Positions 1 to 64,000 of a DNA stretch of 64,000 nucleotides are shown piece after piece (within the stretch, counting starts at the first letter, position 1; each line of letters begins with the position of its first letter). A program made the position numbers and the translations under genes. The DNA is from Nitrospirota bacterium (GTDB lineage: Bacteria; Nitrospirota; UBA9217): NCBI GenBank assembly GCA_963818475.1, contig CAWFSF010000006.1, positions 2,144,001 to 2,208,000 of the forward strand, in the 5' to 3' direction. The notes under the pieces are model-generated. The model saw nothing but the letters and a program-made list of their open reading frames with translations, was not told where the DNA came from and searched no databases.

Positions 1-512
1 CGCCGAGATGGTCGTTGAACGGTTGAACCGGAACAGCTGGAAGACCCAGGCCATCACCGGAGAGATCGAGCAGAAAAAACGGCTCAGGATCCTCGCGGAC
101 TTCAAGGCCGGGAACCTGGCGGTCCTCGTTGCCACCGACGTTGCCAGCCGCGGCATCGACGTCAAGGGAGTGACCCATGTGTTCAACTATCGACCTCCCC
201 CAGGATGCCGAGGATTATGTCCACCGCATCGGACGGACCGGCAGGGCAGGTGAGACCGGCAAGGCGATCAGCATGGCGGACGAAGAATATGTGTACTCCC
301 TCGAAGACATAGAAAAATATATCGGCCAGAAGATACCGGTCGAATGGGCAGATGAAAGCATGTATCTCCGGGAGATCCGGCGTACACAGGAAGAAAAACA
401 GAAGCACGACCAGGAACGGCTGGCCCGCACTCCATCAGGCCCCGGATCACGCCGTCCCGGCGGCCCCGGCAACAGACGGCCGCAGCGAAAAACAAACGCC
501 CGCTCCTCCTAA
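1..512 (+). CDS. DEAD-box RNA helicase, C-terminal part (RhlB/RhlE-like); 5' end outside window, frameshift near 185
   Basis: Motif [13 protein letters not shown] (ORF 8..253) continues as [20 protein letters not shown], motif VI (ORF 177..512); basic C-terminal tail. Confidence 0.9.
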
Positions 513-629
513 AGTCGCAATATGTGCTATACTATGGACGAGAGATAATTCCGGACAGAATCTGTCCTTGATCCGGCATTTTCTCGGCCACGCCGTGTAT
601 ATGCCAGCCGGACTCGAGGAGGTGGATTG

Positions 630-2364
630 ATGAAAACCATCGAAACCTACGCAGATCGTCCCTGGACCCGGTCCTATGAACCGGGAGTGCTCCCCTCGCT
701 CACCTATCCCGACAGCACGCTGGGAAACGTCCTCGCGCAAACCGCACAGAAATTCCCCGACCACACCGCGCTCCTTTTCTTCGGGAAAAAGATCTCCTAT
801 GGCGAACTGGACAAACAGGTAGACCGGTTCGCCCAGGCGCTCATCGGGCTGGGGATCCGCAAGGGCGATCGGGTGGCGATCATGCTCCCGAACATCCCGC
901 AGATGGTCATTGCCTACTACGGCACGCTCAGATCCGGGGCCGTCGCCGTCCCGACCAACCCCCTCTACCACGAACACGAGCTGGAGGTCCAGCTGAAGGA
1001 CAGCGGGGCCGAAACGCTGGTGGCCGTTGATATGTTCTTTCCTGTTATTAAGAATGTTCTGAACAAGACGGGCGTCAAGAACCTCATCCTCTGCGGCATC
1101 AAGGACTATCTGCCCTTCCCGCTGAACCTCCTCTATCCGGTGAAAGCGAAGATCGAGAAGCAGTGGGTGAGCGTAAAACGGGTGCCGCCGATCTACGATT
1201 TTGTGTCCCTGCTCAGCCAAGCCCCATCGACGCCGGTAAAAGCGGATATTTCACCCGACGATACGGCGCTCCTGCAGTATACCGGAGGTACGACCGGGGT
1301 GCCCAAGGGCGCGATCCTGACCCACCGGAACCTGGTGACGAACGCGGCGCAGAGCAGAGCATGGCTCACGCTCCGGAACGAGGGCGAAGAGCGGATCCTC
1401 TGCGTCATCCCCTTCTTCCATGTATACGGCATGACCACGGCCATGAACCTGGGCGTGCTCATCGGCGCCGAGCTGATCCTCCTCCCCAAGTTCCATACCA
1501 AAGAAGTGCTCCAGATGATCAACAAGCACCGGCCCACGATCTTCCCGGGGATCCAGGCCATGTACCTTGCCATCGGGAATTATCGACAGCATCAGCAAGT
1601 ACGACCTCACCTCCATAAAAGCGGCGATCAGCGGCGCCGGACCGCTCATGCGCGAGGTGCAGGACCGGTTCGAACAGCTGACCAAAGCGAGGATCGTCGA
1701 GGGCTATGGCCTGTCCGAGGCATCGCCGGTGACCCATGCCAATCCCATTTTCGGCAAGAGGAAGCTCGGCACCATCGGAGTGCCCTGGCCCGATGTCGAG
1801 GCGCGGATCGTGGACATCGAGACCGGCGAGAAGGAGCTGCCCGTGGGTGAGGCGGGCGAACTCGTGGTCAAGGGCCCGCAGGTGATGAAGGGCTACTGGA
1901 ACAAGCCGGAGGAAACGGCCCAGGCGCTCCGGGGCGGCTGGCTCCACACCGGAGATATCGCGAAAATGGACGAGGACGGATACTTTATGATCGTGGACCG
2001 CATCAAGGACATGATCAAGACCGTGGGCGAGAATGTCTACCCCCGTGAGGTGGAGGAAGTGCTCTTCACCCATCCCAAGGTAAAGGATGCCGTGGTCGTC
2101 GGGATCCCGCAGGAGTTCCTGGGGGAGGAGATCAAGGCATATATCGTTTTAAAAGAAGGAGTGACCGCAACTGCCGCTGAGATCATCCAGTTCTGCCGTG
2201 AGCAGCTGTCGAAGTTCAAAGTGCCGAAAGAGGTCGAGTTCCGCAAAGAACTGCCCAAGACCCTGGTCGGCAAGGTGCTCAGGCGCGTGCTCAGGGATGA
2301 GGAAATGAAAAAGATCGATCCAAAACAGGGTTGGACACGGATAAGATCGGAAGGGTCAGATTAA
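630..2364 (+). CDS. fadD: long-chain fatty acid--CoA ligase (frameshift near 1580)
   Basis: AMP-binding motif [11 protein letters not shown], then [17 protein letters not shown] and PKTLVGK across ORFs 627..1850 and 1567..2364; SD GGAGG before ATG 630. Confidence 0.9.
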
Positions 2365-2420
2365 CTTCAACAGTCGTGGATCCAAGGACTTATCCGTCTT
2401 TCCCGTGTCAATCCGTGTCC
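2333..2420. repeat. palindromic element, GACACGGAT-type periodic arms
   Basis: GGACACGGAT (2333-2342) and ATCCGTGTCC (2411-2420) form a perfect IR with degenerate internal units; overlaps the last codons of fadD. Confidence 0.75.
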
Positions 2421-2439
2421 CATGAATTAGGGAGTTCAC

Positions 2440-3724
2440 ATGAAAGAAGTTGTCATCATAGACGGGTTCCGCACACCCTATGCCAAAGCAGGCACGGTCT
2501 TCAAGGACGTGCACCCCGTTGACCTCGGTGCAGCCGTGGTCAAGGAGGTCGTCAGCGCGGACCGGCATCAATAAGGACCTCATCGATGAGGTGATCGTGG
2601 GCAATGCGGGTATGCCCGCGGATGCCGCGAACATCGCCCGGGTGATCGCGCTCCGTGCTGGCCTTCCCGAGCGCATTCCCGCATACAGCGTGCAGCGCAA
2701 CTGCGCTTCGGGCATGCAGGCGGCGGCGAGCGCCTATACGCAGATCCTGGCGAATATGACGGATATCGCCGTGGTTGCAGGCGTCGAGTCCATGTCCAGT
2801 TTCGATTTCTATATAAAGAAGAAACTGCGCGATGTCATTACGTCCGTGCAGCGGGCAAAGAGCATTGCTGCCGGTACCCGGGCAGTCCTCTCACTCAGGC
2901 CAGGGGACTTTGTGCCGGTTGTCGGACTGGTTTCGGGTCTCACCGACCCTGTTTCCGGCCTCAACATGGGACAGACCGCCGAGGTGCTCGTCCGGGACTT
3001 CGGCATCACGCGTCGCGAGCAGGACGAATTCGCGCTCTTGAGCCATCAGCGCTGGACCGCGGCGAACGAGGCCGGCAAGTTCAGGAACGAGATCGTGCCG
3101 TTCTATGTGCCGCCAAAGTTCGAAGCCGTGGAAGAGGACATCGGGCCGCGCAAGAACCAGACCCTGGAAGCGCTGGCAAAGCTGCCGCCCTATTTTGACC
3201 GGGCGTCCGGCACGGTCACGGCCGGCAATTCTTCGCCGATCACCGACGGTGCCGCCGCAGCGCTGATCATGAGCGCGGACCGGGCAAAAATGCTGGGGTA
3301 CAAGCCGCTCGGCACTATCAGGGCCGTGGCCTTTGCCGGGCTCGATCCGTCGCGCATGGGCCTGGGGCCGGTCTTTGCCACGCACAAGGCGCTCAAGATC
3401 GCAGGCATGGCAATGAAGGACATCGAGCTCATCGAGTTCAACGAGGCCTTTGCCGCCCAGGTCTATGCCTGCGAAAAGGCCGCGGTGTCGAAGGAGTTCT
3501 TCAAAAAACACCTTCCCGGCGAGGAGCCCTTTGGCGAGTTCCGGCGCGATATCATGAACGTGAACGGCGGGGCCATCGCCATCGGCCACCCCGTGGGATC
3601 GTCGGGCATCAGGATCGTGATCACGCTCCTGAAAGAGATGGAGCGGCGCGGCCTGTCCACCGGCCTTGCCACCCTGTGCATCGGCGGCGGACAGGGCGGA
3701 GCGATGATCGTGGAGAGAAAATAA
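2440..3724 (+). CDS. acetyl-CoA C-acyltransferase (thiolase, FadA/FadI-like; frameshift near 2555)
   Basis: True N-terminus MKEVVIIDGFRTPYAK from ATG 2440; motifs RNCASG, NEAF, GHPVGSSG, CIGGGQG. Confidence 0.9.
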
Positions 3725-3817
3725 TGCAAAATGCAAAGTTCAAATTGCAAAGCTCAAGTTTAAACTCCTTTGCCACATCACTTCCCATTTTGCATTTTGC
3801 ACTTTACACTTTGAACT
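3723..3817. repeat. palindromic element with 7-nt periodic arms (AATGCAA type)
   Basis: AATGCAA AATGCAA AGTTCAA ATTGCAA AGCTCAA ... TTGCATT TTGCACT TTACACT TTGAACT. Confidence 0.8.
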
Positions 3818-3828
3818 GAGGTAATCCC

Positions 3829-5992
3829 ATGTCCGCCTTCACCTATGAAATAAACAAGGACAACATCGCCATCCTCACCTTCGACCTGCCCGGTGAAAAG
3901 ATCAACAAGCTCACGATGCCGGTCATGTCCGAGCTGGACCTCCTTCTCGACGAGCTTGCGGTCAAGCGCGATATCAAGGCAATGGTCGTGCGAAGCGGCA
4001 AGGAAGGCAGCTTCATCGTCGGCGCCGACATAGCCGAGATCCGCGACATCACGGACGCCTCCGTTGGCGAAGCGCTTGCGCGCAGAGGGCAGGCTATTCT
4101 GAACAAGCTCGAAGCGCTCCCCTTCCCCACCATTGCCGCGATCCACGGCCCCTGTATGGGGGGCGGCATGGAGCTCGCCCTGGCCTGTTCGTACCGCGTG
4201 ATCAGCAACGACCAGAGAACGGCCCTTGCCCTGCCTGAGGTCAAGCTGGGGATCCTCCCCGGGTTCGGCGGCACCCAGCGGCTGCCGAGGCTGGTGGGAC
4301 TGGTCAATGCTCTCGATATGATCCTGACCGGCAAGTCCATCTACGCTAAAAAAGCGAAGAAGATCGGACTTGCCGACGAGATCACGTACAAGGAGACGCT
4401 TCTTGCCGCTGCCCTTGCCAGGGCAAAAAAGTCCGTCAATAAACAGGTCCCGTTGAAGATCCGCGCAAAGAGGCCGGTTCTCACAGCCGTGCTCGAAAGC
4501 AACCCCCTGACGAAACTGATCATTTATCAGCAGGCAGAAAAGAACGTCCTCCGCGAAACGCACGGCAATTATCCCGCCCCGCTTGCAGCGCTGGAAGCAG
4601 TGCGCTATGGCCTGCGCACGGGCATGGCAGCAGGCCTGCAGAACGAGGCTCGGCTCCTCGGCACGCTCGCGCCGACCGAGGTATCGAAGAACCTGATCTC
4701 GGTCTTCTATCTGAACGAAACGCTCAAAAAAGATCCTCACCCGTCTCCGCTTGCGATCTCGTCTGCAGGCGTGCTGGGCGCAGGCGTCATGGGCGGCGGC
4801 ATTGCGCAGCTCTTTGCCGAAAAAGGCATGACAATCAGGATGAAGGACATCACATACGAAAGCGGTGAGCGCAGGCCTCAAGGAAGCAGCCGGAATATTC
4901 GCGAAGCGGAAGAAAAAAGGCATCCTGACCGAGATCCAGTCTCGGGACGGTTTCGACCGCATCACGGGCAGTGTTGACTACAGCGGCTTTGGCCGGGTGG
5001 ACATCGGTGTCGAGGCTGTGATCGAGAACATGGATGTCAAAAAGAGCGTGCTTACGGACTTTGAACGGGCGACACAGGAACAGACCATCTTTGCGTCGAA
5101 CACCTCGTCCCTTTCGATCACCGAGATGGCAAAAGCGTCACAGCGCCCGGACAAGGTCGTGGGCATGCACTTCTTCAATCCCGTTGAGAAGATGCCGCTC
5201 GTGGAAGTGGTGCGCGGCAGAAGGACCTCGGCGGAGACCGTCGCCGCCATCACCACCCTTTCGCGCAGGATCGGCAAGCTGCCCGTGGTGGTGAACGACG
5301 GCCCGGGCTTCCTGGTGAACCGAATTCTTATGCCTTATCTGAATGAAGCAGCTAAGATGCTCGAACAAGGCGGCACGATCGAAGAGATAGATAGTGTCCT
5401 GCTCAAGTTCGGCATGCCCATGGGCGCCTTCATTCTGCTCGACGAGATCGGCATCGATATCGCGCACAAGGTCGCGGACATCCTGCATAGCGGCCTGGGC
5501 GAACGGGTCAAGCCTTCAGGCCTGCTCGCTGCACTGTATAAGGAAGGATACCTCGGGAAAAAGAACGGCAAAGGCTTTTATACTTATACAGGACGGAAGC
5601 GTGGCAAGCCCGATGCTTCAATATATAGGATGATCACTGGAGGAACAGGTGAAAGAGGAGCTATTCCTACGGACGAGATCGTAGACCGGGCGATACTGCT
5701 CATGATAAAGGAAGCCGCGCTCTGCCTTGAGGAAAAGATCATCGACCGGCCGGACCTTCTTGATGCAGCGCTCATCTTCGGCATCGGGTTCCCGCCCTTC
5801 CGCGGCGGTTTGCTTAAATATGCGGACACGATCGGGGCAAAGGCAATTGTCGAGAAGCTCGAAGGATATGCTAAAAAGTACGGCGAGCGGTTCGCCCCGC
5901 CTGCATCTCTTGTGGAGATGGCAAGGGACGGGAAGGTGTTTTACCAGAAAATAAGAGAAAATATTAATCATCTCACAATAGAAACTTCATAA
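3829..5992 (+). CDS. fadJ: multifunctional enoyl-CoA hydratase / 3-hydroxyacyl-CoA dehydrogenase (FadJ/FadB-like; frameshift near 4860)
   Basis: Crotonase motifs GADI, GGGMELALAC, PEVKLGILPGFGG; Rossmann GVLGAGVMGGG; ASNTSS; GMHFFNP. Confidence 0.88.
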
Positions 5993-6066
5993 AAAAATGA
6001 CCTAACCCCATTAGGCGTTAGGTGTCCAAGGGAAATAAAGGTCACAGAGATTCAGATGCAGTTGGG

Positions 6067-7836
6067 TCAGTATTTGCCGGGATCAAGTTCGTGGGCTTTT
6101 TTGAAGTATGTAGAACTCTGTTCAGTCAGATTTTTCCGCTGAAATACTTCACCAAGAAGGAAATAAACCTCAGCCTCATCTGGAATATAGCGAAGAGCAA
6201 TATTTAAATTTTCTATCGCCGCGTCAGGCATCCCCTTCAGGTAAAGACCCTTGCCGATGTTGTAGTACAGAATGCCGGTGTCAATATTGTCAAAGCGATT
6301 TGATTTCACCGTGATCATCAATTCATTCAGCCCCTCGTCAATTCTGCCTGTCTGGATATATGCAGTCCCAAGGTTCGAGCGTGCTTCCGCATACGAGCTA
6401 TCCACATCGAGGGCTTTTCTGAAATAGTATATCGCTTCATATATTCTGGAGTTCTCCAGATAATAAATACCAACCATGTTATATCCCCTCGGGTTAAGGG
6501 GCTTTTTGACAATTGCATCACTCCAGAGAGTCAACTCTTCCTTCCAGACCTTGTTTCGTGCATAGGCTGCATACGAGAGAGCAATGACTGTGATGGCAAG
6601 GATGCAGGCCGCGGCTTTCCGCAAGTGCCTGCGAGTCAATGCCGTTTTCTCCAGCGCATGAACAAACGCGGCCGTGACAGCAATAATTGCTCCGACGCTC
6701 GGCAGATATAATCTATGCTCAAACATGACATCGATTAACGGAATGATACTGGATTCAATGGATAGTGTTACAAAAAACCAGAGAATACCGAACGATACGA
6801 GTCGCAAATACGAGCGCGCACCGCGCGAGACCTTGAGCAGATACCATGCCGAACATACCAGCAGTGCAATTGCCACCAGCGACGCGATGACAGCGGGTTC
6901 AAAGACATTACTGTAAACCTTGTAATGATGGTCTATTGTCTGGTTGACCGGGAAAAACAGCAGCCGTATATAGGTGACAATGACCCTAAATTGAGTAACC
7001 AGGTAATCATGTCGCGTAATTTCGTTGGTGTCCTTGAATTTTTCAAATAGACCAGGCAGATCATGGGTAGTGATGACGAATACAAAAAAAGCCAGTACCA
7101 AGCCTGACAGGAAAACAACAATACGCCAATGTTTCCTGAAAGTTGTGAGTAAGCGTGACAAGCCGCTAATGAACATTGCCTCATACATGACTGCGACAAT
7201 GGGCAGCGTATATGCGTTTTCTTTGATTTTCAGACTTACGAGCGCTGACAAGCCTGCGATAAAATACAGCAGTATCGCTGCCCGATGAGACCATAATCTG
7301 TGGGGTGGTGCGGTAGAGTCCCTGTTTTTGACAATCAGCCTGGCCAGGATATAAAAATCAAGCGACAGCATGAAAAACAACGCAGCCAATGATGCAAATC
7401 TCTGCACTATGTAGGTAACCGCCTGTGTTTGAACCGGGTGCGTAACAAACAAGAGAGCGCACGCAAAAGCAAGCCATCCGTCAGAAATGAGCGCACCCTT
7501 GCGACCGCTGAAATAAGGTGTTCTGAGAGTGAGGAGAACAAAGAAATAAACGGACAATGCGGTGAAAATGTGAATCCCTGTGTTCACAAGATGGTATCCA
7601 ACCGGGTTTAAGCCGCCAGCCATATAATTCAGCGCAAATGTCAGAAATCCGAACCAGCGTGCACCTTCTGGTGGCCACAGGTTCCCGATATCCCGGATTA
7701 AAGGATTGTCTACGATGTTTAACTTGTCATCAAACTGGAACGAGGCCGTCAGGGTATTCGAGTAGATCAATGCACCTAGTACGGAAATAATGACGAGATG
7801 GCATACTGTTGCAGCGTTGCGTTTGAAGTTATTCAC
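6067..7836 (-). CDS. TMTC-like GT-C membrane protein with C-terminal TPRs (putative protein O-mannosyltransferase-like)
   Basis: FQFDD first loop, HPVQTQAVTYIVQR, EHRLYLPS, RNKVW, many TM helices, TPR repeats. Confidence 0.8.
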   Translation of the reverse strand: MNNFKRNAATVCHLVIISVLGALIYSNTLTASFQFDDKLNIVDNPLIRDIGNLWPPEGARWFGFLTFALNYMAGGLNPVGYHLVNTGIHIFTALSVYFFVLLTLRTPYFSGRKGALISDGWLAFACALLFVTHPVQTQAVTYIVQRFASLAALFFMLSLDFYILARLIVKNRDSTAPPHRLWSHRAAILLYFIAGLSALVSLKIKENAYTLPIVAVMYEAMFISGLSRLLTTFRKHWRIVVFLSGLVLAFFVFVITTHDLPGLFEKFKDTNEITRHDYLVTQFRVIVTYIRLLFFPVNQTIDHHYKVYSNVFEPAVIASLVAIALLVCSAWYLLKVSRGARSYLRLVSFGILWFFVTLSIESSIIPLIDVMFEHRLYLPSVGAIIAVTAAFVHALEKTALTRRHLRKAAACILAITVIALSYAAYARNKVWKEELTLWSDAIVKKPLNPRGYNMVGIYYLENSRIYEAIYYFRKALDVDSSYAEARSNLGTAYIQTGRIDEGLNELMITVKSNRFDNIDTGILYYNIGKGLYLKGMPDAAIENLNIALRYIPDEAEVYFLLGEVFQRKNLTEQSSTYFKKAHELDPGKY

Positions 7837-8369
7837 AGGTCATATCACTCACGAGCAGCGTAGCCGTGGAACCGCACAAAATAAGTAGCCACGTCACAAA
7901 TCATAACCAATTGATGTACTTGGCACCTAATAGGGCTCTATTCAGCCAGTGGTCGCATCTATTGACGAAGGTTAGGCGTTTAGAATTGTCTCTCGAACCC
8001 GGTCGTCTTGAATACGGCTTTTTTAACGTTGCCCCGATAGGTGATGTGGTACACTCCTAGGCATTCAATGCAAAGTGGGCGTACCATGCGTGAATTTATC
8101 GGAAGTATAGACAAAAGTCAAGCAGTACAGACCCATGTGTAGCACCCCATGAAAACCGACCCTCCTCCCATCAACGGGAATTCATCCTCCCCCTCACATA
8201 AACCTGCATATTCGTTGATTCGCCATTCAAATACTTAATGCTGATACAGTAGATGGAAAACATGCCACCGATCTTGCGTCAGCAGTTCACACGTATAGTC
8301 AATCCGAAGTGACTGGCCTGGAAGCGGCCCTCGCTGGGAAGTCAGAGAATCTAAAAAGGGGGTACTACA

Positions 8370-8558
8370 ATGCGTAAAGCACTAATGATTTTAAGCATCA
8401 TGACAGCTGCCTCACTTTTCAGCACAACGGCTTTTGCATCAGTGAACGACGATCAGGTCACATCACAAAAGATCAGGGAAGCCGACGGGACCAGCGGCCA
8501 AGACACGAATAGCGGTAGCGGAGTAAAGACGGGGCACATTCAGGAAAAAGAGGCGTGA
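8370..8558 (+). pseudogene. truncated secreted protein (signal peptide plus start of a low-complexity domain)
   Basis: SD AAAGGGGG; signal peptide MRKALMILSIMTAASLFSTTAFA; ends abruptly about 50 bp before the IS. Confidence 0.5.
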
Positions 8559-8605
8559 TCGTTGTTTTGCCTCAGTCGGAAATGGACTTTTAAGCTGTTT
8601 GAGTG

Positions 8606-10015
8606 TGTACTCCCAAAATGATAATGTCCTATTCTCCCAAAGTAGAAATGTCCTATTCTAAGTTACAATACCCTGATGTAATTGGAGGGTACTGTGACAG
8701 AAATGGACATGATCACTATGAGCAGGAGAGAAACAAAAAGACTGCACATTATCCACCAAGCATTGGATAAAAGGATCACGCAGAAGACAGCTGCTGAACT
8801 TGTAGGCTTGAGCAGCAGGCAGATTCGACGGATACTCAAACGAGTACGGAAGGAGGGAGACGACGGCATCAGTCACCGATCCCGCGGCAAAACCTCGAAT
8901 CGTCGATTCCCTCAGAAGGCAAAAGACAAGGCACTCAAGCTGTATCGGGAGAAATACAGTGATTTTGGCCCCACCTTTGCCTGCGAGAAGCTTCTTGATG
9001 TTCATGAAATCAAGCTAAGCGACGAAACCCTCCGTCTATGGCTTAATCAGGAAAGCATCCCTTACGAGAAGCGCAAGGGTAGAAAGCACCGGCAATGGCG
9101 CGAGAGGAAGCATCATTTTGGTGAAATGCTCCAGATGGATGGCTCCCATCATGCCTGGTTCGAAGGCCGGGGTCCTGAGAGCGTATTAATGGGATATATC
9201 GATGATGCCACAGGAACGGTGTATGGGCGCTTTTATGATTATGAGGGGACCATGCCAGCCATGGATAGCTTCAAGCGGTATATCAAGCGCTACGGCATTC
9301 CACAGAGTGTCTATTTGGACAAGCACTCAACGTATAAATCCAATGCCAAGCAGAGCATCGAGGATGAGTTGGAAGATAGAAAACCCATGAGCCAGTTCGA
9401 AAGGAGTCTAACCGAACTCGGGGTAACGGTCATCCATGCGAATTCACCCCAGGCAAAAGGCAGGATAGAAAGAAGTTTTCGAACGCTCCAGGATCGATTG
9501 GTTAAAGAGATGAGGCTTGCCAGGGTAAACAGTGTTGTGCAGGCAAACGAATTCCTGATAAAGTATCATCCAATATACAATGCGAAATTCAAGGTAAAAC
9601 CCGTTTCTGCAGCCGATGTACACCAACGCGCGCTATCCATAAGGGAACTCGACAAGATCTTCTGCATTCGAGAGGAGCGTACGCTACGGAACGATTTCAC
9701 CATAGCTTATAATGGCAAACTGTACCAGATCAAAGACGCTATAAAGACTCAAAAGGTCGCAGTGGAAGAACGACTCGATGGATCTCTGCATATCACTCAC
9801 AGGGGCTTGGAATTAACATATCGGGAGATCAAAACACGGCCAGCGAAAGAAAACCCTAAAACACCGGCAGTCAATAAGAAACCGACAAGTCGGTATCAAC
9901 CATCAGATCATCCATGGAAGAGACTCCGCAGAGCAAATGTACAATTTCCAATTGCTTCCTAAAAGCGGACATTTCTATCTTGGTAAGAGTAGGACATTTC
10001 TACTTTGGGTTGACA
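8606..10015 (+). mobile_element. IS1202-family (ISNCY-annotated) insertion sequence, 1410 bp, 16-bp target duplication
   Basis: Left end TGTACTCCCAAAATGATAATGTCCTA; right end (rc) TGTCAACCCAAAGTAGAAATGTCCTA; each end has a second internal copy; TTAAGCTGTTTGAGTG duplicated at 8590-8605 and 10016-10031. Confidence 0.9.
8694..9962 (+). CDS. DDE transposase (IS1202/ISNCY type)
   Basis: N-terminal HTH; QMDGS, YIDDATG, YLDKHS, PQAKGRIERSFRTLQDRL; GGAGG before GTG 8694. Confidence 0.92.
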   Translation: MTEMDMITMSRRETKRLHIIHQALDKRITQKTAAELVGLSSRQIRRILKRVRKEGDDGISHRSRGKTSNRRFPQKAKDKALKLYREKYSDFGPTFACEKLLDVHEIKLSDETLRLWLNQESIPYEKRKGRKHRQWRERKHHFGEMLQMDGSHHAWFEGRGPESVLMGYIDDATGTVYGRFYDYEGTMPAMDSFKRYIKRYGIPQSVYLDKHSTYKSNAKQSIEDELEDRKPMSQFERSLTELGVTVIHANSPQAKGRIERSFRTLQDRLVKEMRLARVNSVVQANEFLIKYHPIYNAKFKVKPVSAADVHQRALSIRELDKIFCIREERTLRNDFTIAYNGKLYQIKDAIKTQKVAVEERLDGSLHITHRGLELTYREIKTRPAKENPKTPAVNKKPTSRYQPSDHPWKRLRRANVQFPIAS

Positions 10016-10113
10016 TTAAGCTGTTTGAGTGTTGCCTTTTCCCCACAAAACATGGTATATTTTTCGATTAGTTGCACTAACTCGAAACTCATTAACTATA
10101 GAGGAGAAGACCA

Positions 10114-10644
10114 ATGCGCAACAGGATGGGCCTATCGATCGCTTCGATCACCTTGTTCATGGTTGTCTGTTTTACGGGAGGATCGGCTCATGCAGCGAAG
10201 GCCACGCCGGTCAGCAGAGGGGACCAGGCGCCTGACTTCACGCTCAAGGACCTGAACGGCAAGAAGATATCGCTTCACGATTACCGCGGCTCCGTCGTGC
10301 TGCTCAATTTCTGGGGATCATTCTGCATGCCCTGCAGGGCTGAGATGCCTTCGCTGAACAACCTGTATGGAACACTGAAGGATAAGGGCTTCACGATCAT
10401 CGGGGTTTCTCTGGACCGCACAGAAGGACCGGTCAGGTCCCTCGTCGAGTCCGGGCACCTGGCCTTTCCCATCTGCATTGACGAGGGGAAAAAAGTTTAC
10501 TACGAGAAGTATGCGATCTTCGCGTTGCCGCTCACTTTTCTGATCGATAAAAAGGGAGTGATCATCGAGATATATTTAGGCAAGCAGGAATGGGACTCTC
10601 CTGAAATGATCGAAAGTATCCTCAAGCTGATCGCAGAAAAGTGA
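10114..10644 (+). CDS. TlpA/ResA-family thiol-disulfide oxidoreductase, exported
   Basis: Signal/anchor; APDFTL; NFWGSFCMPC (CxxC). Confidence 0.88.
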   Translation: MRNRMGLSIASITLFMVVCFTGGSAHAAKATPVSRGDQAPDFTLKDLNGKKISLHDYRGSVVLLNFWGSFCMPCRAEMPSLNNLYGTLKDKGFTIIGVSLDRTEGPVRSLVESGHLAFPICIDEGKKVYYEKYAIFALPLTFLIDKKGVIIEIYLGKQEWDSPEMIESILKLIAEK

Positions 10645-10673
10645 CGATCCATGCCCGCTCGGAAAGCTTGGAT

Positions 10674-10703
10674 TTGACATTCTGTTGCAAAATCATGTAG
10701 GAT
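10674..10703 (+). promoter_or_regulatory. putative sigma70 promoter of the LysR gene
   Basis: TTGACA-N18-TAGGAT. Confidence 0.45.
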
Positions 10704-10815
10704 GCAATCGTTCGTATCGACAGATCGTATCCTAACGTGACCGTGGTGAAGCTATCCATGTGCACTGATCATCATCAACGTTAACGGCTTAGCTGCCCCA
10801 TAACAAAAGGCGCAC

Positions 10816-11709
10816 ATGGACATTCACCAGCTTCAGGTATTCCTCTCGGTCTACCGCAACAAAAGCTTTTCCCTTGCCGCCAGGGAGCTGCATCTCACGC
10901 AGCCCTCGGTCAGCATCCATGTGAAAAAGCTTGAGGAAGAGCTGGGAATAAAGCTCTTCGACCGGGTAGGCAGAAGAACGATCCCCACCAAGGAAGGCAG
11001 CCTCCTGTATACCAGGGCCGGTGAGATCGTTGAACAGCTGAAGGACATCAGGACCGACCTATCGTCCTCAGAAAAGGAGGTCAAAGGGCTTTTGAACATC
11101 GGCGCCACGAGCATCCCCGGCTCCTACGTGGTCCCGCCTCTGGCAGCAGAATTCAGCAAACGCTATCCCGAGGTCTTCTTCCAGGTCACCATCGACGGCA
11201 CGAAGGAGATCGTTGACAAGGTCGCCGGCGGAGAACTGCTGCTCGGGATCGTGGGTGACCTGAAGAGCGCGAAGGATGTCGAGCGCGTCCACTCCTTCCG
11301 GGATGAGCTCGTGCTCGTGGCCGCGCCGGGCCTTATCTGGAACAAGGAGATCTCGCCGCTCAAGCTTTTCACGCTGCCGCTCCTCATGCGTGAGGAGGAG
11401 TCGGATTCGCGCAAGAGCATGGAGCAGCACCATTTCCTGCACCGCATCAGCCTCAAAGCGTTGAACATCAAGGCCATCCTGGGCTCCACGGACTCGCTGC
11501 GGGAAGCGGTAAAATCGGGGCTCGGGGCCTCCATTTTGTCGCGCTTCGTGATCAAGGATGACCTCAAGGCAGGCCGCGTCGAGGAGATCCGCATCAAGGG
11601 AGTGAAGATGAAGCGGCTTTTGTACGTCATCACGAACAAAAAGCGCGCCCTCCCCGAGCACTACCGCGCATTCGTACAGTTCCTTACAGAAAAGCTTCCG
11701 AAAGCCTGA
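10816..11709 (+). CDS. LysR-family regulator (CysL / selenium-metabolism-associated type)
   Basis: HTH SFSLAARELHLTQPSVS..LEEELGIKLFDR; GATSIPG; MREE.S; LGSTDSLREAV. Confidence 0.9.
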   Translation: MDIHQLQVFLSVYRNKSFSLAARELHLTQPSVSIHVKKLEEELGIKLFDRVGRRTIPTKEGSLLYTRAGEIVEQLKDIRTDLSSSEKEVKGLLNIGATSIPGSYVVPPLAAEFSKRYPEVFFQVTIDGTKEIVDKVAGGELLLGIVGDLKSAKDVERVHSFRDELVLVAAPGLIWNKEISPLKLFTLPLLMREEESDSRKSMEQHHFLHRISLKALNIKAILGSTDSLREAVKSGLGASILSRFVIKDDLKAGRVEEIRIKGVKMKRLLYVITNKKRALPEHYRAFVQFLTEKLPKA

Positions 11710-11928
11710 ATCCATTCACTCCTTTTCGAATCGGATAAAGAAGAAATTATCGCCAGCTGCATATGCTCTTTTTCTCTAAAAAGGTGATACTATTGTGATT
11801 ATCAGGATAAAATCGCTGCAATCTTGTACGCTGCACTACTCAGCCTATTCACCAGTTGGATTAGAGAAAATCCGGAATTACCCGGTGTCTCCCCGTTTTC
11901 GCGCCTGCGGGAGAAGAGAATTTAATAA

Positions 11929-12072
11929 TGATGATCCCGTAAGAAATCTCCCAAGCCGTCATTGCGAGGAGCGAAGCGACGCGGCAATCTCGTTTTTCCG
12001 ATCAGTTACTAACTGCGAGATTGCTTCGCTATGATCGCAAAGACGGCTTTTCAGGCTTATTACGAATCGTCA
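11929..12072. repeat. nested palindromic element (GTCATTGCGAGGAGCGAAGCGAC type inside an outer TGATG..CGTAA IR)
   Basis: AAGCCGTCATTGCGA ... TCGCAAAGACGGCTT; inner GCAATCTCG/CGAGATTGC; outer TGATGATCCCGTAA ... TTACGAATCGTCA. Confidence 0.75.
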
Positions 12073-12095
12073 ATAATGTACGGTAATTGCGTTCA

Positions 12096-12722
12096 ATGGA
12101 CAGTACATCTTTCTTAAAAGGGCTGGCTATAGGTTTCGTGATCGCCGCACCCCTGGGGCCCATCGGCATACTATGCGCGCGACGGACGCTGACGCACGGG
12201 CGGCGAGCAGGTTTCTACTCCGGCATGGGCGCATCGACGGCAGACGTGCTCTACGGCTTTATCGCTGCCTTCGGACTTACGTTCTTATCTGACTTTCTCT
12301 CCAGCTATCAGTTCTGGTTCAGGCTTGCAGGCGGAGCGATCTTGTGCTTCCTCGGCGTCAAAACATTCACTGAACATCCGCCGGAGAGCAACGACGTTCC
12401 TTCACCATTGAACAAGGAAAGACGTCACACCAAAATGTATAGCTCCACGTTCCTCCTTACACTGACGAATCCCATGACCATCCTTTCTTTGGCCGCGGTC
12501 TTTGCCGGGTTCGGGATCACCGGCACCAGAGGGAGTGTCCTCTCCGCGGCAGTTCTGATTCTGGGAGTATTTCTGGGCTCAGTGCTCTGGTGGCTGTTTC
12601 TTGTCGGGGTGTTCAGTGTCTTCAAGCGACGCTTCAAACGGCACGAATTGCTGTGGATCAACAGGATCGCGGGCCTGATCATTACGATCTCCGGCGTGTT
12701 GGCGCTCATCAGCCTGTTATAA
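12096..12722 (+). CDS. LysE/RhtB family translocator
   Basis: IAAPLGPIG, G.GASTAD, LTLTNPMTI, about 6 TM helices. Confidence 0.88.
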   Translation: MDSTSFLKGLAIGFVIAAPLGPIGILCARRTLTHGRRAGFYSGMGASTADVLYGFIAAFGLTFLSDFLSSYQFWFRLAGGAILCFLGVKTFTEHPPESNDVPSPLNKERRHTKMYSSTFLLTLTNPMTILSLAAVFAGFGITGTRGSVLSAAVLILGVFLGSVLWWLFLVGVFSVFKRRFKRHELLWINRIAGLIITISGVLALISLL

Positions 12723-12888
12723 TGCAATTGCGGAGCACCGTATCGCGGGAACGTTTCAACTGTTTAATTCCGTTAGGATGGCAGTGTATCGCCAGGACCT
12801 ATAAATTTTACACCCATCTTCCCGCCCACTCTATAAAGAACAACAATTAGACTTCCCCCTGCATATGCTTTATGGTAATCATGCAATT

Positions 12889-13023
12889 TTGATGGACTCG
12901 CAATAATTCGGATTTTAACCGCGGAGACGCTGAGACGCAGAGAAAGTCTTTAATATTTCAAGGTGCCTTCCTCTGCGCCTCCGCGTCTCGGCGGTGGATA
13001 ATGACTTTTTACGAATGTATCAA
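12889..13023. repeat. nested palindromic element (9-nt CGCGGAGA-type arms inside an outer TTGATG..CGCAA / TTACGAA..TCAA IR)
   Basis: AACCGCGGAGACGCTGAGACGCAGAG ... CTCTGCGCCTCCGCGTCTCGGCGGT. Confidence 0.8.
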
Positions 13024-13085
13024 TTTTGTTGGGATAGCTTCCCGGTCTCAGGAAAAACTACTTTTTTTCATCTCTGGGAGGAACA

Positions 13086-13190
13086 ATGCTCTATCGTCTC
13101 GTAGTAACGCTGCGTATCGCAAAAGCTGTGGTCATCGGTATTCTGACCCTCGGTCTTGTGATCTCGGCATCACTGTTGTTCGCTGCGTAG
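13086..13190 (+). CDS. small hydrophobic peptide, 34 aa (MLYRLVVTLRIAKAVVIGILTLGLVISASLLFAA)
   Basis: GGGAGG SD 4 nt before ATG; single TM segment; TAG at 13188-13190, 34 nt before the methyltransferase. Confidence 0.55.
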   Translation: MLYRLVVTLRIAKAVVIGILTLGLVISASLLFAA

Positions 13191-13224
13191 CTTTAAGGAA
13201 TTAAGCCAAGGGGGGAGTAAGACT

Positions 13225-14025
13225 GTGAAGAGGATCGACGTAACGCTGAAAGAGGTAAGGGGAGTATATTCAGGTCCTGAAGGGCAGCTCTGGGAAATGA
13301 TCATGGGCGAGCAGATCCACGTAGGCGGATTCGCGTCATCCATGGCGCTGGCGCAGAAGGCCGGGATCAGGGAAGGCCAGAAGGTCCTCGATCTCTGCAG
13401 CGCGCTCGGTGCTGGCTTGCGGTTCCTGGTCAAAAACTTCAAGGTGCAGGGCTACGGCCTTGATGCCACGCAGCACATGGTCGAAGAAGCCGACAGGCGC
13501 TGCAAACGCGACGGCATGGACGGGTCCATCGAAATGAAACTGGGCGACGTTACCAGTATTCCCTGGGACGCGTCCACTTTTGATGTTGTCTGGGGCGAGG
13601 ATGCATGGTGCTATGTGACTGACAAGGACAGGCAGATCGCCGAGGCTGCACGGGTGCTCAAAAAGGGAGGCACCATTGCTTTTACCGACTGGGTGGAGGG
13701 TCCCAAAGGCCTGATCGACGTTGATGCTGAACGCATCGAACGCTTCATGAAATTCCCCTACATGGAAAGCCAAAAAGGATATGAAGCGCTGCTCAAGAAG
13801 CACGGCTTTACCGTGACCGTATCGGAAGATCTTACACCTGACTTCGCTGACCACATCCAGCTCTACATCGACATGCTCACCAAGCAGCTCACCTTCGACG
13901 CCCTGCGCATCATCAACTGGGACATGAACCTGATGCAGGCCATGGGCGGAGAGATGATGTTCATGCTCGAAAAGGCGCGCGCGGGAAATTTCGGCAGGAC
14001 CAGGATCGTGGCTGTAAAGGGATAG
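13225..14025 (+). CDS. class I SAM-dependent methyltransferase (sarcosine/dimethylglycine N-MT-like fold)
   Basis: GEQIHVG, VLDLCSALGAG, GLDAT, FDVVWGEDAW, RVLKKGG; SD GGGGGAG before GTG. Confidence 0.85.
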   Translation: MKRIDVTLKEVRGVYSGPEGQLWEMIMGEQIHVGGFASSMALAQKAGIREGQKVLDLCSALGAGLRFLVKNFKVQGYGLDATQHMVEEADRRCKRDGMDGSIEMKLGDVTSIPWDASTFDVVWGEDAWCYVTDKDRQIAEAARVLKKGGTIAFTDWVEGPKGLIDVDAERIERFMKFPYMESQKGYEALLKKHGFTVTVSEDLTPDFADHIQLYIDMLTKQLTFDALRIINWDMNLMQAMGGEMMFMLEKARAGNFGRTRIVAVKG

Positions 14026-14059
14026 TATCCGCACAAGGAACGCGTGTAAACACTGACCA

Positions 14060-14143
14060 CCCTCTCCCACCCCCTCCATCAAGGGAGGGGCATATTTTAT
14101 TAAGTAATCCTCTCCCCTCGCGGGAGAGGGCTGGGTGAGGGGG
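14060..14143. repeat. CCCTCTCCC-type REP-like double hairpin
   Basis: CCCCTCCATCAAGGGAGGGG and CCTCTCCCCTCGCGGGAGAGGG..GGGTGAGGGGG. Confidence 0.7.
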
Positions 14144-14189
14144 AATGTTTTCTATAACAGGACCCTTCTTAACAGGAGCACGTTGGCGC

Positions 14190-14218
14190 TTGCATCCAAT
14201 GATGGACTACCGTATATT
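14190..14218 (+). promoter_or_regulatory. putative sigma70 promoter giving a leaderless transcript
   Basis: TTGCAT-N17-TATATT ending 5 nt before ATG 14224; no SD. Confidence 0.45.
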
Positions 14219-14223
14219 ATCCC

Positions 14224-15327
14224 ATGCGCAAAGCATCCTTGATCCGTACAGCCTGTGACGCAAAGCATATCGCAGAACTCGAAGCGCTCCGTCAGCACCG
14301 GTCATCAGGCGGGAAAGTGGCGGGATATACCTGCCATGCGTTCCCGGCCGCGGTCCTTGCCGGACTGGGCCTGTGGCCTGCACGCATCCTCTGCGACTCC
14401 TCGGCTGACGCTGAAAGCGCAGGCGAAAAGGTGGTCCGACCGGACGTCTGTCCCCTGGTCAAGACCCTGCTCGGGAACGTTGCGGAAAAGCGAGGGCTCC
14501 ATGCCCAGGTGGACCTTTGGATCGGCCTTTCGACCTGCGACCAGATGCGCCGGGGCATGCACAGCCTTTCCGAACATCTTGCCTGCGAAGTGCACCCCAT
14601 CCAACTCCCCGCGACCCGAACACCGGAATCGGCAGACTACTACGTTGATCAGGTAAAGCGGGTTGCGGCAGACATCGAAACGCGCCACGGGCTGAGCTTT
14701 GACGCGAACGCAGCAGAACAATGGCATCGGGACCGTTACAAAGCAGCAGCAGTTCTCTCCCTGGCTGCCCGGTCAGGCAGGGTATCTCCACTCGATTTGC
14801 ACAACATGTTCCATGTCTTCTTCATGGCCCGGCCGAAAGGGCTGGCAGAATTCTTTTCCGGGCTGATCGCATCATCCAGGCCGTTTGAGGGAACAAAGAC
14901 CGTGGTACTCAGCGGCGGACCGCTCACTCGTGAGGACACAGCGCTACTCGAAGAGCTGGAAGAACGGGGCTATACCGTGCTTCCGCTCAACTGCACCGGT
15001 TTGAACGCCGTAGAGAGCGAAGGTCAAACGCGGGCGGGCAAAAATCTGATCGAATCGCTGGCCCTTGCAGCCTTTGGCATGCCAACCTGCACCAGGTCGC
15101 GGCCGAATACTGCTGTCTACACCCGGATCGGTGAGACGCTCAAAACATCGGGAGCAACCGGCCTGATCGTCAAGACCCTCAAGTTCTGCGACCACTGGTA
15201 CACGGAGCGCGAACGGCTGCGCAGGTCCTTTGGCGTGCCGGTGCTGGTCTTTGACTCGGATTACGCAGAAGGCGGACGGGAACGGATCTTGAGCAGGATC
15301 GATGCGTTTCTGGAAACACTGGAGTAA
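14224..15327 (+). CDS. 2-hydroxyacyl-CoA dehydratase family Fe-S subunit (HgdB/BzdN-like)
   Basis: GYTCHAFP, VCPLVK, STCDQMRR, KFCDHW, DSDY..RILSRIDAFLE. Confidence 0.8.
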   Translation: MRKASLIRTACDAKHIAELEALRQHRSSGGKVAGYTCHAFPAAVLAGLGLWPARILCDSSADAESAGEKVVRPDVCPLVKTLLGNVAEKRGLHAQVDLWIGLSTCDQMRRGMHSLSEHLACEVHPIQLPATRTPESADYYVDQVKRVAADIETRHGLSFDANAAEQWHRDRYKAAAVLSLAARSGRVSPLDLHNMFHVFFMARPKGLAEFFSGLIASSRPFEGTKTVVLSGGPLTREDTALLEELEERGYTVLPLNCTGLNAVESEGQTRAGKNLIESLALAAFGMPTCTRSRPNTAVYTRIGETLKTSGATGLIVKTLKFCDHWYTERERLRRSFGVPVLVFDSDYAEGGRERILSRIDAFLETLE

Positions 15328-15335
15328 AAACAGTT

Positions 15336-15532
15336 AACCACGGAGTCACGGAGGCACGGAGGAAAGCTGAGAGAATCAAAAGCTTTAAGCTTTTGTTTTA
15401 AAACCAAGGCTAAGGCTCTTGACCCTCTCAGCCTCAACGCCGTTCTCCGTGCCTCCGTGTCTCCGTGGTGAAAAAGGTTTGCGTTTGTTCAGGGTTTTGA
15501 TCTTCTCTGTGTCTCTGTGCCTCTGTGGTGAA
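15336..15532. repeat. palindromic element with 9-nt CACGGAG arms plus an extra right arm
   Basis: ACCACGGAGTCACGGAGGCACGGAG ... CTCCGTGCCTCCGTGTCTCCGTGGT and CTCTGTGTCTCTGTGCCTCTGTGGTGAA. Confidence 0.85.
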
Positions 15533-15539
15533 GGCCTTT

Positions 15540-18140
15540 ATGTTCAACGAAGTAAAAAAAATAAGCGTCATGGAATGGGAAGAGCGCATGCCGCAGGTAC
15601 CCGAAGCGTACCGGCAGCAGTGCACGGTCCTGCGCTCCCTCGTGCCCGGCGGCGTCCGCTACCTATTCAGCCCCTACGAATATTCCTGCCGTGGCGATAC
15701 GCTTCTGAGACGGCTCAAGTTCGACTCATCGCTCGCAGCACTCCGGCTCTGGGCCTTTATCTTCAGCGAAAAGGACCGATTGTTCCTTGCCAAGGAAAAA
15801 GGCTGGAAGATCTTTGCCGCCATGAAGGACCTTGGCCCTGTGCCGGTGCTGTCCTATGCCGTACCCGAGTCCATCACCTTTTATGCTGACGAATTGTGGT
15901 GGGCGCCCTGCTTTGCCGAAGAATCGCATCTTCTGGACGAAGCAGCCAGGCTTGGTGCAGGCGACGAACTCTGCTTTGTGCGCGCTGCGCTCGGTGCCAT
16001 GAAGACGCTGGACTACTTCCCTGCGCCGGACCTTTGTATTGCCGGTGTAGGCGCCTGCTGTGACGACTTCTCCGCGGTCATGCAGCTTATCGAGGCCGAG
16101 GGCTACGCAACCCATTGGTGGGAGATGGCTGAGCGCTTTGATCCATCGACGGCGATCATCACGGAAAAGTTTCTGCACACGTCTGCAGGGAGTTCCCCAT
16201 ACTTGGAGTCAGCCCGGATCTTTGTGGCAACCCAGCTTAAGGGCGTGGTGCGCAGATTGGAAGAAGTGAGCGGAAAAACGATCACCGAAGCCATGCTCAG
16301 GAAGAGCCGCGACCAATCCAACGCGATCAGGAGCCGCATAAGCGAGCTGCGCGACCTCGTCTATGGCGCGAAACAGCCGCCCTTGCCCGGGCTTGAGATG
16401 CTGCTTGCGGAGTTCATTGCTCCCCATGCCTGTTCCGATCCTGATGAAGCTGTTGCGGTCCTTGACGAGCTTTTGAAGACCGTGCGCGACAGGCTTGCAA
16501 AGAAGCTCTCCCCGCTCTCAGCCGACCCCTTGCGGGTCTTCTGGGCAACTCCTCCCACGGACGCTGCGCTCATCAACCTGCTCGAAGACCTGGGCGGCTG
16601 CATTGCCGGCACCGAGTACATGATCAGCCATTCCTTTCTTAAGATCGCTGAGAACATATCCGTCATCGACGCGGTTGCCGAGAACTGCATGGACGATCCC
16701 ATGACCGGCTCGGCAGCCTTCCGCGCCAGACGGATCATTGAAGGAGCAAAAAAATACGGGGCCGAAGGCATCATCATCTCAGGCATCTCGGGAGCCAGCC
16801 ACTGCGCTTTTGACGAGACCGCTATTACTGCCGCAGTCGAGACCGAACTGAACATCCCGGTGCTCTCGTTCGACGTACCTTATTCACCCGGCAGGCTGAA
16901 CGAACAGGTGGTAACGCGGATGCAGGGCTTTATGGAACTCCTGCGCCAGCGGAGAAATCCATCAGGCTCGATCACGAGCATGCCGCTTGTTGATCAGCGC
17001 AGCAAACACGACGAGAGCCCCTCGGAATATTTCAGAAATTCCATGTCGCGCGAAGTGGACCTGGTGCGCGACGCCAAACGGTTGGGTAAAGGCGTGGTCG
17101 GCATTTACTGCGAGTTCACGCCGCGCGAACTGATCCTGGCTGCGAATGCCGTCCCGGTCTGCCTCTGCGGAGCCAGCAACCGCACCATCCCGCCGGCAGA
17201 GACCGTGCTCCCCTCCAACCTCTGCCCGCTGATTAAATCCTCGTTCGGCTACATCCTGACGAACCGCTGCCCTTTTTACCTCGTCACCGATCTGATCGTG
17301 GCAGAAACGACCTGCGACGGGAAAAAGAAGATGTACGAGCTGATCGCGGACAAGAAGCCCGTGCATATTCTGGAGTTGACCCAGAAAGTGAACGAAGAAG
17401 AGGCCTTCTCCCATTGGCGCTCGGAAGTCGAAAAACTGAAAAAGAAGCTTGAGACCACGTTCAAGATCACGATCGCCGAAAAAGACCTGAGGAACGCGAT
17501 CAAGGCGATGAACCACGAGCGCGAACTCCTGCGTGAGGCCTTTGCTCTGGGCAAGGAAGACCCGGCCATTGTGACCGGCAAGGAGCTCGCCGATCTCAGG
17601 TACCGCGTGGCCGGAGAACCGGGCCATCTGCGCATGCTCGAGGCCTTCATTGCCGAGGCACAGCAGCGAAAAAAGGCGGGCAAGTTCGTTGCAAAGAAAG
17701 GCGCGCCCCGGATCCTGATGACCGGCTGCCCCACTGCCCAGGAGACGACCAAGCTCATTGAAGTGATCGAAGAATGCGGCGCCATTGTCGTGGTACAGGA
17801 AACCTGTTCAGGCGTCAAGCCGCTGGAGGTGCAGGTTGAAGAAACCGGCGACCCGATCGAAGCCATTGCACGCAAATACTTCCAGCTCCCCTGCTCCTGC
17901 ATGACGCCCAATCTGGGCAGGACTGAGCTTATCGAAAAGCTGTCAAAGGAATACAAGGTGAATGCAGTGGTCGATCTTGTGTGGCAGGCCTGCCATACGT
18001 ACAATGTAGAGTCCTATCTGATAGACAAGTTCGTGCGCGAAAAGCTCGGCATGCCTTATATGAAGGTGGAGACGGATTATTCGGATTCGGACCGGGAACG
18101 GATCAAAGTCCGAATACAGACGTTGGTGGAGATGCTGTAG
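15540..18140 (+). CDS. two-domain HAD-family Fe-S protein: divergent dehydratase-like domain fused to a double-cubane-cluster reductase (DCCP/YjiM-like) domain
   Basis: N domain LCFVRA, GACCDDF, ASHC, TRMQGFME; C domain GIYCEFTP, VCLCG, LPSNLCPLIKSS, ETTCDGKKK, MTGCP, ETCSG, PCSCMTPN, ACHTY. Confidence 0.8.
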   Translation: MFNEVKKISVMEWEERMPQVPEAYRQQCTVLRSLVPGGVRYLFSPYEYSCRGDTLLRRLKFDSSLAALRLWAFIFSEKDRLFLAKEKGWKIFAAMKDLGPVPVLSYAVPESITFYADELWWAPCFAEESHLLDEAARLGAGDELCFVRAALGAMKTLDYFPAPDLCIAGVGACCDDFSAVMQLIEAEGYATHWWEMAERFDPSTAIITEKFLHTSAGSSPYLESARIFVATQLKGVVRRLEEVSGKTITEAMLRKSRDQSNAIRSRISELRDLVYGAKQPPLPGLEMLLAEFIAPHACSDPDEAVAVLDELLKTVRDRLAKKLSPLSADPLRVFWATPPTDAALINLLEDLGGCIAGTEYMISHSFLKIAENISVIDAVAENCMDDPMTGSAAFRARRIIEGAKKYGAEGIIISGISGASHCAFDETAITAAVETELNIPVLSFDVPYSPGRLNEQVVTRMQGFMELLRQRRNPSGSITSMPLVDQRSKHDESPSEYFRNSMSREVDLVRDAKRLGKGVVGIYCEFTPRELILAANAVPVCLCGASNRTIPPAETVLPSNLCPLIKSSFGYILTNRCPFYLVTDLIVAETTCDGKKKMYELIADKKPVHILELTQKVNEEEAFSHWRSEVEKLKKKLETTFKITIAEKDLRNAIKAMNHERELLREAFALGKEDPAIVTGKELADLRYRVAGEPGHLRMLEAFIAEAQQRKKAGKFVAKKGAPRILMTGCPTAQETTKLIEVIEECGAIVVVQETCSGVKPLEVQVEETGDPIEAIARKYFQLPCSCMTPNLGRTELIEKLSKEYKVNAVVDLVWQACHTYNVESYLIDKFVREKLGMPYMKVETDYSDSDRERIKVRIQTLVEML

Positions 18141-18148
18141 GGACATTT

Positions 18149-18315
18149 TTCACGCGGAGACGCGGAGTTTGCGGAGACAAGCAACGCATTTACCTCACGC
18201 AAAGATCGCTCTGAAAGTTAAGTCATTTGATTCTAAGGCCAGCGCCTAATGTTTCCTTTGCGAGAGGCCGCTTTTAATATCTTTTTTCTCCGCGTCCTCC
18301 GCGCCTCCGCGAGAG
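18149..18315. repeat. nested palindromic element, 9-nt CGCGGAG arms
   Basis: CACGCGGAGACGCGGAGTTTGCGGAG ... CTCCGCGTCCTCCGCGCCTCCGCGAGAG, with inner CTCACGCAAAG/CTTTGCGAGAG. Confidence 0.8.
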
Positions 18316-18334
18316 ACAGCTTTGAGGTTAAATC

Positions 18335-19111
18335 ATGGTCACCGCAGGTGTTGACATAGGCTCCCGATCCATCGAGATCGTCCTGACCGACGGCGCGCAG
18401 GTCATCGAAGCGCTCACCACGAACTCAGGCTCCGCTCCCACGGAGAACGCGAGGAAGGCCTTCGCCGACGCCCTTGCTTCCGCCGGCATCAAACGGCAGG
18501 AGGTGGTCAAGGTCATTGCGACCGGCTACGGCAGGAACTATTTCCCCGAAGCCGACGCGGTCTCGTCGGAGATCCTCTGTCATGCCCGGGGCGTGGCATA
18601 TCTGTTCCCGAACGCCCGCACCGTGATCGACATCGGAGGACAGGATTCGAAAATGATCAGCCTTGACGGCAATGGCAAGGTGTCCAACTTTGTCATGAAC
18701 GACCGTTGCGCAGCCGGTACCGGAAAGTTCATCGAGATGGTCGGGCTCATGCTCGACGTGCCGCTTGACCGCATGGGTCCGCTCACGGATACATCCCCAG
18801 AAGCCTGCGAGATATCGTCCATGTGCGCGGTCTTCGCCGAATCGGAGATCATCGGCCTGACCCAGAGCGGTACGGCCGTTGATGTGGTGCTGCGCGGAGT
18901 GTTTCGGTCCGTGGCGCGCAGAACGCTTGCCATGACCGGAAAGGTCGGCCTGGTGAAGGATGTTGTCTTTACCGGAGGAGTGGCAAGGAACGCCGGTGTT
19001 GTGCGGGCTTTGGAGCATGAGACCGGCATGCGGTTGTCCATCCCGCCTGACCCGCAGATTACCGGAGCACTGGGCGCAGCATTGGTGGCCGCGGATAAGG
19101 CAAAGGCATGA
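18335..19111 (+). CDS. ATP-dependent acyl-CoA dehydratase/reductase activator (HgdC/BadF/YjiL-like)
   Basis: GVDIGS, ATGYGR, DIGGQDSK, MNDRCAAGTG, SSMCAVFAESE, FTGGVA. Confidence 0.92.
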   Translation: MVTAGVDIGSRSIEIVLTDGAQVIEALTTNSGSAPTENARKAFADALASAGIKRQEVVKVIATGYGRNYFPEADAVSSEILCHARGVAYLFPNARTVIDIGGQDSKMISLDGNGKVSNFVMNDRCAAGTGKFIEMVGLMLDVPLDRMGPLTDTSPEACEISSMCAVFAESEIIGLTQSGTAVDVVLRGVFRSVARRTLAMTGKVGLVKDVVFTGGVARNAGVVRALEHETGMRLSIPPDPQITGALGAALVAADKAKA

Positions 19112-19188
19112 TCTGAAGTTTTAAGCTCCTGCATTACACGCCCTCGCATGACTCCTCAGCGTCAAAGGTTATTTGCCTTTTTCTCGGA

Positions 19189-20430
19189 TCACAAAAACTC
19201 CTCATAGTAGTCCAGATCCTTATGGAACGTCTCTTCCAGAAAGGCCAGAGCGATGAACGCGGCGATCACGCAGATGGCGCCGACGGCAAGTGCACCGCCT
19301 TCCAGGCCCAGGTACTGGCGGAATAGCTGGAACAGCAGCGTGATGGGCACCACCATGCCGCGCACGAAATTGGGCACGGTCGTGGCGACCGTGGCGCGCA
19401 GGTTCGTGCCGAACTGCTCTGCCGCAACGGTCACGAAGATGGCCCAGTAGCCGCCGGCAAAACCGAGCACGAGGCACACGCCGTAGAAGAATGCAGGACT
19501 CCTGCTCCCTTGCAGAAAGTAAAGGGCGATGGCTGCCATGGTCAGGAGAATGAACAGGAGGACCACCTTTTTCCTGCTCTTCAGCACCTGGCTCAGAAGG
19601 CCGCTCGAAAGATCTCCGAAGACCAGCCCGAGGTAGCAGAACATGACCGCGTTCCCCGCGGAGACGGGCCCGGTCGTGCCGAATGTTTTGGCGAATTCCG
19701 GCGAAAAGGTGATCAGGATAGCGACGACGAACCAGATGGGGACGCCGATCAGGATCGAGTTAAGATAACGGAAAAACCGTTTGCGGTCCGAAAAGAGCGC
19801 AAGCAGGTTGCCCCTGCTGATGCGGGATTTCTTGTTCATGGCGCGGAACATGCCCGACTCGGCCACACTGATACGCGCAATGAGCAGCAGGAGGCCGAGC
19901 ACGCCTCCGATGATGAATGCGTTCCGCCAATCATAGCTTTTCGCGATAATGTTCGCGAGTATGGCGCCGGAAACGCCCACCGAGGCCACGAGCATGGTGC
20001 CGTAACCCCTGACGCTGGTATGCAGGACCTCGGCTACCAGGGTAATGCCCGCCCCCAGCTCTCCTGCCAGGCCGATACCGGCGATGAAGCGCAGGGTTGC
20101 GTAGGCGGGAAGAGAGGAGGCCATGCCGTTCGCGATGTTTGCAATGGAATACAGAAAAATGGATCCGAACATGATCTTGAGCCGTCCCTTGCGGTCGCCC
20201 AGCACGCCCCAGATGATCCCGCCGATCAACATGCCGGCCATCTGCATATTCAGAAGAAATACGCCGTAGTCGGTCACATCCCTGCCGGTCAAACCAAGCG
20301 ACTGGAGGCTCGGCACGCGAACGATGCTGAACAGTACCAGGTCGTAGATGTCCACGAAATAACCGAGGGCCGCGACAATGACGGGCAGGCTGAAGATATG
20401 GCGGAAATGACCACCGGCTTTCTGCTCCAC
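19189..20430 (-). CDS. MFS transporter
   Basis: LGYFVDIYD, motif A GVLGDRKGR, AAEQFGTNLRAT; GGAGG before GTG 20430. Confidence 0.88.
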   Translation of the reverse strand: MEQKAGGHFRHIFSLPVIVAALGYFVDIYDLVLFSIVRVPSLQSLGLTGRDVTDYGVFLLNMQMAGMLIGGIIWGVLGDRKGRLKIMFGSIFLYSIANIANGMASSLPAYATLRFIAGIGLAGELGAGITLVAEVLHTSVRGYGTMLVASVGVSGAILANIIAKSYDWRNAFIIGGVLGLLLLIARISVAESGMFRAMNKKSRISRGNLLALFSDRKRFFRYLNSILIGVPIWFVVAILITFSPEFAKTFGTTGPVSAGNAVMFCYLGLVFGDLSSGLLSQVLKSRKKVVLLFILLTMAAIALYFLQGSRSPAFFYGVCLVLGFAGGYWAIFVTVAAEQFGTNLRATVATTVPNFVRGMVVPITLLFQLFRQYLGLEGGALAVGAICVIAAFIALAFLEETFHKDLDYYEEFL

Positions 20431-20605
20431 AAGATCCTCCAAAGTATTCGGGGTTAAAAAAGAATGCTCAGCCAATGCATGGCTGAGCATTGCTCAGGAC
20501 TGTATCAGAATTTTGTCCATCCTGCAACTGAATGTAAAAATCCGGCAGCTGAGCCAAAAAGCTCTTGAACGGGTTGGAGTTCGCGGCAGGTAAGCAGTCA
20601 CCCTT

Positions 20606-20992
20606 TTACAGAAGATAGGGTTTGATAAGGGTATAAGCTGTCAGGCTGATACTGATGGCAGCGGTCGCCCAGAGTATGATCTTGTTCTTTCGCGGCACCA
20701 CGCAGCCGGCGTGATAGGTCTTGTAGAACGAATATGCCAGCAGGCTGGTGGTGGTCGCAACGAAGTACCAGCGGTAATGCGCCATCCAGCTTCCGATCGC
20801 TACGCTGCCCAGGCCAAGACCGGCCAGGATAATATTGATGTTTCAGACGAGGAAGCCCATGAAGGCGGACGAGACAGCGCCGGTGCCTGCGGCCGTGGTT
20901 TTTCCCAGGCCCCTGGGCTTCATGTCGAGGCGGCACATGGGGCCCTGCGGCTCGGTGGCACTTTTTTGCATCGTGATCTTCATCGGTTCCAT
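20606..20992 (-). CDS. MerT-like metal transport membrane protein with in-frame TGA (probable selenoprotein), 128 aa
   Basis: Frame continues open after TGA 20843-20845: AFMGFLV-U-NINIILAGLGLGSVAIGSWMAHYRWYF..YKTY..KNKIILW to TAA 20606-20608; hairpin GGCC-GGTCTT-GGCC with its loop 21 nt after UGA; SD GGGAG. Confidence 0.72.
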
Positions 20993-21052
20993 GGGCATTC
21001 TCCCTGTCAGTATCAAGTGATCTTTAATAACTGCAACCTGCCATTCCCGCAC

Positions 21053-21081
21053 ATAGTAACCAAATCATCCTTTTCTGTCAA
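21053..21081 (-). promoter_or_regulatory. near-consensus sigma70 promoter of the MerT-like gene
   Basis: TTGACA-N17-TACTAT on the minus strand. Confidence 0.6.
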
Positions 21082-21113
21082 TATGAACCATCGGACGGGT
21101 GCCACCTCCTCGC

Positions 21114-21142
21114 TTGATTTTCCCGAACATTTGCGTTATGCT
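21114..21142 (+). promoter_or_regulatory. putative sigma70 promoter of the oxidase operon
   Basis: TTGATT-N17-TATGCT. Confidence 0.45.
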
Positions 21143-21203
21143 TTCACTACGTTGCCTGAGCAAGCTTCCCACACCTTGCAATAATCATTCGGAGATCGAC
21201 GTC

Positions 21204-21989
21204 ATGCGCGGATCATTTCTGGTACTTCCCCTGCTGCTCTTTCTGGCGCCACCGGCGTTCGGCCACGAGACCACCGCGACCTCCGCAGACATTGCGCTTG
21301 ACGATAAGCTCGGACAATACATTCCCGCAGATGCGAACTTTTACGACGAGAGCGGCACCCAGGTGAACCTCAGGACCATGATCGACAAGCCCACGATCAT
21401 CGCGCCGGTCTATCTGGGCTGCATGCATGAATGCCCCATGCTTCTGACCGGCCTTGCCGGGGTGCTCGGCAAACTCGAAATGATCCAGCCGGGCAGGGAT
21501 TTCAAGGTCATCACGCTCAGCTTCGATGACAAGGACACGCCGGCCATAGCCCTCGACAAAAAAAGAAATTACCTCAAGGCCATCGGCAAGCCCTTCCCTC
21601 CGCAGGACTGGCCGTTTTTGACCGGCGACAGCGAGAGCATTAAAAAGTTCACCGATGCCATCGGCTTCAAATTCCAGCGGGACAGCGAACATGATTTTTC
21701 CCATCCCATCACGCTCGTGGTCATCGCACCCGGCGGCAAGATCGTCCGCTACCTCGAGGGAACCAGCTTCCTCCCTTTTGATGTGACCATGGCCGTGAAC
21801 GAGGCCGCCGAGGGCAAGGTCAGCTCTGCAGGACGGCGGGTGCTCATGTACTGCTTCAGCTACGACCCGCTTAAGAAATCCTATGTGTTCAATATCCTGA
21901 AAGTGGTCGGGACGGCAATGGTCCTCTTTGTCGGATCCTTCTTTGCGTACTTGATGATCACGACAAAGAAGAAACGAGGATCGGCATAA
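21204..21989 (+). CDS. SCO1/SenC copper chaperone
   Basis: Signal peptide; YLGCMHECP (CxxxC); FSHP His; LMYCFSYDP; C-terminal TM. Confidence 0.88.
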
Positions 21990-21990
21990 G

Positions 21991-23576
<1,586 letters not shown>

Positions 23577-23648
23577 GATCGTACAAGAGGAAAACAAGCG
23601 GGAAGGTATTTTCTTCTGAACCAGATCATACGTATTTAGTCGAGTCTT

Positions 23649-23678
23649 TCTCCGTGTCTCCGTGCCTCCGTGGTGAAA
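23649..23678. repeat. solo right arm of the 9-nt CACGGAG element
   Basis: CTCCGTGTCTCCGTGCCTCCGTGGTGAAA, near-identical to 15445-15472. Confidence 0.75.
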
Positions 23679-23689
23679 GTTAAGGTTTT

Positions 23690-24304
23690 ATGCCCGAACA
23701 GCTCGTCCAAAACAAACACTTCGACTACACCGGGTCCAAGCTCGGCATGTGGCTTTTTCTGTTCACGGAGATTCTGTTCTTCGGCGGCCTGTTCCTGCTC
23801 TATGCCGTGTACCGGTCCCTGTATGCCGGGGAGTTCCATAGCGCTGCTCAAGGGCTGAGCACCGCGCTCGGCGCAATCAACACCATTATCCTGCTCACCA
23901 GCAGCCTGACCATGGCCCTGTCCATTGTTGCACTGCGGCAAGGGAAAAAGAATTCCTCAATTGTCTTTCAGACGGTCACGATCCTCTTCGGCCTGGCCTT
24001 TCTCGTGAACAAATACTTCGAGTGGAGCGGCCACATCCATGAAGGGATCTACCCAAATTCTCCGCAGCTGCTCTCCCGGGGCCACGGTGAGATCCTTTTC
24101 TACGGCCTGTACTATGTCATGACCGGGCTGCACGGCATTCACGTTATCATCGGCATGGTCGCGATCGGCGTCATGCTGCGGCTGACGGTCCGCGGCAGCA
24201 TTTCAGGCGGGAGCTTCAACAAGCTGGAGAACGCAGGCCTTTACTGGCATCTCGTGGACATTATCTGGATCTACCTGTTCCCGTTGTTCTATTTGATCAC
24301 GTAG
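23690..24304 (+). CDS. ctaE: cytochrome c oxidase subunit III
   Basis: LGMWLFLFTE, NTIILLTSS, TGLHGIHV, YWHLVDIIW. Confidence 0.92.
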   Translation: MPEQLVQNKHFDYTGSKLGMWLFLFTEILFFGGLFLLYAVYRSLYAGEFHSAAQGLSTALGAINTIILLTSSLTMALSIVALRQGKKNSSIVFQTVTILFGLAFLVNKYFEWSGHIHEGIYPNSPQLLSRGHGEILFYGLYYVMTGLHGIHVIIGMVAIGVMLRLTVRGSISGGSFNKLENAGLYWHLVDIIWIYLFPLFYLIT

Positions 24305-24312
24305 GGGGGATC

Positions 24313-24597
24313 ATGGAAGAACAAAACGCACATTTGGGCATGACAAAAACCTACGTAGCGGTCTGGCTCACCCTGCTCGCGCTTACCGCTGCCACGATCA
24401 CGGCCGCGAGCATGCATCTCGGAAAATTTAGCACGCTTACTTCGCTTTTGATCGCGTCGGCCAAGGCAAGCCTGGTGCTCTGGTTCTTCATGCATCTCAA
24501 GTACGAGCGGAAACTGTTCAAGATCATGTTCCTTGTCCCGGTAGCAACACTTACCGTCACTATCGGACTCACATTTTTCGATATCTGGTACCGGTGA
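24313..24597 (+). CDS. cytochrome c oxidase subunit IV
   Basis: KASLVLWFFMHLKYE; 3 TM helices. Confidence 0.88.
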   Translation: MEEQNAHLGMTKTYVAVWLTLLALTAATITAASMHLGKFSTLTSLLIASAKASLVLWFFMHLKYERKLFKIMFLVPVATLTVTIGLTFFDIWYR

Positions 24598-24601
24598 AAT
24601 T

Positions 24602-25516
24602 ATGGTAAACGGCTGGCAGCATTTATCAGGCTCCGTTGACAGCATCTTTTTCTTCATTATGGGCATTTGCGTCACGCTCCTCGTGGGCGTGACCGGTGTG
24701 ATGCTGTATTTCGTCGTGCGGTACAGCAGGAAACGGAACCCTGATCCCGAGGACATCGCAGGGAGCCTGCCACTCGAGATCATCTGGACCGTTGTCCCCA
24801 CCCTGCTCGTGCTGGTCATCTTCTGGGTGGGTTGGAAAGGGTTCCAGTACATGCGCACTGCCCCGCCGGATGCCATGCTCGTCAAGGTCACGGGAAGGAT
24901 GTGGACGTGGTCCTTTGAATATGAGAACGGAAAGCAGGGCAGCGTGCTGAAGGTGCCGCTGCGCAGGCCGGTGAAGCTTGCCATCACGTCAGCCGATGTG
25001 CTCCACAGCCTTTTTATCCCTGCCTATCGCATCAAGGAGGACGCTGTGCCTGGCATGGAAACGCACCTCTGGTTCCTGCCGGATGAGCTCGGGACCTACG
25101 ACCTTTTCTGCACCGAATACTGCGGCCCCGGCCATTCCGGCATGATCACGAAGGTAGAGGTGCTGTCTCAAAAGGATTTTGAGCAGTGGTACAAAACGGA
25201 AGAAGAATCAGGTGGGTCTAAACCGCATTTGTCCGAGGGCGCAGAGCTTATCCAGGAAAAAGGCTGCATTGCGTGCCACTCCCTGGACGGCAGCGCGAAG
25301 GTCGGCCCCACGTTCAAAGGACTTTTCAGCAGGAAGGAAACCGTGGCTACCGCAGGCAAAGAAAGGACGATCACGGTCGATGAGGGCTATATCATGCGAT
25401 CGATCAAAGACCCCACTGCTGATGTGGTAAAGGGTTTCCCTCCGATCATGCCGGCAATACCGATGACCGATGAAGAGATGCGGGCGATCGTTGACCACCT
25501 CAAAACCCTGAAGTAG
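24602..25516 (+). CDS. ctaC: cytochrome c oxidase subunit II with C-terminal cytochrome c
   Basis: LEIIWT, DVLHS, CuA motif CTEYCGPGHSGM, CIACH heme c site. Confidence 0.93.
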   Translation: MVNGWQHLSGSVDSIFFFIMGICVTLLVGVTGVMLYFVVRYSRKRNPDPEDIAGSLPLEIIWTVVPTLLVLVIFWVGWKGFQYMRTAPPDAMLVKVTGRMWTWSFEYENGKQGSVLKVPLRRPVKLAITSADVLHSLFIPAYRIKEDAVPGMETHLWFLPDELGTYDLFCTEYCGPGHSGMITKVEVLSQKDFEQWYKTEEESGGSKPHLSEGAELIQEKGCIACHSLDGSAKVGPTFKGLFSRKETVATAGKERTITVDEGYIMRSIKDPTADVVKGFPPIMPAIPMTDEEMRAIVDHLKTLK

Positions 25517-25527
25517 AGCACGCGACC

Positions 25528-26403
25528 ATGCCAATGATGCTGAAGATAAAAATCTATGCGGACCTCTGCAGGATCCCCCTGTCCCTGTTCGCTGCAGCCT
25601 CTGCAGCCACCGGCTATGCGCTGGGAGCCCATCCGGACGCTGCAGGAGCTCTCGGACAGCAACCTCGCGGTCGCCCTGCTTGCCTGTGGTTCGTCAGCAC
25701 TGAACCAGTTCCAGGAACAGGGACCTCGATGCACGAATGGCCAGGACCAGGAACGGCCGTTCCGTCCGGAGCACTCACCTCCCGCCATGCGCTGCTGGTA
25801 TCGATCGCGCTGCTGGCCTTAGGACTGGCTGTTCTTGGCGTGACCAGTACAGTGCGAACGGTGATGCTCGGGATCATAGCGATCGGCTGGTACAACGGCG
25901 TCTATACGTTCCTCAAAAAAAGGACGGCGCTTGCGTTCCTTCCCGGCGCGATCGTCGGCATGATCCCGCCTGCCATCGGATGGACGGCTGCGGGCGGGTC
26001 GCTTCTTGATCCACGGCTTGCGGTCATCAGCCTTCTCTTCTTCCTGTGGCAAATGCCCCATGTCTGGCTGCTGCTGCTCCAGTACGGTGGGGAGTATGAG
26101 CAGGCCGGCCTCCCCTCCCTTGCGCGATGGCTGAACAGGGACCAGATCGCCCGCCTTGCATTCACCTGGATAGCGGCGATGGCCGCAGCGAGCCTGGCGA
26201 TACCGTTTGCCACCAGAGCGAATGCGCTGACCACGTATGCGGCGCTCATCCCTGCCGCAGCCTGGCTTGCGTTCTCAGGATATAAACTGCTGGGCGTCGA
26301 TCCGGGACTCCCTGCAGCGGCTGTTTTCAGGCGGATCAATGTCCACATTTTGGTGGTCATGTGCACGCTCTGCCTTGGCCGCTTCATCCCTCTTCTCTTG
26401 TAA
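25528..26403 (+). CDS. ctaB: protoheme IX farnesyltransferase (heme O synthase); compensating indels at about 25640-25750
   Basis: UbiA-type ACGSSALNQFQE in an alternate frame; YTFLKKRT, PPAIGW, FLWQMPH, EYEQAGLP. Confidence 0.85.
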   Translation: MPMMLKIKIYADLCRIPLSLFAAASAATGYALGAHPDAAGALGQQPRGRPACLWFVSTEPVPGTGTSMHEWPGPGTAVPSGALTSRHALLVSIALLALGLAVLGVTSTVRTVMLGIIAIGWYNGVYTFLKKRTALAFLPGAIVGMIPPAIGWTAAGGSLLDPRLAVISLLFFLWQMPHVWLLLLQYGGEYEQAGLPSLARWLNRDQIARLAFTWIAAMAAASLAIPFATRANALTTYAALIPAAAWLAFSGYKLLGVDPGLPAAAVFRRINVHILVVMCTLCLGRFIPLLL

Positions 26404-26408
26404 ATCCG

Positions 26409-26828
26409 ATGACCCATGAACAGGCAGAACGATTAAAAAAGCTGCTGATTGAGAATTCCCCGCTCATCGAGGAATATACAGCCGCTGTCTGCCCGGACTG
26501 CGTTGATGTGTGCTGCCGGCAAAAGCACGGTTCGCATAGCTCACGCGACCTCGCCTATCTGCACGCGCTGGGTTCGACTGCTCCGCCGCTGGAGGCCGGC
26601 CGTGACCCCGACGGGCCATGCCAGTTCATGGGACGGGCCGGTTGCACCCTGCCGCGCTGGACCAGGGCGTTCAAGTGCACCTGGTTCTTTTGCGAACCGC
26701 TCCTCGCGGCGCTGGACGAAGGGGATCCGCGGAAAGCGCGTCGGCTCTCGGATGCACTCCAGGAGATGGTGGATATTTATAATGGGTTGGAAGTTAAAGC
26801 GGTTGGTGAGATAAAAGTGAAAAAGTAA
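26409..26828 (+). CDS. Cys-rich putative Fe-S/Zn-binding protein (YkgJ/CxxCxxxCC-like)
   Basis: CPDCVDVCC..CQFMGRAGCTL..R..KCTWFFC. Confidence 0.7.
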   Translation: MTHEQAERLKKLLIENSPLIEEYTAAVCPDCVDVCCRQKHGSHSSRDLAYLHALGSTAPPLEAGRDPDGPCQFMGRAGCTLPRWTRAFKCTWFFCEPLLAALDEGDPRKARRLSDALQEMVDIYNGLEVKAVGEIKVKK

Positions 26829-26830
26829 TG

Positions 26831-26996
26831 GGCCGCAGATAAAATCCGATAAACGCGGATAAAAACAAAAACCAGAAGCAACTGTTTTTTCCAGGTCAAC
26901 ATATTGTCCGCAGATTTCACAGATTTCACAGATTAAAATCTGAAATAACCCGGAATTTATTTTTAAAATCTGCGGCCATCTGCGAAATCTGCGGAA
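26831..26996. repeat. palindromic element with 9-10-nt CGCAGAT arms plus an extra left arm
   Basis: CCGCAGATTTCACAGATTTCACAGAT ... ATCTGCGGCCATCTGCGAAATCTGCGG; upstream GGCCGCAGATAAAATCCGATAAACGCGGAT. Confidence 0.82.
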
Positions 26997-27027
26997 AAAA
27001 GCGTTTTGCCTTCTGCAGTTTTTAAGT

Positions 27028-27669
27028 TCAAATGACCAGGAGGTCCCGTTCGCCCTTGAAGTATTGCCGGACAAGCAGAAGCAGCTTGAGATAGTAGTTG
27101 TCGATGCAGGGCACGAAATCGTCGACAGTGATCACGACCGCTGTTCCCGCTCCCGGGCTTACGAGCATGGCCGTGGCGCTCCGGGCGGCTCCTGAAAAAA
27201 GGCTGATGCCGCTCTCCACATCCAGTTCGATCACCGCATCGACCTCTTCAGCCTGCAGCGCCAGATCGCCCGGCCCGCCAGCGCAGGGATAGAGGAACAC
27301 ATCCTGAAACTCCTGCTCAATGATGCCCGGCGTGAAACAGTAGGCAAAGACCCGCCGCCCCACGCTGACCAAGCCTGAAAAGGGCACGACCAGTCCCAGT
27401 TCTTCCTTGATCTCGCGCGGCCCGGCGATCGCCGCATCCTCCCCCGCGGCATAGTGCCCGCCAACGCTCACATCGAACTTTCCCGGGGCGATCATCTTTG
27501 CTGCGGACCGTTTTTGGAACAGAACGCAGTGCTTTCGGTGATGTTCGTACGCAATGAGGCAATGGAACGCACCGTGCCATATACCGCTGCGGTGTGCCTC
27601 GTCACGGGCGATCGTAGCGCCTGTTTTCCTGCCCGCGCAGTCAAGCATATCGAACATTTCCTGTGCCAT
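27028..27669 (-). CDS. NUDIX hydrolase (Idi type 1 / Nudix-3-like)
   Basis: AHRSGIWH, FQKRS..K..PGKFDVSVGGH, REIKEELG; SD AAGGAG. Confidence 0.85.
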   Translation of the reverse strand: MAQEMFDMLDCAGRKTGATIARDEAHRSGIWHGAFHCLIAYEHHRKHCVLFQKRSAAKMIAPGKFDVSVGGHYAAGEDAAIAGPREIKEELGLVVPFSGLVSVGRRVFAYCFTPGIIEQEFQDVFLYPCAGGPGDLALQAEEVDAVIELDVESGISLFSGAARSATAMLVSPGAGTAVVITVDDFVPCIDNYYLKLLLLVRQYFKGERDLLVI

Positions 27670-27697
27670 GTCTTCTCCTTTCCCGGGGAAAAACAAA

Positions 27698-27760
27698 AAC
27701 CGCAAAAAACCGGGAACCACCCCGACGGGGCTGATCTTGGCTTTTTGCGGCTTTGTGGTT
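27698..27760. repeat. degenerate palindromic element (ACCACAAAG/CCGCAAAAA units)
   Basis: CCGCAAAAA ... TTTTTGCGG; right arm rc AACCACAAAGCCGCAAAAAGCCAAG. Confidence 0.5.
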
Positions 27761-27826
27761 ACTGGAATAGCATCGTAAAAACTTTGGGCTACAACACCCA
27801 TTGAGGAAAGACAGCTGACAACGGTG

Positions 27827-28111
27827 TCAGATCTTGCCGTCAACCATTTCCTTCATTTCCTTGCCTGCTTTGAAGAACGGGACCTTCTTCGGAGGAACAG
27901 AAACCGTCTCGCCGGTCTTGGGATTGCGTCCTTCCTTGGCACGCCGGTGCCGGATGCGGAAGCTCCCGAAACCGCGGATCTCCACCTTGTCCTCATGGGA
28001 CAGGGCATCCTTGATGCCGTCAAGCACCGTGTTCACCACGATCTCCACCTGCTTCCTGGTAAGCCCCGGCTTCTTTTCTGATATTTTGTCTACCAGCTCC
28101 GCCTTCGTCAT
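27827..28111 (-). CDS. ihfB: integration host factor beta subunit
   Basis: MTKAEL, VEIRGFGSF, GRNPKTGE, VPFFKAGKE; downstream of rpsA-sppA. Confidence 0.9.
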   Translation of the reverse strand: MTKAELVDKISEKKPGLTRKQVEIVVNTVLDGIKDALSHEDKVEIRGFGSFRIRHRRAKEGRNPKTGETVSVPPKKVPFFKAGKEMKEMVDGKI

Positions 28112-28138
28112 GCAACCCCTCCTCCTGACCGATTCCCG

Positions 28139-29038
28139 CTAGTAACGGTACTGTAGTTTTCCGGAACCGCTTGTGATTCCCTGTGCTACGGTTTCTGCGA
28201 TCCACGAAGCAGTTTCTTCCTTCAGGTAATCAAAAAACGGCATCTTCTTTTCTTTTTTGACCACGTAGGGTTTCCCTTTTATCCCCGCCAGGCCGGCGGC
28301 GGCGCGGATACTGTGCTCGAGATCCCCCAGCTGGTCGACCAGCTTGAGTGCCAGCGCCTGTTGGCCGGTGAAGATCCTGCCGTCCGCGATGGCCCGCACA
28401 TCGGCCTGCGGCAGCTTCCTTCCTTCGGCAACAGCCATGACGAACTGGGTCTGGACATCATCGATCACACCCTGCAGAAGCGCCTTTTCCTTTTCCGTCA
28501 TTTCACGAAACGGTGAACCGACATCCTTGTATTCTCCGGATTTCACGACCATCCCCTTGACCCCGATCTTTTCAAGGAGCTTCTCGACGTTCGCGAACTC
28601 CATCTTGACCCCGATGCTGCCGGTCATAGTCCCGGGATTCGCCACGATCAGGTCGGCCGCGGCTGCAACATAATACCCGCCTGATGCGGCCACCGACCCC
28701 ATGGACACCACAACCTTCTTGCCCTCCTGCCGGGCATGCTTCACCGCATTATAGATCTCCTGGGAAGGAACGACGCCTCCGCCAGGGCTGTCGACGCGGA
28801 TCACGATGGCTTTGATCGACGAATCATCGGCATAATCGTTCAACTCTTCGACAATATGTTCGGAAGAGAGCAATACCCCTTCGAGCTTGACCAGTGCCAC
28901 CTTGTTCTGCCCCACGACCGGCAGTTTGGGGGATGATTTGCTGCCGGTCAGGCTGTAGGCCAGAAACAACAGTACGAAAAAAACCGCGCCGAGCACGGCT
29001 GCCGTAGCAAGTACGACCAGAACGGGATTTTTTTTCAT
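28139..29038 (-). CDS. sppA: signal peptide peptidase SppA (36K type)
   Basis: RVDSPGG, AASGGYY, TGSIGV, KSGEYKD, ADGRIFTG. Confidence 0.93.
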   Translation of the reverse strand: MKKNPVLVVLATAAVLGAVFFVLLFLAYSLTGSKSSPKLPVVGQNKVALVKLEGVLLSSEHIVEELNDYADDSSIKAIVIRVDSPGGGVVPSQEIYNAVKHARQEGKKVVVSMGSVAASGGYYVAAAADLIVANPGTMTGSIGVKMEFANVEKLLEKIGVKGMVVKSGEYKDVGSPFREMTEKEKALLQGVIDDVQTQFVMAVAEGRKLPQADVRAIADGRIFTGQQALALKLVDQLGDLEHSIRAAAGLAGIKGKPYVVKKEKKMPFFDYLKEETASWIAETVAQGITSGSGKLQYRY

Positions 29039-29044
29039 GGTCTC

Positions 29045-30739
29045 CTAGCTCCGTTCCTTGAGTAAAGCCCCCAGCGTCGTGTCGGGCTTTTTCTGCTGGC
29101 TCATATACTCCTGCAGCGATGATCGGTCCTTGCCCTTCACCTGCGCCTTGATCGACAGCGCGATCTTGCGGTCCGACTTGTCGACTTTGATGACACGCGC
29201 CGTCACTTCCTCGCCTTCCTTGATCTCAGGAGCGTCCTTCATAAACTCCGATGCTGGGATCAGACCTTCAAATCCCTGCTCCAGCTCGACGAACACACCG
29301 AAGTCGGCGGTCTTCGTTACCTTCACGGTCTCATCCTGCCCGACCTTGTAACGCCCGGGGATAAAGGTCTCCCAGGGATCGGACGTCAACTGCTTGAGGC
29401 CGAGCGAAATACGTTCCTTCTGCGCATCGATGCTGAGGACCACGGCCTTGGTTGTCTGCCCCTTCTTCAGAACCTCCGACGGATGCTTCACGTGCTTTGT
29501 CCAGGACAGATCGGAGATATGGATAAGCCCGTCAATACCCTCCTCCAGGCCGATAAAGGCCCCGAAGTCGGTGATAGTCTTGACCTTGCCCTCCACCTCG
29601 GCGCCCACGGGGTAGCGTTCGCCGATCGTCTGCCAGGGATTGGGTTCGATCTGCTTCATACCGAGAGAAATGCGTTTCCCGGCGGGGTCGACGTTAAGGA
29701 CCTGCGCCTCGATCATGGCGCCTACAGAGACCAGCTTGGACGGATGCTTCACCTTCTGCGTCCACGACATCTCCGAAACATGCACGAGCCCCTCGACACC
29801 GTGCTCGAGCTCTACAAAGGCGCCGTAATCCGTGAGGCTCACCACCTTGCCGCGCACCCGGGCGCCCAGGGGATAACGCTCTGCGGCCGCAGCCCAGGGG
29901 TCCTGCGACTTCTGCTTAAAGCCGAGCGACACTTTCTGCTTTTCCCGGTCATACTTGAGAACGACCACCTCAAGTCTGTCGCCGACCTTGAACAGTTCCG
30001 AAGGATGCCCCACCCTGCCCCAGGACATGTCCGTGATATGGAGCAGCCCGTCGATGCCGCCGAGGTCGACGAATGCGCCATACTCGGTGACGTTCTTGAT
30101 CACCCCGCTGACGGTCTGACCCTCGGTCAACGCTGCAAGCGTTTCTTCTTTTTTTACGTTCTGCTGCTCTTCCAGGATCGACCGGCGGGATAGTACGATA
30201 TTACCGCGACCCGAGTTCATCTTTACGATCTTCATCTCCAGCGTTTGGCCCAAAAGCTGGCTGAGATTGCGCACCGGTCGTATATCGATCTGCGAACCCG
30301 GAAGGAAAGCGGGCACGCCGTCGAGATCCACGGTCACACCGCCTTTGATCATCGATACCACCTTGCCTTTGACGGGCGCACCGGTCTGGTGCGCGCGATT
30401 CAGCACATCCCAGACCTGCATTTTTTTCGCTTTTTCCCGCGACAGGATCAGGTTGCCGTTCGAATCTTCTGCGGCCTCGAGGAAGACCTCAAGCTCTTCT
30501 CCCGGTTTGAGGGCCTTCAATTCCTCTTCCGTGAACTGCTCTACGGGGATGATGCCGTCGGACTTGTAGCCCAGATCCAGCATGACCACGCCGGACCGGA
30601 TCTGCAGCACCCGGCCCTTGACGATCGATCCCGACTTGAAGCTCTTCAGGGATTGGTCATAGAGTTTTGCGAATTCCTGGCTATCTTCATCAGCCCGCGT
30701 GTTATCGTCACCATCGAAATCTTCTCGTGCTTGATTCAT
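29045..30739 (-). CDS. rpsA: 30S ribosomal protein S1
   Basis: Six S1 repeats (YGAFVDLGGIDGLLHITDMSW etc.). Confidence 0.97.
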   Translation of the reverse strand: MNQAREDFDGDDNTRADEDSQEFAKLYDQSLKSFKSGSIVKGRVLQIRSGVVMLDLGYKSDGIIPVEQFTEEELKALKPGEELEVFLEAAEDSNGNLILSREKAKKMQVWDVLNRAHQTGAPVKGKVVSMIKGGVTVDLDGVPAFLPGSQIDIRPVRNLSQLLGQTLEMKIVKMNSGRGNIVLSRRSILEEQQNVKKEETLAALTEGQTVSGVIKNVTEYGAFVDLGGIDGLLHITDMSWGRVGHPSELFKVGDRLEVVVLKYDREKQKVSLGFKQKSQDPWAAAAERYPLGARVRGKVVSLTDYGAFVELEHGVEGLVHVSEMSWTQKVKHPSKLVSVGAMIEAQVLNVDPAGKRISLGMKQIEPNPWQTIGERYPVGAEVEGKVKTITDFGAFIGLEEGIDGLIHISDLSWTKHVKHPSEVLKKGQTTKAVVLSIDAQKERISLGLKQLTSDPWETFIPGRYKVGQDETVKVTKTADFGVFVELEQGFEGLIPASEFMKDAPEIKEGEEVTARVIKVDKSDRKIALSIKAQVKGKDRSSLQEYMSQQKKPDTTLGALLKERS

Positions 30740-30780
30740 GAACCTGGCATACCTCCTGAAATATGGTATCGATCCCCGGA

Positions 30781-31623
30781 CTATCGGCTGATATCGTCTT
30801 TGTGCAACCGTTCCAGCACTTCACTGAGCACCCAGTCGGGGGTGGACGCCCCTGCGGTCACGCCTATCTTTCGGGCGCCCTGAAACCACTCCTGCCGGAT
30901 CTCCCCGGCGACCTCGATGTGATGCGTCGGTTTTCCCTCCTGCCGGCATATGGAGGCAAGCCTGCTCGTATTGGCGCTGTTCCTCCCTCCCACAACGAGC
31001 ATGACGTCAACCTGTCTTGCAAGGATCTGTGCTGCATGCTGCCGTTCTGTTGTTGAATTGCAGATCGTGTTGTATACCTTTAATTCCTTGGAAACACGGA
31101 GCAATTTTAGCACAATTTCCGAGAAATTACCATAGGATTGCGTGGTTTGCGCCACAATGCCGATACGGTGCTGAAGCTTCTCCTCGTCCACATCCTGCAC
31201 GTTCTCGATCACAACGGCATTATTACCTGCATACCCGATGATGCTCTGGACCTCAGGGTGTTTCTTTTCACCGACCACAACCACCTGATAGCCTTCATCC
31301 CTGAGCGCCTCGGCATGACGCTGTGCCTTCCCCACAAAGGGGCAGGTAAGGTCGATGATCTTGAGTCCCTGTTTCTTCGCCTGCTCAAGAATGGACGGTG
31401 GCACGCCGTGCGACCTGATAATGAGGGAGTTTCCTTCCGTCAGGGTCGAAAAGTCATCAACGGTCTCCACCCCTGCCTTGCGCAGCCGATCGACTTCCTG
31501 CGGATTATGGATCAAGGGCCCGAGGCAGTATACGTTGCCCGTCGTCGCCGCCTCAAAAGCGGTATTGATCGCACGTTTGACGCCGAAACAGAACCCGGCC
31601 TTGTCCGCCAGAATGATCTCCAT
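30781..31623 (-). CDS. ispH: 4-hydroxy-3-methylbut-2-enyl diphosphate reductase
   Basis: AGFCFGVKRA, IHN, RSHG, TCPFV, HPEV, QTT, NTIC, SANT, TAGASTP. Confidence 0.96.
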   Translation of the reverse strand: MEIILADKAGFCFGVKRAINTAFEAATTGNVYCLGPLIHNPQEVDRLRKAGVETVDDFSTLTEGNSLIIRSHGVPPSILEQAKKQGLKIIDLTCPFVGKAQRHAEALRDEGYQVVVVGEKKHPEVQSIIGYAGNNAVVIENVQDVDEEKLQHRIGIVAQTTQSYGNFSEIVLKLLRVSKELKVYNTICNSTTERQHAAQILARQVDVMLVVGGRNSANTSRLASICRQEGKPTHHIEVAGEIRQEWFQGARKIGVTAGASTPDWVLSEVLERLHKDDISR

Positions 31624-31630
31624 GCTCAGT

Positions 31631-32317
31631 TCACATCCTTTTCCCGGCCAATTCCATCATAAAGTCGAGTACCTCATCGATGCTCATGGCGCTCGAATCG
31701 ATCACGTGAGCATCGGCCGCGGCCTTGAGCGGCGCGAGCTCACGCCCGCTGTCCTGACAATCCCGCTCCCGGATCTCGCGGGTGATCCGGTCCAGGTCCA
31801 CATCCATGCCTTTTTGCCTGAGTTCCCGGTACCGCCGCTGTCCCCGTTCTTCGGGACTGGCATCCAGAAAGAATTTCAGGTCAGCCTTCGGGAAAACGAC
31901 CGTGCCGATGTCCCGGCCATCCATCACGACCCCGCCGTGGCTGCCGAGTTCCCGCTGCAATCCCAGCAGCCGCGCCCTGACGGCAGGGGACTTTGAGACC
32001 GCGGAAGCCATCATTCCCATCTCCGGCGTGCGGATCTCTCCTGTCACATCGATGGCATCGACAATGATGCGGAGGTCGTTCTGGTCCGTGTCCGTCCTGA
32101 TCGTGACCTCCGTGCGGGCGCACAGTCCGGATAGCCCCTCCTCATCAGCAGCAGCGATCCCGTCGCGCTTCGCCTTCCAGCCGATTGCGCGGTACATGGC
32201 GCCAGTGTCAATATACGTGTACCCCAGTCGCTGCGCCAGCAGCCGCGCGACGGTGCTTTTTCCCGCGCCCGACGGTCCGTCGATCGCGATGACCAGGTCT
32301 TTTTTTTGTCCCTGCAT
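31631..32317 (-). CDS. cmk: cytidylate kinase
   Basis: IAIDGPSGAGKST, DTGAMYR, MDGRDIGTVVFP. Confidence 0.96.
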   Translation of the reverse strand: MQGQKKDLVIAIDGPSGAGKSTVARLLAQRLGYTYIDTGAMYRAIGWKAKRDGIAAADEEGLSGLCARTEVTIRTDTDQNDLRIIVDAIDVTGEIRTPEMGMMASAVSKSPAVRARLLGLQRELGSHGGVVMDGRDIGTVVFPKADLKFFLDASPEERGQRRYRELRQKGMDVDLDRITREIRERDCQDSGRELAPLKAAADAHVIDSSAMSIDEVLDFMMELAGKRM

Positions 32318-32373
32318 ATCACTCGTGCCGGCGTCGTACACTTCTGCGCCGGCCGCCGCAGCCGCTCCCTGTC

Positions 32374-33652
32374 CTACGGTTTACCGGCGGCGGCATCCTT
32401 TTCGCTGAGTTTTTTGTATGCCTCGGCCAGCCGCTCGAATTCACTCCTGGTCATGGGTGTTTTCAACATCTCGGTTATGGGTGCAACGCCCCGCTGATCG
32501 CCGAGCTTCGCAAAAGCCGTTCCTAATGCCCCTTCCAGGCCCATCCGCTTGGCCGGATCGTTCGCGATCACGAGAAGCGGCTCCAGCGCTCTGGTGTCCC
32601 GTGACTCTCCCAGTGCCAGGATGATGGTCCGCTTATCCCGATTGCCCGGGGCTTCAAGAAATTTCAGCAGTTCGTCCACGGCCCGCGGATCACGGGTGGT
32701 CCCCAGTATCTCAACGGCCGTATTCGAGACACTCACATCCGTACCCTGGGCAAGGCTGATCAGCGTACTGACCGGCTTCCAGTCGGCGTCGGCAATGGAG
32801 CGGATCACCGCGGACACCCGTATCATATCGAGCTTGGTCAGTGCTTCAGAAAGCGGTTTTGCCGTATCCGCCTCCTGGAAGAAGGACAAGGCTCGCGCTG
32901 AAGAGACCCTGATCTTCTCATCCGGATCAAGCACACCGTGCATGAGTGCGGGAATAGAAATTACATCCTGCAGAACGCCGATGGCGAGCGCTGCTTCGCC
33001 GCACACTTCAGGCTTATCCAGGTCGTTATGGTACGAGAATCGGAAAAAGTCAAGGGCGCTGGGATCCTTCAGGTCGGAGAGCTTTCTCATGGCTTCGGTT
33101 CGCACCGAAAGATCGTTCTGCAGATTTGCCGCTGCAAATGCCAGCGCCCCCCCACCCGGGGTCTTGATCTTTTGTACGGCGGCGGTCATGTTTTTCAGCT
33201 CGTCCCAGTGCGTCAATCCCACTGCAGCCCGTGCCGATCCTGGCCGGCGCCGGCATGACGGTGATCGTTACGGAACGGGGGGGAAGCGGCGGCCTCCGGA
33301 ATCCGGACGGTTTGTCATCTTTGACATTGACCTCGAAGGTATTGTCCTTTTTGAGCTTCACAAAACAGGCGATAGCGCCGAAGCCGTACCGGTCCTCCCG
33401 GAGGATCTTTTCACCGTTCACCGTGAGCTCGAGCGAGTCGGTCCGTCCGGCAGCCGACTCACCGTTCTGGATCTTGATGAGATACAGGTCTTCTGATGCC
33501 TGAAAGGTCCGCGTATACTTATTCTGTTTGCCGTAGCGCTCCTTGACATCGAACACCTCCGGGCCGAAGATGTCCTTTTCAGCAGCCATCGCGGTCAACG
33601 AACAGAACAGGGTCATTGCGAGCACCCATGCCGCCGATTTCATTTTTACCAT
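32374..33652 (-). CDS. exported HEAT-repeat protein (frameshift near 33220)
   Basis: Signal peptide plus beta-rich N domain (ORF 33050..33652), then PBS-lyase-type HEAT repeats AALAIG, ILALGESRDTRALEPL (ORF 32374..33222). Confidence 0.7.
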
Positions 33653-33663
33653 GTTCTATCTCC

Positions 33664-34972
33664 TTACGCTTTCAATATGCCGTGCTGCTGCAGCAGCTGC
33701 CCGAAACCCGGGAACGACGTTTCGATCCAGGCCGTATCCTGCACCACGGTCTCGCCGCGCGCGGCCAGTCCGGCCACCGCAAGGGACATGGCGACCCGGT
33801 GATCGCCGTGGCTTTCGCAGAGCGACCCGGTCAGCGCATCGCTGCCACGGATCTCCATCCCGTCGGGACGCTCGGTGACCGCAGCACCGAGCTTTTTCAG
33901 CTCGTTCGCCATGGTCGCGATCCGGTCCGATTCTTTTACCCTGAGCTCGGCCGCATCCCGTATGATCGTGGTGCCGACGGCATAGGACGCGGCCACGGCC
34001 AGGATCGGGATCTCGTCAATGGCCCGGGGGACCAGATCGCCGGAAATCTCGACGGCGTGAAGTTTTCGATAACGTACGCGAATATCGGCCACCGGCTCAC
34101 CGGCCTGCTCTCTCCGGTTTTCGAGCGCAAGGTCGGCTCCCATGGCCAGCAAGATATCGACGATGCCGGTGCGCGTGACGTTCACGCCCACATTCCGCAC
34201 CACGAGATCCGACCCCGGCACGATCGACGCTGCCACCAGAAAGAACGCGGCTGACGAGATGTCGGCCGGGATGTCGAGCGTGCCCGTTGTTGTAAGCCGC
34301 TGCCTGCCCCGAAGCGTGACCCGGAGCCCCTCTTCCCGCACGTCGACGCCGAAGGACCTGAGCATCCGCTCTGTATGGTCCCGGGATTTTGACGGTTCGC
34401 TCACGGAGGTGTCGCCGTCCGCATAGAGGCCGCAGAGCAGGACCGCCGATTTTACCTGCGCGCTCGCCACGGGGCTCGTATAGTCCAGTGCTTTGATCCT
34501 TCCCGCGCGCTCCGCGGATCGCCAGGGGCGCCAGCTTCCCATTTGCGCGGCCGTCGATCGCTGCCCCCATGAGGCGGAGCGGTTCAACGATCCTGCCCAT
34601 GGGGCGTTTGGTCAGGTACTGATCGCCGGTCAGCACCGAGAAAAAATCCTGGCCCGCAAGCAGGCCGGCAAGGAGGCGCATGCCCGTTCCGGAGTTGCCG
34701 AGGTCGAGCACGCCAACAGGCTCAGACAGTCCGTCCAGGCCCTTCCCGTGGACCACCAGACGGCTCGAGCCGATCCCCTCGACGGGAATGCCGAGCATCT
34801 GAACCGCCCGCGCCGTATGCTGAGTGTCCTCCCCGGTCAGGAACCCGGTGATCTCGGTCGTACCGTCGGCAAGCGCTGCGAACAGGACCGAGCGGTGCGA
34901 TATCGATTTGTCTCCCGGCAGCGTGATCTCGCCCTTCAGGCCGTGCGACGGGTATACTCTGAGATCAGACAC
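33664..34972 (-). CDS. aroA: 3-phosphoshikimate 1-carboxyvinyltransferase (frameshift near 34510)
   Basis: PGDKSISHR, GNSGT, ASAQVKS, RDHTE, DISSA, LRVKESDR, DHR. Confidence 0.95.
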
Positions 34973-35835
34973 TAGCCCAGCCTCTTTCTGACGTCGCTCG
35001 AAGTTCGCAGGTGTTTTTCCAGACGGGGTTCATCTCCGGCAATGATCTCTCGTTTGAACTTGTTCAGCGAGAAGATATACCGGTCGATCATCGTGATGAG
35101 GTGGTCGCGGTTCATGAGACAGATATCCTTCCACATTTCCGGAGAGCTTGCCGCAATGCGGGTGAAATCACGAAAACCCGCGCCGGAGAACTGGAGGTAA
35201 TCCTCGGTCCCGGTGTTCAATTCCGCCACAGCGCACATCATGGCGAACGCCGCGACATGCGGGAGATGGCTCACCGCGGCAAAGACCTTGTCATGCAGGT
35301 CTGCGTCCATGACGACCACGTCCGCTCCCGCCGCGGTCCACAGGTCGCGCACGGCCTCCAGCGCCTTCCGGTCCGTGCGTTCCGTCGGAGTAAGGATGCA
35401 CCGACGGCCCTGGAACAGGGTCTCAATGGACTCGGCGACGCCGGACTTCTCCCTGCCGGCGATCGGATGGGCCGGGACATAATGGGCGCCAGGGGCGAGG
35501 TTTTCCTCGATGTCCTTGATGAGCTGCCCCTTGACGCTCCCGACATCGGTAAGGATCGCGCCGGGTTTTAGATGAGGCCCTATCTCGCGCACGATCTGCT
35601 TGAACGTTCCAACGGGCGAAGCGAGCACCACGAGATCGGCGTCCTCAACAGCCTGCGCAGAGCCCTGGCCCATGCGGTCGATCACGCCGATTTTGATCGC
35701 CGTCTCAAGCGTGCTCCTGTTCCTGCCCGCTCCCGTGATGCTGCCGGCAAGGCCTTTGAGCTTCATGACCCTGGCCAGCGATCCGCCGATAAGGCCTACG
35801 CCGATGATCGTTACCTTATTGAAGTGAATTGACAT
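34972..35835 (-). CDS. tyrA: prephenate/arogenate dehydrogenase
   Basis: GVGLIGGS, TDVGSVK, HPIAG.E, HD..SHLPH, FRDFTRIA. Confidence 0.94.
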   Translation of the reverse strand: MSIHFNKVTIIGVGLIGGSLARVMKLKGLAGSITGAGRNRSTLETAIKIGVIDRMGQGSAQAVEDADLVVLASPVGTFKQIVREIGPHLKPGAILTDVGSVKGQLIKDIEENLAPGAHYVPAHPIAGREKSGVAESIETLFQGRRCILTPTERTDRKALEAVRDLWTAAGADVVVMDADLHDKVFAAVSHLPHVAAFAMMCAVAELNTGTEDYLQFSGAGFRDFTRIAASSPEMWKDICLMNRDHLITMIDRYIFSLNKFKREIIAGDEPRLEKHLRTSSDVRKRLG

Positions 35836-35901
35836 GGGTTGTTTTTATGGTACGGCTGTAAGCGCATTTTGATGAACTCGCTCTAAGTCGCGTGATGGTA
35901 T

Positions 35902-36978
35902 CTATGCCTTTAGAATTGCTTCCAGCTCGGTCATGAACCGTTTGTTCTCTTCGGGCAGGCCGATCGTGACCCGGAGCCTGTTGCCGCCCATGGCTCTGAT
36001 GATCACGCCTTTCTTGAGAAGGCTGTTGTACACCTCACGGCCGTCGCGGCTGGTCTCGAACATGACAAAGTTCGTCTCCGTCGGGAAATAGGTTATGCCG
36101 AACTGGTCGAAGGATTGGCAGATAAAGCGCTTCCCTTCGATATTGTTCGCAACGGATTTTTCCACATGCTTGCGGTCCGCCAGGGCGGCCAGGGCGCCGA
36201 CCTGTGCCAGCGAATTCGTATTAAAGGGTTGCCGCACTTTGTTCATCAGTTCGGCGATCGCAGCGGTCGTGATGCCGTAGCCGATGCGCAGCCCTGCAAG
36301 GCCGTAGATCTTGGAGAAGGTCCGGAGCGCGAGCACATTCTTGTCAGCATGCAAATAGTCCAGGGAATCGGGATAATCAGCGTGCGTCACATATTCATAG
36401 TAGGCTTCGTCCACAGCCACCAGAACATGGTCCGGTACACGGGCCATGAACCGGTCCATTTCGATCTTCGTATTCATCGTGCCCGTCGGATTGTTCGGAT
36501 TGGCGATGAACACGATCCTGGTCTTATCCGTGATCCGTTCAGCCATGGCATCGAGGTCGTGCCGCCCATCCTTGAACGGCACGATAACATTCTTTCCGCC
36601 CGCCGCCTGGGTGACCATCTTATACACCACGAAGGACGGATCAGCCGAGATCACTTCATCCCCGGGCTGGACAAAGGTACGCACCACAAGCTCAAGGATT
36701 TCGTTCGAGCCATTGCCCAGGATGATCTGGGCGAGGTCGACATCATAATACTTGGCAAGCGCCTGGGAGAGATAAAAACCGCTGCCGTCAGGATATCGGT
36801 TCAATCCTTCCAATGCCTTTTTGACCGCCGCAACCGCCTTGGGCGACGGACCGAGGGGATTCTCGTTCGATGCCAGCTTGATGCTCCCGCTGATGCCAAG
36901 CTCCCGTTCGAGCTCTTCGATCGGCTTCCCCGGCACATAGGGTGTGATGCTTGTTATGTTTTCGGAAACAGGTATCAT
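35902..36978 (-). CDS. hisC: histidinol-phosphate aminotransferase
   Basis: KLASNENPLG, YPDG, NPNNPTG, DEAY, RTFSKIYGLAGLRIG. Confidence 0.95.
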   Translation of the reverse strand: MIPVSENITSITPYVPGKPIEELERELGISGSIKLASNENPLGPSPKAVAAVKKALEGLNRYPDGSGFYLSQALAKYYDVDLAQIILGNGSNEILELVVRTFVQPGDEVISADPSFVVYKMVTQAAGGKNVIVPFKDGRHDLDAMAERITDKTRIVFIANPNNPTGTMNTKIEMDRFMARVPDHVLVAVDEAYYEYVTHADYPDSLDYLHADKNVLALRTFSKIYGLAGLRIGYGITTAAIAELMNKVRQPFNTNSLAQVGALAALADRKHVEKSVANNIEGKRFICQSFDQFGITYFPTETNFVMFETSRDGREVYNSLLKKGVIIRAMGGNRLRVTIGLPEENKRFMTELEAILKA

Positions 36979-36997
36979 TATCGAACTCCGTTCTTCT

Positions 36998-37078
36998 ATT
37001 GCGGATTTCGGATTGCGGATTTCGGATTAAAATCTTTTGACCCGAAAAATCCGCAATCCGAAATCCGCAATCCGAAAT
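36998..37078. repeat. palindromic element with 7-nt periodic arms (ATTGCGG/ATTTCGG)
   Basis: ATTGCGG ATTTCGG ATTGCGG ATTTCGG ... AATCCGC AATCCGA AATCCGC AATCCGA. Confidence 0.88.
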
Positions 37079-37083
37079 AGTAA

Positions 37084-38157
37084 TTACCCGCTTTTCGGAT
37101 ACGATCCAAGTACCTTCAGGAACATGCAGTCCTGCCGCAAACGCTCGATCGCTGCCGCGACCTTCTCGTCTTCGATATGACCTTCCATGTCGACGAAGAA
37201 CACATAATCCCAGGCGTTCCGTCCTGAAGGACGGGCATCGAGCCGGTTCAGATTGATGCCTGCTGCGGCAAAGGGTGCGAGCATGGAATAGAGAGCCCCG
37301 ACCTTATCCTTGATCGAGAACATGATCGACGTCTTGTCGCGGCCGGTCTTGCCCGGCGATTTCGGGGCAATGACGAGAAACCGGGTGATATTCGTGGTGT
37401 TGTCCTCGATCTTTTTCCCTGCAATCTGAAGCCCGTACAGCACAGCGGCCATTTCACTGGCGATAGCCCCGACCGTATGGTCGTCAGCCGCCATTTCCGC
37501 GGCCCGGGCGGTACTCGGCGCTTCAAGGACCGGTACGCTGGGAAGGTTCTTCTCAAGCCACTGCCGGCACTGTGCGGCTGCGGGTGGGATCGTATAGATT
37601 TTGACGATATCCTCAAGTTTTCCGGATTTGTTCATGAGGTGCTGAGAAACCTCAAGTACGATCTCCGCCGATATCTTGAGATCTGAATCGATGAACATAT
37701 CATGGCTATAGATAACAGCCCCGGACGTGGTATTCTCGATGGGCACGACGCCGTAGTCAGCCCGGCCCCGTTCAACTTCCGTAAAAACGTCCTTAATGCT
37801 TTCCACTGACAGGTACTGTGCAGCCAGTCCGAACTGCTGCATCCCTGCCATGTGCGTAAAGGTCGCGCGCGGGCCGAGGTAAGCGACTTTCAGGGGACGT
37901 TCCAGGGACAAGGAGGACGACAGGATCTCGCGGTACACTGCCCGAAGGGTATCCTGGGGCAAAGGACCCTTGTTCCGGCTGGTCAAACGTTCGAGGATCT
38001 CCCGTTCCCTGCCGGGAACATGAAAATCAAGTTTTTCTGTCTTCTTGATATTGCCGACCTCAATGACGATCCGTGCGCGTTCGTTCAGGAGGTCGATCAG
38101 TTTATTATCGAGCTCGTCAATCTTTTTTCGGAGCTCCAGGATCTTTTGCATAGGCAT
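37084..38157 (-). CDS. pheA: chorismate mutase / prephenate dehydratase (P-protein)
   Basis: AroQ N-terminus LRKKIDELD; AYLGP, PIEN, NITRF, ACT domain, LGSYP. Confidence 0.95.
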   Translation of the reverse strand: MPMQKILELRKKIDELDNKLIDLLNERARIVIEVGNIKKTEKLDFHVPGREREILERLTSRNKGPLPQDTLRAVYREILSSSLSLERPLKVAYLGPRATFTHMAGMQQFGLAAQYLSVESIKDVFTEVERGRADYGVVPIENTTSGAVIYSHDMFIDSDLKISAEIVLEVSQHLMNKSGKLEDIVKIYTIPPAAAQCRQWLEKNLPSVPVLEAPSTARAAEMAADDHTVGAIASEMAAVLYGLQIAGKKIEDNTTNITRFLVIAPKSPGKTGRDKTSIMFSIKDKVGALYSMLAPFAAAGINLNRLDARPSGRNAWDYVFFVDMEGHIEDEKVAAAIERLRQDCMFLKVLGSYPKSG

Positions 38158-38188
38158 GGACCATAACCCACCTTTGAGGAAGTGTGGA

Positions 38189-38217
38189 ATTATAGTTTAT
38201 TTTTTAAGCAGTTGCAA
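38189..38217 (-). promoter_or_regulatory. sigma70 promoter of the pheA superoperon
   Basis: TTGCAA-N17-TATAAT on the minus strand. Confidence 0.6.
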
Positions 38218-38225
38218 GGGATTTT

Positions 38226-39033
38226 TCAGATCCGGCCGTGGTCTGATTTGCGGCAGGGAGAAACACGCGACGCCGCTTCAGGCAGCGTCTCCCTGGAGAG
38301 CAGGTGCCTGTGTTCGACGTCGCCAAGCGCGGCCAGGAGGCTGGCCTTGATCCCGGGCTGCTCGCGCTCCAGGGTGGAGAGAAGGTGTTTGATCCGGGAG
38401 CGCTTCAGGTCCTGGTCGCCGCAGGCGGGGCAGGCGCAGCAGGTAATGGGAAAACCCGCCCCTGAGGCGTAGCGAATGATCTCATCCTCGGGCACGTACA
38501 CCAGCGGCCGGATCACGATATTACGGCCGTCGTCTGCGGCGAGCAGCGGCGACATGGCCTTTATTTTGCCGTTGTAGAACTGGTTCAGCAGCAGCGTCTC
38601 GATAAAGTCTTCACGGTGGTGCCCAAGGGCGATCCTGGTGCAGTCGAGCTCCCGGGCCTGGGTATAGAGCACGCCGCGCTTGATGCGGGCGCAGAGCGAA
38701 CAGGGGGTATCGTCGGGCCCCAGTTTTTCGAGCATCAGTTCGTGGACCGGCGCCTGCACGATCCGATAGTCGTACCCCTGCTCCTGGAGATAGGCCTCCA
38801 TGAGGCTGGTCTGGAATCCCGGGAATCCGGGATGGACCGTGACCGCAACAATGCGAAAAACTGATCGGAGCCCGCTCCTGAAGCCGCGTAAGGACGCGCA
38901 GCAGGGTCCAGCTGTCCTTGCCGCCCGACAGGGCAACGAGGATCCGGTCATTGTTCTGTATGAGCCCGAAATCGCCGATGGCCTTGCCGACAAGCTTCCG
39001 GATACGGACTTCTCGGTAATCAGTTTTGCCCAT
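38226..39033 (-). CDS. ttcA: tRNA 2-thiocytidine(32) synthetase (frameshift near 38870)
   Basis: PP-loop ALSGGKDS, CSLCARIKRG, LGHHRED, IRPL, CACPAC. Confidence 0.9.
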
Positions 39034-39110
39034 GGACAAATCCTACGGAGTGGCGGTCAATAAGTCAATACCTTTATCCTAACCCGGACAAGCCGGAACC
39101 AAAAAGCCTT

Positions 39111-39295
39111 TTCACCACGAAGGGCACGAAGATCACGAAAAAGTTGAAAAAGACAAAATCAAAATATTGATTTTAACTTCGCGCGCTTCGTGTTCTTCGT
39201 GGTAAACTTTCTTGCCATTTTGAGAAAAATTTTATTCTTTAGTTACTAAAAGGACAGTTGGCCGCAGATATACGCAGATTTTCTCAGATAAAATC
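39111..39295. repeat. palindromic element with 9-nt CACGAA arms plus a solo CGCAGAT arm
   Basis: ACCACGAAGGGCACGAAGATCACGAA ... TTCGCGCGCTTCGTGTTCTTCGTGGT; GGCCGCAGATATACGCAGATTTTCTCAGAT. Confidence 0.8.
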
Positions 39296-39305
39296 GATCG
39301 CATAT

Positions 39306-39339
39306 AAAAAAGGCCCCGGAGAAATCTCCAGGGCCTTTT
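39306..39339 (-). terminator. intrinsic terminator (possibly bidirectional)
   Basis: AAAAAAGGCCC-CGGAGAAATCTCC-AGGGCCTTTT downstream of the 39360..39755 gene. Confidence 0.7.
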
Positions 39340-39359
39340 AAGAAAGATCGGGATCGGGT

Positions 39360-39755
39360 TTATCTTTTTTTCTTCGCCTTTTTCGAGGCTTTTTTCACGG
39401 CTTTCTTCGCGGCCTTTTTCTTCGCTGATTTCTTCACGGCTTTTTTAGCAGCCTTTTTTGCTGCTTTTTTCTTGGCAGGTTTTTTTGCCGCTTTTTTTGC
39501 TGCTTTCTTCACCGCTTTTTTTACTGCTTTCTTTTTGGCCGGTTTCTTTGCAGCCTTTTTCGCTGGTTTCTTCATGGCAGGCTTCTTCGGTGCTGCAGCC
39601 GGAACACCAAACTGCTCAGGCGCCTTCACGCTGGCGGCCTCCATGCCGCAGCAGTATATCGGCTCCTCGAACACATCGCCGGTCCTCGTTACATCGATCC
39701 TTCTGCCGCAGATCCTGCACTCATACTGCATAATCTTTTCGATACCCATTCGCAT
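39360..39755 (-). CDS. desulforedoxin-like metal-binding domain fused to a histone-H1-like Lys/Ala tail
   Basis: YECRICG..IYCCGME, then about 75 aa of KKAAKK/KKPAKK repeats; SD AAGGAGG (alternative start 39749). Confidence 0.78.
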   Translation of the reverse strand: MRMGIEKIMQYECRICGRRIDVTRTGDVFEEPIYCCGMEAASVKAPEQFGVPAAAPKKPAMKKPAKKAAKKPAKKKAVKKAVKKAAKKAAKKPAKKKAAKKAAKKAVKKSAKKKAAKKAVKKASKKAKKKR

Positions 39756-39870
39756 TCTCCTCCTTGGTAAGCTGATGACCCGCCGATGCGGGTGTGGTCA
39801 CTGATCAATGACGATAGCTTCGTGAGAATACTCGGAGAACCGCGCGTTCATGCAGTCTGCGCTTAATGTT

Positions 39871-39899
39871 ACTTTAGAATCATATTTATAAAATGTCAA
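39871..39899 (-). promoter_or_regulatory. putative sigma70 promoter
   Basis: TTGACA-N17-TAAAGT on the minus strand. Confidence 0.5.
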
Positions 39900-39932
39900 G
39901 AAATATGTCGTTTTTAGCGGTCTTTCGTGCGC

Positions 39933-40124
39933 CTACGACCACAGCCTCGGCTGTTTTTTGTTCGCCATGACCATGGCGCTCTTGATTCTGTCCGCCTGAT
40001 GCACTTCCCATATCTGCTCCATCCCCTCGATGGCGGAAAAGAGCGCCTCATCGGTTACTGCTCCGTCCCATTCCCTGGTTTCGGCCAGCCGGTACAGTTC
40101 CAGGATCACGTCATCGAGTTTCAT
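39933..40124 (-). CDS. small hypothetical protein
   Basis: Strong SD AAAGGAGA before ATG; 63 aa, helical. Confidence 0.55.
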   Translation of the reverse strand: MKLDDVILELYRLAETREWDGAVTDEALFSAIEGMEQIWEVHQADRIKSAMVMANKKQPRLWS

Positions 40125-40325
40125 AATATATCTCCTTTACATACAATAGGTTAAGACATGTTTCCTTGCACGGCGATGCCGCTCCAGGTGAAAAAAAACC
40201 GGGAGAAAACCCTCCCGGCTGATATATCATGCGTATGGCCTTTTCAAACTACGATACAGGGAGAGATCGTTCAAGAATGCCTCCGGACCATTTTGGGAAT
40301 GTATCGTACACTCCGCATTACGATG

Positions 40326-42689
40326 CTACCCGCACTTGGAGAATCCGCAGCCACGGCAAAAGGCGCAGCCCTCGCCGAACTCCAGAAGTCCACCGCAGTC
40401 CGGGCACTCCGGGCAGATGCCGAGATGGTTCTTGCCGTCTCCTGCTCCTGCGCCGCAGTCCGTAGACGCATAGCCCACGTTCTGCTGGGCCGCGGACTTG
40501 GGCTTCGGCATATGCCTCTGGCCGGCGTCCTTGGTGTAGCGCTCCAGTGCCCGGCCGATGGCATCGGGGCAGGACAGGATGGAGCCGCCCTCGACCCAGG
40601 CCGGCGACGGGCAACGGATGCCCTTCACCTGCTTGATGATCGAATCGATGGAAACGCCTGACCGAAGGGCCAGCGATACCAGACGCGAGACCGCCTCGGA
40701 CTGGCTGGCAGCGCACCCGCCGGATTTGCCCATGGTCGAGAAGACCTCGCAAATGCCCTCGTCGTCCTCGTTGATCGTGATATAGAGGTTGCCGCAGCCC
40801 GTGGGAAGCTTTTGCGTGACGCCCTTGGTAAGGGCCGGCCGGTGGCGCGGCTTCTTTTCCTCGGCCAGTTCGGGCGAGGCGGAGGCGACCGTGACCGGGT
40901 GGGCAGCTGCAGCGGCTGCTGCCGCCTTGCGTGCCTTGTCCGTGGCGCCGGTGGAGAGCACCTGCTCGTCGCGCGAACCGTCGCGGTAGATGGTCACGCC
41001 CTTGCAGCCCAGTTTGTAGGCCATCATGTACACATTCTTCACATCGTCCTGGGTCGCGCTGTGCGGGAAGTTCACCGTCTTGGACACGGCGTTGTCGGTG
41101 TATTTCTGGAACCCACCCTGCATGCGGATATGCCAGTCGGGGGTGATATCGTGGGACGTGACGAACACGCGCTGCACGTCCTCGGGCACGGTCTTGATGC
41201 CGGTGCAGCCGCCGTGCTCGGCGATCTCCTTCATCAGGGCGTCGGAATGGAAGCCCCGCGCCTTGGCGACCCGCTCGAAGATGGGGTTCACTTCGACCAG
41301 TTCGGCCCCGTCCATGACCCTGCGGATGTAGGAAAGCGCGAAGATCGGTTCGATGCCGCTGGAGCAGCCGGCAATGATGGACAGCGTGCCCGTGGGCGCG
41401 ATGGTCGTCACCGTGGCGTTCCGCACCGGCGCCATGCCGGGTTTGTCGTAGATGCTCCCCTTGAAGTTCGGGAAGGGGCCGCGGTCCCGGGCAAGCTCCT
41501 CGCTCATTTTCCGGCCTTCGTCGGTAACGAACTGCATGACCTGCTCGCCGAGCTTCACGGCCTCGTCGGAATTGTAGGGAATGCCCATCTCGAGCAGCAT
41601 GTCGGCAAAGCCCATGACGCCCAGGCCGATCTTGCGGTTGGAGCGGGTCATCTTGTCGATCTTGTCGATGGGATAGCGGTTCACGTCGATGACGTTGTCG
41701 AGGAAATGGACGCCCTGCTGCACCGTGTGGCGCAGTTTGTCGAAATCCACGGCCTTGCCGTGGGGCGCCAGCATCTTCGCCAGGTTGACCGACGCCAGGT
41801 TGCAGGACTCGTAGGGAAGCAGCGGCTGCTCGCCGCAGGGGTTGGTGGACTCCATTTTGCCGATGTGCGGCGTGGGGTTGTACTGGTTGATGCGGTCCAT
41901 GAAGATGATGCCGGGGTCGCCGTTCTTCCAGGCCATGTTCACCACGGTCTCGAAGACGCGGCGGGCGCTTAAGGTGCGCACCACGTCGCGGTTCCGGGGC
42001 GACACGAGGTCGTAGTCCGTGTCCTGCTCCACGGCATCCATGAAGGTGTCGGTGATGGCAACGGAGATATTGAAGTTATTGAGCCGGTCGTTCTGCTGCT
42101 TGCAGGTCACGAAATCGAGCACGTCCGGGTGGTCCACCGACAGGATGCCCATGTTGGCGCCGCGGCGCGTGCCGCCCTGCTTCACCGTTTCCGTGGCCGC
42201 GTCGAAGACGGTCATGAACGAGATCGGGCCGGACGAGACGCCCTTGGTGGACTTGACCACGTCGTTCTTGGGCCGGATGCGCGAGAAGGAGAAGCCGGTG
42301 CCGCCGCCGGACTTGTGGATCAGCGCCGCCTGCTTCACGGAGTCGAAGATCTCCTCCATGGAGTCGCCCACGGGCAGCACAAAACAGGCCGAGAGCTGGC
42401 CCAGTTCGCGGCCCGCGTTCATGAGCGTCGGGCTGTTCGGCAGGAACTCCAGCGAGGTCATGAGCCGGTAGAACTCGGCCGCGGTCTGCTCGACCTCGGC
42501 ATCGGACTTGCCGTAGGCCCGGTCGGCATCGGCAATGGTCCTGGCCACGCGCGTGAACATGTCCACGGCTGTTTCGACCACGGTCCCGTCCTCGTTCCGC
42601 TTAAGATACCGTTTTTCAAGAACCTTAAGGCAGTTCTCGGACAGATTCAGACCCGTGCCGGATGCTGAAGCAGATGCCGCGCTCTTCAT
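40326..42689 (-). CDS. nrdJ: class II (adenosylcobalamin-dependent) ribonucleotide reductase with C-terminal TSCPD and Zn-ribbon domains
   Basis: [61 protein letters not shown]. Confidence 0.95.
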
Positions 42690-42939
42690 AGATTTCCTCC
42701 CTGGAATAAAAATTATAAATACAAATAAATGCGGGGCGACCTTATGACCGCCCCGCATTATATTACAACTTGTCCGATTGACTTGCCAAAATAAAACAGT
42801 TTTTTAGCGAGATGCTCATATGGCCCTGCCGTGATGTGTTTTTCCTGGGTGCAGCCTATTACTGTTGTATTTGAGGTGAAGCTGGAAGAAGAAAAATTCA
42901 ATAGAAATTATTCTACTAGCTAGCGCAAAACTCGTATGG

Positions 42940-42993
42940 AGTATAACACAACATCTTGTGTTGTCAAGGCGATTTTTATACAACATATAGTCA
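42940..42993 (-). promoter_or_regulatory. nrdJ promoter with tandem NrdR boxes
   Basis: ACACAACATCTTGTGT (42946-42961) and ATACAACATATAGTCA (42978-42993), 32 bp apart; TTGACA-N16-TATACT on the minus strand with box 1 filling the spacer. Confidence 0.85.
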
Positions 42994-43313
42994 TACTTTT
43001 AGTAATTTAGGCCCGCTAAAGAGGCGTAAAATCAGGACAAAAACATAAACTGATACTTTAAAACACCGCTTTAAATGCGGATATCATGAGCTATAAGGAG
43101 TGAATAGGTCCGGATATTCGTGTTGGAACTGGCAGAAAGCTGGTCTCGGGTAGCGGATGGCATGCTCAGAATCGGAATGTAAAACCATCAACCACTTAAC
43201 CTTACTACTCAGCCATTAGGGATTTCAGGATTATTGACATTGTCACGATATACCCAGATATCCAGCACGTGCGCTTGTTCTCTTCACTTCGCACCACAGC
43301 AACCGATACGCAC

Positions 43314-43971
43314 TTACCGGTGATCCCCTGTTGTTTCAAAATAATCGAAATCAGGATAGACCTTCGATTTCGGCCCGAAATACCTGGGTGAGGTAACCTT
43401 ATAGTGAAGGGGGTCTTCTATCGTATCGATGTTGAGCGCCAGCTCCTCCGGATGCGGCAGCATTCCCTGCGACAGCGCAAAAGCTTCTGGATTATAGGTT
43501 TCTTTAAACCATGAGGGCAGGTTGAGCATTACCTCGGGAGAAGTTAAAAAATCTGTGTCGAAAAAGTACAGATCAACAATTTTATCGAAATCGATCGTCT
43601 CGATATAGAACGGATCCACAAATGATGCCTCTTTTCTCTCCCTCTTGTTTCTCTGCCATGGAAACGCCATCATTATGAATTTCCGTAAAAAAATTCAGCA
43701 CGTCGAACAGCAGTAGGTAGTGATAGTCGTTAAGATAATAGATTTCAGGCCTATCAAGACGCAGGAGCATGTCGCGCAGGGTCAGGACAGCCAATCTCGG
43801 CGGAAACACCTTGCCCGCAACGGGAAAGGATTCAACGAAAGTTTCCTTGGATAAAGCCCCGTTAGGATCGGGGTCCGACCGCATATCGGAAATAATGTCG
43901 CTGGCAAAGCTCAGGCCTTCTCTGAGAATTGCTTGAAATACCGCATCCGGCGCGTTTGCAAATCGTAGCAA
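43314..43971 (-). CDS. hypothetical protein (frameshift near 43640)
   Basis: ORFs 43582..43971 and 43314..43673 overlap in different frames and read as one protein; starts directly after the R-M remnant. Confidence 0.55.
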
Positions 43972-43974
43972 TGT

Positions 43975-44295
43975 TTACTCCTGAACTTTGACAATATTCG
44001 CTATCGCCGGCCAATCCTTCCCCTTGGGCATGACAAACAGGCATTTGCCGTTGCTCTTGTACATCCAATTCTCGTTACCGGTGTTGTAGGGAGGATCGAT
44101 ATAAATGCATTTGACTTTTCCAGCGTAATACGGCAGGAGCGCTTTGAGGGCAAGGAGATTGTCACCCTGGACGAGCAGGTTTCCAGCGTCAGGATCGCCA
44201 GCGGACAGGCCGTTGTCGCACCGCAGCAACCGGTACGGCACTTCCCGGTGGTGGTTGACTACAGCTTTCTTTCCGATCCAATCAAGCGTGGGCAT
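43975..44295 (-). pseudogene. type III R-M remnant: Mod N-terminus fused to a probable Res C-terminus
   Basis: MPTLDWIGK..NLLVQGDNLLALKAL..CIYIDPPYNTGNENW, then abruptly SNGKCLFVMPKGKDW; FxGxG motif absent. Confidence 0.7.
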
Positions 44296-44450
44296 AAATT
44301 CCGTTGGTCATTTGAGGGATTAACTTGAGATTGAAAAATAACGTACTATAACCGGTGGGAAATGTAAAGGGGATTTGAAAATATATGATCTATAAAAAGA
44401 CCTTGCCCAAAGTCCATGACTTTTAACGTCTACCGAGCCAGCGGATTCGA

Positions 44451-46375
44451 CTAATTCATCAAGGACTTCAGGGCTGCTTCTGCCCTACCGCACGTACACC
44501 AAAGTTCAGGAACGATATGACACAGCTGTTCGACATGAGAGTGCAATCTTTCCGCTTCATCGTGTTGAAATGATTGAAATGCAATATCTGTTATACACTG
44601 TCCAACAAAATCACACCATTTCGTTAGCTCCGTATGCGAAGCCGCTGCAACAAGGGCAATCCAGATGGCATCTTCCGCTGATAATAAATGTCCAAGTTCA
44701 AACCGGCATCTTCGAATAAGTATTCGTATTTCATCAGCAAGTTCACTACTTCTAGTAACTGCGGCAACAGTGGCTAGCCCTCTTAAAACTGAATATAACT
44801 CTTCTTTATTGTCAGCTTTTTTCAGTTGGTGTTTCACTGATCTCAACGCCTTCGCAGCAAGTTGCGCATGATAAGAGTCAAGACGAAATATTAAGGCAGG
44901 GTTCACGAGTGCGGCAAATGATTTTGGCTCTAGAACATCCGAACTTAAGCGTTCTTCTATTTCCTTTACAAGATCTGCCGGTGGCACAATCTGGGACTCT
45001 ATCCCGCCTTCTAGTGGGCCGGGCAGATATTCTAGTGGAAATTTAACGAGAGATTGCAAACTCTCGGGCCCCTCACCCAATAGCAGGTCACGTAGAGCCG
45101 GAGTTTGAATTTTTGTATCGTGCACCTGTGCAGCGCTAACAATTCTCCCTATGAATTCGGCCTTGAGCTGATGAGGGTATACATAATCGGGATACCAACG
45201 AGGTTCGCGTCGGAGATCTGACATGGTTTGAAGATAAAATTGATGTAATCGGCTATTGAACGCCCATTCAGCGAACGCAGAGCTATCTACTTGCGCACTG
45301 ATAACCACACGCTCTAATAACGATGCCTGTGCGATTGACGCTAATCGCCTCCAGTATGGCGGCTTACTACTTAGAATCTTCGTTCTGGACAACTCGCCTT
45401 CAACAAGCACAATTAAAGATGATGTCAATTTTAATCTGCCGCCGACATCATCAGGGTTGTCATCTCGGATTTTTTCTATGATGTTCTTGATATAAGGCGC
45501 GATTTTGGGCTGTTTATCCAAGATTGAAAGGCCGATCTCAATTGCGCCGACCTGCGATATTCTATCACCATTCTCTTGAAGCCACTCATAGGCGCGGATA
45601 AGTTCTTCCTCTTAAGAGATTCAGTTTTTATAGAACTAGAAATTAATGAATGGGATGCCAAGAGTAACGCATACAAAAATCCATCGTAGGGCCGCCATGA
45701 CATAAGGCCGTTAATGTGCTGAGTAGCATTCATATTCACATATTCCGCTATATTTGAACTTCCCTCGCAGTCACCTGCCAAGCGGGCATAATATCGTTCT
45801 GATCGTGGAGCAAGCGAAGATAAACGACTCGTCCCTCTCTCGAGCTCAATTCCGACTGCGGCTGTCACTAACTCCGGTGTCTCTTTGAGGTCTGCCTGCA
45901 GTTCGTCCAGCTCATCATCATCCAAGGCTCGCAAGGATAGAATCTCTCGCCATCGCGCTATGTCGATTCCTGGTAAATTTACTCTTTCTGCCGCTCGGTC
46001 AAGACTCGCCAGTCTTTCCGCCTGGTTAGGTGATAATGCTGAAAAATCTGGCAGACTAATCTTGCGTTTCCCATTCGATAACGTAAAATCTTGCATACTA
46101 CCTGTCTTAACAATTTCCAACTGCCATTCTTCTCCATGCAATGCCTTTAGGATTGACTTTGTCCCACTAGGTATAAAAGCCGCTCTTATGCAGCCGTAAA
46201 GATCCGATCGCCGAAAAGACATACCGCCATCATGAAATGTAATCTGCACTTCTCGCTTAATCCCATAACCGTTTCGGAATTCGCGATCTAAAAGTAGCGA
46301 ATTACGTATCGAGGAAGGAAAGAGCCGTAGCGCGAACATCGAGAATGCCGTACGTTCTTCAACATTAGTGCTCAC
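44451..46375 (-). CDS. large helical hypothetical protein, partner or C-terminal part of the TPR-PIN protein (frameshift near 45610)
   Basis: ORFs 45476..46450 and 44451..45521 join; GGAGG precedes GTG 46375, which overlaps the upstream stop; PPYWRRLAS motif. Confidence 0.6.
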
Positions 46376-49300
46376 TATTAGATAACCTCCGTAAACCTCT
46401 CTCCACGAAATTTGCAATAAGTTCTTTCGCTCCATCAAGCAACCGCGCATAAAGAACTGAGTCTTCTTCTCGAATCCCTGTCAATACGTGTTCCTCAATC
46501 CAATTCAGATACTTATTCTTGATATCTGTAGTTGCATTATGAGGTGCGGTAAGTAACAACATTATGTGCGCCCCGTAGATATCAATAAATATACGCAGAC
46601 AACGCTCATTTCCGAAAAAGTGCGCCCAGCCTCGCACGTCAATTAACTGGAGTAGCCATCCGGAACGAGCTTGCATCGTTTTCTCGTCTAATGCGGACAT
46701 CCATTGAGCTTTCAACGTTCTGATAATGGCTTGCATTAATCCATTGAACCAGGCTGCCTCCTTAGGTAACTGGAGGAAATGACTCATCCTTATACGAAGA
46801 AGGTTTTCTCTAATTGCTTTTAGCTCTGCTGTCTCTTCAAGTACATTATCGGCAACTTGGGCAGTCGATAGATATTGCTGAAGTTCGTCGAACGTAACCG
46901 GTATGAACAAGTAACCGGATTGCCGAAGCCGTGTTCGGTACTCGCGTAGCTCATCGAGAGAGATTGTGCCTCTTTCTTTCTTCTGGAGAGCGTCGATCAA
47001 ATCAAGGGTTGTCAACAACGGTATCTGCTCGTCACTGCTTTCGTTGGTCTTATACTGCTGGTATTGATTAAAATATCTGTCGTCTATAATGAGTGCTTCA
47101 ACGTCAGCGATAAGGTCATAAATTGCAAAAGTAGGATGATCATGCAGTCTTGGTTCCTCTGAATCGTCCATTTGTGGCATCCGACCGACCTTGACCCTCC
47201 CTTGTTCAATACCCAATGCAAGAGAACTCCTCAGATTCTCAATTATTTTGTTCACCTCGGAAGAAAGCTGTTCGTACTGAAGAACCCCATTAACCTCCTC
47301 TAATTCCCGCGTGGAGATATACACCTCTAAACCAGCCGGCTTCAACTTAGATAGAAGGCCCGTATGTTGGAGATAAGTGACAGATAGACTATCCAAATAG
47401 AGCACAGCGTTATCATTGATTACCGGTTCATTAGGCCATTTTTTCTCGTGAAGGCTAAGGTAAGATCGAGCGCGTTGCTCCTCGAAAGCTGTGAGCTGGC
47501 TCTTTTGCTTGAGTTTATCAACAATTGACGAGCAACTACAGATTAGGCTGTAAAATGACGAAAGATCAGCCTCTTCCGCCATTAGAGAACTTACTCTGTG
47601 TACCGGCGCTGATCTAACTACAACCTTCTGTCGCTTATCACCCTCCACCTTGGCTTCGGCTAGTAAGAATGCGAGATCTTCTCCTACCTCCGCTGATAAG
47701 TCAGCATCCATCGGCACTGTCGCCCTAAACTCCCTCAGCGCACCACCTGCAAGCAACTGTCTGAGCTTGCGGGCGTCCTGAATTTTGCTCGGTTGATGGA
47801 AGGATGCCTTTTGTTTTTCCTCGAAAAGCCACCTCAAAGTAGAATGAGGTATGACAATGCGATCGAAAGCATCAAATACCTTCTCAAGAAGTCCGAGGAC
47901 TGACAAGGTTAACAAAGAAGTAGCTTCCATTGCTGCTACTCGACATGTACAAGGTAGCGGAGAACGAGCGCCACTATAGGCCGGTATAATTACTCGTTTT
48001 CTTAGGTCTGGTTCAGTCGGATTCGCTAGCGCGGGCAAAAGGATCATATCTATAAGCGACCTGTTCAAAAGTTGTCCTGCGACAAAGATTGGCAGGGCTC
48101 CCTGATTAACTTGTTGCCAAGTGTCGTTTTCTCTACGATCCCACGCGGGCTTCCGATCCATTATATCTTTTATGGACATTCTTTGGATCGGACCATTTGC
48201 GCCCGACAGCTCAGCGGCTTTATTTAGCCACTGTGTTGTCGTCTCGTCTTCCCACCCCGCACTCATTGCCGTGAAGTAAGCAGCCGCAAGGATTTGGGGA
48301 TCTTCGGCACCTTTGTTTGCCGCGAACCGAATCAGTTCCTTAGCATGAGGTGACCTTACATGTTGCGCTAATTTCGCTGTCTGTATCAATTCATTAGCTT
48401 CTCTCTGCTCTCTATTCTGCCACTCTTTTTCCACATATGGCAGGAGTGATCCCCAGGCTCCGGAAGTAATTGCCAGATTGACGGTCAGAGTCCTGTCATT
48501 CGGATTATCACGCTTTACTTGAAGCTTGCCCAATGCTGCCGCTGAGCCTGCCAAATCACCTTCACGATAAAGCGCCCAACTCCAAAGCATCAGAAGGTCA
48601 TCAGATTGGTCGAGAAACTCTGGATATTTTTTTAGCAGCGCAAGCAGTTCAGCGAAGCGATGTGCCGCATTCAATGCTTTTGAGATACGCTCTGCATCCA
48701 ATAAGGCTCGCGTTTTTTCGAACAGCAAAGCGCTATAATTACAAAATTGCGACCAATCCTTTTGTTCTTCTGGCTGCTCTTCAAGCAGACGTACGAGATG
48801 CTGAAGGTCTATAAAATTACGAGAACCTTCAAACGCAATTTTTTGGGCCTCTATTGGATCGATTTCTGCAGACTCGGCGATAAAGCGACGAAGCTTATCA
48901 TGCTCAGCATCTGACAATCCCTCGGCAACGAGAACCATCAACCTCTCTTCTGCTCGCTGAGGCATACCCGCTTTTACAAGCATTTCGATCTCAAGTGAAT
49001 TGATTGACTGCTTGGTCAAGTATTTTTGCAGTTGAGCGCGATGACGATTGACATATTCGGCAATTGCTTTCGGCCCTTTTTGTGTAAATGCCAATGAAAA
49101 ACGGGCCAGAGCAGCAACGCGAGACTCACCGCCTGACAGCGCTGTTTGCCGTTCTATCTCTTTCTCAACCGCTTCAATATCAATTTTAAGACCGAAATCA
49201 AGTGCAAGGGGAAGCCTGCGAAGAGAAAGAGTTGGATCGTTCATACTTGATTGAAGTTTTTGAAGACCGGATTTCGTACTATCTGGATCACGTAGCTCGA

Positions 49301-51020
49301 GCCAAAGCGCGTAATCATCAGCGAGGCTAGCTGTTTCAATGCAGCCAAGTGCCTTTGAAGCAAAAATTAATTTTTCAAATAGTTCTTGAGCTCTTCTTCG
49401 AGCTTTAAGTGATGCTTCATCTGACGCAAGTGGGAAATTCTTTGGATTAAACGGTATTTGTTGTAAAAGAATAGACCTTATTTCATCAGGAACAGCCTTT
49501 ACCAAATGGGTGACAGCTGCAATCTGGTAAAGGACAGGGGCATCTTGGTAATCTTTTTCCTTGAGCTCGGCAACATATTCTAGGGCGGTATCCCAGTGAT
49601 CAAGTTCGAAAAGTTGAGTTAATTGACGAAATTTACCATCTGGATCAAGGTCAGAAAAAGCTATCCCTGACTTCGATAACCATTCAAGCGCGGATGAAGG
49701 ATCCTTCTTGTGGTTGGTTACAATAAAAAATGCGGCGGACTTGGCAGTAGCTGATGATAAGATCGCAAGTTTACTCAAAGCTCCTTCTAAGTTGCCCTTG
49801 GCAGAAATTATAAATGCTTCTGCTAGCATTATTTCTTGACCAGTGCCCAGCCGCTTTGCTGTTTCCAATAGTTCGTCTGCTTTAGTGCTATTGTCACCAA
49901 CAGCCAAAAGGCGGGCACACCATGCCAAAACCCTACTCTTGATCTCATCAGAGCCGCCCTCGAATTCGCCACTCTGAATTTTTTCTGCCAAGCGAAGTGA
50001 ATGATCAGCATAAGAGAATTCTCGGAAAAAGCGAGCACGTCGTATTACTGATAGTCGCTCTATAATTTCACCATCTACCAAATCTTTCGGATATTTCTTG
50101 TTAAATAGGGGCGGTGATATTGGACCCATGGCGCGGATGCGTTCCGCGATACTTTCAGCTGTTTTTTCGCTTTGATCTATTACTGTTTGCTTCAATGATG
50201 AAATTGCTTCACCCTGAGTTCTTAAAAGACTTTCTATTTCAGGCTCGCGGCGCGCTGTTTTCAGCTCCCTTTGGATGAATTCGCGAATATGCTTATATAT
50301 TTCTGATGACTGATCTATCGGTTTGCATATAGTGATATGATTAGCATCAACTGGGATTGGATGTGCTCGCAGGCCGGGATTACTACTGTCAGGCTTTACT
50401 ACCAGAAAAAATTTCTTATAAGGTTGCGTTTCAGTTAAGTTTAGATGCTCAATACGACGTCTATCCGACCAATCTTGGTACCATGTGTTCAATTTATGTA
50501 GGTTAGGATCGTTTCGTACAAGACTTGCTGTTGTCGCTGACGGCATACAGAATATGCGGAGGCGGTCGGCTAATGTTGATAGGCCCGAACCGAAATGCGG
50601 TGTGGCGAGGAAGCCAACGCGATGTACATTCTTTAAAAACCCAGCAACATTATCACGTTGATATGACGCCATCTCTGCATCGAGTAAGAGCTGTTTGATA
50701 ACAAGGCCCCCAAAGCTGTGGCCAATGAGAATTATTTCCCCAGTCTTTAGCTTTGGCTCAAGGAGAAGAAGTTCCAGCACGTTTGTTGCGCGATCAGTCA
50801 AATGCATGGCGGAGCCTCGCCAACGCGAGACTGATGCTCTGTATCCGACTGTCCACACTGCTAATCCTTCAATATCGTTGGCCAGCCATTGGAGCAACCC
50901 TTCTTGAGATTCAGGCGCAGACTGCCAAGTTTTGAATGGGTCGCCACCAAGCCCATGGAGAAAAATGGCGTGCTTAGTTACGTCACCATGAACATCTGTA
51001 ATTTGAAATAAGTCTGCCAA
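46365..51020 (-). CDS. 1551-aa alpha/beta-hydrolase - TPR-like - tandem PIN-like protein (putative anti-phage effector)
   Basis: FLHGLGG, GHSFGG, FLATPHFGS, DANHITICKP (SERAC1/PGAP1-like); long helical repeats; PIN-like MEATSLLTL..IVIPHST and LYLDSLSV..VYIS..IIDDR. Confidence 0.7.
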   Translation of the reverse strand: MADLFQITDVHGDVTKHAIFLHGLGGDPFKTWQSAPESQEGLLQWLANDIEGLAVWTVGYRASVSRWRGSAMHLTDRATNVLELLLLEPKLKTGEIILIGHSFGGLVIKQLLLDAEMASYQRDNVAGFLKNVHRVGFLATPHFGSGLSTLADRLRIFCMPSATTASLVRNDPNLHKLNTWYQDWSDRRRIEHLNLTETQPYKKFFLVVKPDSSNPGLRAHPIPVDANHITICKPIDQSSEIYKHIREFIQRELKTARREPEIESLLRTQGEAISSLKQTVIDQSEKTAESIAERIRAMGPISPPLFNKKYPKDLVDGEIIERLSVIRRARFFREFSYADHSLRLAEKIQSGEFEGGSDEIKSRVLAWCARLLAVGDNSTKADELLETAKRLGTGQEIMLAEAFIISAKGNLEGALSKLAILSSATAKSAAFFIVTNHKKDPSSALEWLSKSGIAFSDLDPDGKFRQLTQLFELDHWDTALEYVAELKEKDYQDAPVLYQIAAVTHLVKAVPDEIRSILLQQIPFNPKNFPLASDEASLKARRRAQELFEKLIFASKALGCIETASLADDYALWLELRDPDSTKSGLQKLQSSMNDPTLSLRRLPLALDFGLKIDIEAVEKEIERQTALSGGESRVAALARFSLAFTQKGPKAIAEYVNRHRAQLQKYLTKQSINSLEIEMLVKAGMPQRAEERLMVLVAEGLSDAEHDKLRRFIAESAEIDPIEAQKIAFEGSRNFIDLQHLVRLLEEQPEEQKDWSQFCNYSALLFEKTRALLDAERISKALNAAHRFAELLALLKKYPEFLDQSDDLLMLWSWALYREGDLAGSAAALGKLQVKRDNPNDRTLTVNLAITSGAWGSLLPYVEKEWQNREQREANELIQTAKLAQHVRSPHAKELIRFAANKGAEDPQILAAAYFTAMSAGWEDETTTQWLNKAAELSGANGPIQRMSIKDIMDRKPAWDRRENDTWQQVNQGALPIFVAGQLLNRSLIDMILLPALANPTEPDLRKRVIIPAYSGARSPLPCTCRVAAMEATSLLTLSVLGLLEKVFDAFDRIVIPHSTLRWLFEEKQKASFHQPSKIQDARKLRQLLAGGALREFRATVPMDADLSAEVGEDLAFLLAEAKVEGDKRQKVVVRSAPVHRVSSLMAEEADLSSFYSLICSCSSIVDKLKQKSQLTAFEEQRARSYLSLHEKKWPNEPVINDNAVLYLDSLSVTYLQHTGLLSKLKPAGLEVYISTRELEEVNGVLQYEQLSSEVNKIIENLRSSLALGIEQGRVKVGRMPQMDDSEEPRLHDHPTFAIYDLIADVEALIIDDRYFNQYQQYKTNESSDEQIPLLTTLDLIDALQKKERGTISLDELREYRTRLRQSGYLFIPVTFDELQQYLSTAQVADNVLEETAELKAIRENLLRIRMSHFLQLPKEAAWFNGLMQAIIRTLKAQWMSALDEKTMQARSGWLLQLIDVRGWAHFFGNERCLRIFIDIYGAHIMLLLTAPHNATTDIKNKYLNWIEEHVLTGIREEDSVLYARLLDGAKELIANFVERGLRRLSNSEH

Positions 51021-51057
51021 TTAACAGCTCCGCAGCCCTAATGGGACAGCTTTAACA

Positions 51058-51406
51058 TTAAACACAGCTTATAATATTTTGTGCCTGTCCGGTTGTTTCA
51101 GGTAGTGGGCAATATTCGCTTTCGGACCGTAGCTCAAGACTGAATGAAATCCTTATATAATTTATCCCATGTATCGCAGTGGCTGAAATAGCAGTTCCTG
51201 CGGCAAGCGAATGCGCCAGTGCCCTATGATGAGGGTTATTTGCCGGCTCAAATACATCAGGCAACCTGCTTCCCCAGTAACCACCGAACAAAGCACCAAT
51301 TCCTTCATAAATTTGGGTGCTCTGGCTTTTGATCTTTCGACAGATATAATGATGCAACCAGTGCGGTACCCATGCCAACTGGAACGTGTACGTCTCTATT
51401 TGGCAT
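51058..51406 (-). pseudogene. truncated YdjM-like metal-dependent membrane hydrolase
   Basis: SD AAGGAGG, MPNRDVH start, frameshift, GSRLPDVFEP..HHRALAHS; the C-terminal His..Asp motif is missing. Confidence 0.55.
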
Positions 51407-51745
51407 GAAGCCTCCTTTTGCCAAACGAACCGATAGCGCAATATTCGGAAAACGCTCGATTGACACTACTTTTTGGCTTTAAATTTAACATGCACTGGCT
51501 CCTTAACCATTTTTTTTGCCATGAAGTCAACTGGCGTCCCCTTTTTTGGTTGTGAAATCGACTTCGACTTCGCGTTTCACTTTTTTATGCGCATCAAATT
51601 CAACCGTTTTCTTTTTTAGGTGTCGTCATGTTTTTGACCTCAACTTTCATTCTTTAATCTTTGACAGTACCGTCGACCTAAATGAATGGCTTTATTGTGC
51701 TGAAATCTGCCGACGACTACGCCGGGGTAATGGTCGCCGCGATTG

Positions 51746-52276
51746 TTACTTTCCTGAAGAATAAATGAACTCTTCCCGCCCTGTGGCCAAATTGGACTGA
51801 AAATATTCCTCACTCAGCCTTGGGTCGAGTTTATGGCCGGGAGATAACGTGAGCCCCGAGGTTTGTAAAAGCCGTTCCGCGGAGATTACGCTTTCGCTTG
51901 CGTCGAGAAAAGGCACGGCCCTGATGGCCGCCGCGTCGAAGGTGCAGATTGTCAGCAACTCCTCTTGCAGGAGGATGGCGAGCGACTCTATTTCACCCGC
52001 ATGAATAGCGTCCCTCTTCAGCGCCGGGAGCCTGCGCAGAACTTCCTGCATGTCCTCTGCGGATGACGTTATTTCCGTGATCTTCCCGGAGTCAATATAA
52101 ACCTTCCGGAAATCCACTTGGATCTTCTGTCTGCTTTTTTTGTAGTACTTGACTTCACTCACTACCGTCGAGGCAACGTGGACCTTGTGCTGTTTCGCCA
52201 GGCTGTCCAAAACGCCGAGTTCCAGCAGCTTTATCGTAACATCGGCGTCAAGCAGCCACAATTTCAACGGATTCAC
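51746..52276 (-). CDS. PIN-domain protein (putative toxin)
   Basis: LLDADV, STVVSEV, HAGEIESLA, CTFD acidic PIN core; overlaps the upstream gene. Confidence 0.75.
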   Translation of the reverse strand: MNPLKLWLLDADVTIKLLELGVLDSLAKQHKVHVASTVVSEVKYYKKSRQKIQVDFRKVYIDSGKITEITSSAEDMQEVLRRLPALKRDAIHAGEIESLAILLQEELLTICTFDAAAIRAVPFLDASESVISAERLLQTSGLTLSPGHKLDPRLSEEYFQSNLATGREEFIYSSGK

Positions 52277-53387
52277 CCTCCGACTCGGTCAGCCCGTAAG
52301 ACTCGATGACCTCATCGATGTCAACACGATCGATGTTCAGAAGTTCGGCGAACTTGCCGCGCGAAATCAGCCCCTTCCGCAAGCACTTGACCGCAAGCAG
52401 TATAAAGCGCTCCGATACGGGAATTTTATCGCCCTCGCCTTTTCTGATGCGGCGATCCAGCATCAGCAAGTCGTCGCTTTTCACCAGGGCCTCGGCCTGC
52501 TCCCACTGAATAAGGTGCAAAGTAACCATGCGATAAACCAATGCTTGCGTGGAAACGCCGAATTCACGGGCCACGTCTATGAGATCGGAGAGTGTAAGTC
52601 TGTGGTCCGTTACGCGGCTGCTCAATTCCCCCCTCACTTCGTTTTCCGGCAAGAGAAGGGTTGCGGCGAAACGATCCGCCTTTTTCTCGAGGTCTCCGAA
52701 TAGAGCGCCATTCTTTTCCATCTCGTCCGGCGGGCAAATATTCCAGGTCAAAATATGAAAAAGCTCATGCGCTAAGGTAAAATTTATCCGCCATGGAGCT
52801 TCTTCACTGTTCACCACGATAGAGGCGCCGAATTCCGGATGCACCGTCGATGCCGCCGAACCGAATTCCGACAGTTCCACGAAAAGAATTTTTATGCGGA
52901 GCATTTGCTCCATTACTTTCTGAAGCGCAAACGCCGGTCTGCCGCCGATGTTGAATATGTTTCCTACCCTGTTCGCCAGGGTATCTATTTCGGAATTGGT
53001 ACGGATGTTCTCGGGAGAAACCCGCAGGAGGTTGCCGGCCCCCTTATTCTCAAGACCGAGCAGGTTTTCAAGAAGTTGATACTGCTCGATGCGCTGCTTG
53101 ATTAAGGCCTCTCTTTCCAATTTCTTCTCGTTTGCGGGGGCCTTTCTCCAGAGGAAATGGACCTCCGGCAGCGTCTCATCGCCACCCAGGAGCAAGCTGT
53201 TCAGGTTGCAGAAATATGTTTTAGCGAACAGTATCAATTCATTCGCCTTGACCTCGCGTTCACCCTTCTCTATGCTGCTTAAAGTTTGGTAGTTCTGAAA
53301 GCCGAGCCGTGCGGCTGCGTCGCTAAGCGCCAATCCTGCCGCTTCTCTCGCTCTTTTAAGGCGATCAGCTAATTCCGTTCGAGACAT
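52248..53387 (-). CDS. XRE-HTH + ImmA/IrrE Zn metallopeptidase (COG2856 type)
   Basis: RLKRAREAAGL HTH; RINFTLAHELFH; EKKADRFAATLLLP; FGVS. Confidence 0.9.
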   Translation of the reverse strand: MSRTELADRLKRAREAAGLALSDAAARLGFQNYQTLSSIEKGEREVKANELILFAKTYFCNLNSLLLGGDETLPEVHFLWRKAPANEKKLEREALIKQRIEQYQLLENLLGLENKGAGNLLRVSPENIRTNSEIDTLANRVGNIFNIGGRPAFALQKVMEQMLRIKILFVELSEFGSAASTVHPEFGASIVVNSEEAPWRINFTLAHELFHILTWNICPPDEMEKNGALFGDLEKKADRFAATLLLPENEVRGELSSRVTDHRLTLSDLIDVAREFGVSTQALVYRMVTLHLIQWEQAEALVKSDDLLMLDRRIRKGEGDKIPVSERFILLAVKCLRKGLISRGKFAELLNIDRVDIDEVIESYGLTESEGESVEIVAA

Positions 53388-53447
53388 AACAATTTCCCCT
53401 TTCCCGACATTCGGCCGCCTCAAGTTAGTTTGCCTGTTCCTGTATAG

Positions 53448-53476
53448 AATATACTTTTATTATATTAAATTGTCAA
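53448..53476 (-). promoter_or_regulatory. sigma70 promoter of the XRE/IrrE-PIN pair
   Basis: TTGACA-N17-TATATT on the minus strand. Confidence 0.55.
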
Positions 53477-53574
53477 TAAGATAATATTTTCTTATACAGC
53501 ATATAATGCATGTATCTATATGTATTTTAAGTATTTTTATATATCATTAGACGGTGATAAATACGATCGGAGTA

Positions 53575-53611
53575 CCCTCTCCCCGAGGGGAGAGGATAAA
53601 AATGAGAGGGG
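53575..53611. repeat. CCCTCTCCC-type REP-like hairpin
   Basis: CCCTCTCCCCGAGGGGAGAGG..TGAGAGGGG. Confidence 0.6.
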
Positions 53612-53643
53612 TTATCGCTGTTGACCTACTAAATACTCTTTTT

Positions 53644-56342
53644 TTACTTCGCCATCCCCCGAAGCGTCTCTTCCAGCTCCTTCAGGTGCTTCCCGTACGC
53701 TGCCCAATCTTCCTTCCGGAGCGCTTCACGCGCCTTGCGCAGCTGCTCCAGCGCCCGGGAGCCCAGTTCCTTGGGGTTGATAATGATCGCGGCCGGGCCG
53801 CTTCTCGGTCATCCGCATGCTCGGCAGCGTGCCGCTGAAGAGGCGCTGGATCGAGGCGTCCAGCGTTTCCTCCATGACCACGTCGTTCCCGTAGGCGACA
53901 ATGACCCTGCGGAGCTCCGGCAGGCCTCCCTTGTCCGTGGCAACCAGGTAGAGCGGCTGCACGTAGATGAGCGAGTCCTCCATCGGGATGATCAGGAGGC
54001 TGCCGCGGATCACATCGGAACCGCTCTGTCCCCAGAGCGTGAGCTGCTGCGAGATGTAGGAGTCCTGGTCGATGCGCGCGTCGATCTGGCGCGGCCCGAA
54101 GACCAGCCGGTCCCTGGGGAAGGTAAAGACCGTGACCTTGCCGTAGTTCTCGCCGTCGCACCGCGCCGCCATCCAGGCAGCCAGGTTGTCCCGCTTTGAC
54201 GGGGTAAAGGGCAGAAGCAGGATGAACTCCTCCGCCTTGTCGCCCGGAAGCCTGGTGATGAGGTAATAGGGCTCCATGGTCTTTTCGCGGTACGACGGGA
54301 TCTCCCAGAGGTCTTCTTTATTGTAGAACACCGCCGGATCGGTCATATGGAAGGTCGTGAACATCCGCGCCTGGATCTGGAGCAGGGCGCGCGGATAGCG
54401 GATGTGCTTCCGGAGATCGGCGGGCATTTCCGTCAGCGGCTTGAACACGTTCGGGAAGACCGCTGCATAGGCCCGGGCCAGGACGTCCTGCTGGTCGACC
54501 ACATAGAACACGACGCTGCCGTCATAGGCATCGACGACCACCTTGACCGAGTTGCGGATATAGTTGGCCCCGCCGGCAAGCGGTTTTGAATAGGGAAGGC
54601 TGCTGCTCTGCGTGTAGGCGTCGATGATCCAGGACAGTCTGCCGTCGTCTCCCACGACCATGTAGGGATCGGGATCGTAGGACAGGAACGGCGCGATCCT
54701 GGCCACGCGGTCCAGGATGGTGCGGTTATAGATGATGCGGCTGTCGTCGGTCACATCGCTGGACAGGAAGATCTTGAGGTTCCCGAAGTAGGAGGCATAA
54801 AGAAGCCGCTTCAGGAAGGACGTAAGCCTCACTCCCCCGCTTCCCGAGTAAACGGTATAGACGTTCTCCTTGGTCGTGGGATAGCTGAACTCCCTGGTCT
54901 TCGTGTTCACGATCACGTAGTCATTGGGGCTTTCGCCGTAGTAGATCTCGGGACGGGTCACCTTCGGCCCTGCGCTCGAGACCGGCGGGATGTCCTTGAT
55001 AAAGAACTCCGGCAGGCCTTCCCGGGTGATGCCGCTCACGGGCCCCATGGCATAGGCCGAAACCGTGGGTGAACACGAGCCGCTCGTTGATCCACGATTT
55101 GTTCGGCAGGTCCGCGTAGGACAGCTCCCGCGGGGACAGCATTGTCTGCAGATATTTGCCGTTCACGGTATAGCGGTCGTTGTCCACGTCGCTGAAGTGG
55201 TAGTAGGTCCTGATCTGCTGCAGCTGGCTGTAGGTCTTGAGCAGCGGGTCCTCGTCCCAGAGCCTGATGTTCTGGATCGTGGACAGGTTCTTCCTGATGT
55301 CCGTGAAAGCCAGCTGCTTGTCCGCGGCAAAGGGCTGCAGTTCCATATGCTCCAGGCCATAGCCGTAGCGGGTGAATTTGATATGGTCCGCGATGTAAGG
55401 CAGCTCGAGCACGCTCTCGTTCGGCGAGACCTGGAAGCTCTGGACCGTCTGGGGATAGACCTTGAGCCCCAGGAAATAGACGCCGCTAAGCACGGCAAGC
55501 GCGATGAGCGGCAGAACAAAGGACCGCTTCGCCGCAACGAACGGCAGCAGGATCGCCGTGGCAAGGCTAAGCACGGCCATGACGGTCAGCATCAAAAGCC
55601 GCACATGCACATCGGTGTACGAGGCGCCGTAGAGCACGCCGTGTTCCGTGGTCATGAGGCCGTAGCGGTCGAGCGCAAAGCTGAAGGACAGGCTGATCAG
55701 GAACAGCGATATCAGGATTGCCAGATGGCGTTTCACCGCCGGGTCCACGGAAAGGAATTTGCCCAGCCACACGACGCCGCCGCGAGAAATATAAAGCACG
55801 ACGACGAGAAGGGCGGCAAACACCAGCATGCTGCGCACCATGGTGTTCAGCATGTTTACAAAGGGAAAGGAGAACAGATAGAACGAGATGTCCTTGTTAA
55901 AGAGCGGGTCGGCAAGGCCTGCAGGCACGCTGTTCAGAAACAGGAGCGCCTGTTCCCAGTACTGCATCCCCACGGTGAACGAGAGCAGGAACATAAAGCC
56001 GGACACGCCAAAAGCGAGCCACCCCATCATCCGGTCCAGGTCGAGGTGCTGCAACTGCGGCACACTCTGCCAGAGCGGGTTCACGCCGCGGAGCGGAAAG
56101 GATTGGCGCCGCGCCACCGTGAGGTTGATGAGGAAGACGACAAACGCGACCGCGCCGAACAGCAGGCCGGTCAGCAGCTTCGCCTGAAAGGTCTTGCTGA
56201 AGACCGCAGCGTAGCCGACCTCCTGGAAGAACAGCCAGTCGGCGATAAAGGTGATGATCTGGCGCGATGTGACCAGGAGAATGAACCCCACGATAGCGGC
56301 AATGATAAGCCCCCGGTTCCCCTGTCTTTTTTTACTCTGCAT
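53644..56342 (-). CDS. UPF0182 (COG1615) membrane protein (frameshifts near 55050 and 53790)
   Basis: DPLFNKDISFY, GASYTDV, NIRLWD, DVDNDRY, WINERLVFTHG, RPEIYYGE, NYIRNSVK, RYP, GSDVIRG. Confidence 0.9.
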
Positions 56343-56479
56343 AGTATCTCCTTCGTGAGATCGTTAAGAATGAGATCGTACCAACGTCAGACATCGGTAC
56401 AGGAATGACGTAATAGGGTTACTGTAGCGGAATTTTACGCAGGTGGCAAGGAAAAGCGAGACGGAAAAACATAAATCAT

Positions 56480-56671
56480 TTGGACACGGAAGAAGCGGAT
56501 GAACTGCGGATAAAGGCGGATAAATCGACATCATCCTCTCCCCTTGCGGGAGAGGACTGAGGTGAGGTGGCCAGGTTTACAACAAATTCAATTTAACCGC
56601 AGAGACGCGGAGGCGCAGAGGAAATCCTCATTATTTTATTGTCTTTCTCGGCGTCTCCGCGTCTCGGCGGT
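56480..56671. repeat. compound cluster of three different palindromic element types
   Basis: GGACACGGAAGAAGCGGAT..GCGGAT..GCGGAT arm; CCTCTCCCCTTGCGGGAGAGG; AACCGCAGAGACGCGGAGGCGCAGAG ... CTCGGCGTCTCCGCGTCTCGGCGGT. Confidence 0.82.
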
Positions 56672-56681
56672 GGATTATGTT

Positions 56682-57578
56682 CTATCCCAGCTTCTGCCGG
56701 ATGAACTGCCCGATCTTCTCGATGGCCTCTTTTCCCTCCGCCAGCCGGTAAGCAAAGGCGTGGAACACATGCCACAAACCCTCCCAGACCTCCAGCGTCA
56801 CCTCGACACCGGCAGCCTTCGCCCGCTCCGCCACACGCTTCGAATCGTCCAGCATGATCTCGTCGCTGCCCACGTGGATCAGGAGCGGCGGCAGGCCCTG
56901 CATGTCGGCATAGAGCGGCGAGATGAGCGGATGGCGCAGGTCTTTTCCGCCTGCATAGAGCGCGGCATGAAATCGGTTCATCTCATCGGTGAGCCAGGGG
57001 TCGGCCTCGGCGCGGGTGACAACCGACTCCCCGGTGCCTGCAAGGTCGGTCCAGGGCGAGATCAGCACGCCGCCTGCCGGGAGCGGAACATGAGCATCGC
57101 GCAAAGAGACCAGCGTGGACAGGGCAAGGCCGCCGCCTGCGGAAAAACCGACGAGAATGATGCGGCTGTGCGAAATGCCCTGGTCAAGCAGCCAGCGATA
57201 GGCAGTGATCGTATCCTCAAGCGCGGCAGGGAATGGATCTTCCGGCGCCAGGCGGTAGTCGATGACCAGCACGCGGCAACCCGAGGCAGCCGAGAGAAAT
57301 GATGCGATCACATGGGTCGCTTTGCTCGATCCCATGGTATAGCCGCCGCCATGGAGGCAAAGGATGACCCTATCCGCAGCCGCACCAGGAGCGCTGACCC
57401 ATTCGCCCGGCACGTCGCCTGCGATGACCGGCTCAACCGTAGTATCAGGCTGCAGCGGCACCCAGCTCGAAAGCCCTTCGAGATTGGCCCGTGCTTCCTT
57501 AATGGAGGTCGGCAAGGGGGCGCTTTTTAGGTTTTGCTTCAACCAGCGCCTGATGCGATCTTTTTCCCGATTTGCCAC
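56682..57578 (-). CDS. HSL-family alpha/beta hydrolase (esterase)
   Basis: LHGGGY, DYRLAPE, GFSAGG, DEIMLDDS, GLWHVF. Confidence 0.9.
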   Translation of the reverse strand: MANREKDRIRRWLKQNLKSAPLPTSIKEARANLEGLSSWVPLQPDTTVEPVIAGDVPGEWVSAPGAAADRVILCLHGGGYTMGSSKATHVIASFLSAASGCRVLVIDYRLAPEDPFPAALEDTITAYRWLLDQGISHSRIILVGFSAGGGLALSTLVSLRDAHVPLPAGGVLISPWTDLAGTGESVVTRAEADPWLTDEMNRFHAALYAGGKDLRHPLISPLYADMQGLPPLLIHVGSDEIMLDDSKRVAERAKAAGVEVTLEVWEGLWHVFHAFAYRLAEGKEAIEKIGQFIRQKLG

Positions 57579-57651
57579 GGCTTAGAGCCTCTCCTTTTGA
57601 CAATCAAGCACGATGCTCATTACCCTTCTTTAAACTACCCCTTCACCCCAT

Positions 57652-58395
57652 TCACGCCTGGCCCGGATCGCACGACATGAAACCGGCCCCGATCTGTTCG
57701 AAGATGAAAAACTTGATCAGGGCGCTGTCCTCCAGCGAAATATTCACGAACTTCAACCCCATGCCCGGTTCGGAAAAGGGGCCTTCCTCGAAGGAGACGA
57801 TATAAAGCACTTCAGCCTCGAGGCTTACGACCCTGTCTCCAAAGAAAACGTCTATCGCGACGCGCGTTTTCACCGGCTTGGGCTCCAGTGTCCGGAAGAA
57901 CATGCCGTACTTTGACAGCACGGTCACAAATCCCTGAATAGCGCCATCCCCGGTCCCATCCCGCAGTTCCGCCGGAAGGGCGGTGGCAATCCTGATGTTT
58001 TCGCGCGTGCCCCGCTCGATCGCCTTCTGAACGATCGTGAAAACCTCGTCAGCATTGACAGGTGTACGAAGCAGTCCGGCGAACTCACCCTGCCGCAGGC
58101 GTTCATCGAGACCACGATCGGGTCCGGATACGACCATGACGAGCGGCACATCCCTGAACCGTGCGTCCGCCTTCAGCCGGGCAGTCAGGTCTGCCCCGAC
58201 CCCCCCTGCTTCCGCAAAAACCGCTACAGCCGGCGCCACACACAGGAACTCGACCCCTTCACTGGCACTGCTCGTGCTTGCAACCGTGTAGCCGAAACGC
58301 TGCAAGAGCATGCTCAGGGTGAAGCGCTCGTTCCAGTCAGCGTCCACAACCAGGATGTACCGCGTCTGTCCGCCTGCCAGGTCTGGTTTGTTCAT
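57652..58395 (-). CDS. degenerate receiver domain + PilZ domain protein
   Basis: YILVVDAD, VPLVMVVS, then RENIR, VLSKYG, GMGLKF; SD AAGGAG before ATG 58395. Confidence 0.78.
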   Translation of the reverse strand: MNKPDLAGGQTRYILVVDADWNERFTLSMLLQRFGYTVASTSSASEGVEFLCVAPAVAVFAEAGGVGADLTARLKADARFRDVPLVMVVSGPDRGLDERLRQGEFAGLLRTPVNADEVFTIVQKAIERGTRENIRIATALPAELRDGTGDGAIQGFVTVLSKYGMFFRTLEPKPVKTRVAIDVFFGDRVVSLEAEVLYIVSFEEGPFSEPGMGLKFVNISLEDSALIKFFIFEQIGAGFMSCDPGQA

Positions 58396-58493
58396 AATAA
58401 CTCTCCTTATTCGGTATCGCCTCCGCACCGGAGCTCGCAGCATAAAAAATACATGGACCATTGTCGCATTACAAGAGGCGTGAAAAGGTTCGC

Positions 58494-59299
58494 TTACGCT
58501 GAAACCATTGCGATCACCGCTTTGACAAACTCCTCCGGCTTTTCCACCTGCGGCATATGACCTGCGCCGTCGATCGTGATGAGCCTGGCCCCGGGTATCC
58601 ACTTTTGAAGCGCATCTGCCTGCTTCAAGGTCGCCAGGCCGTCCTCTGCGCCCCACACCAGCAGCGTTGGAGACTGTCGACTTCGACAGCGGTGAATTAT
58701 GGTTCATGATCGTATCGAACGAGATCCTGGAATAGGCCATGGTGTTCTGCTCGATCTTTTCGAGAAAGCCGGCAGGCAGTTTGGCAGGGTTTGCAAAGGA
58801 CCGTTTCAGGGTCTTTCTGGAAAAAGTAAGATTGCGAATAAGTGCACGAAATCCCTGATTCACCCCGGGCAGCGAAATAAGCTTTTTCATGAAATCCGGG
58901 AATGATCGGCATGTATCCTCCGTCCACGAGCACAAGCTTTGAGACCATCTGCGGATGGTCATTCTCGAACTTGATGGCAACGCCTGCGCCAAACGAATTT
59001 CCAACAACCGTAGCGCGGTTGAGATGCAGCGCGTCAAGAAGTTCCTTGAGCATCGTTGCCATGCCTGACAGCGTGGGCGTGGATAGTTTCTCCGACTGGC
59101 CGAACCCCGGGAGGTCGGGAGCAATGACCGTGTACGACTGCGCGAGCTGGTCCCATACCCTGTTCCAGGACATTTCAGCATCTCCCCATGCCGCATGGAG
59201 CAAGAGCAGAGCCGGACCTGAACCGCCTTTCCAGAAGTGCACCTTCCGTCCCGTAAGCGTGAGAGACTGCTCTTGCACGATTGATGATCGCTCGCTCAT
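58494..59299 (-). CDS. alpha/beta hydrolase (frameshifts near 58890 and 58680)
   Basis: LLLLHAA, PDLPGFG.S, GNSFGA, LLVWGAED, GAGHMPQVEKP. Confidence 0.78.
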
Positions 59300-59321
59300 A
59301 AGGACCTCCCCTTAAGAGAAT

Positions 59322-59422
59322 CTTTGACACGGATAACGGCGGATTAAATTATGAAAAAGCAGGATAATGCCTGGCCGTATCCGCCCTTATCATAGCTTTT
59401 ATCCGCTTCTTCCGTGTCAAAG
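59322..59422. repeat. palindromic element, GACACGGA type
   Basis: CTTTGACACGGA ... TCCGTGTCAAAG with internal GCGGAT/ATCCGC units. Confidence 0.82.
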
Positions 59423-59452
59423 GTTTACGCCTTGGTTGTCGCCATAGACACC

Positions 59453-59882
59453 CTATGATCTGCCACGAACAGACGCCCGCATCCTCAGATAGCGCCACAT
59501 GAACAGGAGCACAAAGGATATGGGCCAGAGCAGCAGAAAGGGCCAGTGGACCGCAGAACCATGCTGGGCCGAAATGATGAGCACGACAGCGCTCGTAGTA
59601 TAGTAAAGAAAAACGCCGGGCATGAACACCCACATATTCCTCCACCACGCCGTCAGGAAAAGAACTAGCCAGCGGGACGCCGAACAAGGGCGGGTCCATG
59701 CTCCCCTGCAGCACATAGATCATGGAGACGCAGAGAAGCGGCCAGACGACGGCCAGCAGCGAGCTGCGCCAGTCCCGGTGCTGCCGGTGGTCCCGGACGA
59801 TCATGAAGATCTGGAAGATCGGGAACCAGGGACCTGAAAAGAACACCTTTGCGCCAACCAACCACCAATACGTTCCAACCAT
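59453..59882 (-). CDS. hypothetical membrane protein (frameshift near 59670)
   Basis: Hydrophobic segments continue from ORF 59349..59897 into ORF 59453..59716. Confidence 0.45.
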
Positions 59883-59907
59883 TATACCCCCAGACAATCA
59901 AAACCAT

Positions 59908-60014
59908 TTTTGCCACGAAGGCACGAAGACACTAAGAGAACATTAGACTAAATGTTTAATAAAAACCAGAATCATGATCCGGCATTTTTTCGGCCTTCGT
60001 GCCTTCGTGGCAAA
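59908..60014. repeat. palindromic element, CACGAAG arms
   Basis: TTTGCCACGAAGGCACGAAG ... CTTCGTGCCTTCGTGGCAAA, a 20-bp perfect IR. Confidence 0.88.
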
Positions 60015-60043
60015 GCCATTGTTTTCATTTTGCTTCTAAAAAC

Positions 60044-60075
60044 AAAAAGGGCTGAGAAGAACTCTCAACCCTTTT
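60044..60075 (-). terminator. intrinsic terminator after hemerythrin
   Basis: AAAAAGGGCTGAGA-AGAAC-TCTCAACCCTTTT. Confidence 0.65.
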
Positions 60076-60095
60076 AAAGACCATCCCCGGTTTTC

Positions 60096-60503
60096 CTACA
60101 TTTTCAGTTTCAAGTACATGCCCAGCGCCCGGTCAGAGTACTTGATATGATTGACCAGCCAGTCAACGCACAAGTCCTTGATCTCCTGAGCGAGGAGGGC
60201 ATTAATGCCTTCCATCATGAGCCTGTCCTTGAGCTTCATGAATGTTCTCACGAACTGTTCGTGCTGGGCCTTATGCGCCGTGGCGCTCGAGTAATTGTAT
60301 TTCGCCATATACTTCTCTTCGTTCCCGAAATGAAACACCACATAGTCGGTCAGATACTGGACGATCTTTGACACCTCTTCCCGGGCAGTGGTTCCCTTGT
60401 CAACGGCAAGAAGCAGGCTGTTCACGCGAACGAACAGTTCCTTGTGCTGGGTGTCGATCTCCGACGATCCCGATGCTAGATTTTCACTCCAGTCCAAAGC
60501 CAT
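60096..60503 (-). CDS. bacteriohemerythrin
   Basis: W..IDTQH, HFGNEE, HKAQH, WLVNHI..D. Confidence 0.93.
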   Translation of the reverse strand: MALDWSENLASGSSEIDTQHKELFVRVNSLLLAVDKGTTAREEVSKIVQYLTDYVVFHFGNEEKYMAKYNYSSATAHKAQHEQFVRTFMKLKDRLMMEGINALLAQEIKDLCVDWLVNHIKYSDRALGMYLKLKM

Positions 60504-60677
60504 ATCAACGATACTCCTTATTCGTGTATTTTAAATTCGTCCATACTATACCATATTTATCGATAACGGTTCAAATCCGTTTTTCCGGAAAAGCGACTTG
60601 GTGACAGGCCTGGACCTCTACCATGGCATCGGCTTCCCGGCACTTATCCTCGCACGCTGACTCCGTGATTTTTCACC

Positions 60678-61664
60678 TTACTTCTCCCTCTTGCTGTTGG
60701 CAAAATCGGGATAGAGCCGGGTTACACAGTCGGGGCAGAGGCCGTGGGTAAACTCTGCGTCAGTATGCTCGCAGAGATAGGATTCAATGGTGTTCCAGTA
60801 ACCATTATCATCACGGATCTTTTTGCAGCCGGCGCAGATCGGCAGCAGCCCCTGCAGGGTCTTGACGTCATCAAGGGCCTTCCGCAGGTCCACGATCAGT
60901 TTCTCCCGTTCAATGGTCGCCTGCTTCCGCTCAGAGATATCGATGCAATACTCGATCACCTGCACGAGCTTTCCCCGGTCGTCAAAGATGGGGAAGCAAT
61001 GGACCTCCATGTCACGGCATTTGCCGTCACCGACACAATGCGTATGCTCCACGGTCGCGGGCTGGCCCGTTTCCTTCACCTTTTCAAAGGGGCAGGGATG
61101 AGCGCTGCCGTTGCACGGCGCATCGCAGTGATGAGAGAGCTCATGACAGGTCATATTCTTCGGCAATTTGCCCGGATAGGCTGCGTAGTTCGCCAGCTTG
61201 AGCTGATAGGTCTCGGCGTCAATGACCGTGAAGGAGTGCGGCAGCGCATCGATCACCGCGGTCAGGAAGGCATTCTGTTTCCGGATCTTGTCCTCGGCAG
61301 CCTTAAGGTCTGTAATATCCTTGATGATCAGCACCACGCCGACACATTCGCCTTTTTCATAAAAGGGCGAGATCGAGATCTGCGTCTGGCGCACCTCTCC
61401 CGACTTGGTCCTCGTCTCCGCATCCTTGTGCAGGATCGGCGTCTGCTCCCGCATGACTTGTTTCAGCGGACACTTGCCGTTGCAGAGCTCGGATTGCTCG
61501 CAGAAGATATCCTGGCAGACCTGCCCCACGGATTCCTGCGGGGAGAAGCCGGTCAACCCTTCCGCTGCTGTGTTCGCGTAGAGGATGTCCATGTCCCGGT
61601 CAACAACATATACCGATTCGCTCATGCTGTTCAGGATCGCTTCATGGAGATTGATGAATTTCAT
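60678..61664 (-). CDS. tandem Cys-rich PAS sensor with C-terminal CxxC..CxxC domain
   Basis: Two PAS domains; PICAGCKKIRD..W..THGLCPDC; no kinase domain. Confidence 0.8.
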   Translation of the reverse strand: MKFINLHEAILNSMSESVYVVDRDMDILYANTAAEGLTGFSPQESVGQVCQDIFCEQSELCNGKCPLKQVMREQTPILHKDAETRTKSGEVRQTQISISPFYEKGECVGVVLIIKDITDLKAAEDKIRKQNAFLTAVIDALPHSFTVIDAETYQLKLANYAAYPGKLPKNMTCHELSHHCDAPCNGSAHPCPFEKVKETGQPATVEHTHCVGDGKCRDMEVHCFPIFDDRGKLVQVIEYCIDISERKQATIEREKLIVDLRKALDDVKTLQGLLPICAGCKKIRDDNGYWNTIESYLCEHTDAEFTHGLCPDCVTRLYPDFANSKREK

Positions 61665-61830
61665 CTGACTGTACCTGTGCCGGAATGTAAACCCTTTTGC
61701 GGGAATTGCGGCCCTTCCTGTTGAACTAAAGTATTATACAACTCCAGGTGGCGGTTCCGCATCATCTTTTTTCAGGGTACTACTGCGTTGAGACGCCGTT
61801 TGATTTCGGCTTAGGGTCCGGCTTGTCCGG

Positions 61831-62382
61831 CTAGAAAGTTTTCCTGAGGATCGCCGACCTGCTGATCCTGACCAGGGGAGCTTCTTCGACCGTGAATCCG
61901 GCTGCACGGGCGTGGGTGATGATCCTTTGAAATTCCGGGGCAGTAACATGGATGCGCGGCTCGACCAGAAGCACGCTCCCTGACGGATTCAACACCGAGA
62001 AAACCTGGCCCAGGAACTTCCGTACATCAGCCACCTCATGTGCCATCCAGAAGGCGAGGGCGAAATCCACCGGGCCGGTCACGTGAATATCGTCCTGGGC
62101 CGCCCGCTGGAGCCGGATGCGTCCGGCAAGCCCGGCACGCTCGGCGCGTTTGTGGAGCGCATCAAGCATTTCCTGCTGCAAATCGACGCAGATGACCTTC
62201 CCCTGATCCCCCACCAGCTTTGCCATGGCCAGGGAAAAGAAACCCATGCCGCTGCCGAGGTCAATCGCGGTCATTCCTTCGCGGACATGGGGAGCGAGTA
62301 TTTTTTCAGGTTCATGCATGATGCGGCGGAACGGGCTAGCAAGCGCATAGCCCAGCCACCAGGGGCACGTATGATGGTTCAT
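61831..62382 (-). CDS. class I SAM-dependent methyltransferase
   Basis: HTCPWW, DLGSGMG, VDLQ, FWMAHEV. Confidence 0.88.
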   Translation of the reverse strand: MNHHTCPWWLGYALASPFRRIMHEPEKILAPHVREGMTAIDLGSGMGFFSLAMAKLVGDQGKVICVDLQQEMLDALHKRAERAGLAGRIRLQRAAQDDIHVTGPVDFALAFWMAHEVADVRKFLGQVFSVLNPSGSVLLVEPRIHVTAPEFQRIITHARAAGFTVEEAPLVRISRSAILRKTF

Positions 62383-62416
62383 CTTTTTTCCGTCCTTTTT
62401 ACTCTAAAAACAGCAT

Positions 62417-62600
62417 TTGGGACACGGAAGCGGCGGATATTAACACCGGATAAAATCGGATAAACCTCAAGGTCACACATTCACCAATGGGGTTGAACCA
62501 CTTGTCAAACAAAGGATCCGCCGTTATCCGACTCTTATCCGATGTTATCCGTGTCAAAGGTTTTTTGGTTTACCTGTCCCTGTCCTCTGTCCTCTACCTT
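62417..62600. repeat. GACACGGA-type palindromic element plus a 7-nt CTGTCCT arm
   Basis: GGGACACGGAAGCGGCGGAT..CCGGAT..CGGAT ... ATCCG x4 ending ATCCGTGTCAAA; CCTGTCCCTGTCCTCTGTCCTCT. Confidence 0.78.
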
Positions 62601-62611
62601 ATAAACCTGCC

Positions 62612-63088
62612 CTACTCTACCACCCAGACAGCGCAGTTTTTTGCTTCGTGGACAAGCCGGTTCGAGGTGCTGCCGAAGAGGAACTCCTCGGTCTTGGTTT
62701 TGTGGTGGCGGCCCACGACAACCGTGCAGCACGTAAGATCGCAGCGGATCGCAAGGATGGCGTCAGACAGCGACTTTGCATCTCCCACGCAGGTGTGAAA
62801 GCGCACCTTGTCCTCGGGAAATCCGGATTGGATCAGGATCGTCCGGTAATGCTCCAGCAGTTTATTTGCTTTGGCGATCTTTTCCTCGACCCACGCCTTC
62901 AGTTCCGTCTCGGTCTCGTAAAAATCCTGTTCCGGTTCGGGTATGATGCTCAGGAGCGTGACCGTGAAACCGGGGAACCCTCCGAGAAAATCAGCCACGT
63001 ACAGCACGGCACGGCGCGAGCTGTCCGACTCGTCCACCGCAACAAGGAGATGTTTGTCTTTTATGGGACTCTCAGGCTGGGTGTCCAT
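62612..63088 (-). CDS. universal stress protein
   Basis: LLVAVDES, VVVGR, FLFGSTS, AVWVVE. Confidence 0.9.
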   Translation of the reverse strand: MDTQPESPIKDKHLLVAVDESDSSRRAVLYVADFLGGFPGFTVTLLSIIPEPEQDFYETETELKAWVEEKIAKANKLLEHYRTILIQSGFPEDKVRFHTCVGDAKSLSDAILAIRCDLTCCTVVVGRHHKTKTEEFLFGSTSNRLVHEAKNCAVWVVE

Positions 63089-63132
63089 ACAAGGCTCCTT
63101 TCATTTTACAACAGTTCAAAATAGAACAAACT

Positions 63133-63274
63133 TTCGCGCAGAGACGCTGAGGCGCAGAGAAAGATCTAAATCTTTTTTAATTTTTTTTCTCTGCGGCACT
63201 GCGGCTCTGCGCGAGACGCCTTGCCTTTTTGTTCCGCATTTCGAATTCCGCATTCCGAACTCCAGACTCCGAAC
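63133..63274. repeat. 9-nt CGCAGAG palindromic element plus a 7-nt TTCCGCA arm
   Basis: TCGCGCAGAGACGCTGAGGCGCAGAG ... CTCTGCGGCACTGCGGCTCTGCGCGA; TTCCGCA TTTCGAA TTCCGCA TTCCGAA. Confidence 0.82.
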
Positions 63275-63277
63275 GAA

Positions 63278-64000
63278 TCACTCCTCATTGATCTGCCCTC
63301 CCGCTTCCCCCAGATCGTCGAGCAGTTCCTGCGTCTCCTCATAGTACACCGGCGCGCTGACGGCAAAGTGCATCAGCACACGGTTCAGCTTTTCAGGGAT
63401 ATAGGGGTAGATCTTCTTGAGGTTGTTCACCCGGTTGTGGAAAACGATGTTCACATCGTCCCCGGTCAGACGGTCGAAGGCTTCCGGATTCTCGCGCGCG
63501 AGCCGGTAGGTCGTGATATCGCCCCGTCCGGTGAGGAACAGGAGTACGTTCCCGAGGCCGAAGAGGTCGTAGCCGAACCTGCTCTCGCCGTGGCGGTAGT
63601 TGAAATCAAAGTCGATCCAGCGGTAGTGCCCGGTCGCATCGTCCCTGATGATGTGGTCTCGCCGGATGTCGCCGTGCTTCTCATGGTGATCATGCAGAAA
63701 ACGGATCGCCTCGACGAGTTCCACGAACTCGTGGAGCAGCGCGGGAAAGTGGTTATGGAAATAGTCCTCGTGCCCCGAGCCCAACTCCAGCGCCACCTGG
63801 CCCAGGGTCTTGCCCCTGATATAGTCCAGGATGCGCAGCTGATTGCCGGCCGTATCGAGCACGGTCTTGCCCTGCATGAACGCCGGCTTTCCGCTCACCA
63901 GTTCGAGGATTCGCGCCTCTTTCTGCGGGCTGCGCACGCAGTCGAACACGAGGTTGCCGATCCTGGCCTCGAAACGCTCCCGGAAGACCCATTTCAGGAT
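63278..64000 (-). CDS. Ser/Thr protein kinase-like protein, C-terminal part (5' end outside window)
   Basis: HGDIRRDHI catalytic loop, WIDFD, YDLFGLG. Confidence 0.75.
   Translation of the reverse strand: MLKWVFRERFEARIGNLVFDCVRSPQKEARILELVSGKPAFMQGKTVLDTAGNQLRILDYIRGKTLGQVALELGSGHEDYFHNHFPALLHEFVELVEAIRFLHDHHEKHGDIRRDHIIRDDATGHYRWIDFDFNYRHGESRFGYDLFGLGNVLLFLTGRGDITTYRLARENPEAFDRLTGDDVNIVFHNRVNNLKKIYPYIPEKLNRVLMHFAVSAPVYYEETQELLDDLGEAGGQINEE

Follow-up and report, generated by a model that had tools for sequence, protein, structure and literature searches.

Many gene spacers in the window (the whole 64-kb stretch of DNA that was analysed) hold short palindromes whose arms are built of small tandem units, which raises the question of what these hairpins are and whether they belong to any gene. 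The sequence-only reading had listed about 15 of them as one superfamily with a 9-nt period, and this observation is partly confirmed, as is its interpretation partly supported.

Periodic arms in the window

By direct sequence reading, 14 of the 15 listed sites are real (nine hairpins and five solo arms), and five unlisted features were added, i.e. the hairpins 3722-3817, 26904-26998 and 36998-37078 and the solo arms 15491-15531 and 63231-63274. At the remaining site, a proposed degenerate CACAAAG copy at 27698 (27696-27754), the inverted repeat is imperfect and tandem units are missing, so that it was not counted. The period is mostly not the supposed 9 nt, but 8, 10 or 7 nt (in eight, six and three features, respectively), with 9-10 nt in only two. 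Likewise, the proposed common core C-R-C-R-(G/A)-A applies to the features with a period of 8-10 nt, but not to the heptamers, the units of which are unrelated. None of the window copies carries a gene and none of the catalogued features lies in the AT-rich stretches at 6-10 kb and 43-52 kb, both in agreement with the earlier description.

The hairpins with a period of 8 nt are those at 12917-12995 (arms 12920-12943 and 12971-12993, CGCGGAG/CGCTGAG/CGCAGAG; RNA fold -43.3 kcal/mol, z -6.4), where single mismatches at spacer positions interrupt the stem, at 15334-15472 between two HGD-D dehydratase genes (arms 15338-15364 and 15444-15468, three CACGGAG units each, loop 83 nt; -84.8 kcal/mol, z -12.0), at 18151-18311 (CGCGGAG arms 18151-18177 and 18287-18311, with CGCAAAG-like remnants within a loop of about 109 nt), at 56594-56673 (CGCAGAG/CGCGGAG; -47.3 kcal/mol, z -7.6), at 59906-60017 (GCCACGAAG arms; -44.0 kcal/mol, z -8.1), which is a member of the genome family labelled AAGACACG (17 hairpins), and at 63131-63217 (CGCAGAG/CGCTGAG; -46.3 kcal/mol, z -7.0). 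Solo arms of this period are found at 15491-15531 (a right arm of the CACAGAG dialect with an 'inner flank' of ~12 nt) and, between the COX1 and COX3 genes, at 23647-23676 (three CTCCGTG units in right-arm orientation).

With a period of 10 nt, a hairpin with GGACACGGAT-type arms (about 2333-2362 and 2390-2420) lies at 2331-2420 between the end of an AMP-binding gene and a thiolase gene (-31.7 kcal/mol, z -3.1), and another at 62417-62556 has four to five units per arm (GACACGGAA, GCGGAT, ACCGGAT, ATCGGAT; -47.3 kcal/mol, z -3.9). The solo arms at 26830-26860 (CGCAGAT, ATCCGAT, CGCGGAT), 39260-39289 (CGCAGAT), 56480-56521 (period 10-11 nt; GACACGGAA and GCGGAT) and 59323-59344 (two units, GACACGGAT and GGCGGAT) also belong here. 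A period of 9 nt is seen in the convergent gap at 26904-26998 (CGCAGATTT/CACAGATTT arms; -35.3 kcal/mol, z -7.6) and one of 9-10 nt at 39108-39209 (CACGAAG arms 39111-39139 and 39178-39206; -38.8 kcal/mol, z -6.6). The heptamer features are the hairpin at 3722-3817 between thiolase and enoyl-CoA hydratase genes (AAAATGC/AAAGTGC; -19.7 kcal/mol, z -3.6), the hairpin at 36998-37078 between aminotransferase and prephenate dehydratase genes (ATTGCGG/ATTTCGG, four units per arm; -48.3 kcal/mol, z -8.7) and the solo arm at 63231-63274 (TTCCGCA, TTCCGAA, CTCCGAA). All 11 window hairpins that were folded are stronger than their own shuffles (z -3.1 to -12.0; in a test with 200 shuffles, one shuffle equalled one hairpin and none equalled any of the other ten).

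Genome-wide census and constraint

The suggested scan of the genome with a periodic-arm motif gave 493 tandem-arm candidates, far above expectation (on contig C6, 257 versus 3 in an order-2 Markov simulation of that contig). These merge into 415 arms. For 215 of them an inverted partner lies no more than 300 nt away, which gives 170 hairpins: 91 of class 1 (C-R-C-N-R-A-N units of 8-11 nt), 64 of class 2 (heptamers with unrelated units) and 15 others. Of 150 loops, only 34 resemble another one. It could be imagined that the arms are plain slippage products, i.e. long simple-sequence repeats with units of 7-10 nt, inverted by chance, since heptamer repeats are over-represented in many bacteria (as cited in the available parts of PMC4679880 and PMC4692102). 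This was already disfavoured and deserves hardly any credence: unit numbers are small and stable, identical unit sequences recur across phyla, the inverted arrangement has a fixed polarity (the CRCNRAN strand is the 5' arm in 91/91 class-1 hairpins) and the arms are tightly linked to two gene families (see below).

According to a crude gene caller, co-directional gaps hold 123 hairpins, convergent gaps 13 and divergent gaps 9, while 25 overlap gene calls. The co-directional copies (123 of the 145 intergenic ones) lie at a median of 25 nt downstream of the preceding stop. This position, the strong predicted stems and the cleavage by RNase III of a comparable 28-bp stem in 23S intervening sequences (in the part of PMC4990558 that describes it) would all fit host RNA or DNA structure elements, i.e. 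intercistronic stems for mRNA stability, RNase III processing or attenuation that are kept for their benefit to the host, with gene-bearing forms as a side issue. Such a role is quite unlikely, however, as the gap types (85, 9 and 6% co-directional, convergent and divergent) are close to those of gaps in general (80, 10 and 10%), no T-run follows the stems (AAA is the commonest right-flank start, 23/165), no Rfam family matching the hairpins was found, and a stem requires neither internal periodicity nor fixed polarity. Moreover, pairing is not preferentially preserved at variable positions. Among 47 period-8 hairpins, the similarity between paired units does not exceed that between unpaired ones at core position 4 (0.60 versus 0.63) or at the spacer (0.44 versus 0.46), and the constraint therefore acts on the motif, without preference for pairing at these positions.

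A conserved motif would also suit sites, arranged in pairs, to which a global regulator of the host binds, e.g. IHF or HU, as was proposed for the same motifs in Geobacter metallireducens, where IS110-family elements insert at a constant distance from sites of class 1 (according to the available sections of PMC2700814). Still, this is very improbable here, because divergent (promoter) gaps are not preferred (9/145), the many dialects that coexist per genome match element-borne genes rather than host regulators, and the distribution within the family is patchy, tracking two small gene families.

Turnover at orthologous sites

For the window elements, orthologous sites in relatives turn over rather than being fixed, as had been anticipated. 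In G011 the spacer orthologous to 15334-15472 is empty and 32 nt long, and the entire 255-nt spacer 26773-27028, in which the solo arm 26830-26860 lies, is reduced to 41 nt in G005 of the same genus (flanking genes in these two relatives are 82-87% identical). At the site of 18151-18311, G011 holds a hairpin of a different dialect, and 18140-18321 is swapped for 105 other letters in contigs from the runs X1 and X3, with flanks that are 93-94% identical. The G042 spacer corresponding to 23647-23676 carries ATTCCGATG-type units. Sites that are empty or of another dialect in close relatives argue against stems maintained by the host, and the lack of conservation at orthologous positions argues equally against sites of a host regulator. 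Target-site duplications were not found at the elements, and the proposed comparison of filled and empty sites yielded no pair that is close enough to fix the exact element ends.

Genes enclosed by the arms

Elsewhere in the genome, arms do enclose genes, as the sequence-only reading had suggested looking for. Unpaired arms 300-600 nt apart bracket the GxxExxY genes C2:99466-99867 and C6:314326-314718, as well as the four-helix-bundle genes C3:7564-8007, C6:1993635-1994045 and C6:1705732-1706160. The hairpin architecture is real, but instead of one superfamily there are two classes with different partner genes. The complete form of class 1 is a ~500-nt cassette, in which inverted arms of two to four tandem units (core C-R-C-N-R-A-N) closely surround a gene for a GxxExxY (PDDEXK_3) nuclease of ~125 aa. 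In that of class 2, the bracketed gene codes for a four-helix bundle of ~120 aa from the 23S-rRNA-intervening-sequence (S23p/Avd-like) family, and the arms consist of three to eight tandem heptamers, highly diverse in sequence.

When the upstream flank was aligned to the reverse-complemented downstream one (with a score of at least 16 taken as a pass), 85 of the 96 PDDEXK_3 loci in family f1, that of the present bacterium, passed, the other 11 being without a clear inverted repeat. In the order to which a Geobacter MAG belongs, 25 of 29 loci passed as well (maximum of the shuffled control 15). By direct reading, such arms are present at 7 of 14 testable loci in five genomes of other lineages, with a Thermoguttaceae MAG among those that have them. 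The link between class-1 arms and stand-alone GxxExxY PD-(D/E)xK genes, which had been suggested in the earlier reading, is therefore real and strong. Of the four-helix-bundle loci, 22 out of 29 passed (control maximum 13), nearly all with heptamer arms, and seven lack a clear inverted repeat. Within 170 nt of both kinds of genes, arm density is 12-18 times that in distal flanks.

Several window hairpins can be matched to such genes. The arm dialect of 2331-2420 is that of the GxxExxY gene at G000:C1:79210, the arms of 59906-60017 are those of the GxxExxY gene G000:C6:314326-314718, and in the 32-nt arm at the four-helix-bundle gene G000:C6:1993635-1994045, nt 1-31 are identical to the left arm of 36998-37078. 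Since the hairpin arms also bracket two kinds of tiny genes, the hairpins resemble selfish elements that lack their gene, and those in the window probably belong, as gene-less forms, to two classes of such small palindromic elements.

The GxxExxY protein looks like an active nuclease, judging from its alignment and predicted structure. Among 53 aligned sequences G32, G34, E37, E87, K89 and N118 are invariant and D77, Q101 and Y105 are each conserved in at least 90%, while the best fold matches of the model (pLDDT 94.3) are Cas4, lambda exonuclease, MGME1 and Hjc. The arms may be arrayed motifs that are recognised by the protein of the cassette itself, and by analogy with RAYT and REPINs, this protein would spread or maintain cassettes and gene-less hairpins in trans, the GxxExxY nuclease presumably making the break in class 1. 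The four-helix-bundle protein is without nuclease, recombinase or other catalytic domain, and class 2 therefore cannot move by its own protein alone. Where elements are transcribed within operons, the arms could pair into 24-30-bp stems of the type that RNase III excises from 23S intervening sequences.

Remains of gene-bearing elements are present as well. By direct reading, 37 nt of the solo arm 15491-15531 are identical to the inner flank and right arm of an element in G014 that carries a GxxExxY gene (a sequence comparison gave 98% identity over 40 nt), and broken or partial GxxExxY genes occur between or beside arms at C1:224363-224712, C6:988588-988931 and C2:711910. Together these appear to form a decay series, in which the solo arm would have retained the inner flank of a gene-bearing element. 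The loops of gene-less hairpins, on the other hand, show no resemblance to the interiors of gene-bearing cassettes (few BLAST hits), and for 16 CACGAAG hairpins the inner flanks (24 nt) score 3.1 and 3.9, compared to shuffled means of 2.8 and 3.4. An origin by internal deletion consequently finds no support in these comparisons.

Dialects and protein clades

When arm dialect is mapped onto a tree of 95 GxxExxY proteins, 27 changes are needed, versus 54-65 in 300 label shuffles (mean 60.3); arm period needs 11 versus at least 29. The counts are drawn from related genomes, which are not independent samples. The GACACTGA dialect has at least four hits in 9 of 41 family genomes, eight of which carry a gene from the matching clade (10 rows). 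Dialects thus track protein clades, as had been supposed, and these comparisons demonstrate, at the level of sequence, that dialect and clade are inherited together. Such agreement is a sign of co-inheritance and not yet of recognition, although we infer that the encoded protein does recognise the arms. The hairpin dialects of each genome mostly have a resident cognate gene. In this genome, genes with matching arms, intact or broken, exist for the class-1 dialects CACGGAG, CACGAAG (periods 8 and 9), CGCGGAG, CGCGAAT, CGCAAAG and CACGGAT, but not for the abundant CGCAGAT dialect of period 9 (nine hairpins). Within the family, the patchy distribution of arms follows both small gene families; G001 and G020 have many arms and no PDDEXK_3 hits, G001 being only 65% complete.

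Such orphan dialects, and genomes with arms but without the gene, fit an alternative in which the small genes are passengers in hairpin loops that offer a harmless niche, as for the open reading frames in 23S intervening sequences, the hairpins themselves being spread or maintained by something else, e.g. by host recombination or repair or by a transposase. One architecture common to two unrelated protein families, one of them without a nuclease or recombinase domain, and loops unrelated to gene interiors point the same way. Nevertheless, this is unlikely, though it keeps some weight: class-1 arms pair with GxxExxY and heptamers with four-helix bundles almost without mixing, the dialects track protein clades across genomes and phyla, which random entry into ready-made hairpins should not produce, and arms were found near none of 11 Y1_Tnp and none of four IS110 transposase loci.

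Relation to known repeats and elements

The repeat itself has been described before. Aklujkar et al. (2009, PMC2700814) reported class 1-3 'predicted global regulator binding sites' in G. metallireducens, which, as far as the available part of that paper goes, are motifs only, with IHF/HU binding guessed, no function shown and no gene linked. They share the intergenic tandem arrays of three to five units of 7-9 nt on opposite strands at variable distance, and class 2, three units of TCTCCGTS[Y] (PMC2700814, same part), corresponds to the CACGGAG dialect of the present genome read on the opposite strand, so that both architecture and this dialect belong to a family already on record. This reduces the novelty of the repeat, but leaves the reading as selfish elements intact. 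Here, in an organism of another phylum, GxxExxY and four-helix-bundle genes are linked to the arms; what the arms bracket is new, and the type of selfish element is poorly known.

Intervening sequences in 23S rRNA with an S23p open reading frame also enclose a four-helix-bundle gene between inverted repeats (a terminal stem of ~28 bp) and are regarded as selfish and horizontally acquired (PMC4990558). They occupy helix 25 or 45 of 23S rRNA, whereas the present elements lie in mRNA spacers, and neither arm periodicity nor dispersed gene-less copies are described in the available part of that source (PMC4990558). The 23S gene of this genome contains no gene-sized insert.

The arms can further be compared with mobile palindromes of other kinds. 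REP/REPIN sequences are numerous short intergenic palindromes with one or few cognate RAYT (Y1 transposase) genes that have flanking repeats, each gene clade having its own repeat family, without target duplication. All of this is shared by the present elements (multicopy intergenic palindromes, a cognate gene with matching, clade-specific repeats and no target duplication), but their partners are a PD-(D/E)xK nuclease or a four-helix bundle instead of an HUH/Y1 enzyme, and their arms are internally periodic. REPs tagged with GTAG/CGTC have also been described (in the part of PMC3733652 available). By direct reading, the present arms begin with ACC/GCC plus a unit and have no such tag. MITEs are short, gene-less, multicopy elements that have terminal inverted repeats in common with a gene-bearing relative. 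The hairpins resemble them in each of these respects, but differ in that target-site duplications were not found, the gene in the gene-bearing relative does not code for any known transposase, and the interiors are unrelated to the gene-bearing form.

For class 2, known heptamer repeats provide a comparison, cyanobacterial STRR being a further example. The GGGAATC repeats of Xanthomonas and the heptamers of Nostoc (PMC4692102) and the TAACTGA repeats of Beggiatoaceae, cyanobacteria and Bacteroidetes (PMC4679880) are likewise intergenic, tandem and phylogenetically patchy; in the available parts of both papers they are read as G-quadruplex or translational signals and no partner gene is named. 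The Xanthomonas heptamers form 70-75 convergent opposite-strand pairs, i.e. potential stem-loops (PMC4692102, same part). A four-helix-bundle protein with a solved structure, XCC0516 (2gsc), comes from X. campestris.

Periodic hairpins in the window and the genome

When every named site was read and the window was scanned for repeats and periodicity, 14 of the 15 sites of the sequence-only reading were borne out, as nine hairpins and five solo arms (i.e. arms without an inverted partner), whereas the one at 27696-27754 is an imperfect inverted repeat without tandem units. Three hairpins (3722-3817, 26904-26998 and 36998-37078) and two solo arms (15491-15531 and 63231-63274) that had not been named before can be added. 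Each hairpin arm consists of 2-5 head-to-tail copies of a short unit. Eight features show an 8-nt unit, six a 10-nt unit, three a heptamer and two a unit of 9-10 nt, and the earlier description as "9-nt periodic arms" is therefore inaccurate. Most copies lie between same-strand genes, the neighbours being ordinary housekeeping and catabolic genes, and the two AT-rich stretches indeed hold no catalogued feature. The exclusion of a CRISPR array likewise stands, since the units are contiguous (1-3-nt spacers), number only 2-5 and are set as inverted arms. Rfam gave no match across the whole window, and the T-run of an intrinsic terminator was not found after the stem; the right flank most commonly starts with AAA (23 of 165), while left flanks are T-rich.

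A few local observations can be added. A GC-rich hairpin followed by TTTT, directly after a solo CGCAGAT arm (39307-39340), does look like an intrinsic terminator, unlike the periodic hairpins. The loop of the CGCGGAG hairpin contains, at 18190-18270, CACGCAAAG and CCTTTGCGAG in inverted order, which may be the remnant of a nested element of the CGCAAAG dialect (a dialect being the sequence of the arm unit). The stretches 6000-10000 and 43000-52000 have a G+C content of 45-47% (vs. ~57% elsewhere), with a 1551-aa open reading frame (46365-51020, minus strand) within them, and for the most part the codon-based gene caller fails in them, as would be expected of foreign DNA.

Scanning the whole 4.66-Mb genome (G000) for short-period self-similarity gave 493 candidates; an order-2 Markov imitation of the largest contig gave 3, compared to 257 in the real contig. 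Merging left 415 arms, 215 of which have an inverted partner within 300 nt, resulting in 170 hairpins, whose loops measure 2-209 nt (median 44). These comprise 91 hairpins with 8-10-nt units and a C-R-C-N-R-A-N core (class 1), 64 with heptamer units and 15 others. Within class 1 the dialects are CACGGAG (25 hairpins), CACGAAG (19 at period 8, 5 at period 9), CGCAGAT (9 at period 9, 1 at period 10), CGCGAAT (8), CGCAGAG (6 at period 8, 2 at period 9), CGCAAAG (6), CGCGGAT (4), CGCGGAG (4) and CACAGAG (2). The purine-rich CRCNRAN strand forms the 5' arm in all 91 class-1 hairpins, on both strands of the genome, and the mirror arrangement (the same strand as 3' arm) occurs in none of the 91. The placement of the hairpins (123 in co-directional, 13 in convergent and 9 in divergent gaps) is close to that of all gaps in the genome (1566, 187 and 200, respectively), with a median spacing of 25 nt from the upstream stop codon; the remaining 25, which overlap gene calls, are unreliable because the home-made caller covers only 79% of the genome.

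The CACGGAG triple is present in 19 of 24 genomes of the bacterial family, and outside the family in one of 16 genomes of the phylum, the one where the control pattern also matches. In G038, a genome from another family of the phylum, the backwards control of the CACGGAG pattern has more than 200 matches and the pattern itself 19; these are mostly CACAGAGG arrays, which points to a different abundant repeat there. Within G000, inverted CACGGAG arms also bracket two ordinary-sized genes (C6:62020-63834, distance 1763 nt) and three (C2:99887-104047, distance 4110 nt), which may be larger units or separate elements that are neighbours by chance.

Association of the arms with two families of small genes

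The arms of the window's hairpins recur on tiny gene cassettes of two kinds. A search of G000 for inverted arm partners at a distance of 300-6000 nt yielded arm pairs 420-510 nt apart that each enclose one small gene: two are GxxExxY genes (PF13366 and TIGR04256), and three encode four-helix-bundle proteins that match PF05635 and TIGR02436 ("23S rRNA intervening sequence protein") and have a weak likeness to the DGR protein Avd. This genome holds about 11 PDDEXK_3 (GxxExxY) loci, several of them broken or partial, and five good four-helix-bundle loci. By the strict periodicity scan, arms occur on both sides of 4 and on one side of 3 of the 11 PDDEXK_3 loci; for the four-helix-bundle genes three of the five loci are two-sided and the fifth is one-sided, while the fourth gains its second arm from the partner search, bringing the two-sided loci to four of five.

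Across the family, loci were assessed by an inverted-repeat test, in which the two 220-nt flanks of the conserved domain are compared with each other for an inverted repeat and a score of at least 16 is a pass. The link to GxxExxY PD-(D/E)xK genes, which the sequence-only reading had put forward, proved correct, with inverted arms at 85 of the 96 PDDEXK_3 loci (the shuffle-control maxima, 13 and 15, come from two other sets of loci). The arms there almost always consist of 2-3 CRCNRAN units, with 2-30 nt between the end of the arm and the domain. Of the four-helix-bundle loci 22 of 29 pass (control maximum 13), with arms of heptamers of very varied sequence and, at a few loci, of octamers. Arm density within 170 nt of the genes is 18 and 12 times that in the further-out parts of the same loci for the two families, respectively, by the strict periodicity method, which undercounts. 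PF13366 and PF05635 are absent from the same 10 of 41 family genomes. Co-orientation with the neighbours (GxxExxY: 25/29 upstream and 22/30 downstream; four-helix-bundle genes: 19/27 and 17/28) is, for GxxExxY, suggestive of read-through expression, but is given little weight because it is close to the general co-directionality of 80%.

The association extends to other lineages. Among named relatives, the one closest to a window gene is labelled a Nitrospirota MAG (82% amino-acid identity). In five genomes from elsewhere (a Geobacter, a Desulfuromonadales, a "Deltaproteobacteria", a Thermoguttaceae and a Pirellulales MAG), direct reading found arms at 7 of the 14 testable PDDEXK_3 loci, including all four of the Geobacter MAG and the sole Thermoguttaceae locus. 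The Geobacter MAG's order was sampled with 29 further genomes: here 25 of 29 loci pass (control maximum 15), at least two strict core motifs are present in both arms at 16 of the 29, and the window's own CACGGAG arms at 3 of the 29. Two other loci, L085 (Thermoguttaceae MAG, 6164-6396) and L051 (380-488), hold between them CGGAGAC/CGGGGAC octamer arrays, a CTGACTT heptamer array and a CTTACTA/AAGTAGT inverted pair, and such arrays therefore exist well outside the phylum of the window. A third locus (L109, 2875-2965; approximately C2:100849-100939 of G000) has ~13 uninterrupted CTTCTTA/CTTCTCA heptamers, compared to the usual 3-5 units, 1 kb from a CACGGAG-flanked GxxExxY gene.

The partner genes reach up to 140.7 bits against PF13366, and the GxxExxY protein 145.6 bits against TIGR04256 (cut-off 35). 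Among 53 diverse sequences E37, E87 and K89 are invariant, while at least 90% have D77, Q101 and Y105. The AlphaFold model (pLDDT 94.3) finds its best Foldseek matches in Cas4, lambda exonuclease, MGME1, LHK-Exo and Hjc resolvases; as all E-values exceed 0.001, this likeness is a statement on fold class only, and sequence search found no related solved structure. Judging from the conserved residues and the predicted fold, GxxExxY is very likely an active PD-(D/E)xK nuclease; the catalogue of PD-(D/E)xK families, in the portion available, lists PDDEXK_3 without an assigned function (PMC3424549). The four-helix-bundle protein matches 2gsc and 2rld (five chains each), and work cited in the available text of PMC4990558 reports that the X. 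campestris S23p forms a homopentameric toroid.

Arm dialects and protein clades

The arm dialect is inherited along with the gene clade. When the dialect labels (18 states on 84 rows) were mapped onto a maximum-likelihood tree of 95 GxxExxY proteins, they required 27 changes (17 being the minimum possible), compared to 54-65 (mean 60.3) in 300 label shuffles, and the unit period required 11 changes, compared to at least 29. Clades that unite several genomes include those of CACGAAG at period 8, CGCAAAG, CACGGAG/CACAGAG and a period-10 "...GAT" group. The suggestion that dialects co-vary with paralogues thus holds in the sense of co-inheritance.

The same relation is seen between hairpins and resident genes. 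A G000 gene with the same arms exists for CACGGAG, CACGAAG (periods 8 and 9), CGCGGAG, CGCGAAT, CGCAAAG and CACGGAT, two of these matched genes being broken; no matching resident gene was found in G000 for CGCAGAT at period 9 (9 hairpins). The commonest heptamer family, GCGGATT, includes the window hairpin at 36998-37078, whose arm is identical to the first 31 of 32 arm nucleotides of the four-helix-bundle gene at C6:1993635-1994045. At least four matches to the GACACTGA dialect occur in only 9 of 41 family genomes. The matching 10-row clade of genes is represented in eight of these nine, and also in two genomes that have no match to the dialect. A looser and less clean CGCGAAT pattern is abundant in G000 and its relative G003, where the cognate gene is present, and also in G001, G013, G012 and G041.

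By analogy with RAYT and REPINs, we infer that the cassette protein recognises the tandem motifs and drives the spread or maintenance of the repeats. The main rival is that the small genes are passengers in hairpins that are moved by something else, and the agreement with the tree does not by itself prove recognition, because relatives share labels.

A host role for the RNA structure may exist as well, possibly alongside recognition by the cassette protein or a passenger origin. RNA folds of 11 window hairpins were all far more stable than dinucleotide shuffles (z -3.1 to -12.0), the stems of the 8-nt class being runs of 5-7 pairs with single mismatches at the spacer positions. In 47 period-8 hairpins, however, paired units are no more alike than unpaired ones, neither at core position 4 (0.60 vs. 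0.63) nor in the spacer (0.44 vs. 0.46), and two arrays of the same motif therefore suffice to account in full for the complementarity of the arms; extra selection for pairing was not seen in this set, and in 11 of the 47 the two arms have a different majority unit. This comparison, a soft test since copies are related by descent, favours motif recognition over a purely structural role.

Turnover and possible decay of the hairpin sites

Hairpin sites turn over between relatives. The hairpin and solo arm at 15317-15538 (222 nt) are represented by a 32-nt spacer in G011, where the downstream gene has 83% and the upstream gene 68-81% DNA identity, and the solo arm and hairpin at 26773-27028 by 41 nt in the same-genus G005. 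The counterpart of 18140-18335 in G011 is a hairpin of another dialect, and that of 23565-23715 in G042 has other units. In metagenome contigs with flanking genes 93-94% identical, 18140-18321 is replaced by 105 other letters. Among the sequencing runs listed for 12000-21900 there was none of RNA. Contigs of four metagenome runs, all with small shares, showed other copies of the same arms with different loops and this one replaced spacer, while precise excision of a hairpin was not found in them. The solo arm at 15491-15531 is identical over 37 nt to the inner flank and right arm of a gene-bearing cassette in G014, which fits a decay product of a complete cassette.

Target-site duplications were looked for at the ends of 165 hairpins and not found, with no direct repeat of at least 2 nt at the inverted-repeat boundary of 146 of the 165, compared to 147.5 with shuffled flanks. 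Internal deletion of cassettes was considered: by eye the CACGAAG loop ends seemed to retain a ribosome-binding site and start codon, but alignment to the cassette gave no support over shuffles, and BLAST of loops against cassette interiors gave almost no matches. An origin by internal deletion is thus unsupported, although it may still be true for old copies. Only 34 of 150 loops resemble another loop, and since loops are mostly unlike each other and unlike cassette interiors, this argues against a simple copy-and-paste or deletion origin.

Relation to known repeats and possible significance

The repeat family is not new as such. In the available text of Aklujkar et al. 2009 (PMC2700814), "predicted global regulator binding sites" of Geobacter metallireducens are described as four GTTGCTYN units (class 1), three intergenic TCTCCGTS[Y] units (class 2) or five MTYCTGA heptamers (class 3), occurring in pairs on opposite strands at variable distance, with IS110-family insertion sequences at a fixed distance from class 1 sites. 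Class 2 as given there is the reverse complement of the CACGGAG dialect, and the window hairpin at 15334-15472 and 25 hairpins of the genome match its definition (three CACGGAG units per arm, loops of 18-209 nt). The architecture and this dialect have thus been known since 2009; the link of the arms to gene families is new. Aklujkar et al. guess that IHF- or HU-type global regulators bind the paired sites, but the positional and orthology data argue against it. Arrays of the heptamer GGGAATC form 70-75 convergent pairs in Xanthomonas according to Rehm et al. 2015 (PMC4692102), and MacGregor 2015 reports TAACTGA heptamers of patchy distribution (PMC4679880). The available portions of these three papers name no partner gene, nor do the available portions of the literature that names GxxExxY/PDDEXK_3 or the rRNA intervening sequence protein treat these repeats.

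As in REP/REPIN-RAYT systems, there are one or a few flanked gene copies, many gene-less copies and an own repeat family per gene clade. There the cognate gene is a Y1 (HUH) transposase, whereas here it is a GxxExxY or four-helix-bundle gene. In G000 none of 11 PF01797 (Y1) loci has a periodic arm within 1 kb and none of four IS110 transposase loci lies near arms, and RAYT or IS110 as the partner was rejected for want of any such association. The arms begin with ACC, GCC or TCC plus the unit and read directly show no GTAG/CGTC tag, in agreement with the earlier view that they are not GTAG-type REPs. The eleven Y1_Tnp loci are weak (open frames of 63-337 aa, several with near-equal scores) and may constitute a multi-copy family, IS200/IS605-like or RAYT-like, whose own repeats have nothing to do with the arms. 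As with MITEs, hairpins and gene-bearing cassettes have terminal inverted repeats in common, but target-site duplications are missing and the partners are PF13366 (PD-(D/E)xK) and PF05635 rather than a transposase.

It is possible, if rather doubtful, that the hairpins, the GxxExxY genes and the four-helix-bundle genes form one unrecognised and widespread kind of mobile element, whose protein reads its own arms. A very small protein, either a Cas4/RecB-like nuclease or a pentameric nucleic-acid-binding toroid, would then read a 7-11-nt motif array at each cassette end and propagate both its own cassette and the gene-less hairpins. If so, one mechanism would cover the Geobacter "global regulator sites", the inverted GGGAATC heptamers of Xanthomonas, cyanobacterial heptamer repeats and protein-coding 23S rRNA intervening sequences, and a REPIN-RAYT-like system built on different enzymes would be added. 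Bacteria commonly carry several copies of GxxExxY (PDDEXK_3) and of the "23S rRNA intervening sequence protein", two families without known function, and short-period intergenic repeats have gone unexplained through decades of reports from Geobacter, Xanthomonas, cyanobacteria and Beggiatoaceae; the tie between repeat and gene gives both a concrete, testable role as a protein and its cis sites. For annotation, it matters that each genome has hundreds of hairpins within operons, whose RNA may be cut there; in addition, the genes are a putative source of small sequence-specific nucleic-acid-binding proteins with the recognition motif beside each gene.

The 23S rRNA intervening sequence, as presented in the available text of PMC4990558, has a 28-bp stem around an S23p gene, within which RNase III cuts. 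The four-helix-bundle cassettes have the same anatomy and lie outside rRNA, and the window copies, unlike intervening sequences (helix 25 or 45), lie between protein genes. The single 23S rRNA gene of G000 (C1:46444-49445, minus strand) contains no gene-size insert (3002 nt, compared to a 2925-position model). A heptamer-arm hairpin of AAAATTC units with a 3-nt loop (C1:49569-49627, outside the window) is located ~125 nt upstream of its 5' end.

Follow-up and report, generated by a model that had tools for sequence, protein, structure and literature searches.

A MerT-like membrane protein with a single predicted selenocysteine beside a selenium-linked methyltransferase and double-cubane reductase cassette in Nitrospirota

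Selenocysteine (Sec) is rare in transporters. One neighbourhood relevant to the present locus, Tso (TsoR, NF045707; TsoA, NF045695; MbdU, NF045648), has reportedly been described by Haft and Tolstoy in 2025. In the relay model proposed for MerT, Hg(II) passes from Cys24/25 to Cys76/82 (PMC5715351). Selenoproteins of the MerT family with a Cys-Sec (CU) motif have already been published (10.1101/2022.07.06.499078), and a 'putative mercuric transport protein' with a C/SxxU motif is tabulated as a selenoprotein (PMC13188914, PMC9312934, PMC1976440). The SAO system comprises a selenoprotein ABC importer, SaoP/SaoB, linked to double-cubane proteins, which in turn track selD (10.1101/2022.07.06.499078); a link between double-cubane proteins and selenium is also given in PMC10418091, and the physiological role of these enzymes is stated as unknown (PMC9351452).

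The window analysed here is the whole stretch of 64,000 nucleotides (positions 2,144,001 to 2,208,000 of contig CAWFSF010000006.1) from the Nitrospirota assembly GCA_963818475.1, a genome 91% complete (G000); a second genome of the same genus, G001, is 65% complete. On the minus strand, an open reading frame begins with ATG at 20992, runs for 49 codons to a TGA at 20845-20843 (codon 50) and continues for 78 sense codons to TAA at 20608-20606 (Table 1). The promoter, Shine-Dalgarno sequence, ATG (20992), TGA (20843-20845), 78 following codons and hairpin that an earlier, sequence-only reading had placed here were all recovered at these positions. Two promoter-like sites were found in the interval 19000-21400 against 1.1 +/- 0.7 in shuffled sequences, an excess that is weak taken alone. 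The terminator-like hairpin between the gene and the neighbouring MFS gene suggests that the selenoprotein gene may have a short transcript of its own.

Table 1. Positions in the window of the predicted selenoprotein gene, its signals and the linked cassette
Feature	Position	Strand	Basis or remark
128-aa MerT-like membrane selenoprotein CDS	20606..20992	(-)	translation with in-frame TGA read through
UGA read as Sec50, aligned with the second Cys of the MerT TM1 pair	20843..20845	(-)	alignment, profile comparison
Cys20, tail cysteine conserved within the lone-Sec clade (G-P-x-C-like); possible partner ligand	20933..20935	(-)	role inferred
Cys97, helix 2-3 loop cysteine; matching MerT region holds the cytoplasmic Cys pair	20702..20704	(-)	alignment
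Shine-Dalgarno-like GGGAG	20999..21004	(-)	sequence inspection
Sigma-70-like promoter TTGACA-17-TACTAT	21053..21081	(-)	10/12 consensus match; kept in G001
Terminator-like hairpin (12 pairs, T run) separating the gene from the MFS gene	20463..20491	(-)	consensus match
SECIS-type hairpin, invariant GU in apical loop 21-22 nt past UGA	20809..20828	(-)	folding, consensus
Selenium metabolism-associated LysR (NF040786)	10816..11709	(+)	265.6 bits, cut-off 250; upstream of linked cassette
Class I SAM methyltransferase of the linked cassette	13225..14025	(+)	domain search
Three HGD-D / double-cubane-type Fe-S modules (367 aa; 871 aa fusion)	14224..18140	(+)	third module NF040772, 449.7 vs cut-off 350
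ATP-dependent activase (BcrAD/BadFG)	18335..19111	(+)	TIGR00241 over cut-off

Judged from the conservation of the codon and its context, insertion of selenocysteine at UGA50 is close to certain. A profile search of 401 Nitrospirota genomes returned 18 matches, ten of which were strong (E <= 4.3e-21, five families) and carry TGA at the codon-50 column without exception, while the eight weak ones consist of seven ordinary Cys-Cys MerT-family proteins and one spurious match. A metagenome pattern search that permitted TGA, TGC, TGT or TGG at this column yielded 36 loci, 35 with TGA and one with TGC; since the pattern had fixed hairpin bases, Cys versions without the hairpin would escape it, and the loci include several near-copies and the contig of genome G011 (L064, taken out of the counts). 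The sole TGC locus (L068) meets a stop about 15 codons further on and was rejected as a family member. Protein searches, which are free of the hairpin bias, returned no close Cys version of the family. The sequence-only reading, which had proposed a hidden MerT-like selenoprotein with one Sec, is supported by these counts, and TGA stands throughout the strong homologues at the column where the second Cys of the MerT relatives' CC pair aligns. In protein databases, three N-terminal fragments each end at residue 49, and 48 of 49 profile hits are fragments of 51-80 aa that begin after the UGA, the 49th being a distant Cys-Cys MerT. A single-sequence word-index search gave no match and a scan of genome contigs only G001, because the databases contain fragments or the patterns had a Cys at the position of the UGA. 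What the databases hold as a gene split in two at the UGA is very likely to encode one 128-residue Sec protein related to MerT.

The loop of the hairpin (GGUCUU) begins 21 nt after the UGA, and in the minimum free energy fold (-10.8 kcal/mol) a GUCU loop lies at 22 nt; this satisfies the bSECIS consensus as given in the available part of PMC13188914 (loop of 3-9 nt, G within the first two loop positions, 16-37 nt after UGA, MFE <= -7.5). The ten genome loci came from a protein-profile search; all have GCC at codon +7 (a choice that makes up 37% of the Ala codons of G000) and either GGT or AGT at codon +8 (G000 usage 16% and 7%, respectively), so that the GU of the loop survives a Gly/Ser change. 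Codons +6 to +12 have a synonymous identity of 0.64, compared with 0.40 in the rest of the gene (pairs non-independent), and a strict SECIS hairpin test was passed by eight of the ten loci as opposed to 19 of 937 ordinary TGA stops of G000; covariation within the hairpin is slight, with a compensatory change at one of seven pairs. The Sec machinery that the sequence-only reading had asked after is present in G000: selA and selD score over their cut-offs, tRNA-Sec reaches 63.2 bits (cut-off 47), and selB lies directly after selA in frameshifted pieces, no single one of which is over the cut-off. The selD gene, located 23 kb before the window, has an in-frame TGA of its own and is likewise frameshifted in the assembly. 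Frameshifts split four genes of G000, selA, selB, selD and coxI (G000:C6:1736434-1739563 and 2120012-2120939; window 22076-23576), and are probably long-read indel errors of the assembly. The presence of selA in 10/10 carriers is weak evidence because 55/64 genomes of the family have it.

By sequence, the relation to MerT is real and distant, as the sequence-only reading had judged by eye. The window protein matches NF033560 with E 2.5e-8 and 34.2 bits against a cut-off of 130, has no Pfam hit and stays below every MerT cut-off (PF02411, NF010314, NF033560). Compared with an annotated plasmid MerT, the family profile aligns at 96% probability (E 2.2e-9), placing the UGA at the second of the two adjacent cysteines; profile matches to MerT range from 96 to 99% probability, and the three-helix membrane architecture is homologous to that of MerT. 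Both are small three-helix membrane proteins with a chalcogen in TM1 where the CC pair has its second Cys, a Y-R/K-x-x-F opening helix 2, a K-x-x-L-W opening helix 3 and a loop Cys. The window protein differs from MerT, however, in having Sec for Cys25, no Cys24 and Asn where the CCxxP motif has Pro, in its shorter loop (with one Cys or none in the clade, where MerT has a cytoplasmic pair), in an extra tail with a conserved Cys, and in the lack of merR, merP and merA beside the gene. The CU and C/SxxU selenoproteins, as far as their published accounts were available, likewise carry Sec in TM1, whereas the motif of the window clade is x-U-N plus a tail Cys and its neighbourhood is another one. 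Nor does the protein, which at 128 aa ends after helix 3, resemble the MerT/CopZ fusion-like selenoproteins: NF045683 gave no hit at E<=0.001, and no CopZ domain was found in the 44 read-through sequences. Fitting no published MerT-selenoprotein motif and no MerT cut-off, it is therefore described here as MerT-like in fold and is not filed as MerT.

An AlphaFold2 model of the 128-aa protein is of moderate quality (mean pLDDT 67.8, pTM 0.43; an earlier structure model was poorer, with pLDDT 56.8) and predicts a disordered basic tail (residues 1-33), a kinked TM1 made of helices 34-50 and 52-69, and helices 74-94 and 101-127, of which helix 2 is weakly hydrophobic. In this model, Sec50 sits where the two TM1 helices break, and the N-terminal tail with Cys20 is a region of low confidence. 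Searches with the model against solved structures and folds gave no informative match, the top one (VIA, Z 7.5) being a helical hairpin at background level. Tail and TM2-TM3 loop are rich in basic residues; the distribution of positive charge suggests a MerT-like topology, in which both segments, with their two cysteines, would lie on the inside.

The 44 read-through sequences fall into two types, 24 with a lone Sec (without vicinal Cys) and 20 with Cys-Sec. A Cys placed 17-32 residues upstream of Sec, in the tail, occurs in 22/24 lone-Sec sequences versus 0/20 Cys-Sec sequences (2/20 if the open frame ahead of the chosen start is included), and the loop Cys at the position of Cys97 is kept in 16 of the 22 full-length lone-Sec sequences. 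The tree, built from 50 rows and 96 columns with a midpoint root and without the partial or damaged L053, L067, L069, L075 and L076, places the Sec family on one side of a 97/97 branch, with 21 lone-Sec rows as a 97/94 clade among Cys-Sec rows. Tree and alignment together show that in this clade the vicinal Cys disappeared and another arose in the basic tail. The window protein, with V49-U50 in TM1, has no Cys-Sec dipeptide; the earlier description, 'no partner Cys in TM1', is right for TM1, and the conserved Cys20 outside it, often joined in the clade by a loop Cys such as Cys97, is to be added. In the available parts of the literature consulted on Sec transporters, no ligand arrangement is listed in which one Sec within the membrane is combined with a distant Cys in the tail. 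The literature search likewise returned no description of the lone-Sec clade or of its link to the cassette described below; Haft and Tolstoy 2025 and the bioRxiv supplements lay outside its scope and may cover them.

The two types also differ in their surroundings. The Cys-Sec group is found mostly in TsoR/TsoA/MbdU operons, in several loci between TsoA and MbdU, and in one locus beside an ArsP-type permease, TsoR itself being of ArsR type; Cys-Sec sequences recovered here may be the published CU group, as far as that account was available. The Tso operon houses the sister group, and the lone-Sec clade of the window stands outside it. Some of these operons (L038:6958-10100, L039:6344-9736 and L041:7551-9526) contain up to five predicted selenoproteins, their members being TsoR, a redoxin with HWU, TsoA, the Cys-Sec MerT-like protein, MbdU (two UGA) and a DF-family or AhpD-like UGA gene.

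On the side away from SCO, the window contains an uncharacterised selenium-linked cassette (10816-19111, plus strand) consisting of LysR_Sec_metab, a LysE-type exporter, the methyltransferase, three double-cubane-type modules and the activase, which ends 1.5 kb from the selenoprotein gene; the latter is convergent to the cassette and lies behind the MFS gene with its own promoter-like site. The cassette is rare in the phylum (3-4/401 genomes). Its methyltransferase was found at E<=1e-40 in 4/401 genomes, all four of them carriers of the selenoprotein gene, and the second reductase module in 3/401, with the selenoprotein gene adjacent in each. In G056 the gene follows the activase by 8 bp on the same strand, and in G011 it lies between LysR, directly upstream, and the methyltransferase, about 190 bp away and on the same strand. 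Among metagenome loci, activase/HGD genes stand beside the gene in 6/17 of the lone-Sec type versus 0/17 of the Cys-Sec type, with activase orthologues 72-78% identical; 11/17 lone-Sec loci are without a cassette gene, eight of them under 3.4 kb and three of 6-16 kb. Genome G003 (71% complete) keeps cox and the MFS gene, has no cassette at the locus, its MFS gene being joined directly to lysE, and has no more of the selenoprotein gene than its final 20 codons. At that locus (L014:817-1620), about 690 bp of different sequence stands in place of the promoter and codons 1-108, and the 20 codons left are 95% identical. The early-branching carriers G381 (96% complete) and G158 (99%) gave neither a methyltransferase nor a double-cubane hit, and in G001 the methyltransferase is followed by other genes, the reductase orthologue not being found; a double-cubane hit in that genome was rejected as a paralogue (37% identical). 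Overall, the cassette is a recurring neighbour across genera and families, but the link is not obligatory, and it rests on few cases, three genomes with adjacency and one co-loss.

Further features of the cassette were recorded. In G001 (L114 / L043:2462-3796) the order is LysR, a peptide, the methyltransferase and then, by eye, secreted-looking and solute-symporter-like proteins. A hydrophobic 34-aa ORF with a ribosome-binding site lies just before the methyltransferase in the window (13086-13190, plus strand) and is conserved in G001 and G011 and not seen in G056; a Cys-x-UGA leader before the methyltransferase was not seen in the four loci examined. The printed seven-Cys double-cubane spacing has no exact match in any module; module 3 is nevertheless over its HMM cut-off. 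Short intergenic repeats (about 12884-13030, 14057-14150 and 15430-15530), present in dozens of copies in genomes of the genus, are probably REP/MITE-like elements, and a transposase-like ORF, identified by eye, lies upstream of LysR (8682-9959, plus strand).

The arrangement recalls the SAO system, in which a Sec-bearing membrane transport protein also stands beside NF040772 double-cubane reductases and an activase in anaerobes; SAO, however, has an ABC permease fold and a nine-gene locus, unlike the single small gene of MerT fold in the window (10.1101/2022.07.06.499078). SaoP (NF040733) was over its cut-off in none of the five carriers tested. The resemblance, as far as the available part of that account allows comparison, is to be seen as an analogy of design and not as membership.

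Members without the cassette are often found by YedF, rhodaneses or LysR_Sec_metab, and others by TsoR/TsoA/MbdU. G158 has YedF upstream of the gene, L049 has cytochrome c assembly genes downstream, and in G381 (L036:8034-9608, minus strand) two rhodanese domains, a polyketide-cyclase-like domain and a lone-Sec MerT domain form a 525-aa fusion. A third kind of context is seen in L047 and L078, whose close lone-Sec homologues lie behind an acyl carrier protein gene and a ketoacyl synthase gene. The MFS gene was rejected as a fixed partner, both G003 and G005 having it without the selenoprotein gene.

Two readings that would remove the selenium chemistry or redirect it to respiration agree poorly with these distributions. 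That the UGA is a true stop (of a pseudogene or between two small ORFs), an assembly error or a Trp codon is extremely improbable. The assembly does contain many frameshifts, including those in selA, selB and selD, and one database homologue of the Cys-Sec sister group, the singleton P0016, has Trp at the column; but selA is intact in 9/9 other carriers, and P0016 is sister to a TGA-bearing locus, and its Trp is therefore probably a gene-caller reading, judging from the protein record. Despite the frameshifts, an error at the TGA itself is unlikely because the codon recurs in relatives that share 29-92% identity, and TGA at this column spans five families of the phylum; this support outside the G000 assembly comes from contigs of relatives, among them a related public-run contig in which none of the differences listed falls at 20843-20845. 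Both sides of the UGA evolve in coding fashion, with synonymous/non-synonymous changes relative to G001 of 11/6 before and 20/4 after it, and third-position shares of the differences listed for the public-run contig of 9/12 and 10/10, respectively. No start codon downstream of the UGA is conserved in the alignment, and TGA is an ordinary stop in G000, where it ends 937 of 1906 long ORFs. Very improbable, too, is a Cu(I) carrier for SCO and cytochrome c oxidase assembly, the direction in which the sequence-only reading, with its inference of Cu or other soft-metal handling, had leaned from the divergent position. Selenolate is a good Cu(I) ligand, and the gene does stand back-to-back with SCO in G000, as that reading had seen, as well as in G001 and one related run contig; however, among 25 SCO loci fetched (from 52 matches in 50 of the 64 family genomes), only two have the gene within their flank, both of one genus, and an SCO orthologue occurs in 50/64 family genomes versus the selenoprotein gene in 4/64. 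None of the 36 metagenome loci, which are mostly short, gave an SCO/COX hit; among the carriers, COX1 found no match in G381 and G158, and no SCO orthologue reached E<=1e-40 in G011. G003 lost the gene while keeping cox. The copper reading is largely refuted by this distribution: the cox linkage is local to one genus, and what recurs beside the gene is the cassette at its other flank, overlooked by the earlier reading. What stands of the earlier interpretation is a MerT-like selenoprotein that has a lone Sec without a vicinal Cys and is not part of a mer operon; the SCO/cox/copper part is not supported.

A stand-alone MerT-like binder or importer of soft metals (Hg, Ag, As), with selenolate for higher affinity and a cassette adjacency brought about by selenium islands, in which selenoprotein genes tend to gather regardless of function, is rather unlikely; in a variant, it might supply Hg(II) for methylation in hgcA-bearing hosts. 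Kinship to MerT agrees with it, as do the Cys-Sec relatives in ArsR-type (TsoR) operons with the metal-binding selenoprotein MbdU, once beside an ArsP-type permease, and hgcA scores over its cut-off in G000 (C5:566714-567505), G001, G011 and G056. On the other hand, the absence of nearby mer genes noted earlier extends to the whole of G000 (91% complete), where none of MerA, MerP and MerR passes its cut-off and PF02411 gives no hit, and MerA is over its cut-off in only 2/11 genomes, both of the Cys-Sec type. Co-occurrence with hgcA was rejected as uninformative (7/11 genomes versus 53/64 in the family); hgcA does not track the gene, because 53/64 family genomes have it and 4/10 carriers are without it. 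Distinctly unlikely is a membrane-anchored redox relay, in which a Sec50/Cys20 selenenylsulfide cycle would pass electrons or persulfide/perselenide with no metal moved. It would suit a tail Cys that is present exactly in the clade without the vicinal one, and the rhodanese fusion of G381, the YedF gene of G158 and the cytochrome c assembly genes of L049, but a thioredoxin-like motif is missing from the protein, its tail Cys lies at a variable spacing of 18 to 31 residues, and the fold is that of a metal carrier.

Our best guess, held tentatively and at a little short of even chances, is a Sec/Cys membrane relay for selenium or metalloid species that serves the cassette. The intramembrane selenolate would bind soft, thiophilic species and pass them on towards the cytoplasm, where Cys20 and/or Cys97 would receive them, as in the Hg(II) relay of MerT. 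The cargo, to judge from the context, may be a selenium oxyanion, selenide or a related metalloid species, and the protein would either supply it to the SAM methyltransferase and the ATP-driven double-cubane reductase behind the selenium-associated LysR or carry it away from them. The protein would then be an accessory carrier of a selenium-linked reduction/methylation pathway, and not a mercury-resistance or copper-delivery protein. The narrower proposal of a dedicated selenium or metalloid carrier, in which a covalent selenolate adduct passes to the replacement tail Cys and on to the ATP-driven double-cubane reductase and the methyltransferase, is unlikely.

The selenoprotein clade added by this finding is well supported, is cut at the UGA by gene callers and has no Pfam or NCBIfam model. 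Its hosts are anaerobic Nitrospirota, many of them also with the mercury-methylation gene hgcA. If the dedicated-carrier proposal were true, the protein would be a specific prokaryotic selenium carrier, of which, according to the available part of a 2026 review, none has been identified so far (PMC13188914), and it would give a handle on the physiological substrate of double-cubane enzymes, stated as unknown in what was available of PMC9351452. Small and easily expressed, it offers a means of asking what double-cubane reductases and the methyltransferase do with selenium or metalloids.
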